Source: an uncultured Acidobacteriota bacterium (GTDB lineage: Bacteria > Acidobacteriota > UBA6911). From it: a stretch of DNA of 64,000 nucleotides. This document shows, piece by piece, positions 1 through 64,000 of this stretch. The translations under genes and the position numbers were made by a program. The notes below the pieces were generated by a model. The model saw nothing but the letters and a program-made list of their open reading frames with translations, was not told where the DNA came from and made no database searches. The DNA lies in assembly GCA_963809485.1 (NCBI GenBank), contig CAWEJX010000020.1, forward strand, positions 1,248,001 to 1,312,000, in the 5' to 3' direction. Position 1 is the stretch's first letter, and every line of letters starts with the position of its first letter.

Positions 1-37
1 CAGGCTGGATCCCATCGAGGCTTTGCGCTATGAGTAA
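1..37 (+). CDS. 3' end of an upstream ABC permease (partial)
   Basis: Frame reads RLDPIEALRYE*, the typical C-terminus of MacB/FtsX permeases; overlaps the start of the next gene. Confidence 0.75.
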   Translation, partial: RLDPIEALRYE

Positions 38-1280
38 GGATCGAGGGAAAGCCCTTATCGGGGAAAATCTCAGCATCGCGCTTGACATACTTTTAACCCA
101 CAAGATGCGGAGCGGACTGATCATCCTCGGCGTAGCCATCGGAATTGCCGCCCTGATGGGGATGGTATCCATTCTGCTGGGACTCGGGGAAAGCATCACC
201 CGGCGCGTGAGGGCTGCGGAGGCGACGGTGCTCATGGTGAACAAGTTTGACTTTATGGTGGGCGGATTCGATGAAGCGATGCTTCACCGTAAAGACATAA
301 CGGATGATGATGCCAAGGCTATCCGAGCGGAGTGCCCGTCCCTGCATCACGTGGGTTATGTAATCAGGCAGCTGGGAGCGTTTTATACGCTTCGCGCCGG
401 GAATGAGAAAAGCCGGATGATTGTGGTGATGGGTGTTGAGCCGGCTCTCATGTACGTCTTTAACGTCGAACTGGAGTTGGGGCGGGTGTTCACCGATGAA
501 GAAGTATTTCATCGATCCAAAGTTGTTGTGCTCGGACACAGCCCCCGGATGGATTTGTTCCCCAACACCGATCCAATCGGCAAGACGGTGAAGGTCGGCA
601 GCGACGAATACAGAGTTGTTGGAGCGTTTGCAGGCCAAAAGAGCCTGTTTGGGAGCCTGGGCGACAACTTCGCCCTGATCCCTTACACTACTTACAAAAC
701 AGCGCTTTGGAGGGAATTCGACATGCGCAGCGTCTATGCCGTGGTTCGGGATGGAGTCAGCGTAGAAGCCGCCAAAGATGAAGTTATCCGTGTGATGCGG
801 GCAAGGCGCCGGTTAAGGGCAAGCCAGGAGAATGATTTCTCCGTGACATCCTTCGACGCGGCGCTGGAGCTATTGGGAAAAATCACCGCTCCCATTGCCG
901 CAGTCCTGGCCGCGATATCGTCCATTGGCCTGCTTGTGGGCGGGATCGGGGTCATGAACATGATGCTGGTCTCAGTAACCGAGCGTACGGACGAAATCGG
1001 CCTGCGCAAAGCTGTCGGCGCGACGCGCCAGGACATCCTCTGGCAATTCCTGCTGGAGGCAGCGATCCTGACGGGGCTGGGGGGAATCCTGGGTATTTGC
1101 ATGGGACTGAGCGCCGCCATGGGCGTGTCGGCCTTGACAGGCTTGCCAAGCAGCATATCAACCTTTTATATCATCCTCGCTGTTTTGCTGTCCGTCGGGA
1201 TCGGCCTTTTCTTTGGCCTTTACCCCGCCAACCGCGCCGCCAGACTGAGCCCGGTCCAAGCAATGAGCTACCCCAAGTAG
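30..1280 (+). CDS. ABC transporter permease, MacB/FtsX family
   Basis: N-terminal TM, large periplasmic domain, GGIGVMNMMLVSVTERTDEIGLRKAVGA signature, C-terminal TMs. Confidence 0.93.
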   Translation: MSKDRGKALIGENLSIALDILLTHKMRSGLIILGVAIGIAALMGMVSILLGLGESITRRVRAAEATVLMVNKFDFMVGGFDEAMLHRKDITDDDAKAIRAECPSLHHVGYVIRQLGAFYTLRAGNEKSRMIVVMGVEPALMYVFNVELELGRVFTDEEVFHRSKVVVLGHSPRMDLFPNTDPIGKTVKVGSDEYRVVGAFAGQKSLFGSLGDNFALIPYTTYKTALWREFDMRSVYAVVRDGVSVEAAKDEVIRVMRARRRLRASQENDFSVTSFDAALELLGKITAPIAAVLAAISSIGLLVGGIGVMNMMLVSVTERTDEIGLRKAVGATRQDILWQFLLEAAILTGLGGILGICMGLSAAMGVSALTGLPSSISTFYIILAVLLSVGIGLFFGLYPANRAARLSPVQAMSYPK

Positions 1281-1566
1281 CGACAATGCTGGAATTGAAC
1301 AGCGTCCTCATGTGATTTTTCTTTTGGCACCGGCCGTCGCCTCATATAATGGGCCAAACGAATCACCCGGCATAACTGAGCAGCATGCTGGCCCTTGTGA
1401 GGGGGGGGGGACGCTTTGTCTATGCCCATCACTGTGGCTTTGGAGCAAATCGAGAAAGCCATCGGCAAAATAAACCGAATCAAAAACGCCGATTCCACCC
1501 AATCACCGTACGGAATCGTGGCCGGGCCTGGTGAATTGATAGCGCCTGACACTGGAGGACGGACAG

Positions 1567-1971
1567 ATGAAAATTAACTGGGGACGCGTTGTGAACGCAG
1601 GTCTGGTGGCTGAAATACTCCTTCTCTTGATCTATCAGATTGTTGTTTTGCGGTATGGACGTGGAACGGCTTCCACCGTTACTGTTGTAGTGGGCTGCTT
1701 TATATTTTTGTTGGTGGGCGCGCTGTGGGTGGGGCGTAAAATTGAGTCTCGTTTCATCCTGCACGGTTTTCTTGTGGGCGTGGTTGCTGTTGCCTATTAC
1801 GTGGTAAGGAGTTTGCCCGACGTCCTGAGTGGCCAATACTCGTCGAATTATTGGCTTATGGCTCTGTACGGGCATACGCCAAAACTACTTGGAGGACTGG
1901 CGGGGGGATACCTTGCCGGAAGGCGGAAAGCCAAAGCCGGTCAGCGTTCATCGGCGTCTTTATCAGCGTAG
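1567..1971 (+). CDS. Small 4-TM membrane protein (TIGR04086-like)
   Basis: GGAGG RBS upstream; four hydrophobic segments; ends GGLAGGYLAGRRK. Confidence 0.7.
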   Translation: MKINWGRVVNAGLVAEILLLLIYQIVVLRYGRGTASTVTVVVGCFIFLLVGALWVGRKIESRFILHGFLVGVVAVAYYVVRSLPDVLSGQYSSNYWLMALYGHTPKLLGGLAGGYLAGRRKAKAGQRSSASLSA

Positions 1972-2073
1972 GTCGGCGTTCATTGCTTTTAAAGCTGTCC
2001 AACTCTGTAAGCCCCCCAGCAAAACCAGCCGGCAGAGCCATTGTCATTTGCTATGAAGACGCGCCGCACAAAG

Positions 2074-3198
2074 TCAGGGGGACAGGTCGCGGCCGGCTGC
2101 GATGAAAGCTTCCATGTTCTCCGGTTTAGTATTAATGGGCGCATCGCAGCCGGGGCAGAGGATCAGGCCTCTGCCGTTGAAAAGACTCGCCAGATCGCGC
2201 ACATAGTTGCGGATGTCGTCCGGAGTGCCGGTGGCGAACATCGAAGCCGGCACATCGCCCATCATCGCCATGTGATCGCCGGCCAATTCCCGGAACGTTT
2301 TCATATTGGTCATGCCGTCCGGGTTCAGGATGCACTTTTTCGCGGGCAATTCCCGCAGGCGAACGAGATCCCGGGTCCAGTCCTGGTCCAGATGGAGGAC
2401 GGGAGTGAGGCCGGCATCTACCACCGCATCCACAATCCTGATGAAATAAGGCCAGACAAACCGGTTCCATAATTTCGGAGCGACCAGTGCACTGGCGGAG
2501 CGCCAGCCGCCCACCCAGATCCCCATCGTGCCGCCGAGGCGGGCTCCATTCAGGTTTTGTGCGATGATATCGGGGAGTGCAACGTCCATCGCTGCCTGAA
2601 CCTTGTCCGGTATGCGATACAGGTCCGCGTAGAATTTGGGCATGGACCGCCCGCCGCAAAAGTACTCAAATGGCGTGGTAACTCCATTGGAAACGATCGA
2701 CACATAGCCGTGTTTACGATATTGGGCGATGGCGCGAGCCATATTATTGACAAACCAGTGCTGGGCTCCGTTCAAATCAGCCATATCCGCGACTTTGGGC
2801 AGATAGCCCTGCAAAAAAGGCCGCCAGCCCTGATTGATGATGATGTCGTAGTCCTCCGGAGTCATCACTTCGGCCTCGCGCACCTGATAGAGGCTGTCGG
2901 GCGGCAGATCGCGCCCCGGCACCGCGACGCGCGAAAGCCATAGGGCCGGCAGCAAGGAAGTAAGGCTCCCGGCAGTTGCCATGTTAACGCCGTCAAGCCC
3001 TCCAAGCCGATCCATCGCGTCGAGCGTGACATTCAGCGAAGCCTCCGGATCCGCGCAAAATTCAGCCATGGACATGCCCATGTAGCGGGGCGCGAACGTT
3101 GAAGCCATGAACATGACCGGAACGCGGTCCACCGGCTCCAGGTTTATCACCTTTTTAATGAGGGCGAGTCTTTCCTGATACAGCATTTCGTTATTCAT
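2074..3198 (-). CDS. Uroporphyrinogen decarboxylase-family (MtaA/CmuA-like) methyltransferase
   Basis: PVDRVPV, HLDQDW, MMGDVP and LILCPGCD motifs; ATG overlaps the stop of the corrinoid gene (ATGA). Confidence 0.85.
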   Translation of the reverse strand: MNNEMLYQERLALIKKVINLEPVDRVPVMFMASTFAPRYMGMSMAEFCADPEASLNVTLDAMDRLGGLDGVNMATAGSLTSLLPALWLSRVAVPGRDLPPDSLYQVREAEVMTPEDYDIIINQGWRPFLQGYLPKVADMADLNGAQHWFVNNMARAIAQYRKHGYVSIVSNGVTTPFEYFCGGRSMPKFYADLYRIPDKVQAAMDVALPDIIAQNLNGARLGGTMGIWVGGWRSASALVAPKLWNRFVWPYFIRIVDAVVDAGLTPVLHLDQDWTRDLVRLRELPAKKCILNPDGMTNMKTFRELAGDHMAMMGDVPASMFATGTPDDIRNYVRDLASLFNGRGLILCPGCDAPINTKPENMEAFIAAGRDLSP

Positions 3199-3827
3199 CT
3201 CGCCTCCTCGAACCATTGATTGCACAGTGATACGGCGGACTGCGCGTCCGCACCCCATGCATCCGCTCCCGTATATCCCTGCACCTTCTCCGATATCGAC
3301 CCGCCTCCTATCATGACCCTGACTTTGGGGCGCAGCCCGGCCGCATCCAATGCGGCCACGGTCTCTTTCATCGAATCGAATGCCACGGTAAGCAGACCCG
3401 ACAATCCCACAACCGTTGCGCCCGACTCCTTGACCGCTTCCACAATCCTTTGCGCGGGCACGTCCACGCCCAGGTCAAGCACGTCATAGTTCGCTGCTTT
3501 GAGCAGATTCACCACGATGTCCTTGCCGATGTTATGAATATCGTCTTTGACCGTCGCAATGACGACCTTGCCGCCCGTGCCCACAGTTGCTGTTTCAAGA
3601 ATCGAGCTGAGCAGGGCACTTGCTTGCTTGAAGATTTCGCCCGACATCATCAGGTCCGAAACCCAATACTCGCCAGCCTCAAAGCGTTTTCCGACCAAAA
3701 CCATGCCTTCGCGACAGCTGGTCAGGATATCCATGGGATTTTCGCCTGCGTCGATCTTTTCCTTCACCAGCTTCAAAACTGTGGCTTCCTCCAGGTCTGC
3801 CATGGCGGATGCAAGTGGATCGTTCAT
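3195..3827 (-). CDS. Cobalamin-binding corrinoid protein
   Basis: B12 cap domain, DDIHNIGK (DxHxxG), GLSGLLT and MIGG motifs. Confidence 0.93.
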   Translation of the reverse strand: MNDPLASAMADLEEATVLKLVKEKIDAGENPMDILTSCREGMVLVGKRFEAGEYWVSDLMMSGEIFKQASALLSSILETATVGTGGKVVIATVKDDIHNIGKDIVVNLLKAANYDVLDLGVDVPAQRIVEAVKESGATVVGLSGLLTVAFDSMKETVAALDAAGLRPKVRVMIGGGSISEKVQGYTGADAWGADAQSAVSLCNQWFEEAR

Positions 3828-4286
3828 TTCATTGCCCCTCCTCTACCGTAATCGCGGAGTCATTCGCTCCTAGCCGTGCCCTCGAACTTCGGAGATGTTT
3901 GTATCCTTTATACAACAAAGCCGGCCATGTCCGGGCGCAAATTCAACGTGGACAAGATACGCCAGGAGGACCTGGCCCACACCGGCAGCGCACCGGAGAC
4001 CGAGGAATAGCTGACAGGTACTTCAACCCAATTTGGATAGAGAGTAATTGGAAAGGCGGAGGAATTGGAAATCTGGTTCGAGCTATCAATCATCCTATCA
4101 ATATCTATCGTGGTCCGTCCCCATCGCTACCCCCATTGCTATCGAAGAGAATTTCAGGAGATCCGTAATTGCCTGATATAATCAGGGATAAAGCGGGCCC
4201 GATCCGGCAGGTCCGCTTTTGGCTATTCAAGCGGTTTCCGGCAAAGCCGGATTGCCAGACTTCGGCGCAAAAGATCAAGGATCAGG

Positions 4287-6050
4287 ATGGCAACGATGGA
4301 TAGGACTTTCAGTGACCTAATTATCAGATATCTGGAACAGTTCGGCGTGGAATATGTCTTCAGTGTGCCGGGCAGCCCTTTGGGTCCGATATACGATGCC
4401 CTTGCGCGCAGCGAAAGAAGGAACGGCCCCCGGAGCGTACTCGCCCGGCATGAAGGAGGCGCGGCGTTTATGGCTGACGGCTATGCGCGGGAAACTGGCA
4501 GGATCGGCGTCTGCTGTGCGACCACCGGCCCCGGGGCAACCAACCTGATCACGGGCGTTGCCTGTGCCTATGCCGACCATGTTCCCATGCTCGTGATCAC
4601 GCCCCAAACTCCGTTGCCGACTTTCGGACTGGGCCCCTTCCAGGAATCGTCCGCGGATGCCGTCGATATCATGGGGATGTTGGAACACTGCACCCGCTAT
4701 AACTCCCTGGTGAGCCATCCGGACCAGCTGGAAAGGAAGCTTGCCGTCGCCTTGACTGTCGCCCTGCAAACGCCAAAAGGTCCCGCACACCTGAGCGTGC
4801 CCATCGACATACTGGGCGCTCCTGCAGCAACCGGCGGAGAAATCGCCTATGCCAATCTATGCAAAATGGCCACCGAACCTGTTTCAGTGGTTGACAGTGC
4901 TGCCGTGGAAAAGCTTTGCGATGATCTCTGCATGACCCTGTGCCGGGGCCGGAGGGTGGTGCTGCTAATCGGCTACGATTGCGCCGGTGCAACAGATGAG
5001 ATCATACGATTTGCCGAGCTTCTTAATGCTCCGATAGTAACAACTCAGCGCGGCAAGTCCCGGATCAATCCGTATCATCCCCTGGCACGAGGTGTATTCG
5101 GCTTTGCGGGGCATAAAACGGCCCGCGAGGCGCTGGTCGATGAATCCGTCGGGCTCGTACTAGCGGCAGGCACAGACCTGGGAGAATGGTCAACCAGCAG
5201 ATGGGATCCTGCCCTGATGAATGACAAACTTGTTCATATCCACAACGCAATGGACTTTTTTGCCAGGTCGCCTATGGCGCGCCTGCACGTTTACGGGACT
5301 ATCAGCACAATATTCAGGCATCTGGCTGAAAAGATTGAGTCAATTCTGCGGGAAGGCAAACTGGCGACTGGCATAGTGAAAGAACCCGAAGTGATCTCGA
5401 GACAATATCCGGAGGCTCAGGATCGATCCCAATATTTGCCCCGATGCATTGAAGTCCTGGCGCCGGACAGCTGCAAGCCGGAAAACTCCTCGGCTGCAAT
5501 GAAACCACAGTTCGTGATCCGCGAGCTTGTGCAACGCTTCCCTCCTGAAACACGTTTTCTTATAGACAACAGCAACAGCGTACCGTGGTCCATCCACTAC
5601 TTCTTCAGCCGCCATCCCCAAAACTATCATCTGTCGACCGGATTCGCTTCGATGGGCTGGGCGATTGGCGCGGCAGTCGGAATGGCGCTGGGCGCAAAAA
5701 GCGCTCCCGTTATGTGCCTTACCGGTGACGGTTGTTTCCTGATGAACGGGCTGGAGATTTCTGTGGCGGTGGAACAACGCCTGCCGGTGATTTTTGTGGT
5801 TTTGATTGACAGGGCTTATGGAATGATCCAACACTCGCTTCGATTGAAAAGCGACGAACGTGTGGACCTCCCGATACCGCCCGTTGATTTCTGCGGCATA
5901 GCAAAGGCGGCAGGGGCTCATGCTCTGGAAATTCGTCATCCGGAGGATTTCGCTAAGCTCGACTGTCAAGCCCTGTGCAGCAGAAAAGGACCTACGCTGC
6001 TGGAAGTCTATATTGATCCTGAAGAGGTGCCGCCGTTACTCATGGCTTAA
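4287..6050 (+). CDS. Thiamine pyrophosphate-dependent enzyme (acetolactate synthase-like)
   Basis: RHEGGAAFMADGYAR, TGPGATN, GFASMGW and GDG TPP motif. Confidence 0.92.
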   Translation: MATMDRTFSDLIIRYLEQFGVEYVFSVPGSPLGPIYDALARSERRNGPRSVLARHEGGAAFMADGYARETGRIGVCCATTGPGATNLITGVACAYADHVPMLVITPQTPLPTFGLGPFQESSADAVDIMGMLEHCTRYNSLVSHPDQLERKLAVALTVALQTPKGPAHLSVPIDILGAPAATGGEIAYANLCKMATEPVSVVDSAAVEKLCDDLCMTLCRGRRVVLLIGYDCAGATDEIIRFAELLNAPIVTTQRGKSRINPYHPLARGVFGFAGHKTAREALVDESVGLVLAAGTDLGEWSTSRWDPALMNDKLVHIHNAMDFFARSPMARLHVYGTISTIFRHLAEKIESILREGKLATGIVKEPEVISRQYPEAQDRSQYLPRCIEVLAPDSCKPENSSAAMKPQFVIRELVQRFPPETRFLIDNSNSVPWSIHYFFSRHPQNYHLSTGFASMGWAIGAAVGMALGAKSAPVMCLTGDGCFLMNGLEISVAVEQRLPVIFVVLIDRAYGMIQHSLRLKSDERVDLPIPPVDFCGIAKAAGAHALEIRHPEDFAKLDCQALCSRKGPTLLEVYIDPEEVPPLLMA

Positions 6051-6114
6051 GAATGAAGAAAAACCTGAGGACAGGGACAGATACCTCAAGAGGTCAGCGC
6101 AAAGCGCTGGCACA

Positions 6115-6238
6115 CCATCGGAAGCGCCTCATCGGCTTTTGCTCGCCGACCCTCGCCGAACAAATCGGCGTTTGTCAGCGCTTTTATCAGCGTTTCAAAA
6201 TACGGAACTGTCAAACTCTTTGAGTCCTTCGGCGGAGC
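6115..6238. repeat. Partial copy of the IS200/IS605-end MITE family
   Basis: Closely matches 52755-52890 and 7930-8020 (ggaagcgcctcatc...ctgtcaaactctttgagtcc). Confidence 0.75.
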
Positions 6239-6799
6239 TGTTGCGCATCAAAAAAACATTTTCCACGCCTCCCGGCATGCGGCTCAAATCCCTATTACTG
6301 CCGCCTGTCTCGCCCCCGCCTGTTCTTAATGGCTGTTTGCCGGGCGAGTTTGATTGACAATGCCACGGAATTGGGTATAGGAATATTGCAACACGCGCAC
6401 AATAACCCGCTGAATCACTGCCGGCTAAAGATGCTTGGCTGAAGGAGGATTCTCATCGCATCCATAGGACGCGATGGTCCAGTCGGAGATGAGCCAATCC
6501 AGGGCTTTGGGGGCGCCTGCAGCATGATTTTCTCTAGCTCTCGAAGGTATTGGCAAATCCGTCTTATTGGAGTAAATGCAGTAATGGAGCTCAAACAACT
6601 GACTCTCCCAATGGAGGCTGTATGCCGCGTCGAAAAAAATCACACGAAGGAAAAAATCACCTCCCGGATCTATAGAGTTGGCCCCAAAGGAAATTGCGGG
6701 CTCTTTCAGCAAACAATCTCAGCAGGCAGTCGCTGCTTTGCAGGCGGGCGGAGGCGCCGTGCTGGGATCTTACCGGGATCCTTTGCCCGGCGGATGCAG

Positions 6800-7465
6800 C
6801 TATTCTTCGTAGTCCATGAAATCGTCACGAAATTTGGGAGAAGCGATCATGAAATGAAATCCATCCGGTCCTCCGCACCTGTCGCCGAGCTTTTTCATAA
6901 TCGCGCGGACACGCCCAGGGCTATCGTTTGGACTGGACACATAAAAAGGCTTACCGTCTTTGCCAAACACGAATTCCTGCGTACAGATATCTGAATCAAT
7001 ATCGCCCAACAACCTTTTTGCTCGATGGTAGTCCCGGTCGGGCGAAAATCCCAGATTTTCTGCATAGGCGATTGCTCCCTCGACCAGTTTTCGCAGGCAT
7101 TCAGGACGCGAGGCAATTAAATTCTCGCTCGTGCTGAATTTTGTCAGGAAGCCCCTGTAGGCAGCTGCCTCGATTACTCCGCCGAAAGCACTTTTGACTC
7201 CCATGCACCCCGTGTCGACGAGGAACACGGCGACGGCGACAGACTCGCCGGACCTTCGGGATAGTATTACGGTGCCCTGGTTGATGTTCTGAACGGATTC
7301 AGAAATGAGGGCTTCGTGAATGGGCCAAGCCGCAGCTGAAGGGGGAAATCCTGAGGTTATACCGGCTCTCTGCGCTCCTAAAGCACGGATGGCTTTAGCT
7401 TTTGAACTCGCTTTGGCAGCCTTCCTGGCAAGCTGCTTCTGCCTCCTACGCGGATTGATCGTCAT
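6800..7465 (-). CDS. Conserved hypothetical protein
   Basis: AGGAGGAG RBS; basic N-terminus; FLVDTGCMGVK and FGKDGKPFYVSSPND blocks. Confidence 0.75.
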   Translation of the reverse strand: MTINPRRRQKQLARKAAKASSKAKAIRALGAQRAGITSGFPPSAAAWPIHEALISESVQNINQGTVILSRRSGESVAVAVFLVDTGCMGVKSAFGGVIEAAAYRGFLTKFSTSENLIASRPECLRKLVEGAIAYAENLGFSPDRDYHRAKRLLGDIDSDICTQEFVFGKDGKPFYVSSPNDSPGRVRAIMKKLGDRCGGPDGFHFMIASPKFRDDFMDYEE

Positions 7466-7803
7466 ATCTCCTCCTGGGAATGCGAGACTCACTTTTTTCC
7501 TTTGATAATCATGTCCGTCCGCCTGGCACAGCGCCAGGTCACTCCCCATGCCTTTGGGATCGCCTCGGGTTTCAGCCGGGAGCCATGGTATTTGGAACAG
7601 CGCACCGCGCAGCGAAACCTGAGATTCAACCGTCGCTATACGATGGAAAGCCGAACTCCCCTAAATCCAGGCCTTAAAAGGCCCGGTTCCATTCAGCTGA
7701 CCGCTCCGCGGCATGGCTCCAATTTCCGGCTTCCATGTAATATCATATATCCTATCGACTGTTAATAAATCAGGTGTCCTCGCAAAAACCGCGACAGAAA
7801 CTA

Positions 7804-8037
7804 GTCAGGTACCTCCGGCAAAGCGGGAGGCTTGAAAGATTTGAACCGCTCAAAGCGGTTGGCGGAGTTATGCCGGTCTTGAACGCTGACTTACGCGGAC
7901 AAAAGCCGATGAGGCGCTTCCGATCCCCGCCGAACAAATCGGCGTTTGTCAGCGCTTTTATCAGCGTTTCTCAGCGTTTCAAAATACGGAGCTGTCAAAC
8001 CCTTTGAGTCTCCCGGCAGAGCCGGCGGTTTACCAAT
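7804..8037 (-). mobile_element. Non-autonomous IS200/IS605-like MITE
   Basis: Hairpin ends cctccggcaaagcgggagg...aaccgctcaaagcggtt and ctgtcaaac...cccggcagagccgg; near copy at 52516-52903; no transposase inside. Confidence 0.7.
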
Positions 8038-8583
8038 GTAATTAGCACTTTTATCAGGCGATAGGAATCGATAACCAAATAAACGCAAATCCAACCTGGC
8101 CCTATTCATGAGCCCTAAAATGGGTTCCAAGCCGGCAACACCTCAATGCAGCGATCCCTGCAAATCGGCCTCAAGACCGGCACGCCGGTTTGCGTGATCA
8201 AGAGAGGCTAAATTGTGGACATTACCAAGGACCATCGCCGCAAGACCATATTGAAACAAAATATACCTGAATTTCCTGATACTGAAGACTAAAAAGCGGA
8301 TCTCTCTTTTTCCGGGGCTAAACCGGATTGATGCCTGTTTATGTTCACGTCGGAATTGTGATATATAAGCAGGTGAGGAACCCTCATGCGGAACTAACAG
8401 CAAACATCCAGACAACGTTATTGAGCGGCCAACAGTTTATGTTTCGGTCGGTACTGCGGGCAAGCGTTGTCTTGTTGCGTTGTGCGCATGAGGATTTTTC
8501 GCCTTCTCAATCCGGATTCCCTGCCAACTCAACAGACATACAATGTGCCGCGCTCTTCCGACCGCAAATTTGGGGAGGGTGGC

Positions 8584-10098
8584 GTGACATCCCGGTTTAT
8601 TCTTTTTGACAATGTGTCCTACCGTTATGAGTCTATGCCCGAGGTGTTGCTGCATGGCCTCAGCGCCAGTTTCCCGGAAGGATGGACGGGCATTGTTGGA
8701 GCCAACGGCGCAGGAAAGACCACGGTATTGAAACTAGCCTGCGGTCTGCTAAAGCCGGGAACCGGGCGGATACAATTGCCCGGAAGTGCGTTTTATTGTG
8801 CCCAGCGTACCGATGATGTTCCTGAGTTGCTTGTGTCGCTGATTGAGGCCTCGGATGGTCTGGCCTGCGAGATAAAGGGACGATTGAGCATTCAAAGTGA
8901 CTGGGGCCGGCGCTGGGATTCCCTCAGTCATGGTGAACGGAAGCGGGCACAGATAGCCGTTGCCCTCTGGCAGCAACCGGCGGTGCTGGCGCTGGACGAA
9001 CCCACCAATCACATCGATGCCGATGCGCAGGCAATGCTTACCTCGGCCTTGCAAGACTATCCTGGGATCGGTCTATTGGTAAGTCACGACCGTGACCTGC
9101 TTGACTCACTGTGCCGTCGCTGCCTCTTCCTTAGTCGGCCCGAGGCGGTTTTGCGTCAGGGCAATTACTCGTCCGGACGCCGTGAATCGATCCGGGAGGA
9201 GGAGTATGCGCGGAACCTGAAGGAACACGCGAAGCAAGAAGTTGCGCGCCTGAAAACAGAGGTTGACAGGCGTGATTCCAAAGCGCGGAACGCTGACCGC
9301 CAGCGCTCCAAAAGGGACCTGGATTTGAGAGATCATGACGGGCGCAGACGCATTGACTTCGCGCGATGGAGCGGAGTGGACGCACATGCCGGCAAGCTTG
9401 CACGGCAAATGCGGTCCCGGCTGGATCGGGCTTGCCGGGCCGCAGAGGGAATCCATGTCCGGAAGCAATACGAACTTGGAATCTGGATTGAAGGCGAATG
9501 CTGCATGCGCGACACGCTATTCAGATTGGGCGCGGGCACACTTATGCTTGGAGGGGATTATGAACTCCGCCACCCCGACCTGACCATGCAACCCGCGGAC
9601 CGGATAGCCCTAACGGGCGCCAATGGAACGGGAAAGACTGCCCTCGTGCGCCACATCCTGAACACAATCGATTTGCCGTCTGAGCGGCTGACCTACCTGC
9701 CGCAGGAAATCGATGTGCAGTCCTCCATAAAAGTTTTGGCGGACGTCCGGCGCCAGCCTCCTGAAATGCTTGGGAAGATAATGACTGTGGTCAGCCGGTT
9801 AGGTTCGCGCCCGGCAGCTTTATTGGGGAGTGTCGAACCCAGTCCTGGCGAACTGCGAAAGCTATTGTTGGCCATTGGCATCGCTTTGCAGCCCTATCTG
9901 ATTATCATGGATGAACCGACGAATCATCTGGACCTGCCATCAATTGAATGCCTGGAGGAGGCGCTGGCCGACTGCCCCTGCGGCCTATTGCTGGTCAGCC
10001 ATGACAAACAATTTTTGCAGCGCCTTACTCAAATACGCTGGCATATCACCCGAACAGCGACTGGCGGGAATAATCGGATGCTGCTGGACATTCTTTAG
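8584..10098 (+). CDS. ABC-F family ATP-binding protein
   Basis: Two NBDs (GANGAGKT/LDEPTNH and GANGTGKT/MDEPTNH), no TM, long linker; GTG start after GGGGAGGG. Confidence 0.88.
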   Translation: MTSRFILFDNVSYRYESMPEVLLHGLSASFPEGWTGIVGANGAGKTTVLKLACGLLKPGTGRIQLPGSAFYCAQRTDDVPELLVSLIEASDGLACEIKGRLSIQSDWGRRWDSLSHGERKRAQIAVALWQQPAVLALDEPTNHIDADAQAMLTSALQDYPGIGLLVSHDRDLLDSLCRRCLFLSRPEAVLRQGNYSSGRRESIREEEYARNLKEHAKQEVARLKTEVDRRDSKARNADRQRSKRDLDLRDHDGRRRIDFARWSGVDAHAGKLARQMRSRLDRACRAAEGIHVRKQYELGIWIEGECCMRDTLFRLGAGTLMLGGDYELRHPDLTMQPADRIALTGANGTGKTALVRHILNTIDLPSERLTYLPQEIDVQSSIKVLADVRRQPPEMLGKIMTVVSRLGSRPAALLGSVEPSPGELRKLLLAIGIALQPYLIIMDEPTNHLDLPSIECLEEALADCPCGLLLVSHDKQFLQRLTQIRWHITRTATGGNNRMLLDIL

Positions 10099-10199
10099 GT
10101 GAAGTCTTTGCACCTATCTACGGTTTCATACCCCTGGCACCCGTTGCAGGATCGGTATAAAGATTAAAAATTGAAAGGGTCACCCCGCACTGAGGATTC

Positions 10200-11277
10200 T
10201 CAGAGGCGGAAGGCGTAGTTCAGCTTAATGCGGAAGCGGGTCTGGTCGGATTCAAAACGATTCATTGAGTTCTCCTGCCAGCTGTGGTTGATCACAACAA
10301 AAAATTCGTTGCCGGGCTTCAAAATCCAGCGCAGCCGGGTTTGAATTCCAATATTTCTGGAGTCCGTATCATACTGAACAAAGCTTGAAAGAGTGATGAA
10401 GGGCGTAAAGCAGTAGTCCAGACGATAAAGAATCAGGCTCGTATCAAAGCTTCCCTCCTTCAACCGAATCCAGTTCTGCTGGAGGCTGAACGATGTGGTG
10501 AAATCCGGCGATCCCGTATGGCTTGATGTCGAGACCGACGCCTTGGGAAGGGTCTTTGATGCCGGAGAGATGGCCGGCCTTGACGGCCTGCGTCACTCGA
10601 ACATCCGGCGAGGGCGAAGCCCATCTTGATTTCTCTCTCCCGCGGGCAAGAAACCGGGAAATATTAAATCCCCACTCTGTATTGCTCAGGTCGAATCCGA
10701 TGGTTTTAAACGGGATCTCGAATTCTGCGGTCCAGCCGGTCCCGTCGATACGCGTACGCACATTCCAGATGCCGTCCCATTCCAAAGCAGCATATTGATT
10801 TTCCGTTATGCGTCCATCCACCATGGCTCCTGCCGCGTTGGTGGAAAAGTAATAGGCGTTGCGGTGGTCATGATATGTGTCGAGTATAATTTCGAGGTTG
10901 TCGTTGCTCGAGAGAGACGCGTCACGGCGCATCTCTGTGGCCACAATCTCTTCGGGCTTGTGGTCCTCGCACCGAATCGCAATGTAGAGAAAATCCTTAG
11001 TATGGGCGAGCCAGACCTTTGTTGCTTCTGTCGGCGGCTCACCGGGATGCGGATCCACCTGCGTCAAAGCAATTATGCCGGGGTCCTCCTGCCATACGGT
11101 CTCGCCCAGGATTCCGTCAATCCGCAGCCTGTCGGAAATGCGCTGGACCGCAACTTCGGGATCGTCTGCGGCCAATAAGGGCAGCGGGGCAAGGGCGATC
11201 GCGACAATTGCAATGGATACAGCATGAGATATTCCACCAAACCTGAAGAGGACATTTACATTCATAGCAAAAAACAT
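10200..11277 (-). pseudogene. CBM9-like/DUF5916 outer-membrane protein with large internal deletion
   Basis: N-terminal sugar-binding domain (IDGIL, LDTYHD, WTAEFEIPF) joined out of frame near 10460 to the last beta-barrel strands (RFRIKLNYAFRL). Confidence 0.7.
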
Positions 11278-11328
11278 TTCATAAGGTCGATCTATGGCGG
11301 AGAAAGAGTCCGGTTCCCTCAAACAAAC

Positions 11329-11590
11329 TCAAACGAGTTGGCCAAGCAAAGTCGGCGCAGGACAGACTCGAATGCCGTCTGTTGTTCGAAAATCTTTGGT
11401 TCCATCGGCGGTGATCTGCCAGAAATCAGCTTTGGGAAAGCGAGCCCTCATATAACGCAAGGGGGGGTGGACGCCTTCATTGCCCCATTTGCATTCTATA
11501 AATCGGATCGGCTGCCGGTTCTCGGTGATCACAAAATCCACTTCGCGGCCCTGTACATCCCTGAAATAACGAAGCTCAAGGTCGCGGCAT
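11329..11590 (-). pseudogene. C-terminal fragment of an AAA ATPase/DUF4143 protein
   Basis: YFRDVQGREVDFV...IECKW nuclease-like motif; no N-terminal ATPase part. Confidence 0.7.
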
Positions 11591-11593
11591 CTG

Positions 11594-12226
11594 GTGGCTG
11601 ATCCGACGGAATCGGGCACGCTTTACACCTATGATGGATATACCAATAAGCCGTTGAGGAGCACTGACCGCGGGAATACATGGACTCCCTACAACATGCG
11701 GATTGACAACGTTGTTGCCGACCCGGTCAACACCGGGACTCTTTATGCACTCTCGGGCGGTGACGTCTATCGCAGTACTGACCGTGGTGGCAACTGGGAC
11801 ATCATCAGCGGGGAGTTGGAAGATGGGGTACAGGCTCTGGCTGTATCTGGATCAAATCCGGCGATGGTGTTTGCCGGCACGCAAGTCAGTGGCATTTACA
11901 GGACGCAAGCCAGCGGCATGAACAAGAGCGCAGGCGTACTAACGCTCGATCATATGAAGTATTGTATAGGAGAGTCGTGGAGATTGGATATTGCTGAGGC
12001 TCCGGCGGATATGGCGATCGGGTTGGTAGGAATCTCAAACGGCGTTCCATGGAAAGTGCGGGATTGGGCGAGGACCGATCAGAACGGGAACTTTAGCGAA
12101 AGCGGGATGTTTGGCAGCGACGGCCAGGGGCTTCACCAATTGCATATAGAGATCGGCGGGATTAATTCAAACACGGTTTCATTCATTGTTTCCAACTGTT
12201 CGGGTACGGGGGACTGGGATTATTAA
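11594..12226 (+). pseudogene. 5'-truncated BNR/Asp-box repeat protein
   Basis: RSTDRGNTW and RSTDRGGNW Asp-boxes; begins mid-propeller, abutting the DUF4143 fragment. Confidence 0.65.
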
Positions 12227-12567
12227 CTCGATCTGGTGATTTCGAGGGATCGTTGCGGATTTCACCTGTCCGAGTGCCACCGTTGCAGCCAATAACCAAG
12301 CTGTTCATGTCGACAAGAAACGACCAAATTGGAAATTGATAGCGATACGTCAGCTGGGACTGACTTTATTCCGGTCTACCGCACATTGCTTGCGACAAGG
12401 GGAGATCAGGGGTATTTGATAGGAATTTGCGTTCTTTGGATTGCGAAGGAGATTCAGACTGTGTCCCTGTAAATACCACGCCAAGGCTCCGTCCAGATTA
12501 GGGGTTGAAATCACAGGATCTTCTTTGGGAGCAGGTAGTCGATCAAAACGCGTTTAGGATGGATTGC

Positions 12568-13167
12568 CTATTTTGCGGCGATCCGCAGCTCTTTCCGGAT
12601 ACCCTCTGCCAGCCATTGGCGGATAAGGGTCTGATAAGGAATCGCTTTCATCGTGGCGAGTTTCTTGAGCGCGATGATTTGAGCGGGATCCAGCTTTATC
12701 GAAATGTTCTGTAAGCGCCGGAGCCGCTTGCCCTTAAGTATTTGCTCTCGAAGCTCTTCGTTTAGAGCAAATTCAACCGTTGTGCTCTGGATTTCACTGA
12801 GTATGCCATGTTTTGAATAATACTCGGCCGGCGTCTCTCCAATCATGCTTCCATGCTTTCTGATACTCCCGCCTTTCTTGGTTGTCATGTAAAACCGCCT
12901 TTCCGCATTGTCCATATCCCACCCGGTGATAACTCGAACGGTGCTCTTTCCCTTATTTTCAAACACGACTACAAGCAAACGACCCGCTACGGTCCGGCCA
13001 AAGGCAGCATAGTGCCCCCATTCCGTTTTCCGAATTACCGGCGATATTGCGAAGATTTCTTCCGCCTCTTCCGGCTCGATGCCATGCCCGAGCGCCAGAT
13101 GCAGAATATTTGCATGGTCCGCGATTTGAGGATATGCTTTCCAAGTATCAAGTTTCTCACACACCAC
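12568..13167 (-). CDS. BrnT toxin domain in frame with a BrnA/CopG antitoxin
   Basis: HGIEPEEAEEIF...GRTVAGRLLVVVF...RVITGWDM (BrnT) followed by ISIKLD...IPYQTLIRQWL (RHH); possible internal ATG at 12888. Confidence 0.75.
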   Translation of the reverse strand: MVCEKLDTWKAYPQIADHANILHLALGHGIEPEEAEEIFAISPVIRKTEWGHYAAFGRTVAGRLLVVVFENKGKSTVRVITGWDMDNAERRFYMTTKKGGSIRKHGSMIGETPAEYYSKHGILSEIQSTTVEFALNEELREQILKGKRLRRLQNISIKLDPAQIIALKKLATMKAIPYQTLIRQWLAEGIRKELRIAAK

Positions 13168-13181
13168 GGGAGGAACCTATC

Positions 13182-13388
13182 ATGTCCGTTGCTCGTGTTA
13201 CCGAAATCAAAGCGTCGTCCCCCAAGAGCTTTGAGGACGCCATACAATCGGGCGTCAGCCGTGCGTCCAAGACGCTTAAAAACGTCAAGTCGGCCTGGAT
13301 TGAAAACCAGGAGGTTTTGGTGGACGATAAGGGCAAGGTGACGGAATACCGCGTTCAGATGAAAGTTACCTTCATCCTGGAAAAGTAA
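13182..13388 (+). CDS. Dodecin family protein
   Basis: MSVARVTEIKASSPKSFEDAI...YRVQMKVTFILE; GGGAGG RBS. Confidence 0.92.
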   Translation: MSVARVTEIKASSPKSFEDAIQSGVSRASKTLKNVKSAWIENQEVLVDDKGKVTEYRVQMKVTFILEK

Positions 13389-13790
13389 TCACCCTGCCGG
13401 CGAAAAATAAATTGTTTGAGGACACACTGTATCGTTGGAAACGTTACAGGTCCGTCTTGCCGGTCCCGGCAAAATGCTACATCCGCCCGCTTATCCAAAG
13501 TGAACGGAAAGCGCGCTGTGATTTGGGACTTACAGAAACCAGCGCATTGCATTGAGATCAAGGCCCGGGCATGAGGGTTTCCTCTGATTCCGATCAGCCG
13601 ATCCGTCCCTCCGGGCTCCGTCGTTGTAGCCAAATGGATTGAACAGGCCAAAACAATGCAGGCAGCGCTCTTTTACTGAGGCCTGTCAGGAAATGACCGG
13701 CCACAGGCTCTCCTCCCTGTCGGGACCTGCGGAGTCCGGGAAGTGTGGCAATGTATAAATCAATCAACCTGATGATTCATAGGAGAAATT

Positions 13791-14204
13791 ATGGACCGTT
13801 TTGAGGAACTCAAATCGAAGTATCAATCCGTGTTGCGGCTTATCGAACAAAAGAAGCTTCAGATGCACAATCTTCACGTGCAGGACAACAAGCTGTTCAT
13901 CAAAGCTTCCGCGGGCACGGAAGAGATCAAGAACTCCATCTGGAACCAGATCAAGTTGGTGGATCCGCTCTTCGCCGATGTCTCCTGCAATATCATCATC
14001 GATCCCAAACTCGCTCCCCCGAAACCGGCTGCGCCGGAGGTGAAAACCTACACGGTGAAGCCAGGGGATACTCTCTCCAAGATCGCAAAGCAGTACTATG
14101 GGAATGCCAATAGTTATATGAAAATTTTCGAAGCCAACAAAGATCAGCTCAATGATCCAAACCTGATCAAGGTGGGGCAGGTGCTTAAAATCCCGAATGC
14201 CTAA
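13791..14204 (+). CDS. LysM peptidoglycan-binding protein (Kbp/YgaU-like)
   Basis: YTVKPGDTLSKIAKQYYG...IFEANKDQLNDPNLIKVGQVLKIP. Confidence 0.92.
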   Translation: MDRFEELKSKYQSVLRLIEQKKLQMHNLHVQDNKLFIKASAGTEEIKNSIWNQIKLVDPLFADVSCNIIIDPKLAPPKPAAPEVKTYTVKPGDTLSKIAKQYYGNANSYMKIFEANKDQLNDPNLIKVGQVLKIPNA

Positions 14205-14670
14205 TCCGGCCGACATTCAGGACTTCGGAGCTGAGATCGAGGCGTCGCTGGGTCCGGAACTGGAGAAGCATATCATCACCAAAACCAGCTGCATATCCAT
14301 TCCGGCAAATCTGCCGCATTGCCCGCTGCACATCAAGAAGGTCACTAAGCCTATTGTGTTTCTCGAAATTTCGCTTACCCCTGCCTACAAGGCAGTCGAG
14401 GGCAGCAAGCGCGAGGAAGGAGGACGTTTCTGATATAAACGCAACACATTGGGGACCAGGGGAAAGAACCCTACTATGGCAATTTCCAAATTCCGTTGTC
14501 CAAAGGGTAGGCAAACAGGAAGAGGATTATGGTGCGGACCCTGATAAATCGGGATACTGAGATCGCGCGGCCTTCCTATGAAAGGAGGGCTGACTACCCA
14601 ACCCCTGATTTTTTACGCAGCGCAGCCTCTTGTGGGAATGCTCAAATGGGGAATGGAGCAGCTTGTCTCC

Positions 14671-16974
14671 CTATTTTCCCAGCACCTCTCTGACCGTTTT
14701 CAACAGGAAGTCGGTGCTGACAGGTTTTGCGATGGCGCCATCTGCGGCCACAAGCTGTTCCATTTCAAGGAAACGGCCGCCTGTCGCCTCTAAAATCACG
14801 ATGATGGCGGCGCCTGAAAACTTTTCTCGCAATTCCCGAACGGCATCGATCGCCTGCCGATCCGCAGGCGGCAGTTCCGTGATCACCAAGTCTACGGGAT
14901 TCGCCTGCTCGGATTCACCGACGACGTCATAGCCTTCGCGGCTCAGCAGCAGACCCAGTCTGCTGCTGAGATCCTCGGCAGCCAGCACCAGCACCCTGCT
15001 CAGCAATTTCGGGGGCCCCAGGACCTCGCGCACCTTCATCGCGAGCTGCTCCGGGGTGAATGGCTTCTCCACCAGGGTCAGACCTTCCTCCAGAATTCCC
15101 CGGTTCGCAATAATGTTGGATGAATAGCCGGACATGTAGAGGACTTTGAGTAACGGCCGCAGCTGCGCGAGCTGCAGGGCCAAGTCGCGCCCGCTCATAC
15201 CAGGCATTATCACATCGGTCAGGACCAGATCGATATCTCCGCTTTCCCGTTCGGCGATTTGCAGCGCGGCATGCCCATCCTCGGCGGTGAGCGCCCGGTA
15301 GCCGTATGCCTTCAACGCAGCCACGGTGTAGGCCCGGACTTCCGTTTCGTCCTCCACCACCAGGACAGTTTCTTTCCCGAAGAGCTTGGAAGACACTTCT
15401 GCGCTCTTTGGGAGAGAAACCGCGCCCTGCATCTTCGGGAGCAAAATCCTGAATGTCGTTCCGCCGCCCGGGATGCTCTTGACCTGAACCTGGCCGCCGC
15501 TCTGGATAACGATGCCGTAAATGGTCGAGAGTCCGAGGCCGCTCCCCTTGCCTGTTTCCTTTGTGGTGAAGTAGGGCTCAAACAGGTGGCTCTGGGTGGC
15601 CTCGTCCATCCCCATGCCCGTGTCGGTGACCGCGATTTCAACCCGGGAAGCCAGGATGTTTCCGGCCTGTCCGGTTTCGTCCTCGTCCGGCACCCTGGTT
15701 TCTATAATCAGGCTACCGCCGTCGGGCATGGCGTCCCGGGCATTGACGACCAGATTCATGAGGATCTGATCGAACTGGCCCGGATCCGCGTATATGGCGG
15801 CATCGTGAGCATTCAATGTCAATATCAGGCGCACATCTTCCCCCAATAAACGGGCGATCAAGTACCGCATTTGGCTGATAGTCGCATCCACGATCAATGG
15901 TTGGGGGTGGAGGATCTGTTTGCGGCTGAACGCCAGAAGCTGGCGTGTGAGGCTGGCCGCGCGAAGCCCGACGGCCCTGATATCGGTGACGATTTCCCGG
16001 TGCGGATCATCCTGCGCCAGCTCTCTGAGGAGCAGATCGCCGTACCCGGTGATCACGGTCAGCAGGTTGTTGAAGTCATGAGCTATACCGCCGGCAAGCC
16101 GGCCGACGCTCTCCAGCTTCTGCGCCTGCAGCAGCTGTTCCTGCAGCCTGGCTTTTTCAGCTTCCGCCTGCTTCTGCTCGGTGATATCCATGTGCGTGCC
16201 TACCATTCTGACCGCACGGCCTTCTGAATCCCTTTCCACCACCGTGCCGCGGCTCAGGATCCAGCACCAGTCGCCGCTTTTTTTTCGCATGCGCAATTCC
16301 ACGCGGAATTTCTTGTTCTCGTAAATATGCTCCGCGTGCGCCCTGTCAACCCGCCCGATATCCTCCGGATGGATCAAAGCTCTCCAGGAGTCGTAGTCTT
16401 TTGCAAACTCCTCGGGTTCATACCCGAGCATGCGGGAGTAGCCCTCGCTGAACACGGCGGGACCTTTTCGAATATCCCAGTCCCACACCCCTTCACTGTT
16501 TCCTTCCAGGGCAATCCGCAGCCGTTCCTCGCTTCTCCGCAGGGCTTCGCGGGCCTGCCTCTCTTCAGTAACCTCCACGACCACCACGCTCACACCCAAA
16601 ATCCTGCCGTCATCCTTCAGCGGATAATAGCTGGCAATCCAGTCCCGTTCGACTCCAGGTTGGGCGGGAGTCTCCCCGTGGACTTTGCATTGCAGAATAG
16701 GCTTGCCGGTTTCCAATACGCTCCGAAAGAGAGACTCCAGGTTGTCAGCGAGCTCCGGCAATACTTCTCTGATCCTGCGGCCAAGATGCCCGGCAACGCT
16801 CACGCCGTTGATCTCGGAGAGACGTTCATTCATGCGCACGAACCTGAGGTCGCGGTCCACCAGGCACAGTCCCACGGGTGCGTTGGCGTATATGGCCTCC
16901 AATTCCGCAATCTGCTGCCGGCTCCGAAACTCGACTGCGCGTATTTCCAGCTCTGGCAATTTCTCCGTAGACAT
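14671..16974 (-). CDS. Hybrid PAS-PAS sensor histidine kinase with receiver domains
   Basis: Two PAS domains, AHDFNNLL H-box, GSGLGL G-box, REC plus a degenerate second REC. Confidence 0.92.
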   Translation of the reverse strand: MSTEKLPELEIRAVEFRSRQQIAELEAIYANAPVGLCLVDRDLRFVRMNERLSEINGVSVAGHLGRRIREVLPELADNLESLFRSVLETGKPILQCKVHGETPAQPGVERDWIASYYPLKDDGRILGVSVVVVEVTEERQAREALRRSEERLRIALEGNSEGVWDWDIRKGPAVFSEGYSRMLGYEPEEFAKDYDSWRALIHPEDIGRVDRAHAEHIYENKKFRVELRMRKKSGDWCWILSRGTVVERDSEGRAVRMVGTHMDITEQKQAEAEKARLQEQLLQAQKLESVGRLAGGIAHDFNNLLTVITGYGDLLLRELAQDDPHREIVTDIRAVGLRAASLTRQLLAFSRKQILHPQPLIVDATISQMRYLIARLLGEDVRLILTLNAHDAAIYADPGQFDQILMNLVVNARDAMPDGGSLIIETRVPDEDETGQAGNILASRVEIAVTDTGMGMDEATQSHLFEPYFTTKETGKGSGLGLSTIYGIVIQSGGQVQVKSIPGGGTTFRILLPKMQGAVSLPKSAEVSSKLFGKETVLVVEDETEVRAYTVAALKAYGYRALTAEDGHAALQIAERESGDIDLVLTDVIMPGMSGRDLALQLAQLRPLLKVLYMSGYSSNIIANRGILEEGLTLVEKPFTPEQLAMKVREVLGPPKLLSRVLVLAAEDLSSRLGLLLSREGYDVVGESEQANPVDLVITELPPADRQAIDAVRELREKFSGAAIIVILEATGGRFLEMEQLVAADGAIAKPVSTDFLLKTVREVLGK

Positions 16975-17146
16975 GACGACCTCCCGCCGGGAACACACCC
17001 TTTCCTGGCACCCGCCGCGGCCAAGGGAAATATTGTTGACTAATTTTTTATCTTAGCTCAATTTAATTGGTTCTTTAACTTTTTTAGTTCCGCCCCGCGG
17101 CCTGTAATGGTTTACAGATGCCGTGCGGGAGGCGTAGCGGAACTGT

Positions 17147-17560
17147 ATGACCGAACCTGCTTCATCCGGAAAGCGCCAGACTGAAGGAACTGTGCTGGTC
17201 GTCGATGACGAACTGCACACTGCCAAGGCCGCGTCGCGTCTCCTGAGCTCCATGGGATTTGAGGTTCAAATCGCTACGGGAGGCCTCAAGGCTGTAGAAA
17301 TCTGTGGAAATCGCGGCGCCGAGATCGACCTCGTTCTTCTCGACCTGGTTTTGCCGGACATGACCAGCCTGGAAACTCTTCGTCGGATCCGCTCTCTGCG
17401 CCCCGGCATCAAGGTGGTTCTCACGAGCGGTTACGGCAGGCAGGAATCCTTACAGAATTTCGCGGACATGCAGCTCCAGGGATTCGTGGAAAAGCCGTAC
17501 GGCTATACTGAGCTCGAGAGCTTGATCCGGGCAGTTCTAAGGCCCAATCGGCGGGAGTGA
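17147..17560 (+). CDS. Single-domain response regulator
   Basis: VLVVDDE, LLDLVLP, TSGY and KPY motifs. Confidence 0.9.
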   Translation: MTEPASSGKRQTEGTVLVVDDELHTAKAASRLLSSMGFEVQIATGGLKAVEICGNRGAEIDLVLLDLVLPDMTSLETLRRIRSLRPGIKVVLTSGYGRQESLQNFADMQLQGFVEKPYGYTELESLIRAVLRPNRRE

Positions 17561-17926
17561 TGGTCTGCGTTTCTTTTGGGGCCTCGAGCCTCAGCGTTTA
17601 AGAAAGCCGACGTCCGAAGGGGAATTCCCGTGAACACCCTGAATCCGCGTGTCATGAGTCTCCCGCGCTGATCGACGAATTCGGATCATTAGTCGGCCAC
17701 GGTTAGTAGCCTTGGCTTTGGCCTGCCCTTCAAAGCGAGATTGATCACGTGTCGGAAGGCCCCGCCGGGGTCTGTCACGCCGGGAAAACCCTGTGGCCCT
17801 AAGCATCCCGCTGCTGTTTATCGTGGCACGAACGGCAGCTTTAGCACAATCCGTGACACAAGAAGGAAAGTACGATGTCGCTGCTTAGGATGAGGAGCTG
17901 TAAGTCTTTTGAATCCAGAGGATTTG

Positions 17927-17972
17927 TGGTGCGCCCGGCGTGACTCGAACTTGCGGCCTTTTGATTCTAGTC
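17927..17972 (-). mobile_element. 3' half of tRNA-Arg(ACG), probable att site at a genomic-island end
   Basis: Minus strand GACTAGAATCAAAAGGCCGCAAGTTCGAGTCACGCCGGGCGCACCA has an anticodon-arm remnant, T-loop and CCA; no D-arm or 5' half. Confidence 0.75.
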
Positions 17973-18100
17973 CCTCCTGGGGCGCTTTTTTGCAACTCTG
18001 CACAAATCAATATTTTGCGGGAAAGCCGCATGGATATTGGTTATTATAGGGATCTATGATTTGTCCACCGAATCCACGCAAGTCCGTTTTTGCCTCCCAT

Positions 18101-18122
18101 TTACCCCCAAAATAGCCCCCAA
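18101..18122. repeat. Direct repeat resembling integrase arm-type sites
   Basis: ttacccccaaaatagcccccaa, about 130 bp inside the tRNA fragment. Confidence 0.55.
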
Positions 18123-18176
18123 GATTTACCGGCCTATTGAAAGCACCGCTCCCAAGAAATGCCGGTTCAGGAAATC

Positions 18177-18935
18177 TCATTTTTCTTTGGTTCCTTCAGG
18201 ATTGCTCTGAGCTTCGCCATATCGTGATTCCAGATCATTCAGCCATTCATCAATGGCCTGGAGGTGGAGGGCGATCGCATCATCGGTGCCTCCTGGAACC
18301 GCCCGACCATGAGCGGCGCAGTATTCTGTGAGCGACGCCTCAATGTCCTGCCACAAAGATAAGGGCGCGCGATCCATCTCTTGGCCCGACTCAGGGGATC
18401 CCGAGTCCGCCGGCGGATCCCCCTGAAACGCACCAGCATCGTTGTCAACCTTGCCTTGGACGGCGAGCCGCTCGAGGAGCCCCACCATGCGCCGGTAGAG
18501 CTCGCCGTACCGGCGCGACCATTCCAAATATGGCCCGACGCCCTGCGATTCGAGGAAGGTTTCGATTGTTCCATTGCGGCCGACTTCGGCCTTACATTCG
18601 GGCTGCAACGGGTACAGGGCAAATCGCTCGACACCCGTCTCGTCGGTCATTCGTCCCAGGGGGTAAAGCCGGCACACCAAAGGCCTTTGGCTATGTACCC
18701 TGCATCCAGACGCCGCCGCAAAGACGCAGCGACCTTCCGCATCAGAGCGAAGCGTCGTGCCGCCGTTGTCGGCATACAGGGATAGAAACTCGGTTGTACT
18801 TATCCCCAGGAGGCGCGACATCCCCAGGACCTCATGAGGACCGGCCATGATAACCTTGCCCGTGCAGCAGCTGCTGCACGCGCGGCACAGAAAAGAGAAG
18901 GCGCGCCGGCGGCTGAGTTGGAATTTAAGAGGCAC
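18177..18935 (-). CDS. YkgJ family cysteine-cluster (Zn/Fe) protein
   Basis: CRACSSCC...CVF...CRVHSQRPLVCRLYP. Confidence 0.88.
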   Translation of the reverse strand: MPLKFQLSRRRAFSFLCRACSSCCTGKVIMAGPHEVLGMSRLLGISTTEFLSLYADNGGTTLRSDAEGRCVFAAASGCRVHSQRPLVCRLYPLGRMTDETGVERFALYPLQPECKAEVGRNGTIETFLESQGVGPYLEWSRRYGELYRRMVGLLERLAVQGKVDNDAGAFQGDPPADSGSPESGQEMDRAPLSLWQDIEASLTEYCAAHGRAVPGGTDDAIALHLQAIDEWLNDLESRYGEAQSNPEGTKEK

Positions 18936-18939
18936 GGCT

Positions 18940-19260
18940 TCAATGCTTGCCTTGGATCGTTCCCAGGCTCCTCAGCAACTGGCCGGCCCGGAACAGCTTG
19001 ATCTCGACGGTTGCATTTACATCGGACTCAAGGTGCTTCATAACCTTAGACGGGATTGCCGCGGAGTGCAGGAGTTCGTTGCCCGCGTACCATTTGATTT
19101 CAGCCTGCTGCCACCTGACCTGGAGGTGCTTGTCCTGGACGACCCCTAGAGTCTGGCTGCCATAGAGAAAGCCGAAGGAGGTGCAGAAGGCCGCAGCCGT
19201 CCCGGCGAGCCTGAAGACATCTCGCCGGGTGACGGGATTCTGTTCTGCTTTTTTTCCCAT
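18940..19260 (-). CDS. Small protein with a Tat signal
   Basis: VTRRDVFRLAGTAAAF twin-arginine motif; stop lies 4 bp before the YkgJ gene. Confidence 0.7.
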   Translation of the reverse strand: MGKKAEQNPVTRRDVFRLAGTAAAFCTSFGFLYGSQTLGVVQDKHLQVRWQQAEIKWYAGNELLHSAAIPSKVMKHLESDVNATVEIKLFRAGQLLRSLGTIQGKH

Positions 19261-19379
19261 GCTTGCATGCTAAGCACCACCTTGGGGATTGTCAAGGCCG
19301 ATTGACTCTCCCTTGTTGGGTGGAACGCGCCCTCTGCGACAGCTCCCTCTATAATGTCCTGACGGAAACTCGCAAGCTC

Positions 19380-19590
19380 TCAGGACACGGCCATGCGGGA
19401 AACCGAGGGCGAGCGACGGATTACGTCCCATAGCCCGACTTCGGATCCAGGAGAAATACCATCTTTCCGAATCTCATTGGGCTTACCGACCTGCTGGAGT
19501 TCTGCCTGGTGCATGACAGCGATCCTATCGGCCAGCGCCATCGCTTCATTTTGATCGTGGGTAACACAAACCATGGTTTTCCGGAGTTGC
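19380..19590 (-). pseudogene. Fragment of a sugar/polyamine ABC ATPase
   Basis: TMVCVTHDQNEAMALADRIAVM...QQVGKP H-loop region only. Confidence 0.7.
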
Positions 19591-19619
19591 GAATTAGCCG
19601 GCATTATAATGGAGGCGCC

Positions 19620-20270
19620 TCAGGAGGAGCGCTCGGCCGTGATGATGCCATGCTCTATGGCATAGCGCGTGAAATCCGCAACGGTCCGTAAATTCAGTTC
19701 ACGCATGAGCTTGGCTTTGTGGAACTCTACGGTTTTCACGGAAATATTCAAAATGTCCGCAATCTCCTTGCGGCTTCGCCCCTCGGCTGCCAGCTGCAAA
19801 ACCTCTCGCTGGCGCGGGGTCATGCGATCCGCGAACTTGCCTTCCGGTTTTGAAGACGAAATCAGCAACTCCAGGGTGTTATGCGTGACCAGCGGGCTCA
19901 CATAGTAATTTCCCTTCAATACCGTGTGGATGGCGGTGAGCAGTTCGGAGGCCGCCGCGCGCTTCAGTAGGTATCCCTTCGCGCCTGCCCGGAATGCTTC
20001 GGCAACATAGTCGGCCCCCGAGTGCATCGTTACAAAAATCAACCTGGCCGAAGGCAGAAGCTTCCTGAGCTGCCGAGCTGCATCAATTCCATTCAGAAGC
20101 GGCATGGATATATCGAGAAGGATTACGTCGGGCTTCAGATTCTTTGCAGCGGCCAGAAGCGCATGGCCATCCTCCACGCTTCCCACCAGGTCAAACTCCG
20201 GCTCCAGAAGCAACCGGATTCCTTCCAGCAATAGAGTATGATCATCGGCGAGCAGAAGCCGCGGTTTCAT
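19620..20270 (-). CDS. NarL/LuxR family response regulator
   Basis: REC domain plus TPRQREVLQL...ISVKTVEFH HTH. Confidence 0.93.
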   Translation of the reverse strand: MKPRLLLADDHTLLLEGIRLLLEPEFDLVGSVEDGHALLAAAKNLKPDVILLDISMPLLNGIDAARQLRKLLPSARLIFVTMHSGADYVAEAFRAGAKGYLLKRAAASELLTAIHTVLKGNYYVSPLVTHNTLELLISSSKPEGKFADRMTPRQREVLQLAAEGRSRKEIADILNISVKTVEFHKAKLMRELNLRTVADFTRYAIEHGIITAERSS

Positions 20271-23200
20271 TTAATCTCCTGGCGAACTCAAAGGAATCCG
20301 GACCGTGACGGTTGCGCCGCGTCCGGGCATTGTCTCGAGCGAAAATTCTCCGTTGACCAGCCGCGCACGTTCCTGCATACTGATCAAGCCCAGTCCGCTT
20401 GTGTCCTGCGCCGAATGCACATCAAATCCAATTCCATTGTCCCGAATGGAGAGCGACAACTGGTTCGAACCTCCGGTCAACGCGATACTCACGGAGGTCT
20501 TGCCCGCATGCTTGGCGACATTGCGCAGAGCTTCCTGAACGATGCGGTATACGGCGCTTGCGACCTCCGCTGGAATTTGAGCCGGTACTTTACGGGGCAT
20601 AAATTGGACCGGGATTCCCTCGCGCTCGTTGAATTCGCTGATGTAAGAGCGCAACGCAACGGCGAGTCCGAGGTGATCGAGCGCCGACGGATGCAGCTCA
20701 TAGGCAATCCTGCGGATGTCGTTGGAGAGCGTCTCAATCTCGTCGCGGAGAATCAGCAGCTGTTTCTTCATTTCTTTTGGATCGTGGGGAAGCTGCTGTT
20801 CCAGCGTCTCCAGGTCAAACTGCAGCTTGGCTACCTTTTGGCTCAAATCGTCGTGCAACTCCCTGGAAACGCGGCGGCGCTCGTCCGCCTGAGTTTGCAG
20901 AAGCTTGGCGGTTAAGGCGCGCAATTCATTGCGGCTCCGCAGCAAGGCAGACTCACTCTCGTGCAAAGCCGTTTCTCCGGACTCCAGGCTGCGCCGGAGC
21001 TGTTCCTGTTCATGGATCAGAACCTGCTCTGCCCGTCTCTGAGCGGTGATATCCTCCACCGCCATGAGGATTTGACTTTCGCCATCCGGCTGGACACTAT
21101 GCGCATGGATCAAGAGCGTTCGCTTGCCCGATCGGGGAAACTCCTGTTCGATTTCGAATCCTTCAACCGGTTTCTGACTCGAAGCGAGCTTCTCCAAAGC
21201 GGCGTGGAGTTTGGGAAGGTTCCATCGGCCTCCCGCTATCTCATAAATAAACCGGTTTTCGATTTCGGCACTCTGCAGGCCGTACGACTCGCAGAAGGCA
21301 CGATTCGCCATTCTGAGCCGCAAATCGCTGCGAAGCACAACCAGAGGCGTTTGGATCGATTCGACGACCGACTCGGCGAATGCGCGCGCGGCATCGGCTT
21401 TTATCTGCGCGCGCCGGATCTGGTCAATGTCAATCAGGACCAGTACGGAACCCTCGACCCGGTTGTCGGCAGTCCGATAAGGGCGAACGCGCAACAGGCG
21501 CCAACGTCCCTCGAGATCCTGAAGCTCCACTTCTTCGGCCTTCAACGTCTCCATCACGTGCCGCACCAAAAGCTCCAGGTTATCGACGTTCAGCGGGATC
21601 CGAATGTCCGTGATCGGCCGTCCGATGTCGCCGGATCGGATATTGAGAAGCGGCTCGACCGCAGTCGTCATCCTCCGGATACGAAGCTCGTTGTCGAGCA
21701 TCAAAATCGGCAGAGTTGTGCTGCTCAGAAGATTAGTGAGGTCGTCGCCGAGGCGTCTCAAATCCCGATTCCGGTCCTGCAACTCCGCGTTCAGTGTGTT
21801 CAATTCCTCATTGCTCGACTGCAGCTCTTCCTTCGAAGTTTCCAGTTCTTCGTTGATACTCTGCAGCTCCTCGTTGCTTGACTGTATCTCTTCATTTGCG
21901 GAAGTGGTGTCCTGGTTTGCCGAATCGCGCTCGTCAATGAGGGACTGCATGCGCTGGCTGGTCAGCAGGAGCTCCTGCTTTAGGCGCTGTACTTCGGACG
22001 GATCCGCCTTCAATGCACGGGGGGTTCGTGTATTTAAGGATCCTGAAGGCGGCGTTTCCCTATCGTTTGGGGTGGTAAAGAACAAAACCAGGAATCGATC
22101 ACGAGGCCCCGATGAACCGGCAATACGGCGCACTTCCAGCCGAACGCCGCGGATCTCGTTCCCGTCTTTCGCCTGAAAAACAGCCAAATGGACCGATCCA
22201 TCTTCACGTTTTGCTTTTGTCAGCAATCTCCGCAACTCGCCCCGAATGGATTCCCGCGCCATATTAAGCAGTGAAAATGTGGCCCGTCCTTGAGCAAGCT
22301 GCAAAAATGGACTTGTGTCACCGTGGGAGTGGATAATCTCAAGATTTTCGTTCACTATCACCCATGCCGGTCCGTACTCGGACAGAACGAGGCGCTCGGC
22401 CGCTTTTTCCAGTTCCTCCTGGAGCTCCCTCTCCCGGCGGGAAGGGGTCGAAAGGACGAGGTTTCCCGGCTGCTCGCCCTCGAATCCGCCGCGAATCATA
22501 TCCATGCTTACATGAGCACGATCGGACTTCCTGATGTAAAACTTGTGCTGCTTGTCGACGATCGAAAAAAGGTCCGGGAAGCGTTGCACACCCTCCGAAT
22601 GACCCAATATAAGATAGCCTTCCGGCCTCAGGGAAAAATGAAACGTAGCGATCACCCTGCTCTGCATGTCGGAGTTGAAATAAATCAAGACATTCCGGCA
22701 ACTGATCAGATCGAGACGGGAGAACGGCGGATCCGCCAACAGATTCTGGCGCGCGAAGACACACATTTCACGAATTGACTTGATGATCTGGCAACCATTC
22801 TCCACGCGCTTGAAAAAACGCTCTTGCCGCTCCCGCGACAGTCTGGCGACCTGGGCTTCCGGATAAATTGCAGTTCGAGCTATCGAAATACCGCGCTCGC
22901 TGAGGTCTGTGCCGAAAATCTGGATAGGGACGGCAGCGGAAAACCTCTGAATCGATTCGGCCAGACACATTGCGATCGAGTAAGCCTCCTCGCCGGTCGA
23001 ACAGCCGGGCACCCATACGCGCACCGGCAAGGTTTTTTTATGTTCCTTCAATAGCCGGGGCAGGATTTCATTTTCGAGCGCCTGGAAAGTCTCAGGATCA
23101 CGGAAGAAGCCTGTGACGCTAATAAGAATGTCCTCGTACAATGCGAGCAGTTCCGAGCGGCTGGACTCAAGCTCGGACCGGTATGCATTCAAATCCTGAT

Positions 23201-24038
23201 GGCGCTGAAGAATCATACGGCGATTGATGCGGCGCTGGATCGTTCCGACCTTATAGCCGCGAAAATCGACGCCGGTGGCCGCCCGCAGGAGCGCGAAGAT
23301 CATGCCCAGTTGGTTTTCTTCCGAACGGGCTTTCACGGAAACTTCCGGCGGTTCGCGTTCCGTCAGTGCAGGGTGCCTGCCGATCCTCCCCAGGGCATCC
23401 CCCATCGCTTCCGGCGGCAGGATCAGGTCGACCGATCCTGCGCCCAGAGCGGCTCGCGGCATTTCAGGATGCTTGGCCGAACTTTCGCTTTGAACGATGG
23501 CAATGCCGCCCTCATCCCGTATAGCCTGAAGACCCATAGCGCCATCTGAGTCCGCGCCGGACAGGACCACTCCGATTGCAGCTGCCTTTCGGCCTGCCGC
23601 CAGGGAGTGAAAAAAGTAATCGATCGGCCTGGGCGCGCCACGCTCCTCCGGGCGAGGTTCGAGTTCCAGGACACCGCCCGCAAAGCGCATCAAAACATTG
23701 GGGGGGATAACATAAACGTGGTTGGGCTTCACCGGAGTGCCGTGCTCAACCTCCTCCACCGGCATCGCGGTGGAGCGCAATAAAAGCGAAGCCAGCATGC
23801 TGGCATGCTGAGGAGCAAGGTGCTGGATAAAAACGAAGGCCATCCCGGTATCCGCGGGAAGGTGCCGCAGGAAACCGGTGAAGGCCTCCAGCCCTCCGGC
23901 GGAGGCGCCAACACCGACAACAGGAAAAGACGTCTTGGCCGGTGTGCCCGGTTCATCGATCGTTCCTATAGCGAGCGCGGCATCCTGCATTAAAGGCTCA
24001 ACCTTGGGCGCCTGGCGTGAGGTTTTTGTTTTTGCCAT
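20271..24038 (-). CDS. CheB/CheR fusion with PAS domains and HisKA_3 kinase
   Basis: GASAGG (CheB), PGCSTGEE and ISCRNVLIY (CheR), QSSNEEL coiled coil, RELHDD and GLGL. Confidence 0.93.
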   Translation of the reverse strand: MAKTKTSRQAPKVEPLMQDAALAIGTIDEPGTPAKTSFPVVGVGASAGGLEAFTGFLRHLPADTGMAFVFIQHLAPQHASMLASLLLRSTAMPVEEVEHGTPVKPNHVYVIPPNVLMRFAGGVLELEPRPEERGAPRPIDYFFHSLAAGRKAAAIGVVLSGADSDGAMGLQAIRDEGGIAIVQSESSAKHPEMPRAALGAGSVDLILPPEAMGDALGRIGRHPALTEREPPEVSVKARSEENQLGMIFALLRAATGVDFRGYKVGTIQRRINRRMILQRHQDLNAYRSELESSRSELLALYEDILISVTGFFRDPETFQALENEILPRLLKEHKKTLPVRVWVPGCSTGEEAYSIAMCLAESIQRFSAAVPIQIFGTDLSERGISIARTAIYPEAQVARLSRERQERFFKRVENGCQIIKSIREMCVFARQNLLADPPFSRLDLISCRNVLIYFNSDMQSRVIATFHFSLRPEGYLILGHSEGVQRFPDLFSIVDKQHKFYIRKSDRAHVSMDMIRGGFEGEQPGNLVLSTPSRRERELQEELEKAAERLVLSEYGPAWVIVNENLEIIHSHGDTSPFLQLAQGRATFSLLNMARESIRGELRRLLTKAKREDGSVHLAVFQAKDGNEIRGVRLEVRRIAGSSGPRDRFLVLFFTTPNDRETPPSGSLNTRTPRALKADPSEVQRLKQELLLTSQRMQSLIDERDSANQDTTSANEEIQSSNEELQSINEELETSKEELQSSNEELNTLNAELQDRNRDLRRLGDDLTNLLSSTTLPILMLDNELRIRRMTTAVEPLLNIRSGDIGRPITDIRIPLNVDNLELLVRHVMETLKAEEVELQDLEGRWRLLRVRPYRTADNRVEGSVLVLIDIDQIRRAQIKADAARAFAESVVESIQTPLVVLRSDLRLRMANRAFCESYGLQSAEIENRFIYEIAGGRWNLPKLHAALEKLASSQKPVEGFEIEQEFPRSGKRTLLIHAHSVQPDGESQILMAVEDITAQRRAEQVLIHEQEQLRRSLESGETALHESESALLRSRNELRALTAKLLQTQADERRRVSRELHDDLSQKVAKLQFDLETLEQQLPHDPKEMKKQLLILRDEIETLSNDIRRIAYELHPSALDHLGLAVALRSYISEFNEREGIPVQFMPRKVPAQIPAEVASAVYRIVQEALRNVAKHAGKTSVSIALTGGSNQLSLSIRDNGIGFDVHSAQDTSGLGLISMQERARLVNGEFSLETMPGRGATVTVRIPLSSPGD

Positions 24039-24218
24039 AAATCATCCGCTATGTGAGAGAGCATCTTAAATGATGCATCCCTTAAGAGTACAGAGTCAAT
24101 CCAGGGCGTCGGCAATTAATCCGCATTTCTCGCCGGGTTTCACAGCAAGGCGCACTTCCATATAAATCCGAAGGAAAGGAAATAAGTGAAATAAAAGCCG
24201 CTAACGGGCCGGCATAGA

Positions 24219-24503
24219 TCATGTGTATAGGAAGTGCTTTGAAGTGGCGACGAGCTTTGCCACAAGCTGCTTCATCATCGGACAGACCGCGACAAACCGG
24301 GCGCCGCGCCGGCACATGAGGGCCAGCAGATACTTGCCCGGCGTGTCCACGAAATCGACGTCTGTTAAATCGATCACAAGCTGTTTTTTCCCGTCGAGTT
24401 TCCGCCAGTACTGTTCCAGCTCAAGGACCCATGCCTCTTTGAGCTTCCCTTCAAGCTTCAGTCGTCTGGTCCCGTTCACTTCATAAGTCGTGATTTTTAA
24501 CAT
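24219..24503 (-). CDS. STAS-domain (anti-anti-sigma-like) protein
   Basis: LKLEGKL...IDLTDVDFVDTPG STAS motif; AGGAGG RBS. Confidence 0.8.
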   Translation of the reverse strand: MLKITTYEVNGTRRLKLEGKLKEAWVLELEQYWRKLDGKKQLVIDLTDVDFVDTPGKYLLALMCRRGARFVAVCPMMKQLVAKLVATSKHFLYT

Positions 24504-24649
24504 TGTGAATCCCCTCCTGAAAATCATACATGGCAAAAGCATGCCATCGGGGGTATGTCATTGATTTTCGAGAATGATACGCCAGCAGCTCGCATGGAAG
24601 ATCGGCTCTCAGCGATCGTGCTAAAGGGTATGTATTGCCCGACAGACAG

Positions 24650-25306
24650 TCAGTCGTGTAGGACCACGCTCAGTAGGCCGCTATGGACGGTCAATCCATT
24701 ATCACTATAATCGATAAAGCCGTGTTCCCTGAATCTGTTCATAAAATGGCTGACTCGCGACCGGGTTGTGCCGACCATTTGCGCAAGAGTATCCTGATTT
24801 ACTTTGGGGACTACGGATTCGGCTTTGCTTTCCTTGCCAAAATGCGAAAGTAACAGGAGGACCCGGGCCAGACGCTTTTCGCTGGAATTGAAAAGCTGGT
24901 CTACCAGGTCTTCCTCATACCGGGTGTTGCGCGTAAGCAGGTGCTTGACAAATATTTCCGAAATATCGTGATGCTCATGGAGCATCCGCGCCATAAGCAG
25001 CTTGTCAATCTTGTCAAGGGTGCAATCGGTCATTGCAACGGCCGTCGCCATGCGCAAAGGCTGCCCTGTGAGGCATCCCTCGCCGAAGAACTCACCGGTG
25101 CCCAGAACCGCAATGATCGCCTCTTTGCCCTGTTGGGATATAACCGAGAGCTTTACTTTGCCCCGCCGGAGGTAGAACAAAGAATCTGCAGGCTGCCCCT
25201 GACGGAAGACGGTACGGTCCAGACCGCATTCTATAATGGTCTTCCCGCGGAAAATGCCGTTGAGCAGGGCTTCCCACTCGATAGGCTTCTCATTTTTCAC
25301 CACCAT
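24650..25306 (-). CDS. Crp/Fnr family transcriptional regulator (paralog 1)
   Basis: cNMP domain (FFGEGCL...RMATA) and HTH LAQMVGTTRSRVSHF. Confidence 0.93.
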   Translation of the reverse strand: MVVKNEKPIEWEALLNGIFRGKTIIECGLDRTVFRQGQPADSLFYLRRGKVKLSVISQQGKEAIIAVLGTGEFFGEGCLTGQPLRMATAVAMTDCTLDKIDKLLMARMLHEHHDISEIFVKHLLTRNTRYEEDLVDQLFNSSEKRLARVLLLLSHFGKESKAESVVPKVNQDTLAQMVGTTRSRVSHFMNRFREHGFIDYSDNGLTVHSGLLSVVLHD

Positions 25307-25522
25307 AGCAACCTCCTTCCGAGACCGACGAGTAGCCAGGCAACCACATGCCCGCAACCTTTAAACTGATCTACCAAGCCCCGGGAAAATTAGTCTGGGA
25401 AATTTGAAACGCATCTTTTCGAATCGTCTCCCGTCCAGACTGGTCCTGCATCTTTAGTCAGGTTAGCAGTTTGTGTCCGCAAGGAGAACTAGGCAGGTGC
25501 ATGGTTTAAGCCGGAATAGAGC

Positions 25523-25722
25523 CTAGCCCTGCATTTCATATACGACTTCGACTGCGGTGGGCGGATCTTCAGTGAGACTGCAGAGACAGGCGAGAGTGTT
25601 GCTCGGAAGGACACCGCGCAAACGCCGGATTACATAGCCCTCGTCATCATATTTGGAGGGCTTGATCAGCACACTGGTAAGGTGACGGCACGCGATGCGC
25701 CTTTGGTAGGTTTGCCGGGTCA
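25523..25722 (-). pseudogene. N-terminal fragment of a B12-binding radical SAM protein
   Basis: LIKPSKYDDEGYVI...GVLPSNTLA motif, then truncated. Confidence 0.6.
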
Positions 25723-25799
25723 TAACGTCGAATGCTTCCACGCTCCTGTTTGTCCGGAAGACTTCATAGATCACTCTTGTCCAAATAGCATTCGGTTTC

Positions 25800-25996
25800 T
25801 AAGGGCCGGAGGCCCGGCAGAAAATAGCCAGGGATGAGCGCAGCGAACCCCTGGTAGGAATTAGCAAAGGCAAGAGCCCTGGAAGGGCGAAAGAATGCGT
25901 CCTTTCGCCCTTTCCAGGGCTCCTTTCTTCGCCATGGGAACCAGGGGTTCGCTGCGCTCACCCCTGGCTATTCTCTTGCCGCCCCTATCGGGGCTT
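25800..25996. repeat. Long REP-like palindrome
   Basis: Nested inverted repeats tagccaggg-tgagcgcagcgaacccctgg ... gagccctggaagggcgaaag / ctttcgccctttccagggctc ... ccaggggttcgctgcgctcacccctggcta. Confidence 0.8.
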
Positions 25997-26159
25997 GCTA
26001 CCAACCTCATCCTTGCACGGGCACTTCAGGCACCATAAGTCTAATTCTTTCAATGAGCCTTCTGTTTCTCACCGGCAAATTTGGGCAGCACTGTTCAGAG
26101 ATAAATCGTGATCGACGGAGCTCCTCATGGATCGGGATTTGCAATGGAAAAACAGGAAG

Positions 26160-26498
26160 CTAGGTCGACTGGATCTTCTCAATCTCCCCCGCAATGGATT
26201 TTCTGGCCGCCGCTAAGGCCTGTCGAAGATCGACAATCTTACCGTCGGTCCAATCCATCCCGCTGGCGAGCCCCTGTTGCAGCTTTTCTTCAATATCCCC
26301 GATGATATTATCGATGGAATGCTGCAACTCAAGCCGGGCAGCTTCCACCTTATTCCCCGCCTTTTCCGCGAACTGACGGATGTCGCGACGCGTTTTGCGT
26401 CCAGACTGGGGAGCGAACAGGAGCGCCAATCCCGCTCCCAACAACGTGCCCGCTATCAATGCAGCAGCGGTGTTCTTATTGATGACTTCATCGGCCAT
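26160..26498 (-). CDS. YtxH-domain general stress protein
   Basis: GAGLALLFAPQSGRKTR signature followed by a coiled coil. Confidence 0.9.
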   Translation of the reverse strand: MADEVINKNTAAALIAGTLLGAGLALLFAPQSGRKTRRDIRQFAEKAGNKVEAARLELQHSIDNIIGDIEEKLQQGLASGMDWTDGKIVDLRQALAAARKSIAGEIEKIQST

Positions 26499-26575
26499 AG
26501 ATTCTTCCCTTTCCAGAGGTAAACGGTTCCAACTGACAGCGATGAGGCTATCAGTTCTTTAACAATTCCAAATCC

Positions 26576-26641
26576 ATTATTCGCAAAAGCGATTCGACAA
26601 GTCTGCTCAGTTCTGCTCACGATTATGTTCAAAATTGATCA
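26576..26641 (-). promoter_or_regulatory. Tandem-box promoter copy A (YtxH gene)
   Basis: TGATCAATTTTGAACA-N6-TGAGCAGAACTGAGCAGACT-N18-AATAAT. Confidence 0.75.
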
Positions 26642-26753
26642 CCCTGAATGCAGGGCAGATCGCGCCTCAATGAGCCATCGGATAAAACTGGCCAGCCGGC
26701 ATGTTTTTGGCCCGGTCTGGCGAGAATCTTAATCAGCTCTGCCCGTTGGCGGA

Positions 26754-26818
26754 TGAGCAATTTTGACCAGACAGATGAGCCATACGGAACTGACGCATGG
26801 ATCGCCAACGGGTATAAG
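26754..26818 (+). promoter_or_regulatory. Tandem-box promoter copy B
   Basis: TGAGCAATTTTGACCA-N6-TGAGCCATACGGAACTGACG-N17-TATAAG. Confidence 0.85.
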
Positions 26819-26985
26819 GAGTGTGACGCTACCCGCCAACCATAACTTGAGGGAGGCGGATGTGCGAGAGAGCAAAGAAGAAATGGTGGGCGGCCGGTAA
26901 AATATGCCGGTCGGCTGACGAATTTTACAAAAGCGAACCTTTTGCACCTGCAGCCAATTTGGCAGGTTGGGAATAGGAGAATGAA

Positions 26986-27468
26986 ATGTTTCGAGCAAAT
27001 AAAGGGAAATGGGCCAGGATTGCATTAATGTTTCTGGCGACAGGGGTGTTGGGAATTAGTATGATGCCGCTCGCTTTAGGCGCTAATCCCAACAAAAAAG
27101 CGCAGGAAGCTCTGCGCGACAAGGGCTATTACAGCGGGCAGATTGATGGCATCATAGGTCCCCAAACCCGGGCAGGGATTCGCCAATATCAGAAGTCCGA
27201 GAATCTGCCTGTCACAGGAAAGCTTGATGGCGAGACTTCCGGCAAGCTCGGATTGGGACCGGAATCGGTGGGCGGCAGTTTCAAAGGCGCTGGCCAGGAG
27301 GTCGGAATGGGTGGCGCGGAAATGGGCCACGAGATGAAGAAAGGCAAACCCATCGCCGCAGGCAAAGAAATGGGCAAAGGTGTAGGCCGCGCCGGCACTG
27401 AAGTGGGCCAGGCAGTCACAAAGGCTGTCAGTACCGATAGCGACCGCGGAGACCGAGAAAAGAAGTAA
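26986..27468 (+). CDS. Secreted peptidoglycan-binding domain protein
   Basis: Signal peptide; AQEALRDKGYYSGQIDGIIGPQTRAGIRQYQ...LPVTGKLD; Gly/Lys-rich tail. Confidence 0.88.
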   Translation: MFRANKGKWARIALMFLATGVLGISMMPLALGANPNKKAQEALRDKGYYSGQIDGIIGPQTRAGIRQYQKSENLPVTGKLDGETSGKLGLGPESVGGSFKGAGQEVGMGGAEMGHEMKKGKPIAAGKEMGKGVGRAGTEVGQAVTKAVSTDSDRGDREKK

Positions 27469-27575
27469 CCCACTCCGAACGAAAAAGGCCTTCTGCCCTT
27501 GAGTTCTCCAAACTCCAATTGTGCGGCCACCGGAAGCGCATCTGGGCAGAAGGGCCGAAACAAAGGAGAAAGAAA

Positions 27576-28115
27576 ATGAATAACAAACGTTTGGTGTACT
27601 CTGTTCTTGGTGCAGTACTGGCCCTCGCCGGCGCGATGATACTGTCCGCTTGCTCCGGCACTAATCTGGATGCCAAAGCCATTGAGGACAAATACGGCGT
27701 GAGCGGCGCCACTACGGAGAATATTCTGACCGCGGATGGAGCCATAATGTCCGCTACTGTTGTGCCCGTCACGCTCCCGGATGGCCGTAAGGCACAACTG
27801 GTTATTCCCCAGCAAGGCGACAGTCATTCGGTGTATCTACGGGATGAGGCTGGCATGTATCAAGTCCAACTCCAGGATCGCAATGTGAGCCGGGACCAGT
27901 TTATTCGCTCCAATCCAACCGTCGTGGAACGAAGAGCAGTGCCTCAAAGCCCCAAGAAGCGTGCCTGGGAAAAGGAAGCATTAATTATTGGCGGCGGCGC
28001 CGCGGCCGGCGCAGGTATTGGGGCATTGGCAGGAGGTGGCAAGGGTGCCGGCATTGGAGCGGCCACCGGAGGCATTGCCGGACTCATTTATGATCTCACC
28101 ACCCGCAACAAGTAA
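27576..28115 (+). CDS. Lipoprotein with C-terminal glycine zipper
   Basis: LSAC lipobox; IGGGAAAGAGIGALAGGGKGAGIGA. Confidence 0.85.
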   Translation: MNNKRLVYSVLGAVLALAGAMILSACSGTNLDAKAIEDKYGVSGATTENILTADGAIMSATVVPVTLPDGRKAQLVIPQQGDSHSVYLRDEAGMYQVQLQDRNVSRDQFIRSNPTVVERRAVPQSPKKRAWEKEALIIGGGAAAGAGIGALAGGGKGAGIGAATGGIAGLIYDLTTRNK

Positions 28116-28669
28116 CATCCGACGGAGCGCATGAGAGCTCCGTCGATTTTGGGCTGGAGATCATCCGGATAATTTGAGAGCAGGATTTGCAGCCATAGGC
28201 TAATCAACACTCCACCCGCAGAGCGGGCGGTTTCAGGAAGCCCCAAAGATGGGGGCAACGCCCCAAAGGGGCTTTCCGAATCAGAAACGCACGCCGTAAC
28301 GGCAGAGAGTTTTCGACTCGCCAGAGGCAGCGATTTACCCTGATGCGAATTATTGAGGATCAGGAGCAACATACTAATCAGCTCATTGGTAAGCAGACAC
28401 GATGGATGGAAAACAGGATTTAAATAAAGCAAACACAAATTGCGCGAAGCCAATTCTGTGCCCGCGCACGCATGGGCTGCCAGGTACTAAGACATGCGTA
28501 CAATTTGTGGAATTCGTGGCAAGGCTTTTCCTTTAACGTATCCAGTCTTCCTGAACACCTAAAATCCGGAAGCCGGGGAGGCGCAACTAACGGACTCCGA
28601 ACCCGAAAGGCATTTTGTTGAGACTATCCGCCATTCAGTCGCCGGGCCGATAAGCATCCAACCTATCGA

Positions 28670-30499
28670 GTGACTATGACGCCGCATGCTGCCAAGAAAT
28701 CTAAAGGTATCAACATCATCGACTTCTTACGGCCCCACTGGAAAGCACTGACCCTGGCCTTGTTGGCGATGGCTGGCGCAGCCGCAACCGACTTGCTCGA
28801 ACCTTGGCCTTTAAAGATCGTTCTCGATTACGTGCTTCAGTCCAAACGGCCACCCGGTTGGATGAGCGCAATGGTCACCTGGATCGGGCAGGATAAGCTG
28901 GCTGTCCTCAACTTCGCCGTGGCGGCGGTGGCGCTCATCGCCATAGTGGGCGCGCTCAGCTCCCTGGTGGAGAAATACCTCTCCACCAGCGTCGGCCAAT
29001 GGGTCATGCACGACCTGCGGCGCACGCTCTATCACCACATCCACCGCCTATCGCTGGCCGAGCACGACGAGAAAAGGACCGGCGACCTCATCGGCCGGGT
29101 GACGAGCGACATCGAAGCTATCCAGAGCTTTGTCACCACGGCGCTGTTGGGCATCTTATCCAGTGTCCTCACCCTGCTGGGCATAATCGGGGTCATGCTT
29201 TACCTGAACTGGCGTTTCACGCTCATTTCGCTCTCCATTGCGCCCGTGCTCTTCGTGGTAGTTTACATTTTCACCCGGCGCATCAAAAAAGCCTCGCGCG
29301 ACGTAAGAAAGAAGGAGAGCGAACTGGTTTCGATTGTCGAGGAGGTATTTTCCTCGATCCGCGTGGTCAAGGCCTTTGCCCGTGAAGACTACGAAGAGCG
29401 CCGCTTCGAGCGCCAGAGCCTGGAAAATGTCGAGATGGCCCTCGTTGCGCGAAGCATCAAGATGAAGCTCCCACCTATCGTCGAGATTGTCGTAGCGACG
29501 GGGACCTGTTTGATGCTCGGTTACGGCGCGCGCCTGGTCCTGGCGGGACAACTCACCGTCGGCGCGCTGGTCGTTTTTTTGCTCTACTTGGGCAAAATGT
29601 ATAAGCCCATGCGTGACCTTTCCAAAATGACGGACACGGTCTCAAAGGCAGCGGTGGGGTTCGAGCGGATCCGCGAGGTTCTGGAGACCGAGAGCGGGAT
29701 GCGTGACCAGCCGGGCTCACGCCCGGCCGCACGCTTCAAGGGCAAAATCGAATTTGACAAGGTCTCGTTTGGGTACAATCAAGACCAATTGATCCTGAAA
29801 AATATAAGCTTCGAGATTGAGCCGGGCCAGGTGGCGGCATTCGTCGGCCCGACGGGGGGAGGCAAAACGACCATCATCAGCCTGGTTGCGCGCTTCTACG
29901 ATCCCATCTCCGGGGAAGTCAAAATCGACGGGACGAACATACGAAACTACACCATGAAATCGCTTCGCCAGCAGATTAGTTTTGTTTTGCAGGAGACGCT
30001 TCTGTTCCGCGCACCCGTATGGCAAAACATCGCCTATGGCCGCCCGGAAGCCGGCCGCGCGGAGATTATCAGCGCCGCAAAACTGGCCAACGCCGACGAA
30101 TTCATTGAGGAGATGCCCGAGGGCTACGACACGATGGTCGGCGAACGCGGCGTGACGCTTTCCGGGGGCCAGCGCCAGCGTATCGCCATCGCGCGGGCCG
30201 TTATCCGCAATACTCCCATCCTGGTTCTGGACGAGCCCACATCAGGACTGGACGCCGTGTCCGAGCATGCCGTGTTCGAAGCCCTCGACCGTTTGATGGA
30301 AGGTAAGACTTGCATCGTCATCGCACACCACTTGGCGACGATCCGGCGCGCCATAATTATCTTTGTGGTGAAAGACAATACTCTGGTCGAACGTGGCACC
30401 CACGACGAGCTGCTGGCAGCAGGCGGCCCCTATTCGGAACTCTACGACATCCAGTTTCGCAGGGAAGATCCCCAAGCGGCGGACAGGCAAAAAACTTAG
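28670..30499 (+). CDS. ABC exporter, fused permease/ATPase (MsbA-like)
   Basis: TM domain plus GPTGGGKT, LSGGQRQR and LDEPTS. Confidence 0.93.
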   Translation: MTMTPHAAKKSKGINIIDFLRPHWKALTLALLAMAGAAATDLLEPWPLKIVLDYVLQSKRPPGWMSAMVTWIGQDKLAVLNFAVAAVALIAIVGALSSLVEKYLSTSVGQWVMHDLRRTLYHHIHRLSLAEHDEKRTGDLIGRVTSDIEAIQSFVTTALLGILSSVLTLLGIIGVMLYLNWRFTLISLSIAPVLFVVVYIFTRRIKKASRDVRKKESELVSIVEEVFSSIRVVKAFAREDYEERRFERQSLENVEMALVARSIKMKLPPIVEIVVATGTCLMLGYGARLVLAGQLTVGALVVFLLYLGKMYKPMRDLSKMTDTVSKAAVGFERIREVLETESGMRDQPGSRPAARFKGKIEFDKVSFGYNQDQLILKNISFEIEPGQVAAFVGPTGGGKTTIISLVARFYDPISGEVKIDGTNIRNYTMKSLRQQISFVLQETLLFRAPVWQNIAYGRPEAGRAEIISAAKLANADEFIEEMPEGYDTMVGERGVTLSGGQRQRIAIARAVIRNTPILVLDEPTSGLDAVSEHAVFEALDRLMEGKTCIVIAHHLATIRRAIIIFVVKDNTLVERGTHDELLAAGGPYSELYDIQFRREDPQAADRQKT

Positions 30500-30692
30500 C
30501 CCACATTTCTCAGGGTGTCGCGGCGAGGCGGCGCAGACGGTCATGGATACAAGGCGCGCGACCGAGAGCCCCGAACGTGAGTAACGGGTCTCCGGACCTG
30601 TCCGATTCGGTTCTCAATACATAAGCCGTACGGCTGCTGGAGAGCCGTCCTCACATGTACGTCGAGGCTCCCGAAGGTGCCGCATGGATCGG

Positions 30693-31661
30693 CTATAGCT
30701 TTTTCAGCGCCTCGATCCGCTGCATCACGACCCTGGCATAGCCCTCGACCTCGGCGGCCGAGAAACCGGCGGCGCTAAAGCAGTCGCTGATCTGTCCGGG
30801 AGAAAACTGCCCGAGCCGGTTGCCGAGCCAGCGTGCGTCTGCGATAGGAATGTGCCTGGCCACACTCTCCATCCGAGTACGGGAATAGTATTGGGGGAAA
30901 TAGAAAATGGTAAGGAAGAAGGGTCGGGTGTGTATGACGAAGTCCACATATTCGGGGGTGATCTTTTGAATAAATCCTGTTTCCGCGTAGTCCTTCATCA
31001 CGCCGCGGCTGCGGGCGAAGTTGTTGCCCGTGCGGCCGAGACTGGCGCCCAAATCGGAGATCACGTACCGTCCCTCGGCGCCGCCGTCTTCGTAGATACC
31101 GTTATTGACTTCTTTCAGATCCCAGTTGTTGATGATCGCCATCATCACTCTGAGGCCGTTGAACTCCCGCGTGCCGACAAAGGGGTTATGGTACCAGCTC
31201 CAGTTCTTCAATTTCTTCCCGCCGTCTTGGCGCTCCAAACGCGCCTCGCGGACCATGCCACCCTCTGATACGTACTCCTGACCGCGGGAGAGCGGTTTCA
31301 TTCCTTGTACGTGGATTTGCGGCCGGTAGTAGTCCTCATCGGCGTGATAACCCGCAGCCCACACCAGGCGCGTTGCAGCGGTTTCCGACTTCGCCTCGTG
31401 GCCAAGTTTCACCTTCCACTTGGCGCCGTTTTCGTCTTCGACTTCAAACTTGGGCGCAGTCCCGCCTTTGGTTTCCTTGATGAACATAAAGCTGTCCCCT
31501 GGCTGGCGATCTTTCCCTCCCGGCCCTTCCAGGAGGTTCAGAGCCGCAACATCGCCCCGGTCGCGCCACAGCGCGACGGTGGTCCCAGGCTGTTGAGCGA
31601 AGGCGGGCACCACCAGAAAAAGAGCAAGAAAGATGGAGAAAATTTTCCTGTGATCTCGCAT
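30693..31661 (-). CDS. Secreted hypothetical protein with kinase-like motifs
   Basis: Signal peptide (PAFA-Q); GGTAPKF, WKVK, NNWDLKEVNN and ISDLG; GGAGG RBS. Confidence 0.75.
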   Translation of the reverse strand: MRDHRKIFSIFLALFLVVPAFAQQPGTTVALWRDRGDVAALNLLEGPGGKDRQPGDSFMFIKETKGGTAPKFEVEDENGAKWKVKLGHEAKSETAATRLVWAAGYHADEDYYRPQIHVQGMKPLSRGQEYVSEGGMVREARLERQDGGKKLKNWSWYHNPFVGTREFNGLRVMMAIINNWDLKEVNNGIYEDGGAEGRYVISDLGASLGRTGNNFARSRGVMKDYAETGFIQKITPEYVDFVIHTRPFFLTIFYFPQYYSRTRMESVARHIPIADARWLGNRLGQFSPGQISDCFSAAGFSAAEVEGYARVVMQRIEALKKL

Positions 31662-31796
31662 GGTGCCTCCTAAAAAAGCGCAGCCCGATTTCCTGGATTT
31701 CTGCGCAGCGTCGCGATCGGCAATCGAATGAATCCTGCTGCGGGATAGCGCATAGCGCTGAGCCATTACCGTGGCCGACAGCGCGAGCCACACTTT

Positions 31797-31862
31797 CTTA
31801 TACTGCGGCGTCAGTTCGCGCGTCAGTCCGGTATTGCTCACACATTTGATCAAGATTGCTCA
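31797..31862 (-). promoter_or_regulatory. Tandem-box promoter copy C
   Basis: TGAGCAATCTTGATCA-N6-TGAGCAATACCGGACTGACG-N18-TATAAG. Confidence 0.85.
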
Positions 31863-31937
31863 CGCCGGTTAATGAGGGGGAACTACTTTGTGGGGACAAA
31901 TCGAAGCTAAGGGGTGTCAAAAAGGGCCTGTGCCTGT

Positions 31938-32120
31938 GGCAAAGCCGGAGGCTTGAAGATCTGAACCGCTCAAAGCGGTCTTACGCATGTCCCCATGGCT
32001 GCTATCTGCCGAGACTTGGGTCCGGGAAAATACGCCGATGGACGCTGACAATCGCGGACAAACACTGATAAAACCAATTTTTTGTCAGCGTGTGTCCGCG
32101 GCTGTCAGCGTCAGTCAGCA
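31938..32120. repeat. Partial IS200/IS605-end MITE plus palindromic repeat
   Basis: ggcaaagccggaggcttgaagatctgaaccgctcaaagcggt matches 7817 and 52530; followed by a gacgctgaca...tgtcagcgtc hairpin. Confidence 0.65.
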
Positions 32121-32446
32121 TTCGCGTGTCGTCGAGAACCAGGCTTGTCCAAATTTGGCTCATTTAATTGCAGGCGGCCTGAATGCTTAGCCCCTCATAG
32201 AAGCGGCGTCCGGAGCAGAGCCAGGGGGTCGCTTCGCTCGCTCCTGGCTTTTTCGACCCATTCCCTGACTCGTTGCATATACTCTTCCTTGACTTGCAGA
32301 TTCGAAGACCTTACCCTCAGTCGCAGGGAAGAAGTGCCGTGTTGGTTGGCTTGGTTGTGCCTTGGAGCTTGGCCCCTCCGGCATGTTCCGAGCCTTTCAG
32401 AAAGATGCAACGCCTTCCGACCTCCTAAACTCGGCCTGACCACCTG

Positions 32447-33532
32447 GTGGAAGCGCCCGTGAAACTGTTAATCCAACCTGACGACGGAATTGCGGCGCTG
32501 CTTTCGGGAATCAGAAACGCCAAGAAAAGCATTGAAATCGTGATCTTCCGTTTTGACCGCGCAGAGATTGAAGCGGCGCTGAAGGCTGCGGTCGGCCGCG
32601 GCGTTTCGGTGAGTGCGTTGATTGCCTACACCAATCGGGGCGGTGAGATAAACCTGCGTAAGCTCGAGATGCGTCTGCTCGAAGTGGGCGTCGCAGTTTC
32701 GCGAACCGCCGACGATCTGGCACGCTATCACGACAAGCTGATGATTATCGACCGTCGTCTGCTCTACATCCTGTCCTTCAACTTAACCCACCTTGATATC
32801 GACCATAGTCGCGGCTTCGGCATCGTCACCAAAAACGCCAGGCTGGTACAGGAAGCGGTAAAGTTATTCGAGGCGGACACCACGCGAAATCCCTATACAC
32901 CCACACTGGATACTTTTGTTGTCAGTCCCGCCAACGCCCGCAAACTGCTCGCCGCGTTTATCCGCAAGGCCAAGAAGGAGCTTCTCATCTACGACCCCAA
33001 GATCGCCGACACGGAAATGCTGCGCGCCCTCAGCGAGCGGGCAAAGGCGGGGGTGGAGATCAAAATCATCGGCCGCGTTGGCAAGAGAAGCCCTGCTCTG
33101 GAAGTCCGGAATCTCGTCAAGCTGCGCTTGCACACGCGCACGATCATCCGCGACCGCCGTCAGGCCTTTGTCGGCAGCCAGAGCCTGCGCCAGGTCGAAC
33201 TGGATTCGCGCCGCGAAGTCGGCGTTATTGTCCATGAACCAAAAGTGGTGAACGGCCTTATCAAAACTTTTGAGACAGATTGGGCGATGAGACCGGTCGG
33301 AGAGATTCAGCAGTTCGAAGCCCAACCCAAAGTCCTCAAGAAGGCGCTGAAAGCGCTTGTCAAGGAGCTGTCGCCGCTAAATCCCATCGTAAAAGAAGCG
33401 CTCAAGGAAGCGGTGTTAGAGACTGGGAGCCCGGGTCTGAATCCGCAAGAAGTGAAAGAGACGGTCAAGGAAGCGGTGCAAGGAAGCGGTCAAGGAAGCA
33501 GTCCAGGAGCGTGTCGACGATATGGTGAAATA
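32447..33532 (+). CDS. Phospholipase D/cardiolipin synthase-like protein
   Basis: HDKLMIID (HKD) and variant HTRTIIRD; the KEAV repeat tail appears frameshifted near 33478 (called ORF runs to 33655). Confidence 0.82.
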
Positions 33533-33620
33533 ATCCACGGAGGAGTCTCAGCCGCTGCGAAGCATCCATCCCAAACTAGAAACCGGCACTACACATTATT
33601 TCCCCTCCCATTAACCGATT

Positions 33621-33685
33621 TGAGCAGTTTTGAACAGACGCGTGAGCTGTATTGAACGGACACGCGAATACCCTCAGGGTATAAA
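33621..33685 (+). promoter_or_regulatory. Tandem-box promoter copy D
   Basis: TGAGCAGTTTTGAACA-N6-TGAGCTGTATTGAACGGACA-N17-TATAAA. Confidence 0.85.
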
Positions 33686-33810
33686 TATTATGTATACAGC
33701 CGGAGCCCCAGTTAGCAAGGGCTGGAACTCCACTGCAAGTTGTCAACAGCGCATAACGGAGAGCGGACCTTTTGGCGTCCGCCTCCAAACGCATAATTGG
33801 GAGGTTTATC

Positions 33811-33996
33811 ATGCCTTTAATTAACCTGGTAGTGGTCTTGATCGTGGTGGGCGTACTCCTTTGGCTGGTGAATAACTACATCCCAATGGCCGGCTCAATC
33901 AAAAGAATTCTGAATATCGTCGTAGTAATTGCCGTGGTTTTGTGGCTGTTAAACGCATTTGGAGTTCTTCACTCCCTTTCCGGGCTCCGCATCTAA
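33811..33996 (+). CDS. Thivi_2564 family small membrane protein
   Basis: MPLINLVVVLIVVGVLLWLVNNYIPM...IKRILNIVVV; GGGAGG RBS. Confidence 0.85.
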   Translation: MPLINLVVVLIVVGVLLWLVNNYIPMAGSIKRILNIVVVIAVVLWLLNAFGVLHSLSGLRI

Positions 33997-34281
33997 GCGG
34001 AAACTGACGCGCATGGGAAGGTCCCATTTCTGATTATGCCCGGTTTTTTCGCTGGAAACCGGATCAGAAGGCTCAGTAGCTCGGAGAAGAAAAGAATTAG
34101 CTCGGAATGCGTTCATCGAACTGCCGCGAATTAAGCGGATTTTGATATGTGAGGGGTTGCTGCACGGAAGGCGGGAGCCCTCGGATATATGTGGATCTGT
34201 ATCCGATGCCGCAACTCGAGGCGACGAATCCCGTAATCCTTGATTTTTAGGCTCAACTGCTGGAAATGGAAGGAGATTGTC

Positions 34282-34945
34282 ATGGTAGCCCATAAAAGCG
34301 CGCCCATCGATTGGGAAACCTTGCTTGCTGGAATCACCCACGGGAAAACTCTGGTGGAATACGGCGCCGACCGGCGCATCTTCGATCAAGGACAACCCGC
34401 GGATTCCATATTTTATGTTCGAAAAGGCAAGGTGCAAGCTCTCGGTTATATCCCAACAAGGCAAGGAAGCGATCGTCGCCACCCTGAGCGCAGGTGAGTT
34501 CCTCGGCGAGGGATGCCTCGCAGGTCAGCCATTGCGCATGGCAACGGCTACAACGGTCACAGACTGCAATCTCTTCCGGATCGAGAAGCCGCTGATGCTG
34601 CGCATGCTTCACGAGAAGCACGAGATCTCGGAATTATTCGTCGCGCATTTGCTGGTCACGCAATACCCGATACGAAGCGGATCTCGTGGATCAGCTTTTC
34701 AACTCGAGCGAGAAGCGTCTGGCGCGTATTCTCCTGCTGCTCGCTCATTTTGGCAAGGAAAGTAAAGCCGAACCCGTGCTTCCCCGCAGTCAGTCAGGAC
34801 AGTCTGGCACAAATGATCGGCACAACCCGGTCGACGGGTCAGTCATTTCATGAATAAGTTCAGGAAGCTGGGATTTATCGATTACAGCGATAACAACGGG
34901 TTGATGGTCCACAGTGGTCTGCTCAGCGTAGTGTTGCACGACTAG
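34282..34945 (+). pseudogene. Crp/Fnr regulator paralog 2, with four apparent 1-bp insertions
   Basis: Colinear with 24650-25306 across frames; 664 bp versus 660 expected; frameshifts may be sequencing errors. Confidence 0.85.
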
Positions 34946-35216
34946 CCCGCATTTCCCAAAGGTTACTGAGGGGCCCTGCATGTTAGGAAGGGCCTCCAGC
35001 GCCTATCCTAAAATTTGCGATCGCCATCCGTGTTAGAGAGCGGCCTTCCGGCCTCCCCACCCCAAAAACAACGACTGCGAAATTGTCTTGAGTTTTGAGA
35101 CGGCCTTTCCAGACCCTTTCGATACGGTTCTCAATAAATAAACCTATAACGAGAAGCTTTGGAGAGCCGCCCTCCCCTGTGTGCCGCAGGATAGCCTCTG
35201 AGAGATGCGGGCCGGC

Positions 35217-35570
35217 TTACAGCGTATTCCTTGAATCAGAAAAGCCCAAAACGTAACGGTTCCTCGACTCCGCAACCTGCAGATAACGGGAATCGTGTGG
35301 AACGCATCGTGGAGACGAAATATCCACAATGGGGTATTCCAGGATTTCTTCTCTATTTAAATCGGGGCAGCCGGGACAGAGAATGCCTCGAACCTGAAGC
35401 CAGTAAGTTTTGCCTTGGGCCCTGTGCACCGCAAGCATCATCTGCGCAACCTGCTCTTTGGTGTTCATCCACCCGCTCAGTTCTTCAATCCCGTCCCCGC
35501 AAACAATTCTTATCTGATATTCATTGCCGTGGTTGTGCGCCATGTGTTGTCTCTTTAGCGCCGTATCCAT
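35217..35570 (-). CDS. Hypothetical protein
   Basis: 117 aa ORF with a CxxC; no recognisable family. Confidence 0.5.
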   Translation of the reverse strand: MDTALKRQHMAHNHGNEYQIRIVCGDGIEELSGWMNTKEQVAQMMLAVHRAQGKTYWLQVRGILCPGCPDLNREEILEYPIVDISSPRCVPHDSRYLQVAESRNRYVLGFSDSRNTL

Positions 35571-35944
35571 TCAAATTTCATTTTCGACTCCCTGATCCCT
35601 GAAAAATCTAACAGGCGGCAACTTGAGGTGTCTGTTCCAAAAAGATCAGGCGTCTGTTCAAAAAGGAACACCCCGGCCCCATCCCGTTTTGACTTGGGTC
35701 AGGCCCAGGCCCGGATGGAAGCCTCACTGCTGAGCATGCAACCCCTGATTCTCGCGTTTGAGGGCGCCAAGCCGATTCGGCAAATCCAGAATCATGCCGA
35801 TCCCTGCCAGGTTCACACGCGTATCGCACCTCTCGATCAGTTACTCCTGCAGACCGCGCGGGTTGCGCCTTTCCGATGGGGCTTGGGCATCGGATTCTCC
35901 ATGGCTGCGGCATTATCGAGCGAGTTCCCCTTGAAGGCCCGGGC

Positions 35945-36009
35945 TGAGCAATTTTGACCAGATCCGTGTGTAGTACTGACCTTACATTCGATTTTCCCCG
36001 GAGTAGAAA
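35945..36009 (+). promoter_or_regulatory. Tandem-box promoter copy E
   Basis: TGAGCAATTTTGACCA-N6-TGTGTAGTACTGACCTTACA-N17-TAGAAA. Confidence 0.75.
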
Positions 36010-36124
36010 TAGCCTTGTGGATCTCGGGATTAATAGCGGGAAGTTGCCATAATCTCTCAAGTACGAACCTGAGGACCGGGAGAAGGGCAGATCCTCTCTG
36101 ACTTCAAGGTAGGAGGCCCATTAG

Positions 36125-36358
36125 ATGACAACACGGGAGCACCTTGTTTTTGAGCAGCTGAGCACCTTTGAACGCCGTGGATCCGACGCTAGCCCAAATC
36201 CATTGAATGAGGGGATTTTCCGCGCTCAAGTGCCGGGGGGCTGGTTAATATTACTGAAGGCCGACCAGCCAACCCTGCTCTTTTACCCCGACCCGGACCA
36301 TAAGTGGGGCGGCGGGTCCATGCAGGGGGGGTTCAAAAGTGAGCAGAGTGGCGATTGA
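36125..36358 (+). CDS. Small hypothetical protein
   Basis: AGGAGG RBS; RAQVPGGWL...FYPDPDHKW block. Confidence 0.7.
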   Translation: MTTREHLVFEQLSTFERRGSDASPNPLNEGIFRAQVPGGWLILLKADQPTLLFYPDPDHKWGGGSMQGGFKSEQSGD

Positions 36359-36380
36359 ATCACGAAACAGGAGGCAGCAA

Positions 36381-36617
36381 ATGACACCGAATAGGACTTT
36401 GCTTACCATCGAATTACTGGCCGAGTTGGCATCGTTTCACCAGATGCCGTGTCTCTCGCTTTATCAGCCGACCCATCGGCGCCGTCCCGAAAATCAGCAG
36501 GACTTGATCCGGTTTCGCAATCTTGTAAAGGAGCTGGAGACATCGCTCCGGCAGAAGTATCCGGCCGTCGAGACCCGGCTTCTTCTGGAACCGTTTAAAG
36601 CCCTCGCTCGCGATCAC
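36381..36617 (+). pseudogene. Truncated baeRF3/7-like (release-factor-like) protein
   Basis: CLSLYQPTHR...QDLIRFRNLVKE N-terminus, then loss of similarity. Confidence 0.6.
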
Positions 36618-36790
36618 AAAAGGAAAACACTACGCGAACCCAAATCAATACCGACCGGGACATCGGAGGCAATCGGGATTTGCCTGCCAAAAAACACAAT
36701 TGGCCACTGCCTGCAGAACCGACACTGCAACAATTGGTGGACGAGCACATTCTCAGCGGCAGGCACTGTTGTCACCACAATTAACCGATA

Positions 36791-36855
36791 TGAGCAGTTT
36801 TGACCTGCCACGTGAGCTGTACGGTACTGACACGCAATCTCCCTTAACGTATAAG
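36791..36855 (+). promoter_or_regulatory. Tandem-box promoter copy F (OmpA gene)
   Basis: TGAGCAGTTTTGACCT-N6-TGAGCTGTACGGTACTGACA-N17-TATAAG. Confidence 0.8.
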
Positions 36856-37208
36856 CAATGTAGCTCGAGTTGCCGGAAAAGAACCGGAGGACAATACGGT
36901 TCCTTAAGGCAAGAGCCTGGAGAATCGCGAGATCGGTAGTCGGATGGTTTTCGGTGTAATTCCAGGAATCACTGGCTTTTTCAAATTCCATGGACCTTTC
37001 AAATCCTAAAGCTGGACCCATAATCCCCAGCTCGGATTTGACACATGAAGCCGACTCATTACTGATAATCAGCAAAGGGGTTGCCCCGTCCAAAGCGGTC
37101 GCGAAGCTGCCTCCTTTGTTAAATTACCACTCGACGCCAGGAATACAAGGCCGCTGGTACTAGTAAGGTTTTTAAAGAGTGAATGTCATGATGTCCAAGT
37201 AAAAGGAT

Positions 37209-38901
37209 GTGAGAAAAATGAGAAGGATAAACATGTTTCTGGCGTTATGCGGCTTGTCCTGCGGTTTGCTGTCCGCACAGGCGCCGCAGGCCGCGGATCC
37301 GACACAGCCGTCGATTCAAAGCCAATCGTTCAGTTCGATACCTATTTATCGCGTCACCGTGGTAGAGCGGACCATGAAGGCCGTAAACTATCAACACCGA
37401 AGCGGCGCCACAAAGATTGATTTCAGCGGCACCGATCTCCTGCCGATGGCTCGCGGCGAGGCCAAAGTGGAGAGCAAAAAGGGCTACATCGAGATCGAGG
37501 TGGAATTTGACGAAATGCAGCCGGCAACCAAGCATGGCGCTGAATGTCTCACCTATGTCCTATGGGCGATCACCCCGGAAGGCCGGACATCCAACCTGGG
37601 CGAGATCCTCCTCGACGGAACCAAAGGCAAGCTGAACGTGACTACCGAATTGCAGGTCTTCGGCCTGGCTGTCACGGCGGAGCCGTACTTCGCGGTTTCC
37701 ATGCCGAGCAACTTGGTCGTGATGGAAAATGTATTGCGCAATGACACGCAGGGCAAGATCGAGGAGATGGACGCCAAGTACGAATTGCTGGAGAGAGGCC
37801 AGTATGAGCGTTTGGCGAATCCGCTGGCGCTGAAAATGGATTCAAAGATGCCTCTGGAACTTTACCAGGCGCGCAACGCCGTCCAGATCGCGCGCGCCAC
37901 AGGCGCAGACCAGTTTGCCTCCGACACCTTTGCCAAGGCCGAGAACAGATTGGATCAGGCCGAGGCATACCAGGCGCGCAACGCGGGGCGCAAACCAGTA
38001 ACGATGACGGCCCGGGAGGCTGTGCAGATTGCGGAAGACTCCAGGGCGATCGCGGTGAAGCGACAGGAAGAAGAGCGTATTGCGAACGAACGCCTGGCGG
38101 GTGCGGACCGCGAAGCGCTGGCCAAAGCAGAGACCGAGGCCGAGGCGCGTCTGAGGGCGCAAGCTGAAAGCGATCAGAGAATGGAGGCCGACCGAAGGGC
38201 GCACTGCTGAGGCCGAACGGAACGCGGCCCAGTCTGAAACCGCGAGGATCAAACTTGATGCAGATGCGGCGCGTGTTGCCGCTCAGATAGAAGCTGATCG
38301 CGTCAAACGCGAGAACGATACGGCGCGAGACGCGGCTCAAGCGGAAGCCAATCGGGCAGCAAGTGCGGCGGCGCAAGCCGAGGCTGACAGAACGCGGCTG
38401 GCAACTCAAGAAGCCGACCGGCTGCGCCTGAAGGCTGAGGCCGAAAAGGCGGAGCTGCGCACTCAGCTGCTAAGCCAGCTTAATCTGGTTCTTGAAACTC
38501 GCGATACGGCCCGCGGCCTTATCGTTAATATGTCGGATGTTCTTTTCGACACAGCCAAGTACACCCTGCGGCCCGAAGCGCGCGAGAGGCTGGCCAAGGT
38601 GGCCGGTGTTCTCCTGGGACACCCGGGCCTAAAGCTTGAGGTCGAAGGCCATACAGACAGTGTGGGAGGTGAAGTGTACAATCAGCACCTCTCCGAACAA
38701 CGAGCCGGATCGGTGCGTGACTATCTCATCCAGCAGGGGATTTCAGGGATGGACTCGATCCCAGCCAAAGGGTTCGGCAAATCACAGCCTGTAGCCACGA
38801 ACGATACCGCCGCAGGCCGGCAGCTCAATCGGCGCGTGGAACTTATTGTCTCCGGCGATCTCATCGGTACTCAGATCGCTTTGTCAAATAGTTCAAGGTA
38901 A
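37209..38901 (+). CDS. OmpA-family protein with coiled coil, frameshifted near 38205
   Basis: Signal peptide; Ala/Glu coiled coil continues in another frame into VEGHTDSVG...LSEQRA...NRRVEL. Confidence 0.85.
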
Positions 38902-39101
38902 GAAGCGCTGACGCCTATTTTTGTTTGCAGAACATGACTGACAAGAAGGCTAATAGGGTGGGGCACGGCTCGCCGTGCCCCAGAATTCCCCATCATTATT
39001 TTACTTCCGAAAGATCCGACCTATGCCCCGTCTTCCTAAAACCCATACCCCACCCGAAGCGGCTCATGCCACGAAGGATTCTCTTTGGAGCAGGGGCTCG
39101 A

Positions 39102-41343
39102 ATGATCTCGCGATTGCAGAGCGCCCGTGCCTTCGTGGTTGGTCGCCCGCGATCCGCAAGGTTGCGCCGCATCGTGCTCTTTGCGGCCGCTCCCCTGGCG
39201 CTGGTCTTGCTTCTCATCTCGGCTGGGTTGATCCACCATGTCTACTTCAATCGCCGCGGGCTCCCGGACATCGAGCGGTTCATCCGTTTCGAGCCCCCCA
39301 CAACGGGCAGGGTCTACGACTCCCGGGGCAAGGTGCTTATAGAACTGGCAAGGGAGTACCGCCGGGTGGTCTCCTACGACGAGGTGCCCGCTATCCTGCG
39401 CCAAGCCGTCCTGGCGGCTGAGGACAAGAATTTCTTCTCCCACTCCGGCGTAGAATACCGTGCGTTGCCGCGGGTGATCCAGAAGACGGCGGTGCGCTCT
39501 CTGGCCTCGTGGCGGAAGGGTGGCGGGTTCCGGCTGCTGTTTCCCCAGGGCGGCTCAACACTTACGCAGCAGCTCGTCCGTGGCTACTTTCTCCAGGACC
39601 GGACTAGCCTCGAAACCGGCGATGTGCTCTTCCGCGAAAGTCTGATCCCGCGGTTCCTCTCGGCGTGCTTGGGGGCGCCGGCCACAAACAAGCTCCTGCG
39701 TAAGCTGGAGGAGGTGCGGCTGGCGCTCTGGCTCGAAGAGGAGATGCGCCGGCGTTACGGATCGAAGGAGCAAGCCAAGCGCGAGATATTCGCCCGCTCC
39801 GCCAGCTTTCTCTACCTGGGCAACGGCCGCTACGGCTTTGCAGCCGCCTCGGAGTATTACTTCGGCAAGCCCCTGTCGAGCTATACGCCGGAGGATGCGG
39901 GCGAGGCGGCGTTGCTCGCGGGGATTACCAAGTCGCCCAGCGTCTACGCCCCGGTCGCGGGGACCCGCGGCCGCGGCGCCGCCGCAACGAAATCCTGGCC
40001 TTGATGGCGCGCAACGGCTACATCCCCGAAAGCCTGGCCGAGCGCTGCCGGGCCAAGCCGATCCGCGTAGCTGCCCGCAGCCAAGTCAAGACCCATGCCC
40101 CTGCCGCGATCGAGAGCGTCTTGGACGAGCTGAAGCAGCACGGCGTCGGACCGATTCGGGATCGAAGACCTCTTCCAGGGGCGGATCTCGGTCCGCTCGA
40201 CCCTCGACGAGCGAGTTCAGACCATCGTGAACGAAGCCCTGGAAAACGGCCTCGCTCGCTACGAAAAGCGGCACCCCGGGGCAAAGGGATCCATCCAAGG
40301 TTCTGTGGTGGCGCTGCACAACGGGAACGCGGCGATCCTGGCCGAGGCAGGCGGGCGTCACGTCTTTAACGACCGCGCTGCGCGCTACTCCGACTACAAC
40401 CGTGTCACGGGCTCACTGCGGCAGCCGGGCTCGGCATGGAAGCCGCTGGTCTACCTGGCTGCGTTCCGCCAGGGCTTGGACCTCTCTACCACGGTGCCCG
40501 ACGAGCCCATCGAGGTGTCCATGGGCGCCGATCAAGGGGGTGAAGTGGATCTCCAATTACGATAATCAGTTCAAGGGGCCGATCCCGATCCGCCAGGCGC
40601 TGGCTGAGTCCCGCAATGCGGTAGCCGTATGGATCACCCGCGAGATCGGCCTGAACAATGTGATCCAGACGGCCCGGGAAATGGGGATTCGCACCCCCCT
40701 GCAGCCTTATATTACAACGGCGCTAGGAGCCTCGGAGGTGCGGCTGCTGGAGCTGGCGGGCGTCTATCGCGCCATGGCCTCCGGGGTCTTGGCGGAGCCC
40801 CACGTCATCGATCGCGTGACAAACGCCTCGGGCATGGTGCTCTATGAGGCTCCTCCGGCAGGACGGTTGATCGACTCTGCTGAGTTGAGCCTGATCCAGG
40901 AGGGGTTGCGCGGCGTGGTTCGCCTTCCGGAGGGCACCGCCCACAGTCTTGACCGCCGCGACTTCCCGATCCCGGTGATGGGCAAGACCGGGACGACAAG
41001 CGACTTTCGCGACGCGCTTTTCGTCGGATCCACTTACGGGACGCAGGGAATCACGGTGGCGGTCCGGATTGGCTTCGATGACAACCGCACGCTGGGCGAG
41101 AAGGAGACCGGGGGGCGCGCGGCGCTGCCGATCTTTCGCGAGATCATGCTCCGAATCTACCAGGACAAACTGTTGGGACCGGCGCCGCATTTCCCCCGCG
41201 AGATCGAGGAAGGAATCGACGAGTACCTGGCAACGCAGGCCTTGCAGAAAGTAGGGCGCGACACACCGCCGCCGTTGGCCTCGACGACAGCCTCATTAGC
41301 TCCGCCAGTGACAGTCTCCAACACTTCTGAAGCCCGGCGGTGA
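39102..41343 (+). CDS. Class A penicillin-binding protein (transglycosylase/transpeptidase), several frameshifts
   Basis: AAEDKNF, GGSTLTQQ, RKLEE, RQPGSAWK, SRN and KTG; frame breaks near 39960, 40148 and 40540. Confidence 0.85.
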
Positions 41344-41531
41344 TCCTGAGTAACGGTGGCTGAAACAGATTGCAGCGTTCCGGGGCCTTATCTTGGGGAG
41401 GATGTTCTCACATTCATACCGCCAAGGTCAGCCACCTCCTCTAGCGTTGAAATATGACAACTCTCTGCTGGATGAAGCAGCTTCCCTCCGTTCATTAAAC
41501 CGACACTGAAGTTGTAATAAGTGAGAAGAGA

Positions 41532-41596
41532 TGTGCATAAGTGAACAAACATATGTGTATAAGTGAACAGACATCTGTCTCCGCTCCTTCTATTAT
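41532..41596 (+). promoter_or_regulatory. Tandem-box promoter copy G
   Basis: TGTGCATAAGTGAACA-N6-TGTGTATAAGTGAACAGACA-N17-TATTAT. Confidence 0.75.
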
Positions 41597-41668
41597 GTTA
41601 ATAGGGAAAGGTAGAAGGACGGTCACGCATATTCGTCCACTATATTTCCCTTATGAGTGGGGAGAGAT

Positions 41669-41749
41669 ATGGAACACTTATTGATTTTTCTTTTAATATT
41701 GTTTTTGTTTGGTATCGGAACTTGGGATTACTCCCGGTGGCCCAGGTAG
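41669..41749 (+). CDS. 26-aa single-TM microprotein
   Basis: MEHLLIFLLILFLFGIGTWDYSRWPR; GGGGAG RBS; similar to 42973-43059. Confidence 0.65.
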   Translation: MEHLLIFLLILFLFGIGTWDYSRWPR

Positions 41750-41992
41750 CGCTTGCGCGCGATTGGGCAAGGATTCCATTTGGTGCGCTTTAGATGGCAT
41801 AGGATCCGTTTCGTTGGTGTCTAAGCGGCATGACAGCGCCTGATTGGAATCAAACGCCCGGCTATCGCTATCCAAGTGGTCCTGCATGCCTTCGGCGCGG
41901 ATAAGTCTCTCTCGATTTGTGTTCCAAATTTTAATCGATATCGTGTTCTCAGTGTGGGTCCCTTTATTCGAGCACACACTGTGGAGAATGTC

Positions 41993-42151
41993 ATGAAATC
42001 TAGATCTAAGGATGAGGCCAATGGCAATTTTCATAAGGTGAAGGGCAAGAGTGAGAAGCGCTTGCGGAAAGCGATGATGGACCCCACCTTGGAGGGCAAA
42101 GATGAAAATAAAGTCGGGAGGGTCCAAGAAAAAATCGGCCCTGTCGATTAG
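41993..42151 (+). CDS. CsbD-like protein (degenerate, short)
   Basis: DEANGNFHKVKGK...DPTLEGKDENKVGRVQEKIG. Confidence 0.7.
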   Translation: MKSRSKDEANGNFHKVKGKSEKRLRKAMMDPTLEGKDENKVGRVQEKIGPVD

Positions 42152-42405
42152 GAAACCCTCAGAGCACGCACAAAATTGCATAGGCGTTTGTTGATAATTT
42201 CGTGAGACAACTCGTGCTCAGAGGATTCTTCGCGTTCGGGCGTGTCTTCTCCATCGGTGGGCACCCGAAGCTGCCCGCCGCGATCGGGCGGCGGTTGATC
42301 CCCTTTCGGCGTAGTCTTCATCGGCATCATTCTTCACGCTGCGCAACAAAGCGTCGCGTGCAAGCCCCTCTTCTTTGGCGGGTTGGGGGAGCGGCTTAGC
42401 GATAT

Positions 42406-42609
42406 TCAAGACTGCGCTTTGTGAAAGGCGTACAGGAAAGCCACAACACTCAGCCCGGCAAAGGCATAGATGAGGGATGTCAACAACCTCATCGCAGGAA
42501 TCAAACCTCGCACAACGCCTAATACATCGGTGATCAGACCTGCGATCAACAGGATCGTCACCAGGACCATTCCCACAAGTGCCAGAAATGCCGTATTCTT
42601 CGGTGTCAT
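42406..42609 (-). CDS. Small 2-TM membrane protein
   Basis: Two hydrophobic helices in a 67-aa ORF. Confidence 0.65.
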   Translation of the reverse strand: MTPKNTAFLALVGMVLVTILLIAGLITDVLGVVRGLIPAMRLLTSLIYAFAGLSVVAFLYAFHKAQS

Positions 42610-42758
42610 GGTCAAAGTATGAGCGCTTTAGGCACCCTCGACAAGAGCCGATGGACAGGAATTGAGAAAGAACAACCAACCATGTCGAATGCGCACTTCC
42701 CCTCGTTTTTTTATTTCAACTGGCTTTGCCCAAGATTTTCCATCCTCTCTAACTGCGA

Positions 42759-42823
42759 TGAGCAACATTGACCAGACGTATGAGCCATACGGAACGGACA
42801 CGCCCAATGCCCAGCGTTATAAA
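42759..42823 (+). promoter_or_regulatory. Tandem-box promoter copy H
   Basis: TGAGCAACATTGACCA-N6-TGAGCCATACGGAACGGACA-N17-TATAAA. Confidence 0.85.
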
Positions 42824-42972
42824 TATGCTGTGCCTCAAGATGTCAGCTATATCGGGTATGAGGCGTATGCCAGACGCGAGCGAGATGTTCGCACTCGAGT
42901 TTTTCACGACGGTGAAGTCCGCTTGCGAGGGCTGGCTTACAAAAGTTAAGGAATGATCTTGGGAGGCTCAAA

Positions 42973-43059
42973 ATGTCAATGGAAACTATTCTTATCGTTG
43001 TTTTGGTGTTGTTTTTAATCGGTGGCGGGGGCTACGGATACTCACGTTGGCACAGGTAG
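42973..43059 (+). CDS. 28-aa single-TM microprotein (DUF3309-like)
   Basis: MSMETILIVVLVLFLIGGGGYGYSRWHR; GGGAGG RBS. Confidence 0.75.
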   Translation: MSMETILIVVLVLFLIGGGGYGYSRWHR

Positions 43060-43122
43060 AGCCCTTGCATTGAACGCAAAGATGCTTGCACGCACAAAGG
43101 AGAGTCCCATGCATTCGATCCA

Positions 43123-43278
43123 ATGCGCGCAATTGTAATACTGCTTCTTCTGATTGCTGGAACCGGATGTTCGCAGAATCTCTCCCGCGATATGAAAGAC
43201 AACGTCAAAAAGTCCCTGGAGCAAGCCGGCTTCAATGACCTAATGCGGGCGGGATTTCTGAGAGCATGCTGTTCATGA
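43123..43278 (+). pseudogene. Truncated lipoprotein (BON-like N-terminus)
   Basis: MRAIVILLLLIAGTGC lipobox, then DMKDNVKKSLEQAGFND, then an early stop. Confidence 0.45.
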
Positions 43279-43322
43279 GCGCAAGCCGGCGATATGCCGG
43301 CATTTCGGGAATGGAGGAACAA

Positions 43323-45087
43323 ATGGTTACACACAATGCAGGAAGCTCCAATGCCGGTTTTACCAGACCGCCCGCCAGGGATCTGCGTCACCCGGTCATG
43401 CTGGCAGCGCTCCTTGCGCTTGTATTGGCTCCTCTGGCTTTTTCGCAGCGAACACCCCTGAAGCCAGGCTGGAATATGTTCTCGCCGCAGCAGGATGTAG
43501 AAATGGGCCAACAAGTCTCTCGTGATGCGGAGCAGCAAGTGCAAATGCTCAACGACACGCGGGTGGATAATTACCTGAACAATCTGGGGCGAACACTCGC
43601 AGACCATACGCCCGGCGAACAGTATCCAATATCAGTATAAGTGCGTTAATGACCGGGCAATAAATGCTTTTGCGCTGCCCGGGGGATTCGTCTACATCAA
43701 CCGCGGCGTGATCGAGGCCGCCGACAACGAAGCGCAGCTCGCAGGCGTAATGGCGCACGAAACTTCGCACGTGGCCCTCCGCCACGGAACCAACCAGGCT
43801 TCCAAGGCATACGTCGCCCAGGTGCCTCTGGCCATCCTCGGCGGCGTGATGGGCAATAAAAACTCCATGGGAGCCATACTTGCACAACTGGGCGCGGATT
43901 TCGCGACAAATTCGCTGCTACTCAAGTATTCGCGAACAGGTGAAAGCCAGGCGGACGAGATGGGGACGCAAATCCTCTACGATTCGGGCTACGACCCGCG
44001 CGCCATGGCCCAGTTCTTTGAAAAAATCCAGGCGGAAGACAGGAGCGGGAACCCGGTGGAATTCTTCAGCAACCACCCAAACCCTGAAAACCGTATGGAG
44101 CGCGTCGACCAGGAGATTAAGCTCCTCGGCGGATCGCCGCGTGGCAACAAAACTGATTCCCGGGAATTCCAGGAGATTAAGCGCTATGTTATGTCACTTC
44201 CGGCGCCTCGGGCGAAAAGCAGCACGCAAAGTTTAACGGGAAACACCGGCAGTGGCGATCGTGGGCGGCGCGGCACGCTTGGATTACGCATTCTGTCCGC
44301 GCGCTATGGCGCCCAGGATCGATTCGCTGACGTCCGTCAGCTGTTGCAGTCTCGCGTGCAGAACGACCGGCTGAATTTACAGGTGACCAATGCGTCGATG
44401 GGCGGCGACCCCATTAGCGGCAGGAAGGCGCTTCTTATCAGCTATGAATGGGCGGGCAGAACCTACGATGCAGTAGTGCAGGAGAATCAGTGGGTGACCA
44501 TCCCCACCGAGCAACAGCAGACGGGAAGCTCGGTATCGAGCGACACTCGACCCGCGTGGCCGTCAAACCGTGTGAAGCCTTTTGAAAACTCCGTTTTGCG
44601 CATTGAGCATCCGGACAACTGGCAGGCCTACGGGCAGGGAGACGTTGCGGCCACGATTAAGCCCGACAGGGGCATGGTAGAGGATGGGCAGGGCAACCAG
44701 GCAATGGCTTACGGCGTCATCGTCAACATGTATGAGCTTCGCGCTGACAGCTATTATCAGAAGCAGTTGCAGCCCGAAGGCTACGGGCAGTCTTCCGAAC
44801 AGTCCCTGGAAGATGCCACAAACCGGTTGATTGAAGAGCTCCGCCGTTCCAATCAAGGCATGAGAACCATTCGCTCGCCCGAGAGCATTCGAGTAGACGG
44901 GGAGCGTGCCCTTTCCACCGACCTCTCAAACGAATCGCCGCTGGGAGGTCGCGAGACGGATTGGCTGGTCACCGTGCCGCGCCCGGAAGGCTTGCTCTTC
45001 TTTGTTTTCGTCGCACCCGACGGCGACTTCCAGAGCTACAACCACACCTTCCGGGTCATGCTTGATTCGGTCCGCTTCCGCCGATAG
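43323..45087 (+). CDS. M48 family metalloprotease with C-terminal extra domains, frameshift near 43629
   Basis: Signal peptide; NAFALPGG, HETSH, ESQADE and FSNHP; start codon uncertain. Confidence 0.85.
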
Positions 45088-45258
45088 ATGCCGGGCATCG
45101 CGCCATGGCATGGTGCCGGGCGAGGAATTGTCCCCGCCCGGATTTATCGCGGTAGTTTTAAGCCGCGGCTTGGGCTATCTCCAACAATGCGTGCGTGCGT
45201 TACACGGCGGAAAGCTCAATCGGCTCCAAGCTGCCGTTTGCCTCCTCATCAACGGCGA

Positions 45259-45323
45259 TGAGCAATTTTGACCACCCATGTGAGCTGTACTGAACTGACA
45301 CATGGATGGCTGACAGGTATTAA
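45259..45323 (+). promoter_or_regulatory. Tandem-box promoter copy I
   Basis: TGAGCAATTTTGACCA-N6-TGAGCTGTACTGAACTGACA-N17-TATTAA. Confidence 0.88.
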
Positions 45324-45386
45324 AAGTGTAGGCCCTATCCGCCAACCATAATCTGTGGGAGGCGGGAATCAGAGGGGAGGATCAGT

Positions 45387-45700
45387 ATGCTCTGGATAAT
45401 CTGTGTTTCTTTGTGGCTACTGGGACTTGTCCCTCCTTACACTTTATTGACAATCGCGAAATATAGTGACAGAAAAATTCCGAGCCCCGAAGGGGCGGAA
45501 AGAAGAATAGCTCCGGGCTCACGCCCGTGGTTGGGAGCATGGAACAAAGAGAAGCCCCTGAAGGGCATCCCATGTATCCTTGGAATAGCGTCCCTATAAT
45601 ATCTGATCCTCATTAGGTGGTTTCAACCACTATCCTGCTGGTGGTGGACATTGTCATGGCCCGGGTTCAGTTCATTCAAAGCCCAAGAGGAATCGCATAA
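45387..45700 (+). pseudogene. lmo0937-family gene split by a ~170 bp REP-like insertion
   Basis: MLWII..LWLLGLVPPYTL, insertion, then LGGFNH/ILLVVDIVM..QFIQ. Confidence 0.65.
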
Positions 45701-45717
45701 TTGCAGAGAGGAAACAA

Positions 45718-45942
45718 ATGAAACCGATCACTTGGATTGGGATTCTGTTAGTGGTTGTAGGTGCACTGGCGCTCGCCTATCAAGGCATCAACTACACTCG
45801 AACGGAAAAGGTATTTGACCTGGGACCGATTCATGCCACGGCCGAGAAGCAGGAACGGATTCCCCTTCCTCCTATAGTCGGAGGACTGGCGTTGGTTGGA
45901 GGAGTTGCCTTGCTGGTCGTGGGCGCGAGGAAAAAAACATAG
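45718..45942 (+). CDS. DUF3185-like small membrane protein
   Basis: TM, YTRTEKVFDLGPIHAT...IPLPP, TM. Confidence 0.82.
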   Translation: MKPITWIGILLVVVGALALAYQGINYTRTEKVFDLGPIHATAEKQERIPLPPIVGGLALVGGVALLVVGARKKT

Positions 45943-46011
45943 CGGGAATCACGGAGTGGAGAGGTTTGAGCGATCGCAGCATTAAACATCACCCGCAGAG
46001 AGGTGGTTCCT

Positions 46012-46995
46012 ATGAGCCGGGCGGGGGTGACTCGTTGGATGAAGCCGGGTCTTTCGGCAGTATCGACGGCATCCGCCAATATAAAGGCCATCTGGGCCCT
46101 GCTCAAAGACGCAGGCTCTGCATGGCTCCAAAACAATGCACCGAGCATGGGTGCAGCGCTGGCGTTTTATGCAATCCTTTCGTTAGCTCCAGTCTTGATT
46201 GTCGCGACAGCGGTTGCGGGTCTAGGATTTTGGCAAAAACTGGCTGAGGCTGAGGTCTGGCGGCACATTCAAGCGCTGGCTGGTGAAACGAATGCCAGGA
46301 TTCTTCAGACTGCAATCCTAAGCGGCGACCGTCCCGCGCATGGCGCCATTGTCAGCACGATTGGTGTAGGAACAATGCTAGTCGGCGCCTCAGGCGCCTT
46401 TGTGGAACTCCAGGACGCGTTCAATAAGATCTGGAGAGTTGAGAGGAAACCAGGAAGTATCCTTCTGAGAGCGATTAAGCAGCGATTTCTTTCATTCAGC
46501 CTGGTTCTGTGCACGGGCGTTCTTTTGCTGTTCTCACTCATCTCCAGCGCCGCACTCGGGGCTGTGAAAAGATCCATGGACCATCCACTTCCTTTGCCCG
46601 TGTTTTTTTTGGAGTCGGTTGATTTTATCTTCTGGTGCGGTGTGATAACGCTGCTGCTCGCTGCGATCTTTAAACTGCTACCGGATGCCGAGATTGCCTG
46701 GCATGACGTGTGGATCGGTGCGGCAATTGCCTCACTTCTTTTCACGACCGGCAAGGTGCTGATCGGGTTGTATCTCGCCGGATCCGCTGTAACTTCAGCA
46801 TACGGGGCTGTGTCATCCCTCCTCCTTGTCCTTGTCTGGATCTATTACTCTGCGCAGATTGTTCTCTTCGGTGCGGAAATCACGCACGTCTACGCCAACA
46901 AACACAGCTTGCGAGTTGAATTGGCCTCTCGCACAGCGGCTCCTGGCCGAGGGGCCAATATCTTATCTCATCACCTCACCCGGGTTGAGCGCTAA
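46012..46995 (+). CDS. YihY/BrkB family membrane protein
   Basis: GAALAFYAILSLAP, LQDAFNKIW and YGA...LVWIYYSAQIVLFGAE. Confidence 0.9.
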   Translation: MSRAGVTRWMKPGLSAVSTASANIKAIWALLKDAGSAWLQNNAPSMGAALAFYAILSLAPVLIVATAVAGLGFWQKLAEAEVWRHIQALAGETNARILQTAILSGDRPAHGAIVSTIGVGTMLVGASGAFVELQDAFNKIWRVERKPGSILLRAIKQRFLSFSLVLCTGVLLLFSLISSAALGAVKRSMDHPLPLPVFFLESVDFIFWCGVITLLLAAIFKLLPDAEIAWHDVWIGAAIASLLFTTGKVLIGLYLAGSAVTSAYGAVSSLLLVLVWIYYSAQIVLFGAEITHVYANKHSLRVELASRTAAPGRGANILSHHLTRVER

Positions 46996-47004
46996 CGGAT
47001 CGAA

Positions 47005-48081
47005 ATGTTCATACATGGGCTTGATCGTCGCGCGGCCAGCTATACCTGGACAGTGGCGTTCATTCTATTAGTGCTGGGAGTGGTCTATCTCATTCGAGAG
47101 ACTCTTTTCGTCTTTGCGTTGGCGCTGCTGTTTTCCTACCTGCTGCGGCCGTTGGTCTACTATCTCGATCGCCGGCTGCCGGGGCGATCCAGGGCACCGG
47201 CACTCGCCATCGTTTATTTATCCCTGGTCGGATTGCTGATTGCAGTCGGAATTACAGTTGGCTCTCGAGTCGTGCTGCAGGCGAATGCACTGGCGCTGAG
47301 AATTCCGGAACTCCTTTCCAGACTCGAACAACCGGTCGAGCTTATCGTGTCACCATCCCTTCCAACATTTATGGAGACGGTGATCTTAATCCTGCAAAGG
47401 CAGATCGTTGAACATTCGCGAGACCTTTTATCACTCCTGCCCAATGTAGTTTTGGGCGCTTTGTCACATGCCGGACGTCTTATTTACATCGTGCTGGTGC
47501 CAGTCCTGGGCTTTTTCTTCCTAAAAGACGGCCCTGAGTATCGCAATTCCATATTGGAGATGCTAGCCGAGGGATCCCGACGTAATGAGATCAGGGAAAT
47601 TGCGGCCGACGTGAACCTGTTGCTCGCCGAGTACATGCGAGCCTTGGTGCTGCTGGCGGTAGCGGTATTCGCAGCCTACGGGTTGTTTTTCTCTCTAATC
47701 GGCGTTCCTTATGGAATTTTGCTGGCGGCCATTGCCTTTTTTCTTGAGTTTATACCTGTTGTAGGGCCCTTGGTGGCCGTGGTTGCCATCCTGATGGTCG
47801 CCGGACTGAGCGGTTTTCATCATCTGCTTTGGATTTTCGTTTTTCTGGCGGTTTTCCGCATTTTTCAGGATTATGTTTTGTCACCTAAACTGCTGAGCAA
47901 AGGCGCGAAACTGCAACCCGTGGTGGTGATCTTCGGAATCCTCGCAGGTGGGCAAATTGCAGGAATCCCCGGCATCTTTTTTTCCGTACCTGTTTTGGCA
48001 ACCCTCCGAATCCTATATCGGCAGCTGAAAAAGAAACTCCTTGACTCCGCGATCAACAGGGCGGAGACCGGATTTCCTTAG
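47005..48081 (+). CDS. AI-2E family transporter
   Basis: YLLRP, FFFLKDG, EFIPVVGP and QDYVLSPKL. Confidence 0.9.
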   Translation: MFIHGLDRRAASYTWTVAFILLVLGVVYLIRETLFVFALALLFSYLLRPLVYYLDRRLPGRSRAPALAIVYLSLVGLLIAVGITVGSRVVLQANALALRIPELLSRLEQPVELIVSPSLPTFMETVILILQRQIVEHSRDLLSLLPNVVLGALSHAGRLIYIVLVPVLGFFFLKDGPEYRNSILEMLAEGSRRNEIREIAADVNLLLAEYMRALVLLAVAVFAAYGLFFSLIGVPYGILLAAIAFFLEFIPVVGPLVAVVAILMVAGLSGFHHLLWIFVFLAVFRIFQDYVLSPKLLSKGAKLQPVVVIFGILAGGQIAGIPGIFFSVPVLATLRILYRQLKKKLLDSAINRAETGFP

Positions 48082-48174
48082 GATTCGCAGTCGATGACGA
48101 TTCAGCAGAACTCGCGGGCCACCTTGCTGCAATTTCGATCTGGCCAAAACATAAATTCCCTCTCTCGTAGTAGG

Positions 48175-48239
48175 TGAGCAATTGTGATCGGATGTATGAG
48201 CGGTACTGAACTGACACATGATTTGCTCCAGAGTATAAA
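48175..48239 (+). promoter_or_regulatory. Tandem-box promoter copy J
   Basis: TGAGCAATTGTGATCG-N6-TGAGCGGTACTGAACTGACA-N17-TATAAA. Confidence 0.85.
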
Positions 48240-48311
48240 TGGAATGAAGATTGGTGATTGACATGCGTTAACACTTTCGGAATGGGAAGAAAGAGAAAAG
48301 GAGATTCAGTC

Positions 48312-48461
48312 ATGTTGTGGACAATTGCAGGAATTTTACTCGTGCTATGGCTTCTGGGCTTTTCCATGAATTTTGGCGGCGGTTTAATTCACGCCCTGCT
48401 GGTAATCGCGATTTTGGTGTTTGCCTATAATTTGTTTATCGGCCGCCGCTCTTCGGCCTAG
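48312..48461 (+). CDS. lmo0937 family small membrane protein
   Basis: MLWTIAGILLVLWLLG...GGLIHALLVIA...GRR; AGGAG RBS. Confidence 0.88.
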   Translation: MLWTIAGILLVLWLLGFSMNFGGGLIHALLVIAILVFAYNLFIGRRSSA

Positions 48462-48860
48462 CGTCCGAACTGAGCGGCCGGAAAGTGATTTTCAGATTGA
48501 ACCTTGTTCGAGTGAAGTCATCCCTCATGGGTAGGGATGATCAATCGTGATCAGATGATGGGAGACGCGCGGAACGGATGCGTGATTTACGCCAGAGTAT
48601 ACATAGAAGGAGGAGTGGCGCAGCACCGTGTGGCGATAGCGACTCGAATGACGAGCTGTATGGCAAGAAACTTACGGATGAACAAATTGTGATGGGCAAA
48701 ATCAAAACGCATGCCGCGGCATCCGAATTTTCGGTGGAATTGAACCTATGTCCATAGATCCAGGTCTCGTCGCATCGGAGGCAGAGATCAATAAAGTGGC
48801 AGAAATCCGCTACTGTTCCGCATCAAATAATCCTCAGTTAGTTCTGCGAATGAACCTCCT

Positions 48861-48905
48861 AAAAAGGAAACAGGGAGGGAGAGAATGTCACCCTCCCTGT
48901 TTCCT
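48861..48905 (-). terminator. Intrinsic terminator downstream of the Hsp20 gene
   Basis: 15-bp stem aggaaacagggaggg/ccctccctgtttcct followed by a T-run on the minus strand. Confidence 0.7.
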
Positions 48906-49079
48906 CCACTTTCCACGAAATAGCGCGGTCATTGCAGAGAAATAAAGGATAGGTACCTTCAAGGAAGTAACCCGGGCAGGGCTCGCCCCTTCGGTCCCCA
49001 CGGAACAGCCAGGATTAAGCAAGAATAATGAGAGAAGGGTTGTGCAAAGGCCTGGCCGTGAATATATCGTTTAAAAGCC

Positions 49080-49439
49080 TTACAATTTAGCAGGTCCTGA
49101 GACCTCGGTTATTTTGGACTTGATGTCCGGGCCAATTGCTTTGATGGCAACTTTCACCGCATCCTCCATCGGGTCTTTGAAGGGCACCTCGATTCGGAGT
49201 AGGCCGTGCTCGTAGGTCGCTTCGGCTTTGACAGGTTTCACCGGCCAGCCTAAAGCCAGTGCTGAAACATATTCAATGTCCCTTGCCGGCGCTGTCAGGT
49301 GGATGCTGTCTTCCAGGATCTTCACATCAATAGTATCTGTTGGCGCTCCCGGGATGGCGAACTCGACTACCAGCTTGTGGTTCTCCGCGTCCGCATACGC
49401 AACTGTATTAGGTGCAACCTTGATTCGATATTCCGACAT
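49080..49439 (-). CDS. Hsp20/alpha-crystallin small heat-shock protein
   Basis: FAIPGA...IDVKI...AEATYEHGLLRIEVP. Confidence 0.88.
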   Translation of the reverse strand: MSEYRIKVAPNTVAYADAENHKLVVEFAIPGAPTDTIDVKILEDSIHLTAPARDIEYVSALALGWPVKPVKAEATYEHGLLRIEVPFKDPMEDAVKVAIKAIGPDIKSKITEVSGPAKL

Positions 49440-49625
49440 TCTGCTACCCTCCTTTTTTCACCAAGCTATTGATTTCATTGAAGCCGTCATGGCTGATGCT
49501 CTGAAACGATCCCCCGCAGGATAAGTTTTCCGGTCTTTCGGGGGGACGCTGTATGGTGCAGCTCCCCTTGTTCTTCTTGGTCAAGGGGAGCCAGGTGCCG
49601 TTTTGGGACGCGGTCGGCTCAGTTT

Positions 49626-49830
49626 TTAGCGAAGCGACTGCAAGTTAAGGATTTGCGACAAAATGCTGCCCAGCATGCTGAACGAGCCGTTGGATTGGCT
49701 ACCGTATTGAGTACGGTTGTTGTAGCCATCTTCATAACCGCGGCGGACGCCCTCGCGAAAGTAGTAGTTGTAGTCGGCCTGGCTAACACTATAACCACCA
49801 TATCCGTAGTTCGCGTCCTGATTGATGTTC
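49626..49830 (-). pseudogene. C-terminal remnant of a Tyr/Gly-rich secreted protein
   Basis: DANYGYGGY...YNYYFREGVRRGYEDGY, preceded by an in-frame stop and no start. Confidence 0.5.
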
Positions 49831-50364
49831 GGATATGAGCCTGGTCAGCGGTCCAGGATGTTGCGATAGGAAAAAACCAACGGTATGGAGCCGAACAGCA
49901 AGATGATGAGCAACAGGGCGCCGCAGATGATGATCCACCGCCTCAAGGAATAATTCTTAATCGGCACGGCATGCAGGCCCTCGTTCATAGGTAACTCCTA
50001 CGGAGCAGGGCTGGATTCTGCCCGCTGTGAACATCTCCACTACATCGAAATGAATTCTCGAAAGCATCCGTCGATCCCGATCTGCGTGTCGCCTTGGCCA
50101 TTGGGGATTCGGAATCTTCAGAGCCACGATCATTGGGATCAGCATTGCCGATCTCCAAAACAAAGGCTGTTCACAATCGCACACAACGATGTTCCCTATT
50201 GCTCACGGCGGCCCCAGGAGCGGCTGTACCCTGAAATGTTGCTGCGACGGAAGCAGCTTTCATGCAAACAAACCGCTGACGCACTCTGACCCGCACCGAC
50301 CCACGCCGGCAATGCATGCAGGGAAATGAGTGCGGAGGACGCAATTGCCCCTCGCTGGCCGAAA

Positions 50365-50430
50365 TGAGCAATTTTGAACACATGTTTGTGTAATTTGGAA
50401 CAGACGCCTGATTTGAACTGAGCATAATAG
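50365..50430 (+). promoter_or_regulatory. Tandem-box promoter copy K
   Basis: TGAGCAATTTTGAACA-N6-TGTGTAATTTGGAACAGACG-N18-TATAAT. Confidence 0.8.
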
Positions 50431-50598
50431 AATGAAGAGTTTGATCCCGAGAATCCAGCGGAGCCGGCAACAAGGTGCGACCCATGATGCGTAAACTCGG
50501 GATGAGGTGTTTCGCATGTCAACGTCATTGCGCGGCGATCCAGATTAGCCGATGCATTTGGGTGACACAATGTTGAGACGCGCACCCCGGTTGGGACC

Positions 50599-52464
50599 AT
50601 GCGTTGGAGGCCATTGGAGATGGAACTAAGGGGCGTGGAGCCCAAAAGTAAGCTTGCTGTTTTCAAACCGCGTCCGCCAAAACGCGAAAGGGCCGGGCAG
50701 GCGGACCCTGATGGGCATGGTAGGGACACAAAGCGCAGTCCGGCGGAAGTGTCCGGGCGTTTCGCGAGCGCGTTCATCAATGCTCCCATCGGCATGGCGC
50801 TCATTGACATGGATGGCCGCTGGCTGCAGGTCAACCACGCACTCTGCCGCATAACCGGCCATGCGGAGAGCGAGCTGCAGGCAAAGACCCTGCGGTCTCT
50901 CACGCATCCTGACGACATCGATCTCGATGTGCCGTTGCTGCGACAGTTGCTCGACGCAGAGATTTCCAGCTACCAGGTTGAGAAGCGCTTCCTTCACGCC
51001 TGGGGCCACTTTGTCTGGACAACGGTGACCGTTTCGCTCGTCAGCGATGAGGACGGTCAGGCGCTCTATCTAATCACGCAGTTTCAAGACATTTCAGAGC
51101 GCAAGGAGTTGGCGGGACGCCTCGAATATCTGGTGGATCATGATTTCCTTACCGGTTTGTCCAATCGACGGCACTTCGAGCAGGAGCTTGCCCACGAGGT
51201 TGAGCGCGCGGCGCGCTATGGTTCCCCCGGGACGGTGCTTTTGATCGACGTGGACAATTTCAAGACTGTAAACGATACTTTTGGCCACATGGCGGGTGAT
51301 GATCTGCTCAAAGGAATTGCAGGATTATTGAAGCACCGCATGCGTCATACCGATACCCTTGCCCGCGTCGGTGGAGATGAGTTCGCGGTGCTGCTTCCGC
51401 AGACTAATGCCAGGCAGGCATCGGTTATGGCCGCCGACTTCGCGAAAGCATTGGACAAGCAGACGGCGGTGCTGGCCAATAAGTCCGTCCACATTACGGC
51501 AAGTGTTGGGATCGCCTCGTTTGACGACCTCAGCGATGTGGAGGTGCTGGAGTGTGCCGATGTTGCGATGTATGGAGCCAAGCAGGCAGGCCGGAATCGA
51601 ATTGTCATTTACACGCCGTTCTCGGGAGACCGGAATCAGGGGTCTTCGCGGCAAAGTGAGGCCGATCGGATCCGCCAGGCGGTCGAAGAGGATCAATTCC
51701 TTCTCTATGGCCAGCCTATCCTGGATCTCGCGACGAATAAGGTCAGCCAATATGAGCTCCTGCTGCGGCTTCCGAGGGTTCAAGGCTTCGAGCCTCTGGC
51801 GCCAAACTCATTTCTATATGTCGCGGAACGTTTGGGCTTGATCCTCTCGATTGACAGTTGGGTGATACGCAAAGCGATCGCAATCATCGCATCCTACCAG
51901 CATGCCGGGCGAAGGCTGACGCTCAACGTGAACCTTTCGGGTAAATCGATTGGCGATCCCAAACTTGCCGGGCTTATCGAAGACGCGCTGGTGGAGGGAG
52001 GGATTGATCCCGCATGCCTGATCCTCGAGATTACCGAAACGGCGGCAATCGCAAGTTTGCAGCAGGCGCGTGCCTTTGCCGATCGGATGCACAGCTATGG
52101 CTGCCGGCTCGCGTTGGATAACTTCGGCGCGGGTCTTGCGTCCTTCTATTACCTCAAGAATTTCCCCTTCGACTACCTTAAAATCGACGGTGAGTTCATT
52201 CGTCGCATTCGCATCAATTCGGTGGACCACCTAGTCGTCCAAGCTATTGTGTGCATCGCGCAGGGAATGGGCAAAAAGACCGTTGCCGAATTTGTTGCAG
52301 ATGCGGATGCCGTCTGTATGCTCCGCGACATCGGCGTCGACTACGCGCAGGGATACCATATCGGTTTGCCAGGACCCGTTGCGGACGTTCTCCCTGCTAT
52401 TGATACGAAGCTCTCGTGTCGGCCGCATTCGGACTTGTTGCAGCATTCCTTGATGCGCACCTAA
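50599..52464 (+). CDS. PAS-GGDEF-EAL diguanylate cyclase/phosphodiesterase
   Basis: PAS, GGDEF, YELLLR, LDNFGAG and LKIDGEF. Confidence 0.93.
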   Translation: MRWRPLEMELRGVEPKSKLAVFKPRPPKRERAGQADPDGHGRDTKRSPAEVSGRFASAFINAPIGMALIDMDGRWLQVNHALCRITGHAESELQAKTLRSLTHPDDIDLDVPLLRQLLDAEISSYQVEKRFLHAWGHFVWTTVTVSLVSDEDGQALYLITQFQDISERKELAGRLEYLVDHDFLTGLSNRRHFEQELAHEVERAARYGSPGTVLLIDVDNFKTVNDTFGHMAGDDLLKGIAGLLKHRMRHTDTLARVGGDEFAVLLPQTNARQASVMAADFAKALDKQTAVLANKSVHITASVGIASFDDLSDVEVLECADVAMYGAKQAGRNRIVIYTPFSGDRNQGSSRQSEADRIRQAVEEDQFLLYGQPILDLATNKVSQYELLLRLPRVQGFEPLAPNSFLYVAERLGLILSIDSWVIRKAIAIIASYQHAGRRLTLNVNLSGKSIGDPKLAGLIEDALVEGGIDPACLILEITETAAIASLQQARAFADRMHSYGCRLALDNFGAGLASFYYLKNFPFDYLKIDGEFIRRIRINSVDHLVVQAIVCIAQGMGKKTVAEFVADADAVCMLRDIGVDYAQGYHIGLPGPVADVLPAIDTKLSCRPHSDLLQHSLMRT

Positions 52465-52515
52465 CCAGGAACCGGTTGCCTTTCTGGAATACGGAAAAAT
52501 CAAAAAGCAGCCACG

Positions 52516-52903
52516 AGTCAGGCACCTCCGGCAAAGCCGGAAGCTTGAAAGATTTGAACCGCTCAAAGCGGTTGGAGGAGTCCCACCGGTCTTGAACGCT
52601 GACTTACACAGGCAAAAGCCGATGAGGCGCTTCCAATCCCCACAGGGGCCAGCGCTCCGCGCTGGACAGTTTTCCGGGCATTGTGGCAAACGCCCGGTTT
52701 CTCATATCCTCCATCTCCTTGCCGCACGGCGCTTGCCACAGTGCCCGGAAAACTCCATCGGAAGCGCCTCATCAGCTATTGCTCGCCGACCCTCGCCGAC
52801 CAGATCGGCGTTTGTCAGCGCATTGGTCAGCGTATCTCAGCGTTTCAAAATAGGGAGCTGTCAAACTCTATGAGTCCCCCGGCAGAGCCGGGGATTTACC
52901 AAT
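52516..52903 (-). mobile_element. Non-autonomous IS200/IS605-like MITE with internal nested palindrome
   Basis: Same ends as 7804-8037, with a longer inverted-repeat interior. Confidence 0.7.
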
Positions 52904-52963
52904 AGAATTATACGAATGTTGCATCCATCAGCGGTTCGCGCATGGGCTGTCCCAGCCTGCCTT

Positions 52964-53028
52964 TGAGCAATTTTGACCAAACGTTTGAGCAGTACTGAAC
53001 TGACACACGAGATGCCCCAGGCTATAAA
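52964..53028 (+). promoter_or_regulatory. Tandem-box promoter copy L (sortase locus)
   Basis: TGAGCAATTTTGACCA-N6-TGAGCAGTACTGAACTGACA-N17-TATAAA (equals the consensus). Confidence 0.9.
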
Positions 53029-53209
53029 GGAAGATAAGCCTTGAGCTGCCAGGCGAAATCTGGCCGGAGGCGAGTGTCCGATGGACGAGCAAGGTGTTCG
53101 CCCATGTGAAATGAGATTATGAGCGGGAAAAGCCCTTCGGCTTCTTTGAGGTGGCTGATGTGGTGCAACTGAAATAAATAGTAAAACAATTTTTTAAGAG
53201 GAGTTCAAA

Positions 53210-53941
53210 ATGAATCGATTCAAAGTTGAGGCGGTGATCCTTTGTTTGGCCCTGGTGGCCTTGGCATTTCCAGTCGCGGCAAAGGCCGACGAATGGAACA
53301 AAAAAACCACCGTCACATTCAGCGCGCCGGTCGAGATTCCGGGTGTAGGAGCCCAGGTGTTGCCGGCTGGCACCTATGTCTTTAAGCTGTTGAATTCACA
53401 ATCCAACCGGAACATTGTTCAAATCTTCAACGAACGGCAAGACCATGTATTTTCAACCATTCTTGCGATTCCAAATTTCCGTTTGCAGGCGACCGATAAA
53501 ACCGTCATGACGTTCAGGGAAAGGGCGTCCGGTGAGCCGGAGGCCATCCGAGCATGGTTTTATCCCGGGAACAGATGGGGTCAGGAATTTGTGTACCCAA
53601 AAGCAAGGGCTATCGAAATTGCGAAGCTGACAAATATACCCGTTCTCGCGATGCCTACGGAACTGGCCACGAACCTTTTGGAACCGGTAAAATCGGCGGA
53701 TGAACCGCCCGTAATAGCTTTGATACAGGCGCCGGTCGAGGCCGTAAAACCTACCGGAGAAGTAGTCGCAATGACTGAAGTCGTTGAGCCACCGCCTGTG
53801 GAGACAGCCGCGGTACAGTCAACGGAGCCTTACCAGAACCTGCCCGAAACAGCCAGCCCAATGGCGCTATTGGGCTTGATTGGTTTGTTATCGCTTGCCG
53901 CAGGCGTTGGTCTTTCAGTAATTTCGAAGCGGCGTGTTTGA
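53210..53941 (+). CDS. Secreted protein with LPETA sortase sorting signal
   Basis: Signal peptide (AKA-D); Pro/Glu linker; C-terminal LPETA + hydrophobic helix + KRRV. Confidence 0.85.
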   Translation: MNRFKVEAVILCLALVALAFPVAAKADEWNKKTTVTFSAPVEIPGVGAQVLPAGTYVFKLLNSQSNRNIVQIFNERQDHVFSTILAIPNFRLQATDKTVMTFRERASGEPEAIRAWFYPGNRWGQEFVYPKARAIEIAKLTNIPVLAMPTELATNLLEPVKSADEPPVIALIQAPVEAVKPTGEVVAMTEVVEPPPVETAAVQSTEPYQNLPETASPMALLGLIGLLSLAAGVGLSVISKRRV

Positions 53942-54170
53942 GCAAGCGAGGTTGTGCGTGCCGTCAAGAGGGGCTCATTGGGGACGTTTAGGCAACGGGT
54001 TCCCCCCCCGCGCGGAAAAGGGGGGGCGACCCTTAGCGGGGCTATGATAAGACCCTATGCGTGCCCCATGAGGGCAGGCTAGTATGACCTGCCCTCATGG
54101 CTGGTGGGGTTTGTGGCCACGCGCGCGACTCCGGTGCTATCGCTCAGATTCCAAAACTGGACTGGACTGT

Positions 54171-55199
54171 ATGAGAGAGCCTTCCCATGCCGAAGAATTC
54201 CGTTCCAGGGGCAAATGTTTCCCCACAACCCTGTGTCTGGCCTGTTGTTTTTACTTGATTGTTCTGCCAGGCATGTTCCAGCAGCAGGAATACTCCCAGT
54301 CCCAGAGCGGCGAAGGTGACCCGTACACGATTAGCGTAAGCGTTGGCACGGTGGTCTTGAACGCGACCGTGCGTGATCGCAAAGGCATCCTTGTTTCAGA
54401 TCTCGTCAAAGAAGACTTTCAGGTTTATGAGGACGGAATCCCCCAACAAATCGAATGCTTCAGCCACGAAGATATTCCGGTCACCGTGGGCCTGGTCGTC
54501 GACAACAGCGGAACCATGAGGCCGAAACGCCCTGAGGTGATTGCAGCGGCCCTGGCGTTTGCCCACTCCAGCAACCCTGCGGATCAGATGTTCGTGGTTA
54601 ATTTCAACGAGAATGTATCCTTTAGCCTTCCAGACAACCTGCCGTTCACGGACAAAGCGGCTCAACTCGAGATTGCCCTGTCTCGAATTGCCGCGGACGG
54701 CATGACGGCACTCTACGACGCCGTGGCGGCTGCGCTCGATCACCTGAAGAAGGGCGATCGGGACAAAAAAGTGCTGATTGTTATCAGCGATGGGGAGGAT
54801 AACGCCAGCAAACTCAAATTGGACAGGATTCTGGCTCTGGCAGGGCAGTCGGACGCAATCATTTACACCATAGGAATCTTTGATGAGAACAATCCCGATC
54901 GGAACCTTCGGGCGCTCAAGCGGCTGGCAAATGCTACCGGTGGCGAAGCTTTCTTGCCGGGCTCGGCAAAAAACGTTGTCCCCATCTGTGAGCGAATCGC
55001 CTATGACATTCGCAACCAATACTCCATAACCTATCTGCCCACGAATAAAAAGCAGGATGGCAGCTTTCGGGCTATTCAGGTGACGGCCGGAGCACGGGAT
55101 GGCAGACGCCTGTCCGTCCGCACCCGCGCAGGTTACTACGCACCCTTAAAATCTGAATCCTTGCCGACAAGTGAGCAACCCCATGAAAATGCGAATTAG
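54171..55199 (+). CDS. VWA domain protein (acidobacterial type)
   Basis: VVDNSGT MIDAS-like motif, TALYDAV, ISDGEDN, QYSITY and RAGYYAP; start uncertain. Confidence 0.88.
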   Translation: MREPSHAEEFRSRGKCFPTTLCLACCFYLIVLPGMFQQQEYSQSQSGEGDPYTISVSVGTVVLNATVRDRKGILVSDLVKEDFQVYEDGIPQQIECFSHEDIPVTVGLVVDNSGTMRPKRPEVIAAALAFAHSSNPADQMFVVNFNENVSFSLPDNLPFTDKAAQLEIALSRIAADGMTALYDAVAAALDHLKKGDRDKKVLIVISDGEDNASKLKLDRILALAGQSDAIIYTIGIFDENNPDRNLRALKRLANATGGEAFLPGSAKNVVPICERIAYDIRNQYSITYLPTNKKQDGSFRAIQVTAGARDGRRLSVRTRAGYYAPLKSESLPTSEQPHENAN

Positions 55200-55866
55200 G
55201 TGGATGTCTCTCCCAAGGCGAGATAGTCCATGGCTCCGTTGGAGCCGATACCTTTTCTTTATCATTGGCATTCTTGCGCTGGGCTATGTCGGCTTCGCGC
55301 TGCTCGACGCGCGACTCTATCAGGCGGATCAATCCCGAAGATTTGAGCAGGAGTTGAACGGTTTGAAGTCGAATATCGTCAGCGATGAGCGATTTCACGC
55401 ATCCTCAATTTCTCCAGCGCCTGCGAAAGAAAGCCTCGTGAGAGCTGAGCGCATTGACACAGCAGGCAGCGGTCGAACTGCTTTGGGGCAAATTGAGATA
55501 AGCGCAATAGGCCTCAAAGCAATGATCCTGGAGGGCACAGACGCACGAACATTGCGCCGGGCAGTCGGGCACATCCCCGGCACCGCGCTGCCGGGCCAGC
55601 GAGGGAACGTCGCGATCACGGGACACCGGGACACATTTTTCAGACCGCTGCGCAATATCCGTAAGGACGATGAGATCAGGTTGACGACGCTAAACGGATC
55701 GTACCGATATTGGGTGGACTCTGCCACGGTAGTCGAGCCCGCCAACACGGAAGTACTGGACAATTCCGATGATGCAATTCTGACTCTGGTGACCTGTTAT
55801 CCATTTTATTATGTTGGCCCTGCACCTAAGAGGTTTATTGTCCGCGCACACAGGATTCTGGATTGA
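55183..55866 (+). CDS. Class D-like sortase
   Basis: N-terminal TM anchor, GHRDT (His), LVTCYPF (Cys) and RFIVRA (Arg). Confidence 0.92.
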   Translation: MKMRIRWMSLPRRDSPWLRWSRYLFFIIGILALGYVGFALLDARLYQADQSRRFEQELNGLKSNIVSDERFHASSISPAPAKESLVRAERIDTAGSGRTALGQIEISAIGLKAMILEGTDARTLRRAVGHIPGTALPGQRGNVAITGHRDTFFRPLRNIRKDDEIRLTTLNGSYRYWVDSATVVEPANTEVLDNSDDAILTLVTCYPFYYVGPAPKRFIVRAHRILD

Positions 55867-56123
55867 GGTTTCCTTCGGAGACTCCAGGATAGCCTGTCAC
55901 TCGGTTTCTCTCTGCTAAGCGGCTCGCCGGATGCTGGCAAATTGCATGTTGCTTTCTCCACTTTAAGCATTTCCATGGCCACTGCAGGGCGGGTGATATA
56001 GCGGGCCTGGGACTCCAGAGAGGCGATTGCGGCGGCATCGACCGGCGGCCCGGCATAGACTGAAAATCCCGGGTGTACCCAGGACAACAGATTCTGCATG
56101 AAGGATTCCGTAATTTATGTGGA

Positions 56124-56188
56124 TGAGCAATTTTGCCCACTCCTCTGAGCAGTAATGGACTGAGATGATTATTGGGCTGGGCTATAAA
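56124..56188 (+). promoter_or_regulatory. Tandem-box promoter copy M
   Basis: TGAGCAATTTTGCCCA-N6-TGAGCAGTAATGGACTGAGA-N17-TATAAA. Confidence 0.82.
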
Positions 56189-56230
56189 GATAAAGCGTTG
56201 AGCTGTCGGTCAGGACGTACGAGGTGGCAT

Positions 56231-57055
56231 ATGCGACAACGAATGATATGGGCGGTGTTTTTCTATCTTGGTGTGGCAGCCTGTTTATCGGCCCAGACTG
56301 AACGCTTCATTCCCCCCATTGAGGACATCATTGCCGGCATGGCGCAAGCCCGGGCAGAAAATCAGGTAAGCTTTCGTTCCTACATTGTCACCCGCAACTA
56401 CAATCTGTTTGGGAAAGAAAGAGCGAAAACCAAGTCCCAGGTGATTGCCGAGATATCCTTCGTTCCCCCGGCCACCAAAACGTACACGATACAAAAAATC
56501 AATGGCACCGGCTTCGGGGAAACAATCGTTCGCCGAATGTTAATGAGCGAGGTGGACATTGCACGAAATTACACCTCAACGGACTTCTCGACGGACAATT
56601 ATGACATCCGTTTCATCCTCGAGGAAAATGTAGGGGATCAACGCTGCTATGTGCTCGAGCTGCTTCCCAAACGAAAAGATAAGAATCTACTGCGAGGGAA
56701 AATTTGGGTTGATGCAGTCACCTACCTGCCCCAGCGCATCGAGGGTGCACCCAGCAAGACCCCCTCATGGTGGCTGCGGAGCTTGCGATTCGAGCTTATT
56801 TACGGCGAGGTCGGCGGAATGTGGCTGCAGACGGCCCTGGAAGCCACCGCCACGGTCCGAATCCTCGGCCCCCACACGATGGTTTCGCACGACGTGAAAT
56901 ACCAGCTGGGCGATCAGGTTGTTGCCGTTCACCCTAAAGCTGCCGGATGGGTTGATTCAGTAGGTCCGGCGATAAGACAGCCGCAGATCAACCATGAGCT
57001 CCCTATATTCGCGGACGGGGTAAAGGCCAAGGCTGCATCCGGGCTTTGGCCATAA
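56231..57055 (+). CDS. Periplasmic LolA/RseB-like fold protein
   Basis: Signal peptide; CYVLELLPK...GKIWVDA...RIEG. Confidence 0.75.
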   Translation: MRQRMIWAVFFYLGVAACLSAQTERFIPPIEDIIAGMAQARAENQVSFRSYIVTRNYNLFGKERAKTKSQVIAEISFVPPATKTYTIQKINGTGFGETIVRRMLMSEVDIARNYTSTDFSTDNYDIRFILEENVGDQRCYVLELLPKRKDKNLLRGKIWVDAVTYLPQRIEGAPSKTPSWWLRSLRFELIYGEVGGMWLQTALEATATVRILGPHTMVSHDVKYQLGDQVVAVHPKAAGWVDSVGPAIRQPQINHELPIFADGVKAKAASGLWP

Positions 57056-57256
57056 TCAATTGTGAACAGACGCGTGCTTCCGCCATTAATTGTTGCTGAC
57101 AGGGGTTTAAAGCTATGCAGGAAAAATTATTACAGTCCGATTCGGCGTCAGCCGATCCAGATTGCCTCGAATCTGGTATAAATTCCTTTTTTAGAGGAAG
57201 ATAGCAGGAAGCCAGCAGCAGTCAATGGCGGAAACACCGCCGCCCGTGAAGACGGT

Positions 57257-57321
57257 TGAGCAATTCTGAACACACTCTTGAGCAAGATTGAACTTACTAT
57301 TAAATCCCGCCGGAGTATAAA
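57257..57321 (+). promoter_or_regulatory. Tandem-box promoter copy N (dodecin)
   Basis: TGAGCAATTCTGAACA-N6-TGAGCAAGATTGAACTTACT-N17-TATAAA. Confidence 0.8.
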
Positions 57322-57537
57322 CAGTCAGGCTTCAGCTACAAGCGAGAATCTGGCAGCATGCGCGAAAAGCTGAAGGGTCGCCTGGGCGGCTTTTGGGCCG
57401 AAAAGAGGCGACACGCACCACATCATAGCTTGTAACACACCGGGGAAAAATTGTATCGGAAAGGAATGACTGGCGAAGGTGCCCCTATATTTTCAACCCC
57501 TCTACATTAACCTCAACCAATAAAAAGGAGTTCATCC

Positions 57538-57744
57538 ATGTCAATCGCACGTGTCACTGAAATCAAATCGTCCTCCAAAAAGAGTTTCGATGATGCAATC
57601 AAGTCAGGTCTTGCCCGCGCCGGGAAAACTCTTACGAAGGTGAAATCCGCATGGATCGAGAATCAGGAAGTTCTGCTCGATGACAAAGGACAGGTCTCGG
57701 ATTACCGTGTGCAAATGAAGGTGACGTTTATTCTCGAAGAGTAA
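57538..57744 (+). CDS. Dodecin family protein (paralog 2)
   Basis: Colinear with and highly similar to 13182-13388. Confidence 0.92.
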   Translation: MSIARVTEIKSSSKKSFDDAIKSGLARAGKTLTKVKSAWIENQEVLLDDKGQVSDYRVQMKVTFILEE

Positions 57745-58146
57745 TTCGAACTTGATGCCCACCAGCGTTTCCCACCGGTTGCCGTTTAAAAGACGCGATT
57801 CGACGAGGGATCGGTATTTCTACACGGTGGGTGCCGCGACGCGCCCGCAGGCAGCACTCCTTCAATGCCGATCCCTCTGTTACCGCCTGTCTTATTATTT
57901 GCGGCTGGTCAGGGACGTCCCGCACATTTTCGTGCAGGCTGTTTTTGGCTCGCGGGACCGCCGTGCCCTCGATTGCTGCAACACCCTTTCCTCAAAGGCA
58001 GCATCCACTGATCGCCAGCACCGTAAGAACTTTCTTAGTGCAGAGCGATATCCGCGCGGTCTTCCGGGTTTGTGTGGGTAGAAATGGTATAAAGGAACGC
58101 CGTTATGCAAGGTGCCGTTCCTAAGGGTCAAGCGGAGCCTTCCACG

Positions 58147-58326
58147 CTACCCTCCGAGGAATTTCTCCAGTTGGCCGATTTTCTTTTGGACCTTCCCGCC
58201 GATCTTTTCGACCTTGCCTTCGGCTTCCAAATCTGGATCGTTCGTCGCTTGACCAACCTTCTCTTTAACTTTGCCTTTCACCTCGTGAAATGTGCCCTTT
58301 GCCTTGTCCTCTGTGCTTTGCTTCAT
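58147..58326 (-). CDS. csbD: CsbD family stress protein
   Basis: MKQSTEDKAKGTFHEVKGKVKEKVGQATNDPDLEAEG...; 59 aa, below the ORF-track cutoff. Confidence 0.88.
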   Translation of the reverse strand: MKQSTEDKAKGTFHEVKGKVKEKVGQATNDPDLEAEGKVEKIGGKVQKKIGQLEKFLGG

Positions 58327-58750
58327 GGATTGTCTCCCTGGTAAATGTAAGATATAATCCAGACTTGGAGCCGTGCTTTGGGGATCAAGCTGCAGTACTG
58401 ACCCGCACGACAGTCCTTTTGCTTCCTACCCAGCATTAGAAGCGACGGTAAAGGAAGCTCTTTGTTCGCCTTTAAACACCCCCTATGCATTGACCCGCAT
58501 TTGGGAATGATATTTGTCAATAGCAGCCCTTATATTGGGTCTACGCACTGGCAGTCGGAAAGGGCTCTCTTTAGCACCGTTCCGTTTGCCGATCCAACTC
58601 AATGGACGTATAGTCGCTATCCGGAAATGTAGGGCACAGTGCACAGCATCATCGCAGGACCCATCTGGCGGATAGTGCTCTGATCCGTGAATGGATAATT
58701 CTCATATGCAAGCCAGCGACTGCCTGATCGGCATCGACATTCTCTTCGGC

Positions 58751-60088
58751 TTACCTCACCTCAATAGACGTAATCCTGTCGTTGAATTCCCCCGCCAGGT
58801 TCGACATATCACCGGTGACAGTCCTGCTGGCGCCGCCAAAGCTCTCATGCTCGTGAACAACCACTCGGGCTCTGCCAAAGATTCGGATGGATGAAATCCC
58901 ATCGTTAAAGCGGTCTTGCACTTTCCGCTGGCCATCGCCGGCGCTCATGCAAAAGCTGTCGCCGCGGTAGTCCGCGTCCATGAAGAAACACGCCCCGTTG
59001 CGGGGTACGCGACCGCCGCTCCAGACTTCGTACTGTCCTCGGGATTGCCCGCCATACTGCCCTTCATATTGGCTCCCTCCGGCGACTTGGAAGGAAGTGA
59101 TCCGGTCGCCCCAAGCGCCCAGATTCGGTGTATCCCGGCTGATAGTCTGGCGCGAACCGTTGAAGCTCTCATTGTCGTAGACTGTTACTTGGGCCCTGCC
59201 AAATACCCGGATCGATGAGATGCTGTCGTTGTATCGATCCCCGATATTCCGCACGCTCTCGTTGCTGCTGACGCAGAAATTCTCTCCCCTGTAATTCTCA
59301 TCCCTGTAGAAACATACACCATCACCGGGTTCGTTGCCGCTGCCCAAGCCTCCGTTTTGTCCTCGGGATAGTCCGCCATACTGTCCTCCATATTGGCGCC
59401 CTCCAGTGACCTGTAAGGAAGAGATCCGGTCGCCCCAAGCGCCCAGATTCGGTGTATCCCGGCTGATAGTCTGGCGCGAACCGTTGAAGCTCTCATTGTC
59501 GTAGACTGTTACTTGGGCCTCTCCAAATACCCGGATCGATGAGATGCTGTCGTTGTATCGATCCCCGATATTCCGCACGCTCTCGTTGCTGCTGACGCAG
59601 AAATTCTCTCCCCTGTAATTCTCGTCCCTGTAGAAACACACACCATCGCCGGGTTCGTTGCCGCGGCCCCAGCCCTCGAATTGTTCCCGGGATTGTCCGC
59701 CGTACTGTCCATCAGATTGGCGCCATGAGGTGCCCTGGAAGGAGGTAATCCGGTCGTTCCAGGCGCCCAGTTTCGGCATATTCCGGCTGACAGTCTGGCG
59801 CGAGCCGGTGAAGCTTTCATCATCGTAGACTGTCACTTCGGCCCTTCCAAAGATCCGGATGGATGAGATCCGGTCGTTGTAACGATCTCCGATATTCCGT
59901 AAACTCTCATTGCTGCTGACGCAAAAATTCTCTCCCTTGTAGTTTTCGTCCGTGTAAAAACACACGCCCTCTTGAGGCTGATTGCCTTTGTTCCGGCTTT
60001 GGCTCTGGGCCTCAAGCCGCGGGCTGAGGATTTGAATCAGGCTTAAAGCCATTAGGGTCAAAAAGGTGAATCCAATCGCTCGTTTCAT
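58751..60088 (-). CDS. Secreted protein with four beta/gamma-crystallin domains
   Basis: Signal peptide; repeated CFY.DENY.G...YND.ISSIR.FG...ND.ITS motifs; GGGGAG RBS. Confidence 0.88.
   Translation of the reverse strand: MKRAIGFTFLTLMALSLIQILSPRLEAQSQSRNKGNQPQEGVCFYTDENYKGENFCVSSNESLRNIGDRYNDRISSIRIFGRAEVTVYDDESFTGSRQTVSRNMPKLGAWNDRITSFQGTSWRQSDGQYGGQSREQFEGWGRGNEPGDGVCFYRDENYRGENFCVSSNESVRNIGDRYNDSISSIRVFGEAQVTVYDNESFNGSRQTISRDTPNLGAWGDRISSLQVTGGRQYGGQYGGLSRGQNGGLGSGNEPGDGVCFYRDENYRGENFCVSSNESVRNIGDRYNDSISSIRVFGRAQVTVYDNESFNGSRQTISRDTPNLGAWGDRITSFQVAGGSQYEGQYGGQSRGQYEVWSGGRVPRNGACFFMDADYRGDSFCMSAGDGQRKVQDRFNDGISSIRIFGRARVVVHEHESFGGASRTVTGDMSNLAGEFNDRITSIEVR
59095..59665. repeat. 324-bp near-identical tandem duplication (crystallin domains 2 and 3)
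   Basis: Sequence at 59161 recurs at 59485 with few mismatches. Confidence 0.85.
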
Positions 60089-60183
60089 ATACGTCTCCCC
60101 TCTGCTTTTGCAGATGCAACGATTTCTCTTGGTAAGATTAGTGCGGCAACCCGGATTGTTGTTTAGCCCCCCTGTGTTAACCC

Positions 60184-61642
60184 CAATACTGTTCACTTAA
60201 TGAGTCGGATATGATTCTCAACCACTATCCACTTCGTTCTCGCTCGCTTACGCGGCCGCAGCGGATAATTGCTCATCTTTCGTTTGAGGCCGCGAGGATT
60301 GCTCCGCGATCGGCTAGATACGACGCGCTCTTGCAGGATCTCCATCAATACCGCCTCATGGAATGCTTTCCTGTCCCGAGGGGGGAATTGACGCGAACCG
60401 CGCGATTTTCCTGCGGACCACGCGGACCGCGTGCAGGAATGAAAGTGTATCCGGATCTTCGTTGGCCTTCAACGCCGCCTCGTGCATCAGTCCGCGGATG
60501 GCGAAGTGCGCCATCATCAATCCGTAAAATTCTTGCTGCACCAGATCTGGGGTTTTGCTTCGTAAGACAATCCGGGAGCCGCGCAAATGCGTCTTGAGTT
60601 CGTCCAAGGCCGTTTCGATTTCCCATCGTTCATGATAAAGCGCCGCCAACTCAATCGCCGGGGCGGCCTCGTGATCCAAAATCGTTGTCAGCAGCCGGTA
60701 GATAGGTTCGGCTCCGGGAATCCCCTCCAGCCTATATTCGACAACGCGAACAGTCACTCCATTCTGACCATGCCGCTGATCCTTGGGCGACTCATAAATC
60801 CTGCTCAGGTACGAGCCGTCGGGCAGACGTTTCTCGCACGGAAGGCGCAGATTCTTTTTTACCCTCCAGAGCAGGTCTGCGCCGGTCGAACGTGCCTGAT
60901 TCCACAACGCAAATCCAAAGAAGTTTCGGTCGGCAAGACACAGCATCCCTTTGGCCAAAGAAGACAATACTTGTTTGGCCAGGGTAATCTCTCCCGTGTC
61001 TACTCCTCCCATCCGGGTTCCAAACAACACGTGAGTTCCATTTTCAACCAGGGATACGAAGCGAATCTGGGGAAACGCACTCTTGCCTCGGCTGGCGGAA
61101 GGCCGGCCAAACGACTTTGCATTATCTTTTTCGTCTGCGGTATCCAAAGTGCTGCCATCTATGCTGACCAGACGCCACCTGCGATACCATGCCCCTTGGG
61201 TCGACTCGACAGCAATAGGTTTCACAATCCTGTCGTGCAATCGCTGGAGTGGTTCCCATCCCAGACGTGTACGCGCCTGAGAAATACCGGACTTGCCCGT
61301 CACCTTGACAGTGGCCCCCGGTCCCAGAAGCCACTGGATGCCTTCAAAAAGGCAGCGCAGCACCTCGCGGTAGGAGGACTGCATGTACAAGGCCAATGCG
61401 ATTACATAGTAGACAACCACGTGAGCGGGCAGATCCCTTTGTCTTACGCTGGCTTTGCCCGTACCGCGGAGCACAGCCTGGATTGCAGCGGGCGGAAACG
61501 TCTTTGTCAGTACCCCCAGGCTGATGAAATCGGTTATACGTGTGCCGCTGGGGAGTTCAGCAATAGTTCGTGCCATAAGTGGTCCTCCTGTCAAATTTAT
61601 TGACAGGATACCACAGATTACACTGTTAAGTGAACAGTATTG
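60184..61642 (-). mobile_element. IS4 family insertion sequence
   Basis: Perfect 17-bp terminal IR CAATACTGTTCACTTAA; 10-bp TSD GTGTTAACCC at 60174-60183 and 61643-61652. Confidence 0.95.
60356..61576 (-). CDS. IS4 family transposase
   Basis: IDGS, ADRNF and YHERWEIETALDELK (YREK) DDE motifs. Confidence 0.95.
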   Translation of the reverse strand: MARTIAELPSGTRITDFISLGVLTKTFPPAAIQAVLRGTGKASVRQRDLPAHVVVYYVIALALYMQSSYREVLRCLFEGIQWLLGPGATVKVTGKSGISQARTRLGWEPLQRLHDRIVKPIAVESTQGAWYRRWRLVSIDGSTLDTADEKDNAKSFGRPSASRGKSAFPQIRFVSLVENGTHVLFGTRMGGVDTGEITLAKQVLSSLAKGMLCLADRNFFGFALWNQARSTGADLLWRVKKNLRLPCEKRLPDGSYLSRIYESPKDQRHGQNGVTVRVVEYRLEGIPGAEPIYRLLTTILDHEAAPAIELAALYHERWEIETALDELKTHLRGSRIVLRSKTPDLVQQEFYGLMMAHFAIRGLMHEAALKANEDPDTLSFLHAVRVVRRKIARFASIPPSGQESIP

Positions 61643-61881
61643 GTGTTAACCCGCATTATTCAGTGCGCCCCAACTGCGGCGGATCCGGGCATGTCTACCG
61701 CGTTGCACTCCGTCGGGCTCCTCGACGTACTGTCGAGTGCGTCTGCGGGGCCCTCGGCCGCGCACCGGTTAGCGCAGCGGCGAATCCATGCCCGTCTGCG
61801 CCGCCTCGCTACGAACCTTCATGAATAATGCAAGCGAAAGGTTGTGCGCCTGGCCAGATACTGGCTGGCATCTGAAGATAT

Positions 61882-61946
61882 CTTTTATCATTGCGGGAAT
61901 CTGGCGTCAGTTCAATACAGCTCATATCCATGGCCAGAATTGCTCG
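61882..61946 (-). promoter_or_regulatory. Tandem-box promoter copy O, separated from the crystallin gene by IS4
   Basis: CGAGCAATTCTGGCCA-N6-TGAGCTGTATTGAACTGACG-N17-TAAAAG. Confidence 0.78.
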
Positions 61947-62229
61947 TTGCCCAAATGGGTGACAACATTGCCGGCGTAACAATGCCGGCGTAGCAGCCGG
62001 TGCTGCGCTGACATTCCGCTGCTCCTGCTGCCAGGCTCATCATGAGCGTGGCAAGCGGTTCTATTTGCAGGCATTTACGGCACGGCAGAGTTTTTTCACC
62101 CTGTGGCACTATTGCATCGTTTCGCCATCGACAGGCATTGCCTCCCCTAATCCCGCGCTAAGGCGCCGAGGGGCGCGTCATCCCTGCAATTCCTAAAACT
62201 TTTCTGGAGAAAATGCTTGACTTTTTATT

Positions 62230-62601
62230 ATGGATGGGATACATAGCCAATCCATGGAAACCTTACAACGGATTCAGCTCGAAAAACAGCGGGATGCTTT
62301 GCTGGAACAATTGCACGGAATTGGCAACCTCATGCGCGGAACCCTGGTTCAGACGAAGGTCCGCTGCGGACGCAAAGGTTGTGTCTGCGAAACTGGCGAG
62401 AAGCATGTGAAGGTGCATTTGTCTCTGAATCTCCACGGGCGCACCCGAGGCTGTTATGTGGGAGAGCGGGAAGAAGCAGTTGCTGCCCTGATCCGCGAAT
62501 ATCAGCGTGCGTGGCACCTGATCGAACAGTTGACGGAAGTGAACCTGGAACTCATCCGCGGGAATCATCCGGGCGGACGACGGAGCAAGAAACGGAGATG
62601 A
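62230..62601 (+). CDS. DUF6788-like IS accessory protein
   Basis: MRGTL...RCGRKGCVC...H zinc-knuckle motif; ATGA overlap with the transposase. Confidence 0.75.
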   Translation: MDGIHSQSMETLQRIQLEKQRDALLEQLHGIGNLMRGTLVQTKVRCGRKGCVCETGEKHVKVHLSLNLHGRTRGCYVGEREEAVAALIREYQRAWHLIEQLTEVNLELIRGNHPGGRRSKKRR

Positions 62602-63155
62602 AAAACCAACGAATCCTCCCTTATGTGGTTGAAGTGATGGATAAGCCGGAGGGGATCACGGCTTGGGCGGGACTGCCATCGGTGCTGGATGCCATAAGAG
62701 CCTTCGGTCTGGACGAGGTGGTTCAGCAACAGATTCGAGTGCGCAGGAGAAATCGGGGCTACCGCGAATCAAAGAAAGTCGAGGCGCTTGTTCTGCTTAT
62801 GGCTGCGGGCGGCGAATGCGTCGACGATATCCAGATGCTGAAAGCCGATGCGGGATTATGCCGGCTGGTGGGGGATTTTCCGAGTGCGGATGCGCTCCTG
62901 ACGTTTTTGTACGCTTTTCACGATGAGGCGCTGATCGAGAAAGCTCGGTCGCAATTGACGGGAGATCGAGTGGCCTTTATTCCTGAAGAGAACAGAGCGC
63001 TGCAGGGATTGGCGGAAGTCAACAAAGCCCTGGTGCATCGGGTGGCGGCGCAGGGGAGCTGCAGGCGGGCGACCCTGGATCATGATGCGACCATTCAGGA
63101 AAGCCACAAGCGCGAAGCCCAGCCGCACTACAAAGGAGGACGCGGGTACCAGCCA
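62598..63155 (+). pseudogene. Truncated IS1380 family transposase
   Basis: TAWAGL, GGECVDD, TLDHDAT and YKGGRGYQP, then an abrupt end. Confidence 0.8.
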
Positions 63156-63159
63156 GAGA

Positions 63160-63498
63160 CCGCTTCAGTTGTCTGCCAATGGGTATGCTGCGGCGTTCGC
63201 AAATGAGTTTATCATGGGCTTACCCACCGGCTTCACAGGCGTGTTGGACGTCAGCGCCGCAACGCCCTTTGCAGCCCTCACGTTGCGCTCACTCGTTAAC
63301 GAGCGCGATGATTTTATGATGACCACATTCCCGATTGCCAGCGCTGATAAAGATGCTCCATCGCCGATTGTATTCCCGCAGATCGTTGATGGAGGCGGCT
63401 ATGTCACGGAATTTATCATGATTGGTGCAGGTGAAGCATCGAGCATGGAATTCGGTTTTTATGATGAAATCGGCGAACCAATTGATCTTGGCGACTAG
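63160..63498 (+). pseudogene. C-terminal fragment of an acidobacterial secreted-protein domain
   Basis: ALTLRSLVNERDDF..TTFP...IVFPQIVDGGGY.T.FI; no start or signal peptide. Confidence 0.55.
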
Positions 63499-64000
63499 GG
63501 GCGAAATTTCCGGAAAATCCGCCTCGAAGCGGCCTTGTAGTGAACTCCATTCCTCCCAAACTATTGTGGCTCTTGCTGCTTCCCCATCTTCGCGGACCGC
63601 TCCATCATCTGCTCCAGCGCATCAAGGCATCGAGGTTTGAGTTCTACGACTTCAAAGCCTCAATCTCGGTATCCTTGAAGCGGATCGTTTTGCTGGCCTG
63701 CCTGGGCGCCAATAAACGCATTCCCGGTGCCAATTGTGCTGGAATATCCCGCCTCTCTCCCGAAGAATGAGTTAAATGTGCCCGATATATTGGAGTAGCC
63801 GGAATACGCCCCGACAAACGAATTGGAGCTGCCTGTGGTGTTGGACGCTCCCGAGCCCTATCCAAAGAAGGAATTGTATTGGCCGTTCGACAGGTTCGAG
63901 TATCCTGCAGATAAGCCGAAAAATGCATTATGGACACCCAGAGTCCCGGCATCGTAACCGAAGGAACTGATGCTGGTGTTATGAATTTCAGTCGTTCGCG

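Follow-up and report, generated by a model that had tools for sequence, protein, structure and literature searches.

A tandem-box promoter module of fixed geometry and its putative CRP/FNR-family regulon in uncultured Terriglobia

Introduction

Class II promoters of Escherichia coli carry a 16-bp core site for CRP or FNR, made of two 5-bp half-sites separated by six bases with TG...CA ends, which overlaps the -35 region and is centered at -41.5; in tandem ("class III") promoters a second site lies upstream on the same helical face, 30 bp or more away in characterized cases. The half-sites are TGTGA or TTGAT, and the recognition helix of E. coli CRP is RETVGR. The NtcA promoters of cyanobacteria likewise combine a CRP-family site near -41.5 with a -10 box in a module that defines a phylum-level regulon, in this case for nitrogen, but the site (GTA-N8-TAC) is single and there is no -35. 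Outside the CRP family, the tandem Pho boxes of PhoB consist of two contiguous 22-bp units of direct hexamer-like repeats spaced by 11 bp, the proximal unit adjoining or replacing the -35. General stress regulons are controlled by the dedicated sigma factors SigB (Firmicutes) and RpoS (Gammaproteobacteria) and by EcfG (Alphaproteobacteria). SdrP of Thermus thermophilus and DdrI of Deinococcus radiodurans are CRP-family proteins linked to stress rather than to catabolite control; cAMP-independent action is reported or proposed for them, and the DdrI target is the classical TGTGA-N6-TCACA (PMC11253593).

Here we describe a promoter module that resembles several of these systems and matches none, found in a 64,000-nt stretch of DNA from an uncultured soil bacterium of the Acidobacteriota (hereafter, the window).

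Results

Seventeen tandem modules in the window

We found 17 tandem modules within 36 kb of the window, each laid out as two 16-bp boxes, GACA or a close variant, a spacer of 16-18 bp, and a TATAAA/G-like hexamer. The initial annotation had listed 15 copies, giving those on the minus strand by their low coordinate (26576-26641, 31797-31862, and 61882-61946). Extraction by coordinate recovered all 15, and its observation is thus confirmed, but the total rises with two copies that it lacked, at 35670(-) and 50205(-) (modules 5 and 12).

26576..26641, minus: module 1; box 1 TGATCAATTTTGAACA, box 2 TGAGCAGAACTGAGCA, GACT, 18-bp spacer, AATAAT; YtxH-like gene 26160-26498(-) downstream and, further on the same strand, an intact CRP/FNR-family gene
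26754..26818, plus: module 2, back to back with module 1; leader motif 26822-26863, whose conserved ATG starts a 38-codon ORF (26860-26976); then PG_binding_1 protein 26986-27468 and Gly-zipper protein 27519-28115
31797..31862, minus: module 3; 322-aa protein 30696-31661(-) with a signal-peptide-like N-terminus, without Pfam or NCBIfam matches
33621..33685, plus: module 4; Thivi_2564-family small membrane protein 33772-33996, then a frameshifted CRP/FNR paralogue
35605..35670, minus: module 5; box 1 TGTTCCTTTTTGAACA, box 2 TGATCTTTTTGGAACA, both variant, GACA, 18-bp spacer, TAGATT; 117-aa ORF 35217-35570(-)
35945..36009, plus: module 6; -10 TAGAAA; 77-aa ORF 36125-36358, then ORF 36339-36803, whose N-terminus matches the AOC03_06830-family ribosome hibernation factor (fragment only)
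36791..36855, plus: module 7; OmpA-family gene in two frames (37224-38174, 38431-38745; OmpA domain to 38901), then a class-A PBP split into several ORFs (38925-41343)
41532..41596, plus: module 8, variant; two near-identical boxes TGTGYATAAGTGAACA, GACA, 17-bp spacer, TATTAT
42759..42823, plus: module 9; leader 42829-42872; small ORF, then M48 peptidase 43708-45087
45259..45323, plus: module 10; leader 45333-45366; small membrane ORF 45387-45599, its start DUF5670-like by eye (no Pfam or NCBIfam hits); further on, BrkB 46003-46995 and AI-2E transporter 47005-48081
48175..48239, plus: module 11; lmo0937/DUF5670-family membrane protein 48312-48461
50141..50205, minus: module 12, two boxes in tandem, back to back with module 13 and followed by GCCT where GACA would stand
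50365..50428, plus: module 13; 16-bp spacer, CATAAT; PAS-GGDEF-EAL protein 50599-52464
52964..53028, plus: module 14; leader 53038-53078; 243-aa protein 53210-53941 (weak match to LPXTG/LPxTATN-type sorting signals, below cut-off); further on, VWA protein 54084-55199 and sortase 55171-55866
56124..56188, plus: module 15; LolA-like protein 56231-57055
57257..57321, plus: module 16; dodecin 57538-57744
61882..61946, minus: module 17; now split from the beta/gamma-crystallin gene 58751-60196 by an IS4 transposase (60356-61594)

With up to three mismatches allowed, the window holds 20 matches to box 1 (TGAGCAATTTTGAMCA) where 1.08 would be expected, and the highest count over 100 shuffles was four; box 2 and GACA, joined as a 20-mer, have seven matches against 0.00 expected. 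The first 26 kb had been described as free of the module, and a position-weight matrix found no tandem copy there, only three isolated single-box matches (4711, 11655, and 21436). Most copies lie, as first described, upstream of and co-oriented with a gene. Exceptions are module 8, behind which no convincing ORF was found, and module 12, which has neither a convincing -10 nor a downstream gene; at module 17 the transposase intervenes, but in a related locus (L004) the module stands directly before a crystallin homologue.

The offset from box 1 to box 2 is 22 bp in all copies. The six-base linker between them is constant in length and variable in letters, in line with the annotated view that the spacers differ in sequence only; in contrast, the spacer after GACA tends weakly toward CGCGAAT and has a G-run ahead of the -10. 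Within the boxes, G2, G12, and C15 are invariant (32 of 32 boxes in the first 16 modules). Box 2 shares 2 bp with the -35-like CTGACA. If transcription is assumed to begin 7 nt past the hexamer, the two boxes are centered at -41.5 and -63.5, the upstream one on the same helical face. The 5-N6-5 layout is that of CRP/FNR sites, as had been proposed from a TG-N12-CA site, but a reading as direct repeats (positions i and i+10) fits the boxes about equally well as one as inverted repeats. Box polarity is fixed, with TGAGC as the left half and GAACA or GACCA as the right, which a symmetric dimer does not explain and which differs from E. coli CRP/FNR promoters.

The module recurs across Acidobacteriota with an unusual -10 region

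An exact-pattern scan with one genome per species placed the module at at least 138 sites in other genomes, against roughly one or two expected by chance (our own estimate, for a 40-bit pattern in 596 Gb). Among the 138 matches listed, 124 are labeled Acidobacteria, Acidobacteriota, or Terriglobia, and orthologous promoters are retained across genomes. Conservation values inside the boxes and at GAC run too high, as the search pattern itself prescribed the letters there. The -10 was left out of the pattern, so its position is an independent feature: the distance from GACA is 17 bp in 121 and 18 bp in 26 of the unique modules among the matches listed, together 147 of 166. Recurrence of the -10 at the same distance in related genomes bears out the idea of a fixed-geometry promoter defining a regulon.

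The sigma70 geometry originally assigned to the promoter is borne out only in part. CTGACA matches a -35 at five of six positions and the spacer is 17-18 bp, but the -10 consensus reads GGGTATAA, and T occupies the last hexamer position in just 32 of 143 modules among the matches listed, although the anchoring of the -10 favored T. The three positions before the hexamer are G in 79, 108, and 94 of the same 143. Behind 62 of these promoters (43%) a conserved 45-nt leader forms part of the unit; we found no occurrence of it away from these promoters and no covariation support for a fold. Promoter, leader, and start codon make up a unit of ~115 bp that recurs before unrelated genes, and regulon genes are grouped in islands. 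The -10 lacking its final T, the leader, and the gene islands are new relative to the initial annotation. Neither Rfam, the NCBIfam equivalogs, nor the literature searched yielded a description of the module, and the regulon seems, as was first suggested, to be undescribed until now.

CRP/FNR-family genes are the only transcription factor family enriched beside the modules

Two CRP/FNR-family genes lie in the window:

24650..25306, minus: intact regulator, 218 aa, with cNMP_binding and HTH_Crp_2 domains; recognition helix region GTTRSRVSHFMNRFR
34237..34945, plus: second gene, its coding sequence distributed across three or more reading frames, downstream of module 4 (either a pseudogene or assembly indels); recognition-helix motif identical to that of the intact regulator

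The product of the intact gene is the candidate cognate factor. Against this assignment, the gene lacks a module of its own, and a 158-bp nested inverted repeat separates it from the nearest module-driven gene.

With the window protein as tblastn query, CRP-like matches occur in 22 of the 138 listed loci and amount to ~20 separate genes or gene fragments over 264 kb. The gene starts 84-200 bp past box 1 in three loci (L108, L025, and L119), stands in a receiver-plus-CRP operon behind the module in two (L007 and L057), and ends <300 bp ahead of a module in L061, L062, L068, L024, L008, L067, L036, L110, L125, L005, and L051. Of 303 selected ORFs, 150 (from L001-L040) went through an unbiased Pfam scan, which found eight CRP-family genes, one ECF sigma gene, and no other DNA-binding regulator family. 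CRP/FNR is thus the sole transcription factor family enriched beside the modules, a link by gene neighborhood. Paralogues of only 49-80% identity have the recognition helix in common. Of 21 alignment rows spanning the motif GTTRSRVSHFMN(K/R)F, 16 preserve it exactly, at overall identities of 49-72%; three more rows carry one conservative change (H to Y, V to I), and larger differences are confined to L025b, a paralogue, and to a fragment present in L051/L052. Both the site layout and this constancy among diverged paralogues agree with the CRP/FNR-type regulator originally proposed.

The regulator is no close relative of the described factors. With the CRP equivalog it reaches 60.5 bits (cut-off 266), and with FNR 26.9 bits (cut-off 228); NtcA is its best NCBIfam match, far under the cut-off (60.8 vs. 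245 bits), and also a good PDB match. Its recognition helix is RSRVSH, compared with RETVNK in aligned mycobacterial CRP and GlxR homologues, and the half-site is TGWKC. SdrP (2zcw) gives a weak match (E 2.5e-7), indicating only a distant relationship; the several paralogues sharing one recognition helix are a further difference from SdrP and DdrI, neither of which, to our knowledge, has a fixed two-box module or a conserved leader.

Downstream genes

Genes behind the window modules encode YtxH, PG_binding_1, Gly-zipper, OmpA, BrkB, AI-2E, GGDEF-EAL, LolA-like, dodecin, lmo0937-family, and Thivi_2564-family proteins and the hibernation-factor fragment. Among the listed loci, DUF5670 occurs in 14 of 134 downstream ORFs and receiver domains in four; BON, Ysc84, PG_binding_1, DUF3309, GroES, dodecin, YflT, and Transgly_assoc are also found. 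Taken together these suggest roles in general stress, dormancy, and the envelope, in contrast to the nitrogen genes of NtcA. The content overlaps that of the SigB, RpoS, and EcfG regulons in YtxH, YflT, Transgly_assoc (GlsB/YmgE type), BON/OsmY-like, Ysc84/SYLF, Gly-zipper, lmo0937-family small membrane protein, dodecin, and the hibernation-factor fragment. Unlike in those systems, control here appears to involve a transcription factor and upstream boxes, either in place of a dedicated sigma factor or in addition to one.

Discussion

We consider it reasonably likely that the module is the composite promoter of a clade-specific regulon of uncultured Terriglobia, activated in class II fashion by a putative CRP/FNR-family protein. 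The two pseudo-palindromic 16-bp boxes (half-site TGWKC, 5-N6-5, 22 bp apart) would be bound by dimers of an uncharacterized subfamily with several paralogues and one recognition helix. CTGACA would serve as a -35-like element with the -10 region GGGTATAA 17-18 bp on; upon a putative inducing signal the bound factor would activate RNA polymerase, and the upstream dimer may assist co-operatively. We infer class II activation because the -10 lacks its canonical final T and the box-to-promoter geometry is rigid. The interpretation first given is partly supported, in its regulon-defining promoter of fixed geometry and its CRP/FNR-type sites; two activator dimers on every promoter are a prediction. 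It counts against this reading that we know of no characterized promoter on which two CRP dimers are centered just 22 bp apart.

Class II promoters that depend on an activator do not usually have a -35 with five of six positions matched; such a -35 would suit an occluding repressor. The same CRP-family protein might then hold an intrinsically active promoter in check, two adjacent dimers over -71 to -34 blocking sigma region 4 or alpha-CTD until a signal arrives. The 17-bp spacer, the well conserved TATAA, and the 2-bp overlap of box 2 with the -35 are in keeping with repression, and several regulator genes stand behind their own module, where negative autoregulation fits as well as positive. 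We nevertheless think repression unlikely: the absence of the final T of the -10 in 111 of 143 modules among the matches listed argues for weak basal activity, occlusion would work without so strict a distance to the -10, and the boxes leave free the -10 and start site, where repressors sit most often.

The same -10 raises the question of the polymerase. If GGGTATAA with CTGACA 14 bp upstream were an alternative sigma promoter, the boxes would modulate it or serve a second regulator. The unconserved T at position 6 points this way, as do a sigma-70 scan that flags only one of 17 modules, the likeness of GGGTAT to a SigB/SigF-type -10, and an ECF sigma gene (L033) and a STAS-domain gene (L037) near modules. 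We hold this to be improbable, since the -35 is unlike SigB/SigF or ECF -35 elements, one sigma gene faces eight CRP-family genes among the 150 flanking ORFs of L001-L040, and two 16-bp boxes richer in information than either promoter hexamer would be left unexplained; it can, moreover, be compatible with CRP/FNR-type activation.

The boxes can also be read as four TGANCA hexamers (spaced 10, 12, and 10 bp) forming direct repeats for a head-to-tail factor of the OmpR/PhoB or AraC/XylS type, classes whose proximal site abuts or overlaps the -35. Five of the six hexamer positions agree in 34, 31, 26, 23, and 20 of 34, but position 4 agrees in only one. Constant polarity relative to transcription in all modules, receiver-domain genes behind several of them (the four of 134 downstream ORFs among the matches listed), and tandem 22-bp units reaching the -35, which recall Pho boxes, would all fit. 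Against this, box 1 of module 5 is a perfect inverted repeat (TGTTC-N6-GAACA), the hexamer spacing is not the 11 bp of Pho boxes, and the gene content is unrelated to phosphate. Trans_reg_C winged-helix (OmpR/PhoB), AraC, and other regulator families are absent from the 150 flanking ORFs of L001-L040, the receiver proteins found have no recognized DNA-binding domain, and the NarL-type regulator of the window matched a single locus, weakly, among the matches listed. We regard a head-to-tail factor as very doubtful.

That the modules spread by duplication of a mobile or recombining cassette and share no regulatory role, as the ~115-bp unit before unrelated genes and the IS elements in and near the island might suggest, is scarcely credible: terminal repeats and target duplications were not found, gene-ward orientation is conserved, orthologous promoters are retained across genomes, and linker and spacer letters vary while lengths and boxes are kept, which indicates selection on function and not recent copying.

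Since the genes driven are, in many cases, small and encode membrane, envelope, stress, or dormancy proteins, the role of the regulon is probably in a general stress or persistence response.

Modules in the window

We found 17 modules within 36 kb of the window. The initial annotation had reported 15, all of which we recovered by reading the copies out of the sequence, and the fixed geometry that it described also holds: a 16-bp box 1, a 6-bp linker of varying sequence, a 16-bp box 2, GACA or a close variant, 16-18 bp, and a TATAAA/G-like hexamer. Its count was too low, since a position-weight matrix built from the boxes, in which G2, G12, and C15 are invariant (32 out of 32 boxes), exposed two tandem modules that had been missed. 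Numbering modules along the window from module 1 (26576, minus strand) to module 17 (61946, minus strand), these are:

35670, minus strand: module 5, with a perfect TGTTC-N6-GAACA palindrome as box 1
50205, minus strand: module 12, back to back with module 13 (50365, plus strand) and with no convincing -10 hexamer

In the first 26 kb, from which the module had been reported absent, the matrix finds no tandem pair and only three isolated weak matches. Over the whole window, box 1 with up to three mismatches has 20 matches against 1.08 expected, and box 2 plus GACA has seven against 0.00 expected.

Modules in other genomes

Scanning a species-representative genome collection with a 41-letter degenerate pattern that spans both boxes and GAC, we detected at least 138 loci in other genomes (numbered L001-L138). 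Among the matches listed (138), 124 are titled as Acidobacteria, Acidobacteriota, or Terriglobia MAGs and 12 as Acidimicrobiia or Acidimicrobiaceae (L010, L011, L014, L059, L060, L068, L077-L079, L087, L098, and L109); one Gammaproteobacteria and one Desulfomonilaceae title belong to L088 and L097, short contigs with good modules. We distrust the Acidimicrobiia titles because one such contig shares 87%-90% DNA identity with the window along 1.2 kb, the window being otherwise acidobacterial-looking. Mislabeling or mis-binning seems likely for the off-phylum titles.

Modules cluster in other genomes too (among the matches listed, seven exact matches lie in 15.3 kb of one contig and five in 33.5 kb of another), and the island organization is therefore a conserved trait. 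Under a relaxed expression the set comprises 166 unique modules, of which the window contributes 16 and the loci 150.

Promoter anatomy

GACA and the best TATAAT-like hexamer are 17 bp apart in 121 out of 166 modules and 18 bp apart in 26; in the other 19 the spacing scatters from 14 to 24 bp. Since the -10 hexamer is absent from the search pattern, this spacing is an independent check on the promoter. We compiled profiles from the 143 modules with a 17-18-bp spacer and enough flank (114 once near-duplicates are removed); where the search pattern fixed bases, within the boxes and at GAC, conservation is overstated, and at the free positions and in the -10 it is not.

Profile of the module
Box 1: TGAGCAATTTTGACCA
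Linker: weak RACGYG preference
Box 2: TGAGC(A/C)GTACTGAACT
Past box 2: GACA, weak CGCGAAT, a G run, TATAA

Box 2 is consistently unlike box 1 in having GTAC at its center, A at position 14, and T at position 16. The T16 of box 2 together with GACA makes CTGACA, a match to the -35 consensus in five out of six positions, and this explains the difference between the boxes. The first five hexamer positions are strongly conserved (T 135, A 143, T 111, A 119, and A 124 of 143), and the sixth is A in 51, G in 39, T in 32, and C in 21, although the anchoring favored T. The -10 element is therefore GGGTATAA rather than TATAAT. Because a consensus sigma-70 scan requires T at position 6, it recognizes just one of the 17 window modules. 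The sigma-70 geometry claimed in the initial annotation thus fits only in part: The -35 element agrees in five out of six positions (GAC being fixed by the pattern) and the spacer is 17 or 18 bp in 147 out of 166 modules, but the final T of the -10 is mostly lacking.

Box 2 ends 21-22 bp before the hexamer, and its center would lie at -41.5 only with an assumed transcription start 7 nt after the hexamer. A short inverted repeat between -35 and -10 (e.g., TACCC..GGGTA) was considered as an element kept by compensation and rejected: The mean best stem is 1.12, compared with 0.99 +/- 0.14 for re-paired arms.

Symmetry of the boxes

The 34 window boxes can be read as inverted repeats (5-N6-5) or as direct repeats with a 10-bp offset, and the second reading fits them about as well as the first.

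Agreement within the 34 window boxes
Inverted repeat, complementary pairs: 2/15, 34; 5/12, 31; 6/11, 23; 1/16, 19; 3/14, 7; 4/13, 4
Direct repeat, hexamer positions: 2, 34; 5, 31; 1, 26; 3, 23; 6, 20; 4, 1

Inverted-repeat sites for a dimer of the CRP/FNR type are suggested by the perfect palindrome of module 5, by the variant boxes of modules 8 (41532), 12, and 13, and by the fact that the linked regulators are of the CRP family (see below). What argues for direct repeats is the fixed polarity of every box, which a symmetric dimer leaves unexplained. Among 150 ORFs flanking modules in L001-L040, none encodes a regulator of the OmpR/PhoB or AraC type.

A linked CRP-like subfamily

The candidate cognate factor is an intact CRP/FNR-family regulator encoded at the island edge, downstream from module 1 and on the same strand.

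Regulatory genes and neighboring elements of the window
19620-24542, minus strand: CheB-CheR-PAS histidine kinase (1255 aa), NarL-type response regulator, and 107-aa ORF, directly after the CRP-like gene
24650-25306, minus strand: intact CRP-like gene (218 aa)
25819-25976: nested inverted repeat, outer arms 37 nt (95% complementary), inner arms 24 nt (79%)
34237-34945: second CRP-family gene, spread over at least three reading frames

The intact protein joins an N-terminal cyclic-nucleotide-binding beta-roll (PF00027, 3.6e-20) to a C-terminal Crp-type helix-turn-helix (PF13545, 5.3e-11). Its best PDB matches are GlxR, mycobacterial CRP, and NtcA (E from 5e-19 to 1e-13). It falls into no named orthologous group (CRP, FNR, NtcA, FixK, LdrP, PtrA, and others), every NCBIfam equivalog scoring far below its cut-off (NtcA, 60.8 of 245; CRP, 60.5 of 266; FNR, 26.9 of 228). 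Metagenome protein sets hold >120 cluster representatives of it at 79%-100% identity, of which one is named, as Acidobacteria bacterium. Between the YtxH gene and the intact CRP-like gene lies the nested inverted repeat, possibly a large hairpin or MITE-like element, which may separate the transcription of these two genes.

By tblastn with the window's regulators over 264 kb, we find CRP-family genes in 22 out of 138 listed loci, about 20 distinct genes or fragments. Many end <300 bp upstream of a module that drives the next gene, and some stand behind a module themselves:

L108, L025, L119: CRP gene starting 84-200 bp after box 1
L007, L057: CRP gene after a receiver-domain gene, in an operon behind the module

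As an unbiased sample we searched 150 of 303 greedily chosen flanking ORFs from loci L001-L040 against Pfam: CRP-family domains (cNMP_binding and/or HTH_Crp_2) occur in eight, an ECF sigma factor accounts for one, and these 150 ORFs include no other DNA-binding regulator family. The window's NarL-type regulator and CheB/CheR-PAS kinase were rejected as the cognate system, since each matches only one of the 138 listed loci, L045. In that locus (1-801), homologs of the kinase end and of the NarL-type regulator adjoin a divergent module pair.

The CRP paralogs are only 49%-80% identical to the window protein, yet they retain the stretch GTTRSRVSHFMN(K/R)F. It is exact in 16 out of 21 covering alignment rows and has a single conservative change in three more; it differs more in L025b and in the fragment carried by L051 and L052. 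The cAMP contacts of E. coli CRP are Glu72 and Arg82-Ser83, as given in PMC11253593. In our alignment by eye to that protein, GE and the arginine are kept (FFGEG...LR), and the residue after the conserved pocket arginine, at the Ser position, is M, I, T, K, or W among the paralogs. By gene neighborhood and conservation, the linkage of this CRP subfamily to the modules is strong, and the CRP-like protein is a candidate binder of the boxes.

Five loci (L007, L057, L083, L085, and L119) have a module with a TGTGC...GGTACA variant as box 2 and, immediately behind it, a stand-alone receiver-domain gene; in those that extend far enough, the next gene is a CRP-family paralog of the most diverged class (49%-56% identity).

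Genes behind the modules

The genes behind the window modules belong to various families, and several are broken or truncated.

Genes behind modules in the window (Pfam, NCBIfam)
YtxH-like protein; PG_binding_1 protein; Gly-zipper protein
Secreted protein of no known family; Thivi_2564-family membrane protein, followed by a CRP-like gene
36339-36803: AOC03_06830-family ribosome hibernation factor, N-terminal fragment (70 residues only)
37224-38901: OmpA-family protein, in two frames
38925-41343: class-A PBP, in several ORFs
M48 peptidase
One clear lmo0937/DUF5670-family small membrane protein; a second small ORF, 45387-45599, alike by eye only
BrkB; AI-2E transporter; PAS-GGDEF-EAL protein
VWA protein and sortase, together with a protein whose sorting-signal match is weak and below cut-off
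LolA-like protein; dodecin; beta/gamma-crystallin protein

Together with the second CRP-family gene, the hibernation factor, OmpA-family, and PBP genes make up the damaged set; no such damage affects the long ORFs of the first 26 kb. The breaks could be real decay or assembly indels, and both the frameshifts and the MAG labels may reflect data quality rather than biology. An IS4-family transposase (60356-61594) lies between module 17 and the crystallin gene, its likely original gene. The island ends in a DUF6788 gene and a DDE_Tnp_1_4 transposase fragment (62230-63206), and transposase fragments also adjoin modules in L001 and L010.

Across the collection we took 134 first downstream ORFs of at least 45 codons by a simple rule, so some of them are certainly wrong. 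Pfam assigns DUF5670 to 14 of these, receiver domains to four, Ysc84 and PG_binding_1 to three each, and BON, DUF3309, GroES, Dodecin, and the CRP family to two each. Single cases include OmpA, PBP transglycosylase, Transgly_assoc, YflT, YtxH, AI-2E, LolA-like, a CHASE3-PAS sensor, and TonB_C. Clustering of 164 candidate ORFs of any length gives two larger families without a Pfam match, with 20 and seven members. Many of the named families are typical members of general stress regulons in other phyla, those under SigB, RpoS, or EcfG.

A module also lies upstream of groES-groEL in two genomes (L002 and L063; also L029), which would tie the chaperonin operon to this regulon and not only to its usual heat-shock controls.

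Two further observations concern the first 26 kb. One ORF (12568-13167, minus strand) has weak matches to a BrnT toxin and a CopG-type antitoxin domain and may be a toxin-antitoxin pair that appears as a single frame. A URO-D-like methyltransferase beside a B12-binding protein (2074-3827, minus strand) resembles a corrinoid-dependent methyl-transfer pair and is unrelated to the island.

A conserved leader

Iterated nhmmer searches of the 110 nt after the hexamer reveal a motif of about 45 nt in 62 out of 143 modules, with the consensus TGTGCCTCGAG.TGCCAGCCAGGATCTGGTGGGAGGCGGATGTCA and a shorter variant that lacks the middle part. GGA motifs spaced by 17 nt are present in the long variant and absent from the short one; a CsrA-type protein would be a tentative candidate for binding. 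Besides 58 copies in L001-L138, four are in the window:

26822-26863: leader copy
42829-42872: leader copy
45333-45366: leader copy
53038-53078: leader copy

A search of both strands of the window and all loci (0.33 Mb) returned 70 matches, of which 62 start 66-88 nt, mostly 68-72 nt, after a recorded box 1 start. The other eight are in overlapping loci whose module had been de-duplicated and lie 68-81 nt from a module; within the sequence searched, the leader therefore never occurs apart from the promoter. It is presumed to begin at about the start of the transcript.

The sequence allows a fold in which GCCUC pairs with the Shine-Dalgarno GAGGC around a small hairpin. However, selected RNA structure is not supported: RNAalifold on 42 leaders predicts no pairs, and the hand-drawn model of this pairing plus hairpin has no covariation in excess of shuffles, with 75.3% of cells paired, compared with 74.8% in shuffles (153 out of 500 shuffles as high). 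Folding energies are barely below those of shuffles (mean MFE z of -0.8, compared with -0.5 in leaders without the motif). Rfam has no match in the window at gathering score, and at E up to 1 over 26000-62500 there is one unrelated match. Indels of 1-2 nt in the alignment argue against the leader as coding sequence.

The 3' end of the leader is a ribosome-binding site with ATG or GTG in 42 out of 62 cases, and this conserved start codon does open ORFs.

ORFs opened by the leader start codon
One codon (ATG TGA): 10 leaders (L054, L082, L036, L112, L115, L093, L061, L005, L062, L089)
2-12 codons: five leaders
13-40 codons: nine leaders
>40 codons: 13 leaders
Runs off the locus: five leaders

Several DUF5670 genes are read in the frame of the leader start codon. 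One recurring unit, made up of promoter, leader, and start codon, thus stands before unrelated genes. Behind the ATG TGA leaders is a family of 200-230 aa without a Pfam match, whose real start is about 35 nt further on.

Discussion

In the mechanism that we propose, dimers of the CRP-like subfamily would bind both boxes. The proximal dimer would touch RNA polymerase at a promoter that, in this model, is weak by itself because its -10 lacks the final T. A distal dimer on the same helical face, two turns away, would stabilize the proximal one. The output would be a stress, dormancy, and envelope program. That the regulation is activation is suggested by the -10 element and the rigid spacing. 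The main argument for a repressor instead is the near-consensus -35. An alternative sigma factor might read GGGTATAA, which would be compatible with the boxes as activator sites, and GGGTAT is the -10 of SigB/SigF-type promoters; the -35 here is, however, unlike that of such promoters.

Taking activation by the CRP-like subfamily as the preferred mechanism, a broader joint reading is conceivable, although we consider it rather doubtful as a whole. Uncultured Terriglobia may run a general stress or dormancy response without a dedicated sigma factor, in which at least three classes of paralogous CRP-like sensors (49%-80% identical, differing in ligand-pocket residues) share one recognition helix and all act on a single rigid two-box promoter. 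The boxes would then be the point where different signals are combined, possibly by pairs of unlike dimers occupying box 1 and box 2. The promoter, with its conserved 5' leader and start codon, would be a portable expression cassette that came to stand in front of dozens of small genes for envelope and stress functions, gathered into islands.

Titles and opening abstract lines in the literature contain no description of this motif, regulon, or regulator that we could find. The nearest functional analogs are the CRP-family stress regulators SdrP and DdrI, which are distant in sequence; DdrI binds the classical CRP site (PMC11253593). Judged from the sequences, we would rate as new the half-site, the regulon, the phylum-level context, and the unusually tight tandem arrangement; CRP/FNR-type promoter architecture as such is known. 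A promoter architecture with paired CRP-type sites just 22 bp apart, of fixed polarity and common to several paralogs, would be unusual, and the leader and start-codon cassette, with its one-codon start-stop ORFs, raises a separate question on translational control.

Few soil bacteria are as abundant as the Acidobacteriota, most of which are uncultured, and very little is known of their gene regulation. A promoter signature of high information content, paired with a candidate regulator, would give a direct handle on a whole stress or persistence regulon. Any MAG can be scanned for the motif to obtain a list of regulon members, whose co-expression is then checkable in existing peat and soil metatranscriptomes. 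The same signature would give a physiological context to families of unknown function, among them DUF5670/lmo0937, DUF3309, Thivi_2564, and several without a Pfam match.

Follow-up and report, generated by a model that had tools for sequence, protein, structure and literature searches.

The 64,000-nt stretch of acidobacterial DNA analysed here (the window) carries a three-gene sortase system, and this acidobacterial gene set is a new variant of diderm sortase systems. The genes encode a small secreted substrate (53210-53941), a secreted VWA protein (54171-55199), and a membrane-anchored sortase (55183-55866), in this 5' to 3' order and all on the forward strand. We propose, at roughly even odds (about 0.5), that the sortase links the substrate to m-diaminopimelate (m-DAP) of the periplasmic peptidoglycan, with the VWA protein as a partner. 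m-DAP is the residue usually available in Gram-negative walls. Sortases are known from textbooks as enzymes of Gram-positive bacteria, and the covalent fixing of a small protein inside a diderm envelope by a sortase has barely been studied beyond Gram-positives. Literature searches on sortase together with Acidobacteria, Gram-negative, class GN, and diderm returned no published description of an acidobacterial sortase system.

Conservation of the three-gene locus

The first-pass annotation described the locus as a complete sortase system, and each part, i.e., substrate, VWA gene, and sortase, was found in its place. The window contains only one ORF with a sorting signal, and this ORF lies directly 5' of the only sortase found there. 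Conservation was assessed in 80 of the 452 related loci from species-representative genomes, using a search with the close substrate alignment A1. This gene-neighbourhood survey, which the earlier annotation had suggested, indicates that the same-strand order substrate-VWA-sortase is kept in 66 of the 80 loci. Of the 80, 71 contain a sortase and 72 contain a VWA gene. Among the nine loci with no sortase, six (L026, L038, L043, L044, L046, and L080) have the substrate, at least 2.6 kb of downstream sequence, and no nearby sortase, and a contig end lies within 1 kb in three of the nine. Five loci (L033, L034, L035, L051, and L059) have substrate and sortase and lack the VWA gene, indicating that the VWA protein is not strictly required.

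Across the 80 loci, only two further matches to the sorting-signal regular expression were found, one of them plausible. The pairing of one enzyme with one dedicated substrate is probably typical of Acidobacteriota and forms part of the periplasmic-anchoring reading. Because the system is complete and conserved, it is very likely a functional unit rather than a stray gene.

Acidobacteriota is a diderm phylum. The diderm host proposed at first pass is borne out by the record names, which are acidobacterial in 75 of the 80 related loci, and by the VWA protein, which belongs to the acidobacterial family TIGR03436. The OmpA- and LolA-like genes mentioned in the same context are also there: a LolA_like domain (33.8 bits) lies at 56165-57055, and an OmpA domain gene (83.1 bits) lies at 38530-38901, 15 kb from the operon. 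Three neighbours were considered as conserved companions of the module and rejected, namely the LolA-like gene (3/80 loci), a diguanylate cyclase (2/80), and a dodecin (1/80). Between 52964 and 55866, there is no OmpA-like gene of the pdsO type.

The substrate and its sorting signal

The substrate gene (53210-53941, stop codon at 53939-53941) encodes 243 residues. Specifically, a signal peptide (about residues 1-26) is followed by a beta-rich domain (about residues 27-195), a short flexible linker, the motif LPETAS (residues 211-216, nt 53840-53857), a hydrophobic stretch forming the C-terminal membrane helix (residues 217-239, nt 53858-53926), and the basic tail KRRV (nt 53927-53938), which constitutes the last residues of the protein. 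A secreted protein ending in LPETA, a transmembrane segment, and KRRV had been annotated at 53840-53941 and was found exactly there. The succession of motif, hydrophobic stretch, and basic C-terminus is the layout of LPXTG-type (PF00746) signals.

The earlier annotation had made its reading depend on conservation of LPETA among homologs, and the LPxTA tag is indeed kept. The substrate family is large, comprising 3978 clusters at 50% identity. An LPxT-type tag is present in 112 of 120 close homologs, with MPx[TS]AS in seven of the other eight, and 108 of 150 representatives of the 50% clusters carry the tag. In the related loci, [LMV]PxT[AGS] occurs in 76 of 80, mostly as LPxTAS. The latter sequence is found in 59 of the 80 loci and in 71 of the 150 cluster representatives, and the family consensus is LPxTAS[PL].

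The tag scores below the cut-offs of LPXTG-type models. Specifically, the window substrate reaches 17.5 against a cut-off of 20 for Pfam Gram_pos_anchor (PF00746), which matches 35 of 90 substrate relatives at E ≤ 0.1, and 20.7 against a cut-off of 32 for the LPxTATN signal model NF058670. Acidobacteriota are rich in PEP-CTERM proteins, and another enzyme, such as an exosortase acting on PEP-CTERM-type signals or a rhombosortase, might read the tag and leave the neighbouring sortase with other targets. We regard this as extremely improbable, given that the motif is [LM]PxT[AG]S without PEP, that the LPxTATN sorting-signal model is the only NCBIfam match of the tail at E ≤ 0.01, that a same-strand sortase follows in 71 of the 80 loci, and that there is almost no alternative candidate substrate nearby.

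The structure of the substrate was predicted, as had been suggested at first pass. The AlphaFold model is confident (pLDDT of 89.4), and a PDB fold search with it gave no match at E ≤ 1e-3 (best E of 0.17, TM of 0.15). Similarly, a PDB sequence search with the diverse substrate profile A2 gave no match at E ≤ 1, and matches in the ESM Atlas are only unnamed Acidobacteriota clusters. At the sequence level, the substrate may weakly resemble DUF2911 (PF11138), which matches 45 of 90 diverse substrate relatives at E ≤ 0.1 over a region reading ...PG..LPAGTY.F..., and long relatives score 17.9-25.7 bits against a cut-off of 27 (three with a listed score among the five scanned). Membership in DUF2911 is not established, because the window substrate is not among the matches at E ≤ 0.1 and even the best-scoring relative has an E of only 5.9e-4. 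Pfam and NCBIfam gave no VWA domain in the substrate. Two substrate-VWA fusions sought among longer proteins (P0394 and P0403) were rejected as probable frameshift read-through, because the VWA part retains its own signal peptide.

The substrate core domain also occurs without a sorting signal, fused to YfdX or DUF5818-type regions. In vitro, sortases are known to hydrolyse their substrates if a nucleophile is missing. With the same core found in soluble, anchor-less architectures, the enzyme could act mainly as a processing protease that cuts the substrate from its membrane anchor with water as the acceptor and yields a soluble periplasmic or secreted substrate working with the VWA protein. 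Such a role appears to have little chance of being correct: a signal-less version would give the same end without an enzyme, and a large family has kept the complete tripartite signal along with the transpeptidase triad, which favours transfer over simple release.

The sortase and the VWA protein

The sortase gene (55183-55866) encodes a class D-like protein of 227 residues, and its ORF is open from a GTG at 55171. The ATG at 55183 is the likely start, because homologs cover only 97% of the ORF from the GTG. From this start, the gene shares 17 nt with the end of the VWA gene, whose stop at 55199 is overlapped with either start. The same stop/start overlap is observed in 41 of the 49 loci in which both genes were called whole. 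Alignment to solved sortases places the catalytic triad at His148 (55624-55626), Cys205 of the TxC motif (55795-55797), and Arg217 (55831-55833). It is retained in homologs almost without exception (His 120/120, Cys 119/120, Arg 120/120). The overlap of the two genes and the intact His/Cys/Arg triad, both reported in the first-pass annotation, are therefore present.

The sortase scores well above the cut-offs of the general models Pfam Sortase (PF04203; 111.1 bits, cut-off 26.6) and TIGR01076 (88.2, cut-off 39.35). Its best models are those of class D. The narrow SrtD model NF058671 divides the family, with the window protein (142.9, cut-off 140) and eight of 12 relatives at or above the cut-off and the other four relatives below it (133.4-139.1); this model is named for and specific to LPxTATN, whereas the substrate family here has LPxTAS. 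The general class D model NF033746 is not reached, either by the window protein (125.3, cut-off 165) or by any of the 12 relatives (122.7-135.4). The adjoining substrate bears LPETA, an LPxTA-type signal as expected for class D. The class GN model TIGR03784 is not reached by the sortase (91.2, cut-off 158.25) or by the relatives, of which 11 score 91.4-111.5 and the twelfth (L062) is absent from the matches listed at E ≤ 1e-25. The class C model is not reached either (84.8, cut-off 160). Among solved sortases, 4d70 and 2ln7 rank as the best relatives; we take them to be class D sortases of Clostridium and Bacillus. Judged by these models, the sortase is closest to class D and falls short of the general class D cut-off.

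The VWA gene (54171-55199) encodes 342 residues with a signal peptide. Its ORF is open from 54084, and the start at 54171 (MREPSH...) is indicated by homologs in related loci. The protein is a member of TIGR03436 (215.4 bits, cut-off 81.25) and matches Pfam VWA_2 (46.5 bits). The MIDAS residues are D111, S113, T115, T179, and D207; across 52 VWA sequences, D111, S113, and D207 never vary, and there is very little variation at position 115 (S/T) and at T179. The predicted structure (pLDDT of 83.8) has VWA proteins as its top PDB fold matches, including inter-alpha-inhibitor heavy chain 1, with likeness to the heavy chain across 298 columns. The VWA protein has no C-terminal sorting signal. A literature search returned no paper on TIGR03436, so the comparison with this family adds no function.

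The first-pass annotation allowed for a polymerising as well as an anchoring system. Sortase pili typically carry a VWA adhesin at the tip, and the substrate could conceivably form a covalent polymer of the Gram-positive pilus type, in which a lysine joins the units head to tail and the VWA protein acts as adhesive partner. A lone dedicated substrate that is abundant and has the first gene of the operon would suit this arrangement, as would the conserved substrate stretch ...EFVYPK..., which presumably resembles the YPKN pilin motif. However, signal-less relatives have FVYPE, and only 71 of 90 diverse family members retain Lys131, with R, E, H, and G also occurring at this position. FVYPK was rejected as a pilin motif on this level of conservation. 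No lysine of the mature substrate does better among the 90 members, and the absence of an invariant lysine argues against a polymer. Class C sortases follow a rule of a DP[FWY] lid motif, and none is seen in the sortase sequence; the class C score is 84.8 against 160, the VWA protein carries no sorting signal, and a route for passage through the outer membrane is not encoded in the locus. We consider a polymer quite improbable, and this part of the earlier reading is disfavoured.

Proposed anchoring mechanism and its regulation

In the anchoring mechanism that we favour, the substrate would cross the inner membrane via Sec and stay anchored in it through its C-terminal helix and KRRV tail, and the sortase would sit alongside, anchored by its N-terminal helix. 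The sortase would cut LPETAS between Thr214 and Ala215, form a thioacyl intermediate on Cys205, and pass the new C-terminus of the substrate to an amino group, most likely that of the m-DAP side chain, in lipid II or peptidoglycan. The product would be a beta-domain protein bound to peptidoglycan. The co-translated, secreted VWA protein would probably bind the substrate via its metal site; if so, the VWA module would be tethered to the wall, and the two-protein assembly would match the end product of the marine class GN system. What the sequences show directly is the gene content, its conservation, the tag, the catalytic residues, and the topology signals; cleavage, the acceptor, VWA binding, and regulation are inferences. 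The m-DAP acceptor is modelled on the LPxTA-specific class D sortases of bacilli. According to the available text of PMC3297441, an LPNTA-specific sortase cleaves between T and A, uses m-Dpm cross-bridges, and also acts in a peptidoglycan compartment bounded by two membranes.

Structure prediction weakly suggests that the VWA protein binds the substrate. The binding score is 0.38 (runs of 0.46, 0.38, and 0.35), compared with 0.00 for the best of three controls, on a scale where 58 of 80 solved complexes pass and 2 of 110 mismatched pairs do so. Passes with a score of 0.60 or less comprise only seven of these 80 complexes and both of the mismatched pairs; by the tool's own statement, such a result is wrong in most cases unless the pairing is likely beforehand. 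Between runs, at least 52% of contacts coincide, and the pLDDT of the partner is 80 or higher.

The same score, together with the translational coupling of the VWA gene to the sortase and its conservation in 72 of 80 loci, would also be compatible with an acceptor other than peptidoglycan. Candidates are a surface glycan, a lipid amine such as phosphatidylethanolamine, and a lysine on either the VWA protein or an outer-membrane protein, in which case proteins would end up conjugated to one another or to a lipid. Even for the Shewanella system, the diderm sortase acceptor is unknown in the available text of PMC13712847. We nevertheless find such an acceptor rather unlikely: the closest characterised relatives transfer to m-Dpm of peptidoglycan (PMC3297441, available text), five loci have substrate and sortase without a VWA gene, and no acceptor residue emerged from the analysis. 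With nearest characterised relatives that use m-DAP, and with a small single substrate bearing a short defined tag, the acceptor question is directly testable.

If the substrate is attached to peptidoglycan, the wall-installed small protein of unseen fold might, together with the VWA protein, serve as a scaffold or outer-membrane tether that is switched on with an envelope regulon. We advance this only tentatively, as a third independent diderm protein-peptidoglycan route. The other routes are the L,D-transpeptidase attachment of Braun's lipoprotein and that of beta-barrel proteins.

The operon would lie behind a regulatory motif common to other envelope genes. Two copies of TGAGC-N5-TGAMC, 22 nt apart, occupy 52964-53005 on the forward strand and match a 42-nt repeated pattern with no mismatch. 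The pattern has five matches at up to three mismatches in the window, compared with none in 100 shuffles, and the 15-nt half-site occurs 16 times in the window, compared with 0.26 expected. In 16 of 76 related loci, the tandem motif is located 170-271 nt 5' of the substrate gene, compared with a rate of 0.017 per 450 nt elsewhere in the same loci. The motif is a probable activator binding site common to about 9-12 sites in the window. The first-pass annotation had the locus start at the consensus copy of a promoter. The position and the perfect match held up; the term consensus is partly circular, because the pattern was derived from these same copies, and the motif is better called a putative promoter or regulatory site.

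Directly after the motif, the sequence CTGACA-N17-TATAAA (53000-53028, forward strand) may provide −35 and −10 elements, and its TATAA end is common to nine copies of the repeat family D2. A scan for sigma-70 promoters and terminators gave no more than chance; CTGACA-N17-TATAAA is not on its list because the scan requires T at the last −10 position. The genes that bear the motif include PG_binding_1, DUF4398/OmpA, penicillin-binding-protein-like pieces, an M48 protease, and the LolA-like gene. The common motif, the envelope-type genes bearing it, and the likeness to Shewanella point to possible stress induction. A G/C hairpin between the substrate and VWA genes (53940-54090) was rejected as not significant (z of −1.58, equalled by 11 of 200 shuffles), and no T-run follows it. 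Rfam gave only two matches on 52400-56200, both to miRNA models and far below threshold.

Relation to known sortase systems

The acidobacterial module would be a second, independent diderm sortase system, in a highly abundant soil phylum. It also offers a lead to the function of three large unknowns: the acidobacterial VWA expansion (TIGR03436), the DUF2911-like domain family, and the conserved envelope regulon motif. The first functional study of the Shewanella system (September 2026) presents the attachment target of a diderm sortase as an open question (PMC13712847, available text).

The locus resembles Gram-positive sortase pili, with their class C sortases, pilins, and VWA tip adhesins, in that it combines genes for a sortase, a small beta-rich substrate, and a VWA protein, and in the YPK within a conserved stretch of the substrate. 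In contrast, the acidobacterial system has no invariant lysine, does not reach the class C model, has a VWA protein without a sorting signal, and operates in a cell with an outer membrane.

The class D systems of Bacillota, namely Bacillus anthracis SrtC with BasH/BasI and the LPXTA enzymes of Bacillus cellulosilyticus, provide the best models and solved relatives of the acidobacterial sortase. Their motif is likewise of the LPxTA type, with cleavage between T and A, and the gene for the enzyme frequently adjoins that for the substrate (PMC3617157, available text), as here. Their acceptor is m-Dpm, and in the BasH case attachment takes place in a wall compartment between two membranes (PMC3297441, available text). 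In contrast, the acidobacterial sortase and all 12 relatives fail to reach the general class D model (125.3 for the window protein, cut-off 165), the consensus is LPxTAS[PL] where the model expects LPxTATN, and the host is a non-sporulating diderm with a conserved VWA partner.

The class GN ('marine') system is represented by pdsO-SO2195-SO2196 of Shewanella oneidensis, with a TIGR03784 sortase and a TIGR03788 target. As described in the available text of PMC13712847, it shares with the acidobacterial system a diderm host, one sortase beside one dedicated target, an LPxT[AS]-type motif followed by a C-terminal membrane helix, an inter-alpha-inhibitor-like VWA module within the system, and a likely link to an envelope regulon. 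The two differ in several respects. The acidobacterial sortase scores only 91.2 against 158.25 with the class GN model, and the operon has no OmpA-like gene or two-component system. The lineage, Acidobacteriota, is not listed in the available text of the Shewanella paper (PMC13712847). The acidobacterial target lacks a VWA domain and comes from a different family, one without a known fold; the VWA module instead forms an untagged secreted protein of its own. The split architecture relative to marine class GN proposed in the first-pass annotation is reasonable, and in 66 of 80 loci a VWA gene lies between those for the substrate and the sortase.

Organization of the sortase locus

The locus comprises a repeated motif followed by three genes on the same (+) strand, and the first-pass annotation had correctly placed here a protein with an LPETA tag, transmembrane segment and basic tail, a VWA gene and an overlapping sortase gene. 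The substrate gene (53210-53941, +) encodes a 243-aa protein that starts with a signal-peptide-like helix and ends in NLPETASPMALLGLIGLLSLAAGVGLSVISKRRV, in which hydrophobic residues and then a basic tail follow the LPxTA motif (nt 53840-53857). This C-terminal region is all that Pfam and NCBIfam recognise in the substrate, each with a score below cut-off (Gram_pos_anchor, 17.5, cut-off 20; NF058670 LPxTATN signal, 20.7, cut-off 32). The VWA gene (ORF 54084-55199, +; start at 54171 from comparison with relatives) encodes a protein that clearly belongs to TIGR03436, an acidobacterial VWA family (215.4 bits, cut-off 81.25), and that has a signal-like helix at the N-terminus and no C-terminal sorting signal. 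The sortase gene (ORF from GTG at 55171 to 55866, +; ATG at 55183 as start by homolog coverage) shares 17 nt with the end of the VWA gene; its product, a sortase by its Pfam score (111.1 bits), carries a membrane helix at the N-terminus. An ORF scan of the 64-kb window found no second sorting-signal ORF beyond the substrate. The 229-nt substrate-VWA gap contains a C8/G7 hairpin (54000-54030, +) with no T-run behind it, and the gap as a whole folds no better than shuffled sequence (z -1.58).

The repeated motif has 9-12 copies, one of them upstream of the substrate gene (52964-53005); all are on the + strand and fall within 26743-57320 (at about 26754, 33621, 35945, 36791, 41530, 42759, 45259, 48175, 50365, 52964, 56124 and 57257). 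The element spans 42-75 nt; its four TGAnC-like words are spaced by roughly one turn of the DNA helix, and TATAA follows in every copy. The copies mostly precede envelope-type genes; genes behind the other copies include those for a PG_binding_1 protein, a DUF4398/OmpA pair, an M48 protease, BrkB, a GGDEF-EAL protein, a LolA-like protein and dodecin. Of 76 related loci, 16 also have the tandem motif ahead of the substrate gene, at a distance of 170-271 nt (background, 0.017 per 450 nt). Judged from sequence, the repeated element resembles the operator-promoter region of a single regulon, and its distribution fits an envelope or stress regulon. Such a putative regulon would parallel the PghKR-controlled Shewanella cluster (PMC13712847).

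Several other features were observed in the window. Intergenic repeats of families D5, D6, D10 and D11 (52508-52641, 52786-52910, 7795-8044, 6136-6260 and 31930-31979) are 87-89% alike between distant sites and contain a small hairpin, AACCGCTCAAAGCGGT; the copies that directly precede the sortase locus may represent a REP- or MITE-like element. A 481-aa secreted protein (58751-60196, -) is built from four beta/gamma-crystallin-type repeats of 324 nt each (Crystall_3, 129.7 bits), and its gene adjoins a CsbD-like gene (58147-58326, -). A penicillin-binding-protein-like gene has its transglycosylase and transpeptidase domains on two separate ORFs (38925-40004 and 40402-41343, +), and a DUF4398 part and an OmpA part are likewise separate (37209-38210 and 38530-38901, +); these may be split genes, frameshifts or wrong ORF calls. 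The window ends with an IS4-family transposase (60356-61594, -) and a second DDE transposase fragment (62379-63206, +).

Conservation of the module and of the sorting signal

A substrate relative is encoded at 452 loci of species-representative genomes, and the best 80 of these were used for gene-order, tag and taxon counts. Substrate, VWA and sortase genes lie on one strand in 66 of the 80, so the complete sortase system claimed earlier holds as a conserved module. Among these 66, the VWA gene is fragmented or reduced in six (L005, L008, L022, L028, L036, L054) and the sortase is in two pieces in two (L045, L066). The remaining loci have substrate and VWA without sortase (4, plus 2 ended by the contig), substrate and sortase without VWA (3, plus 2 on short contigs), or substrate without either (2, plus 1 cut). 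In L043, L044, L046 and L038, no sortase is found within about 4-5 kb downstream of the substrate and VWA genes; it may be elsewhere in the genome or lost. With start codons chosen by a heuristic, the VWA stop and sortase start overlap in 41 of the 49 loci with both genes called whole, by 4 nt in 30 and by 17 nt, as in the window, in 10.

Acidobacteriota names are on 75 of the 80 loci, covering Terriglobia, Bryobacterales, Acidobacteriaceae, Vicinamibacterales, Blastocatellia, Pyrinomonadaceae, Ca. Angelobacter and Ca. Acidiferrales, the last two placed in the phylum through taxonomy look-up. The five foreign labels (L016, L019, L031, L034, L043) are probably binning errors, because L034 is the same as the Bryobacteraceae locus L033 in identity, E-value and sortase score.

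The tag is conserved as well, as expected under the first-pass reading. It is found as [LMV]PxT[AGS] in 76 of the 80 loci, and LPxT, mostly as LP[KQE]TAS[PL], is in the tail of 112 of the best 120 close homologs (74-100% identity); the other eight comprise seven with MPx[TS]AS and one whose tail is longer. At least 8000 homologs were found at E<=1e-3, as all 8000 candidates that were scored pass this threshold. When all 50%-identity representatives were searched, 3978, 2445 and 556 clusters matched at E<=1e-3, 1e-10 and 1e-30, respectively; the tag is present in 108 of the best 150 representatives, and many of the 42 tagless ones look truncated or frameshifted.

Two further gene arrangements were seen. 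A gene of about 590 aa, malic-enzyme-like by eye from its translation, is inserted behind the substrate gene and before VWA or sortase in six loci mostly labelled Bryobacterales (L035, L038, L048, L059, L070, L075). In L053, the sole such case in the 80, a small ORF right behind the sortase (8318-8695, +) ends in LPVTAS, a hydrophobic stretch and KNKS, and may encode a second substrate.

Properties of the three proteins

The intact catalytic triad reported earlier is borne out: His148, Cys205 and Arg217 align to solved sortases and, among 120 homologs, are conserved in 120, 119 and 120, respectively. The top-scoring model is NF058671 'class D sortase, LPxTATN-specific' (142.9, cut-off 140), and the enzyme scores below cut-off with the general class D (125.3, cut-off 165), class GN (91.2, cut-off 158.25), class C (84.8, cut-off 160) and class E (83.1, cut-off 160) models. 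Of 12 relatives, 8 reach the narrow NF058671 cut-off and none reaches that of the general class D model; by sequence models, the window sortase is thus a distinct lineage beside class D. Its database name is 'class D sortase'.

The AlphaFold model of the substrate (90-sequence alignment; pLDDT 89.4, pTM 0.74) contains a beta-rich domain (residues about 30-195), a short low-confidence stretch and a membrane helix. The beta-rich domain takes in the Pro/Ala/Glu linker-like region, which is conserved and packs on it in the model. Foldseek found no PDB fold match for the model (best E 0.17), and the sequence profile has no PDB match; weak, sub-threshold DUF2911 matches occur in 45 of 90 diverse relatives. 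The core domain is also found as a tandem duplication that keeps the LPxTAS tag (proteins P0391, P0392). In two fusion forms, with YfdX or with an extended C-terminal region matching DUF5818 (P0396-P0400, P0331; P0404-P0451), the tag is missing and FVYPE replaces FVYPK.

The VWA model (pLDDT 83.8) matches VWA proteins in structure. The alignment with inter-alpha-inhibitor heavy chain 1 extends over 298 columns (E 6e-12), more than the roughly 190 for isolated VWA domains. The MIDAS residues are conserved. Complex prediction weakly supports VWA-substrate binding, with a score of 0.38 (runs 0.46, 0.38 and 0.35; best of three controls, 0.00), at least 52% of contacts agreeing between runs and partner pLDDT of at least 80; solved complexes reach the mark in 58 of 80 cases and mismatched pairs in 2 of 110, and at scores of 0.60 or under only 7 of those 80 do so, along with both passing mismatches.

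Proposed attachment and comparison with known systems

From their topology signals, all three proteins are predicted to reside in the diderm periplasm, either on the outer surface of the inner membrane or past it. m-Diaminopimelate is usual in Gram-negative walls. The nearest characterised enzymes cleave the T-A bond of LPxTA, and their acceptor is the m-diaminopimelate cross-bridge (PMC3297441); BasH of Bacillus anthracis is attached in a wall compartment enclosed by two membranes (PMC3297441), and class D sortase genes often adjoin the substrate gene (PMC3617157). On this basis, the simplest reading by analogy is that the sortase would join the substrate covalently to periplasmic peptidoglycan via lipid II. 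The VWA protein would then bind the anchored substrate, as suggested by its conservation, translational coupling and intact metal site. The polymerising system also proposed in the first-pass annotation, a pilin-like polymer, is disfavoured: no substrate lysine is invariant (Lys131 in FVYPK, unsurpassed by any other, is present in 71 of 90 family members), the sortase misses the class C cut-off and the VWA protein has no tag.

Sortase genes of Acidobacteria have been counted previously (PMC3174227), and the taxa listed in the available text of the Shewanella system paper are Proteobacteria, Desulfobulbia and Nitrospiria, with Acidobacteriota not among them (PMC13712847). We found no description of the module, substrate family or VWA partner in the literature. 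The acidobacterial system resembles class GN in its dedicated sortase, single target, VWA involvement and diderm host, and class D in its motif and likely acceptor; by membership tests it is outside class GN and general class D, and its substrate is outside the target families of both. The module is a real, conserved and new variant among diderm sortase systems, with a mechanism that we infer.
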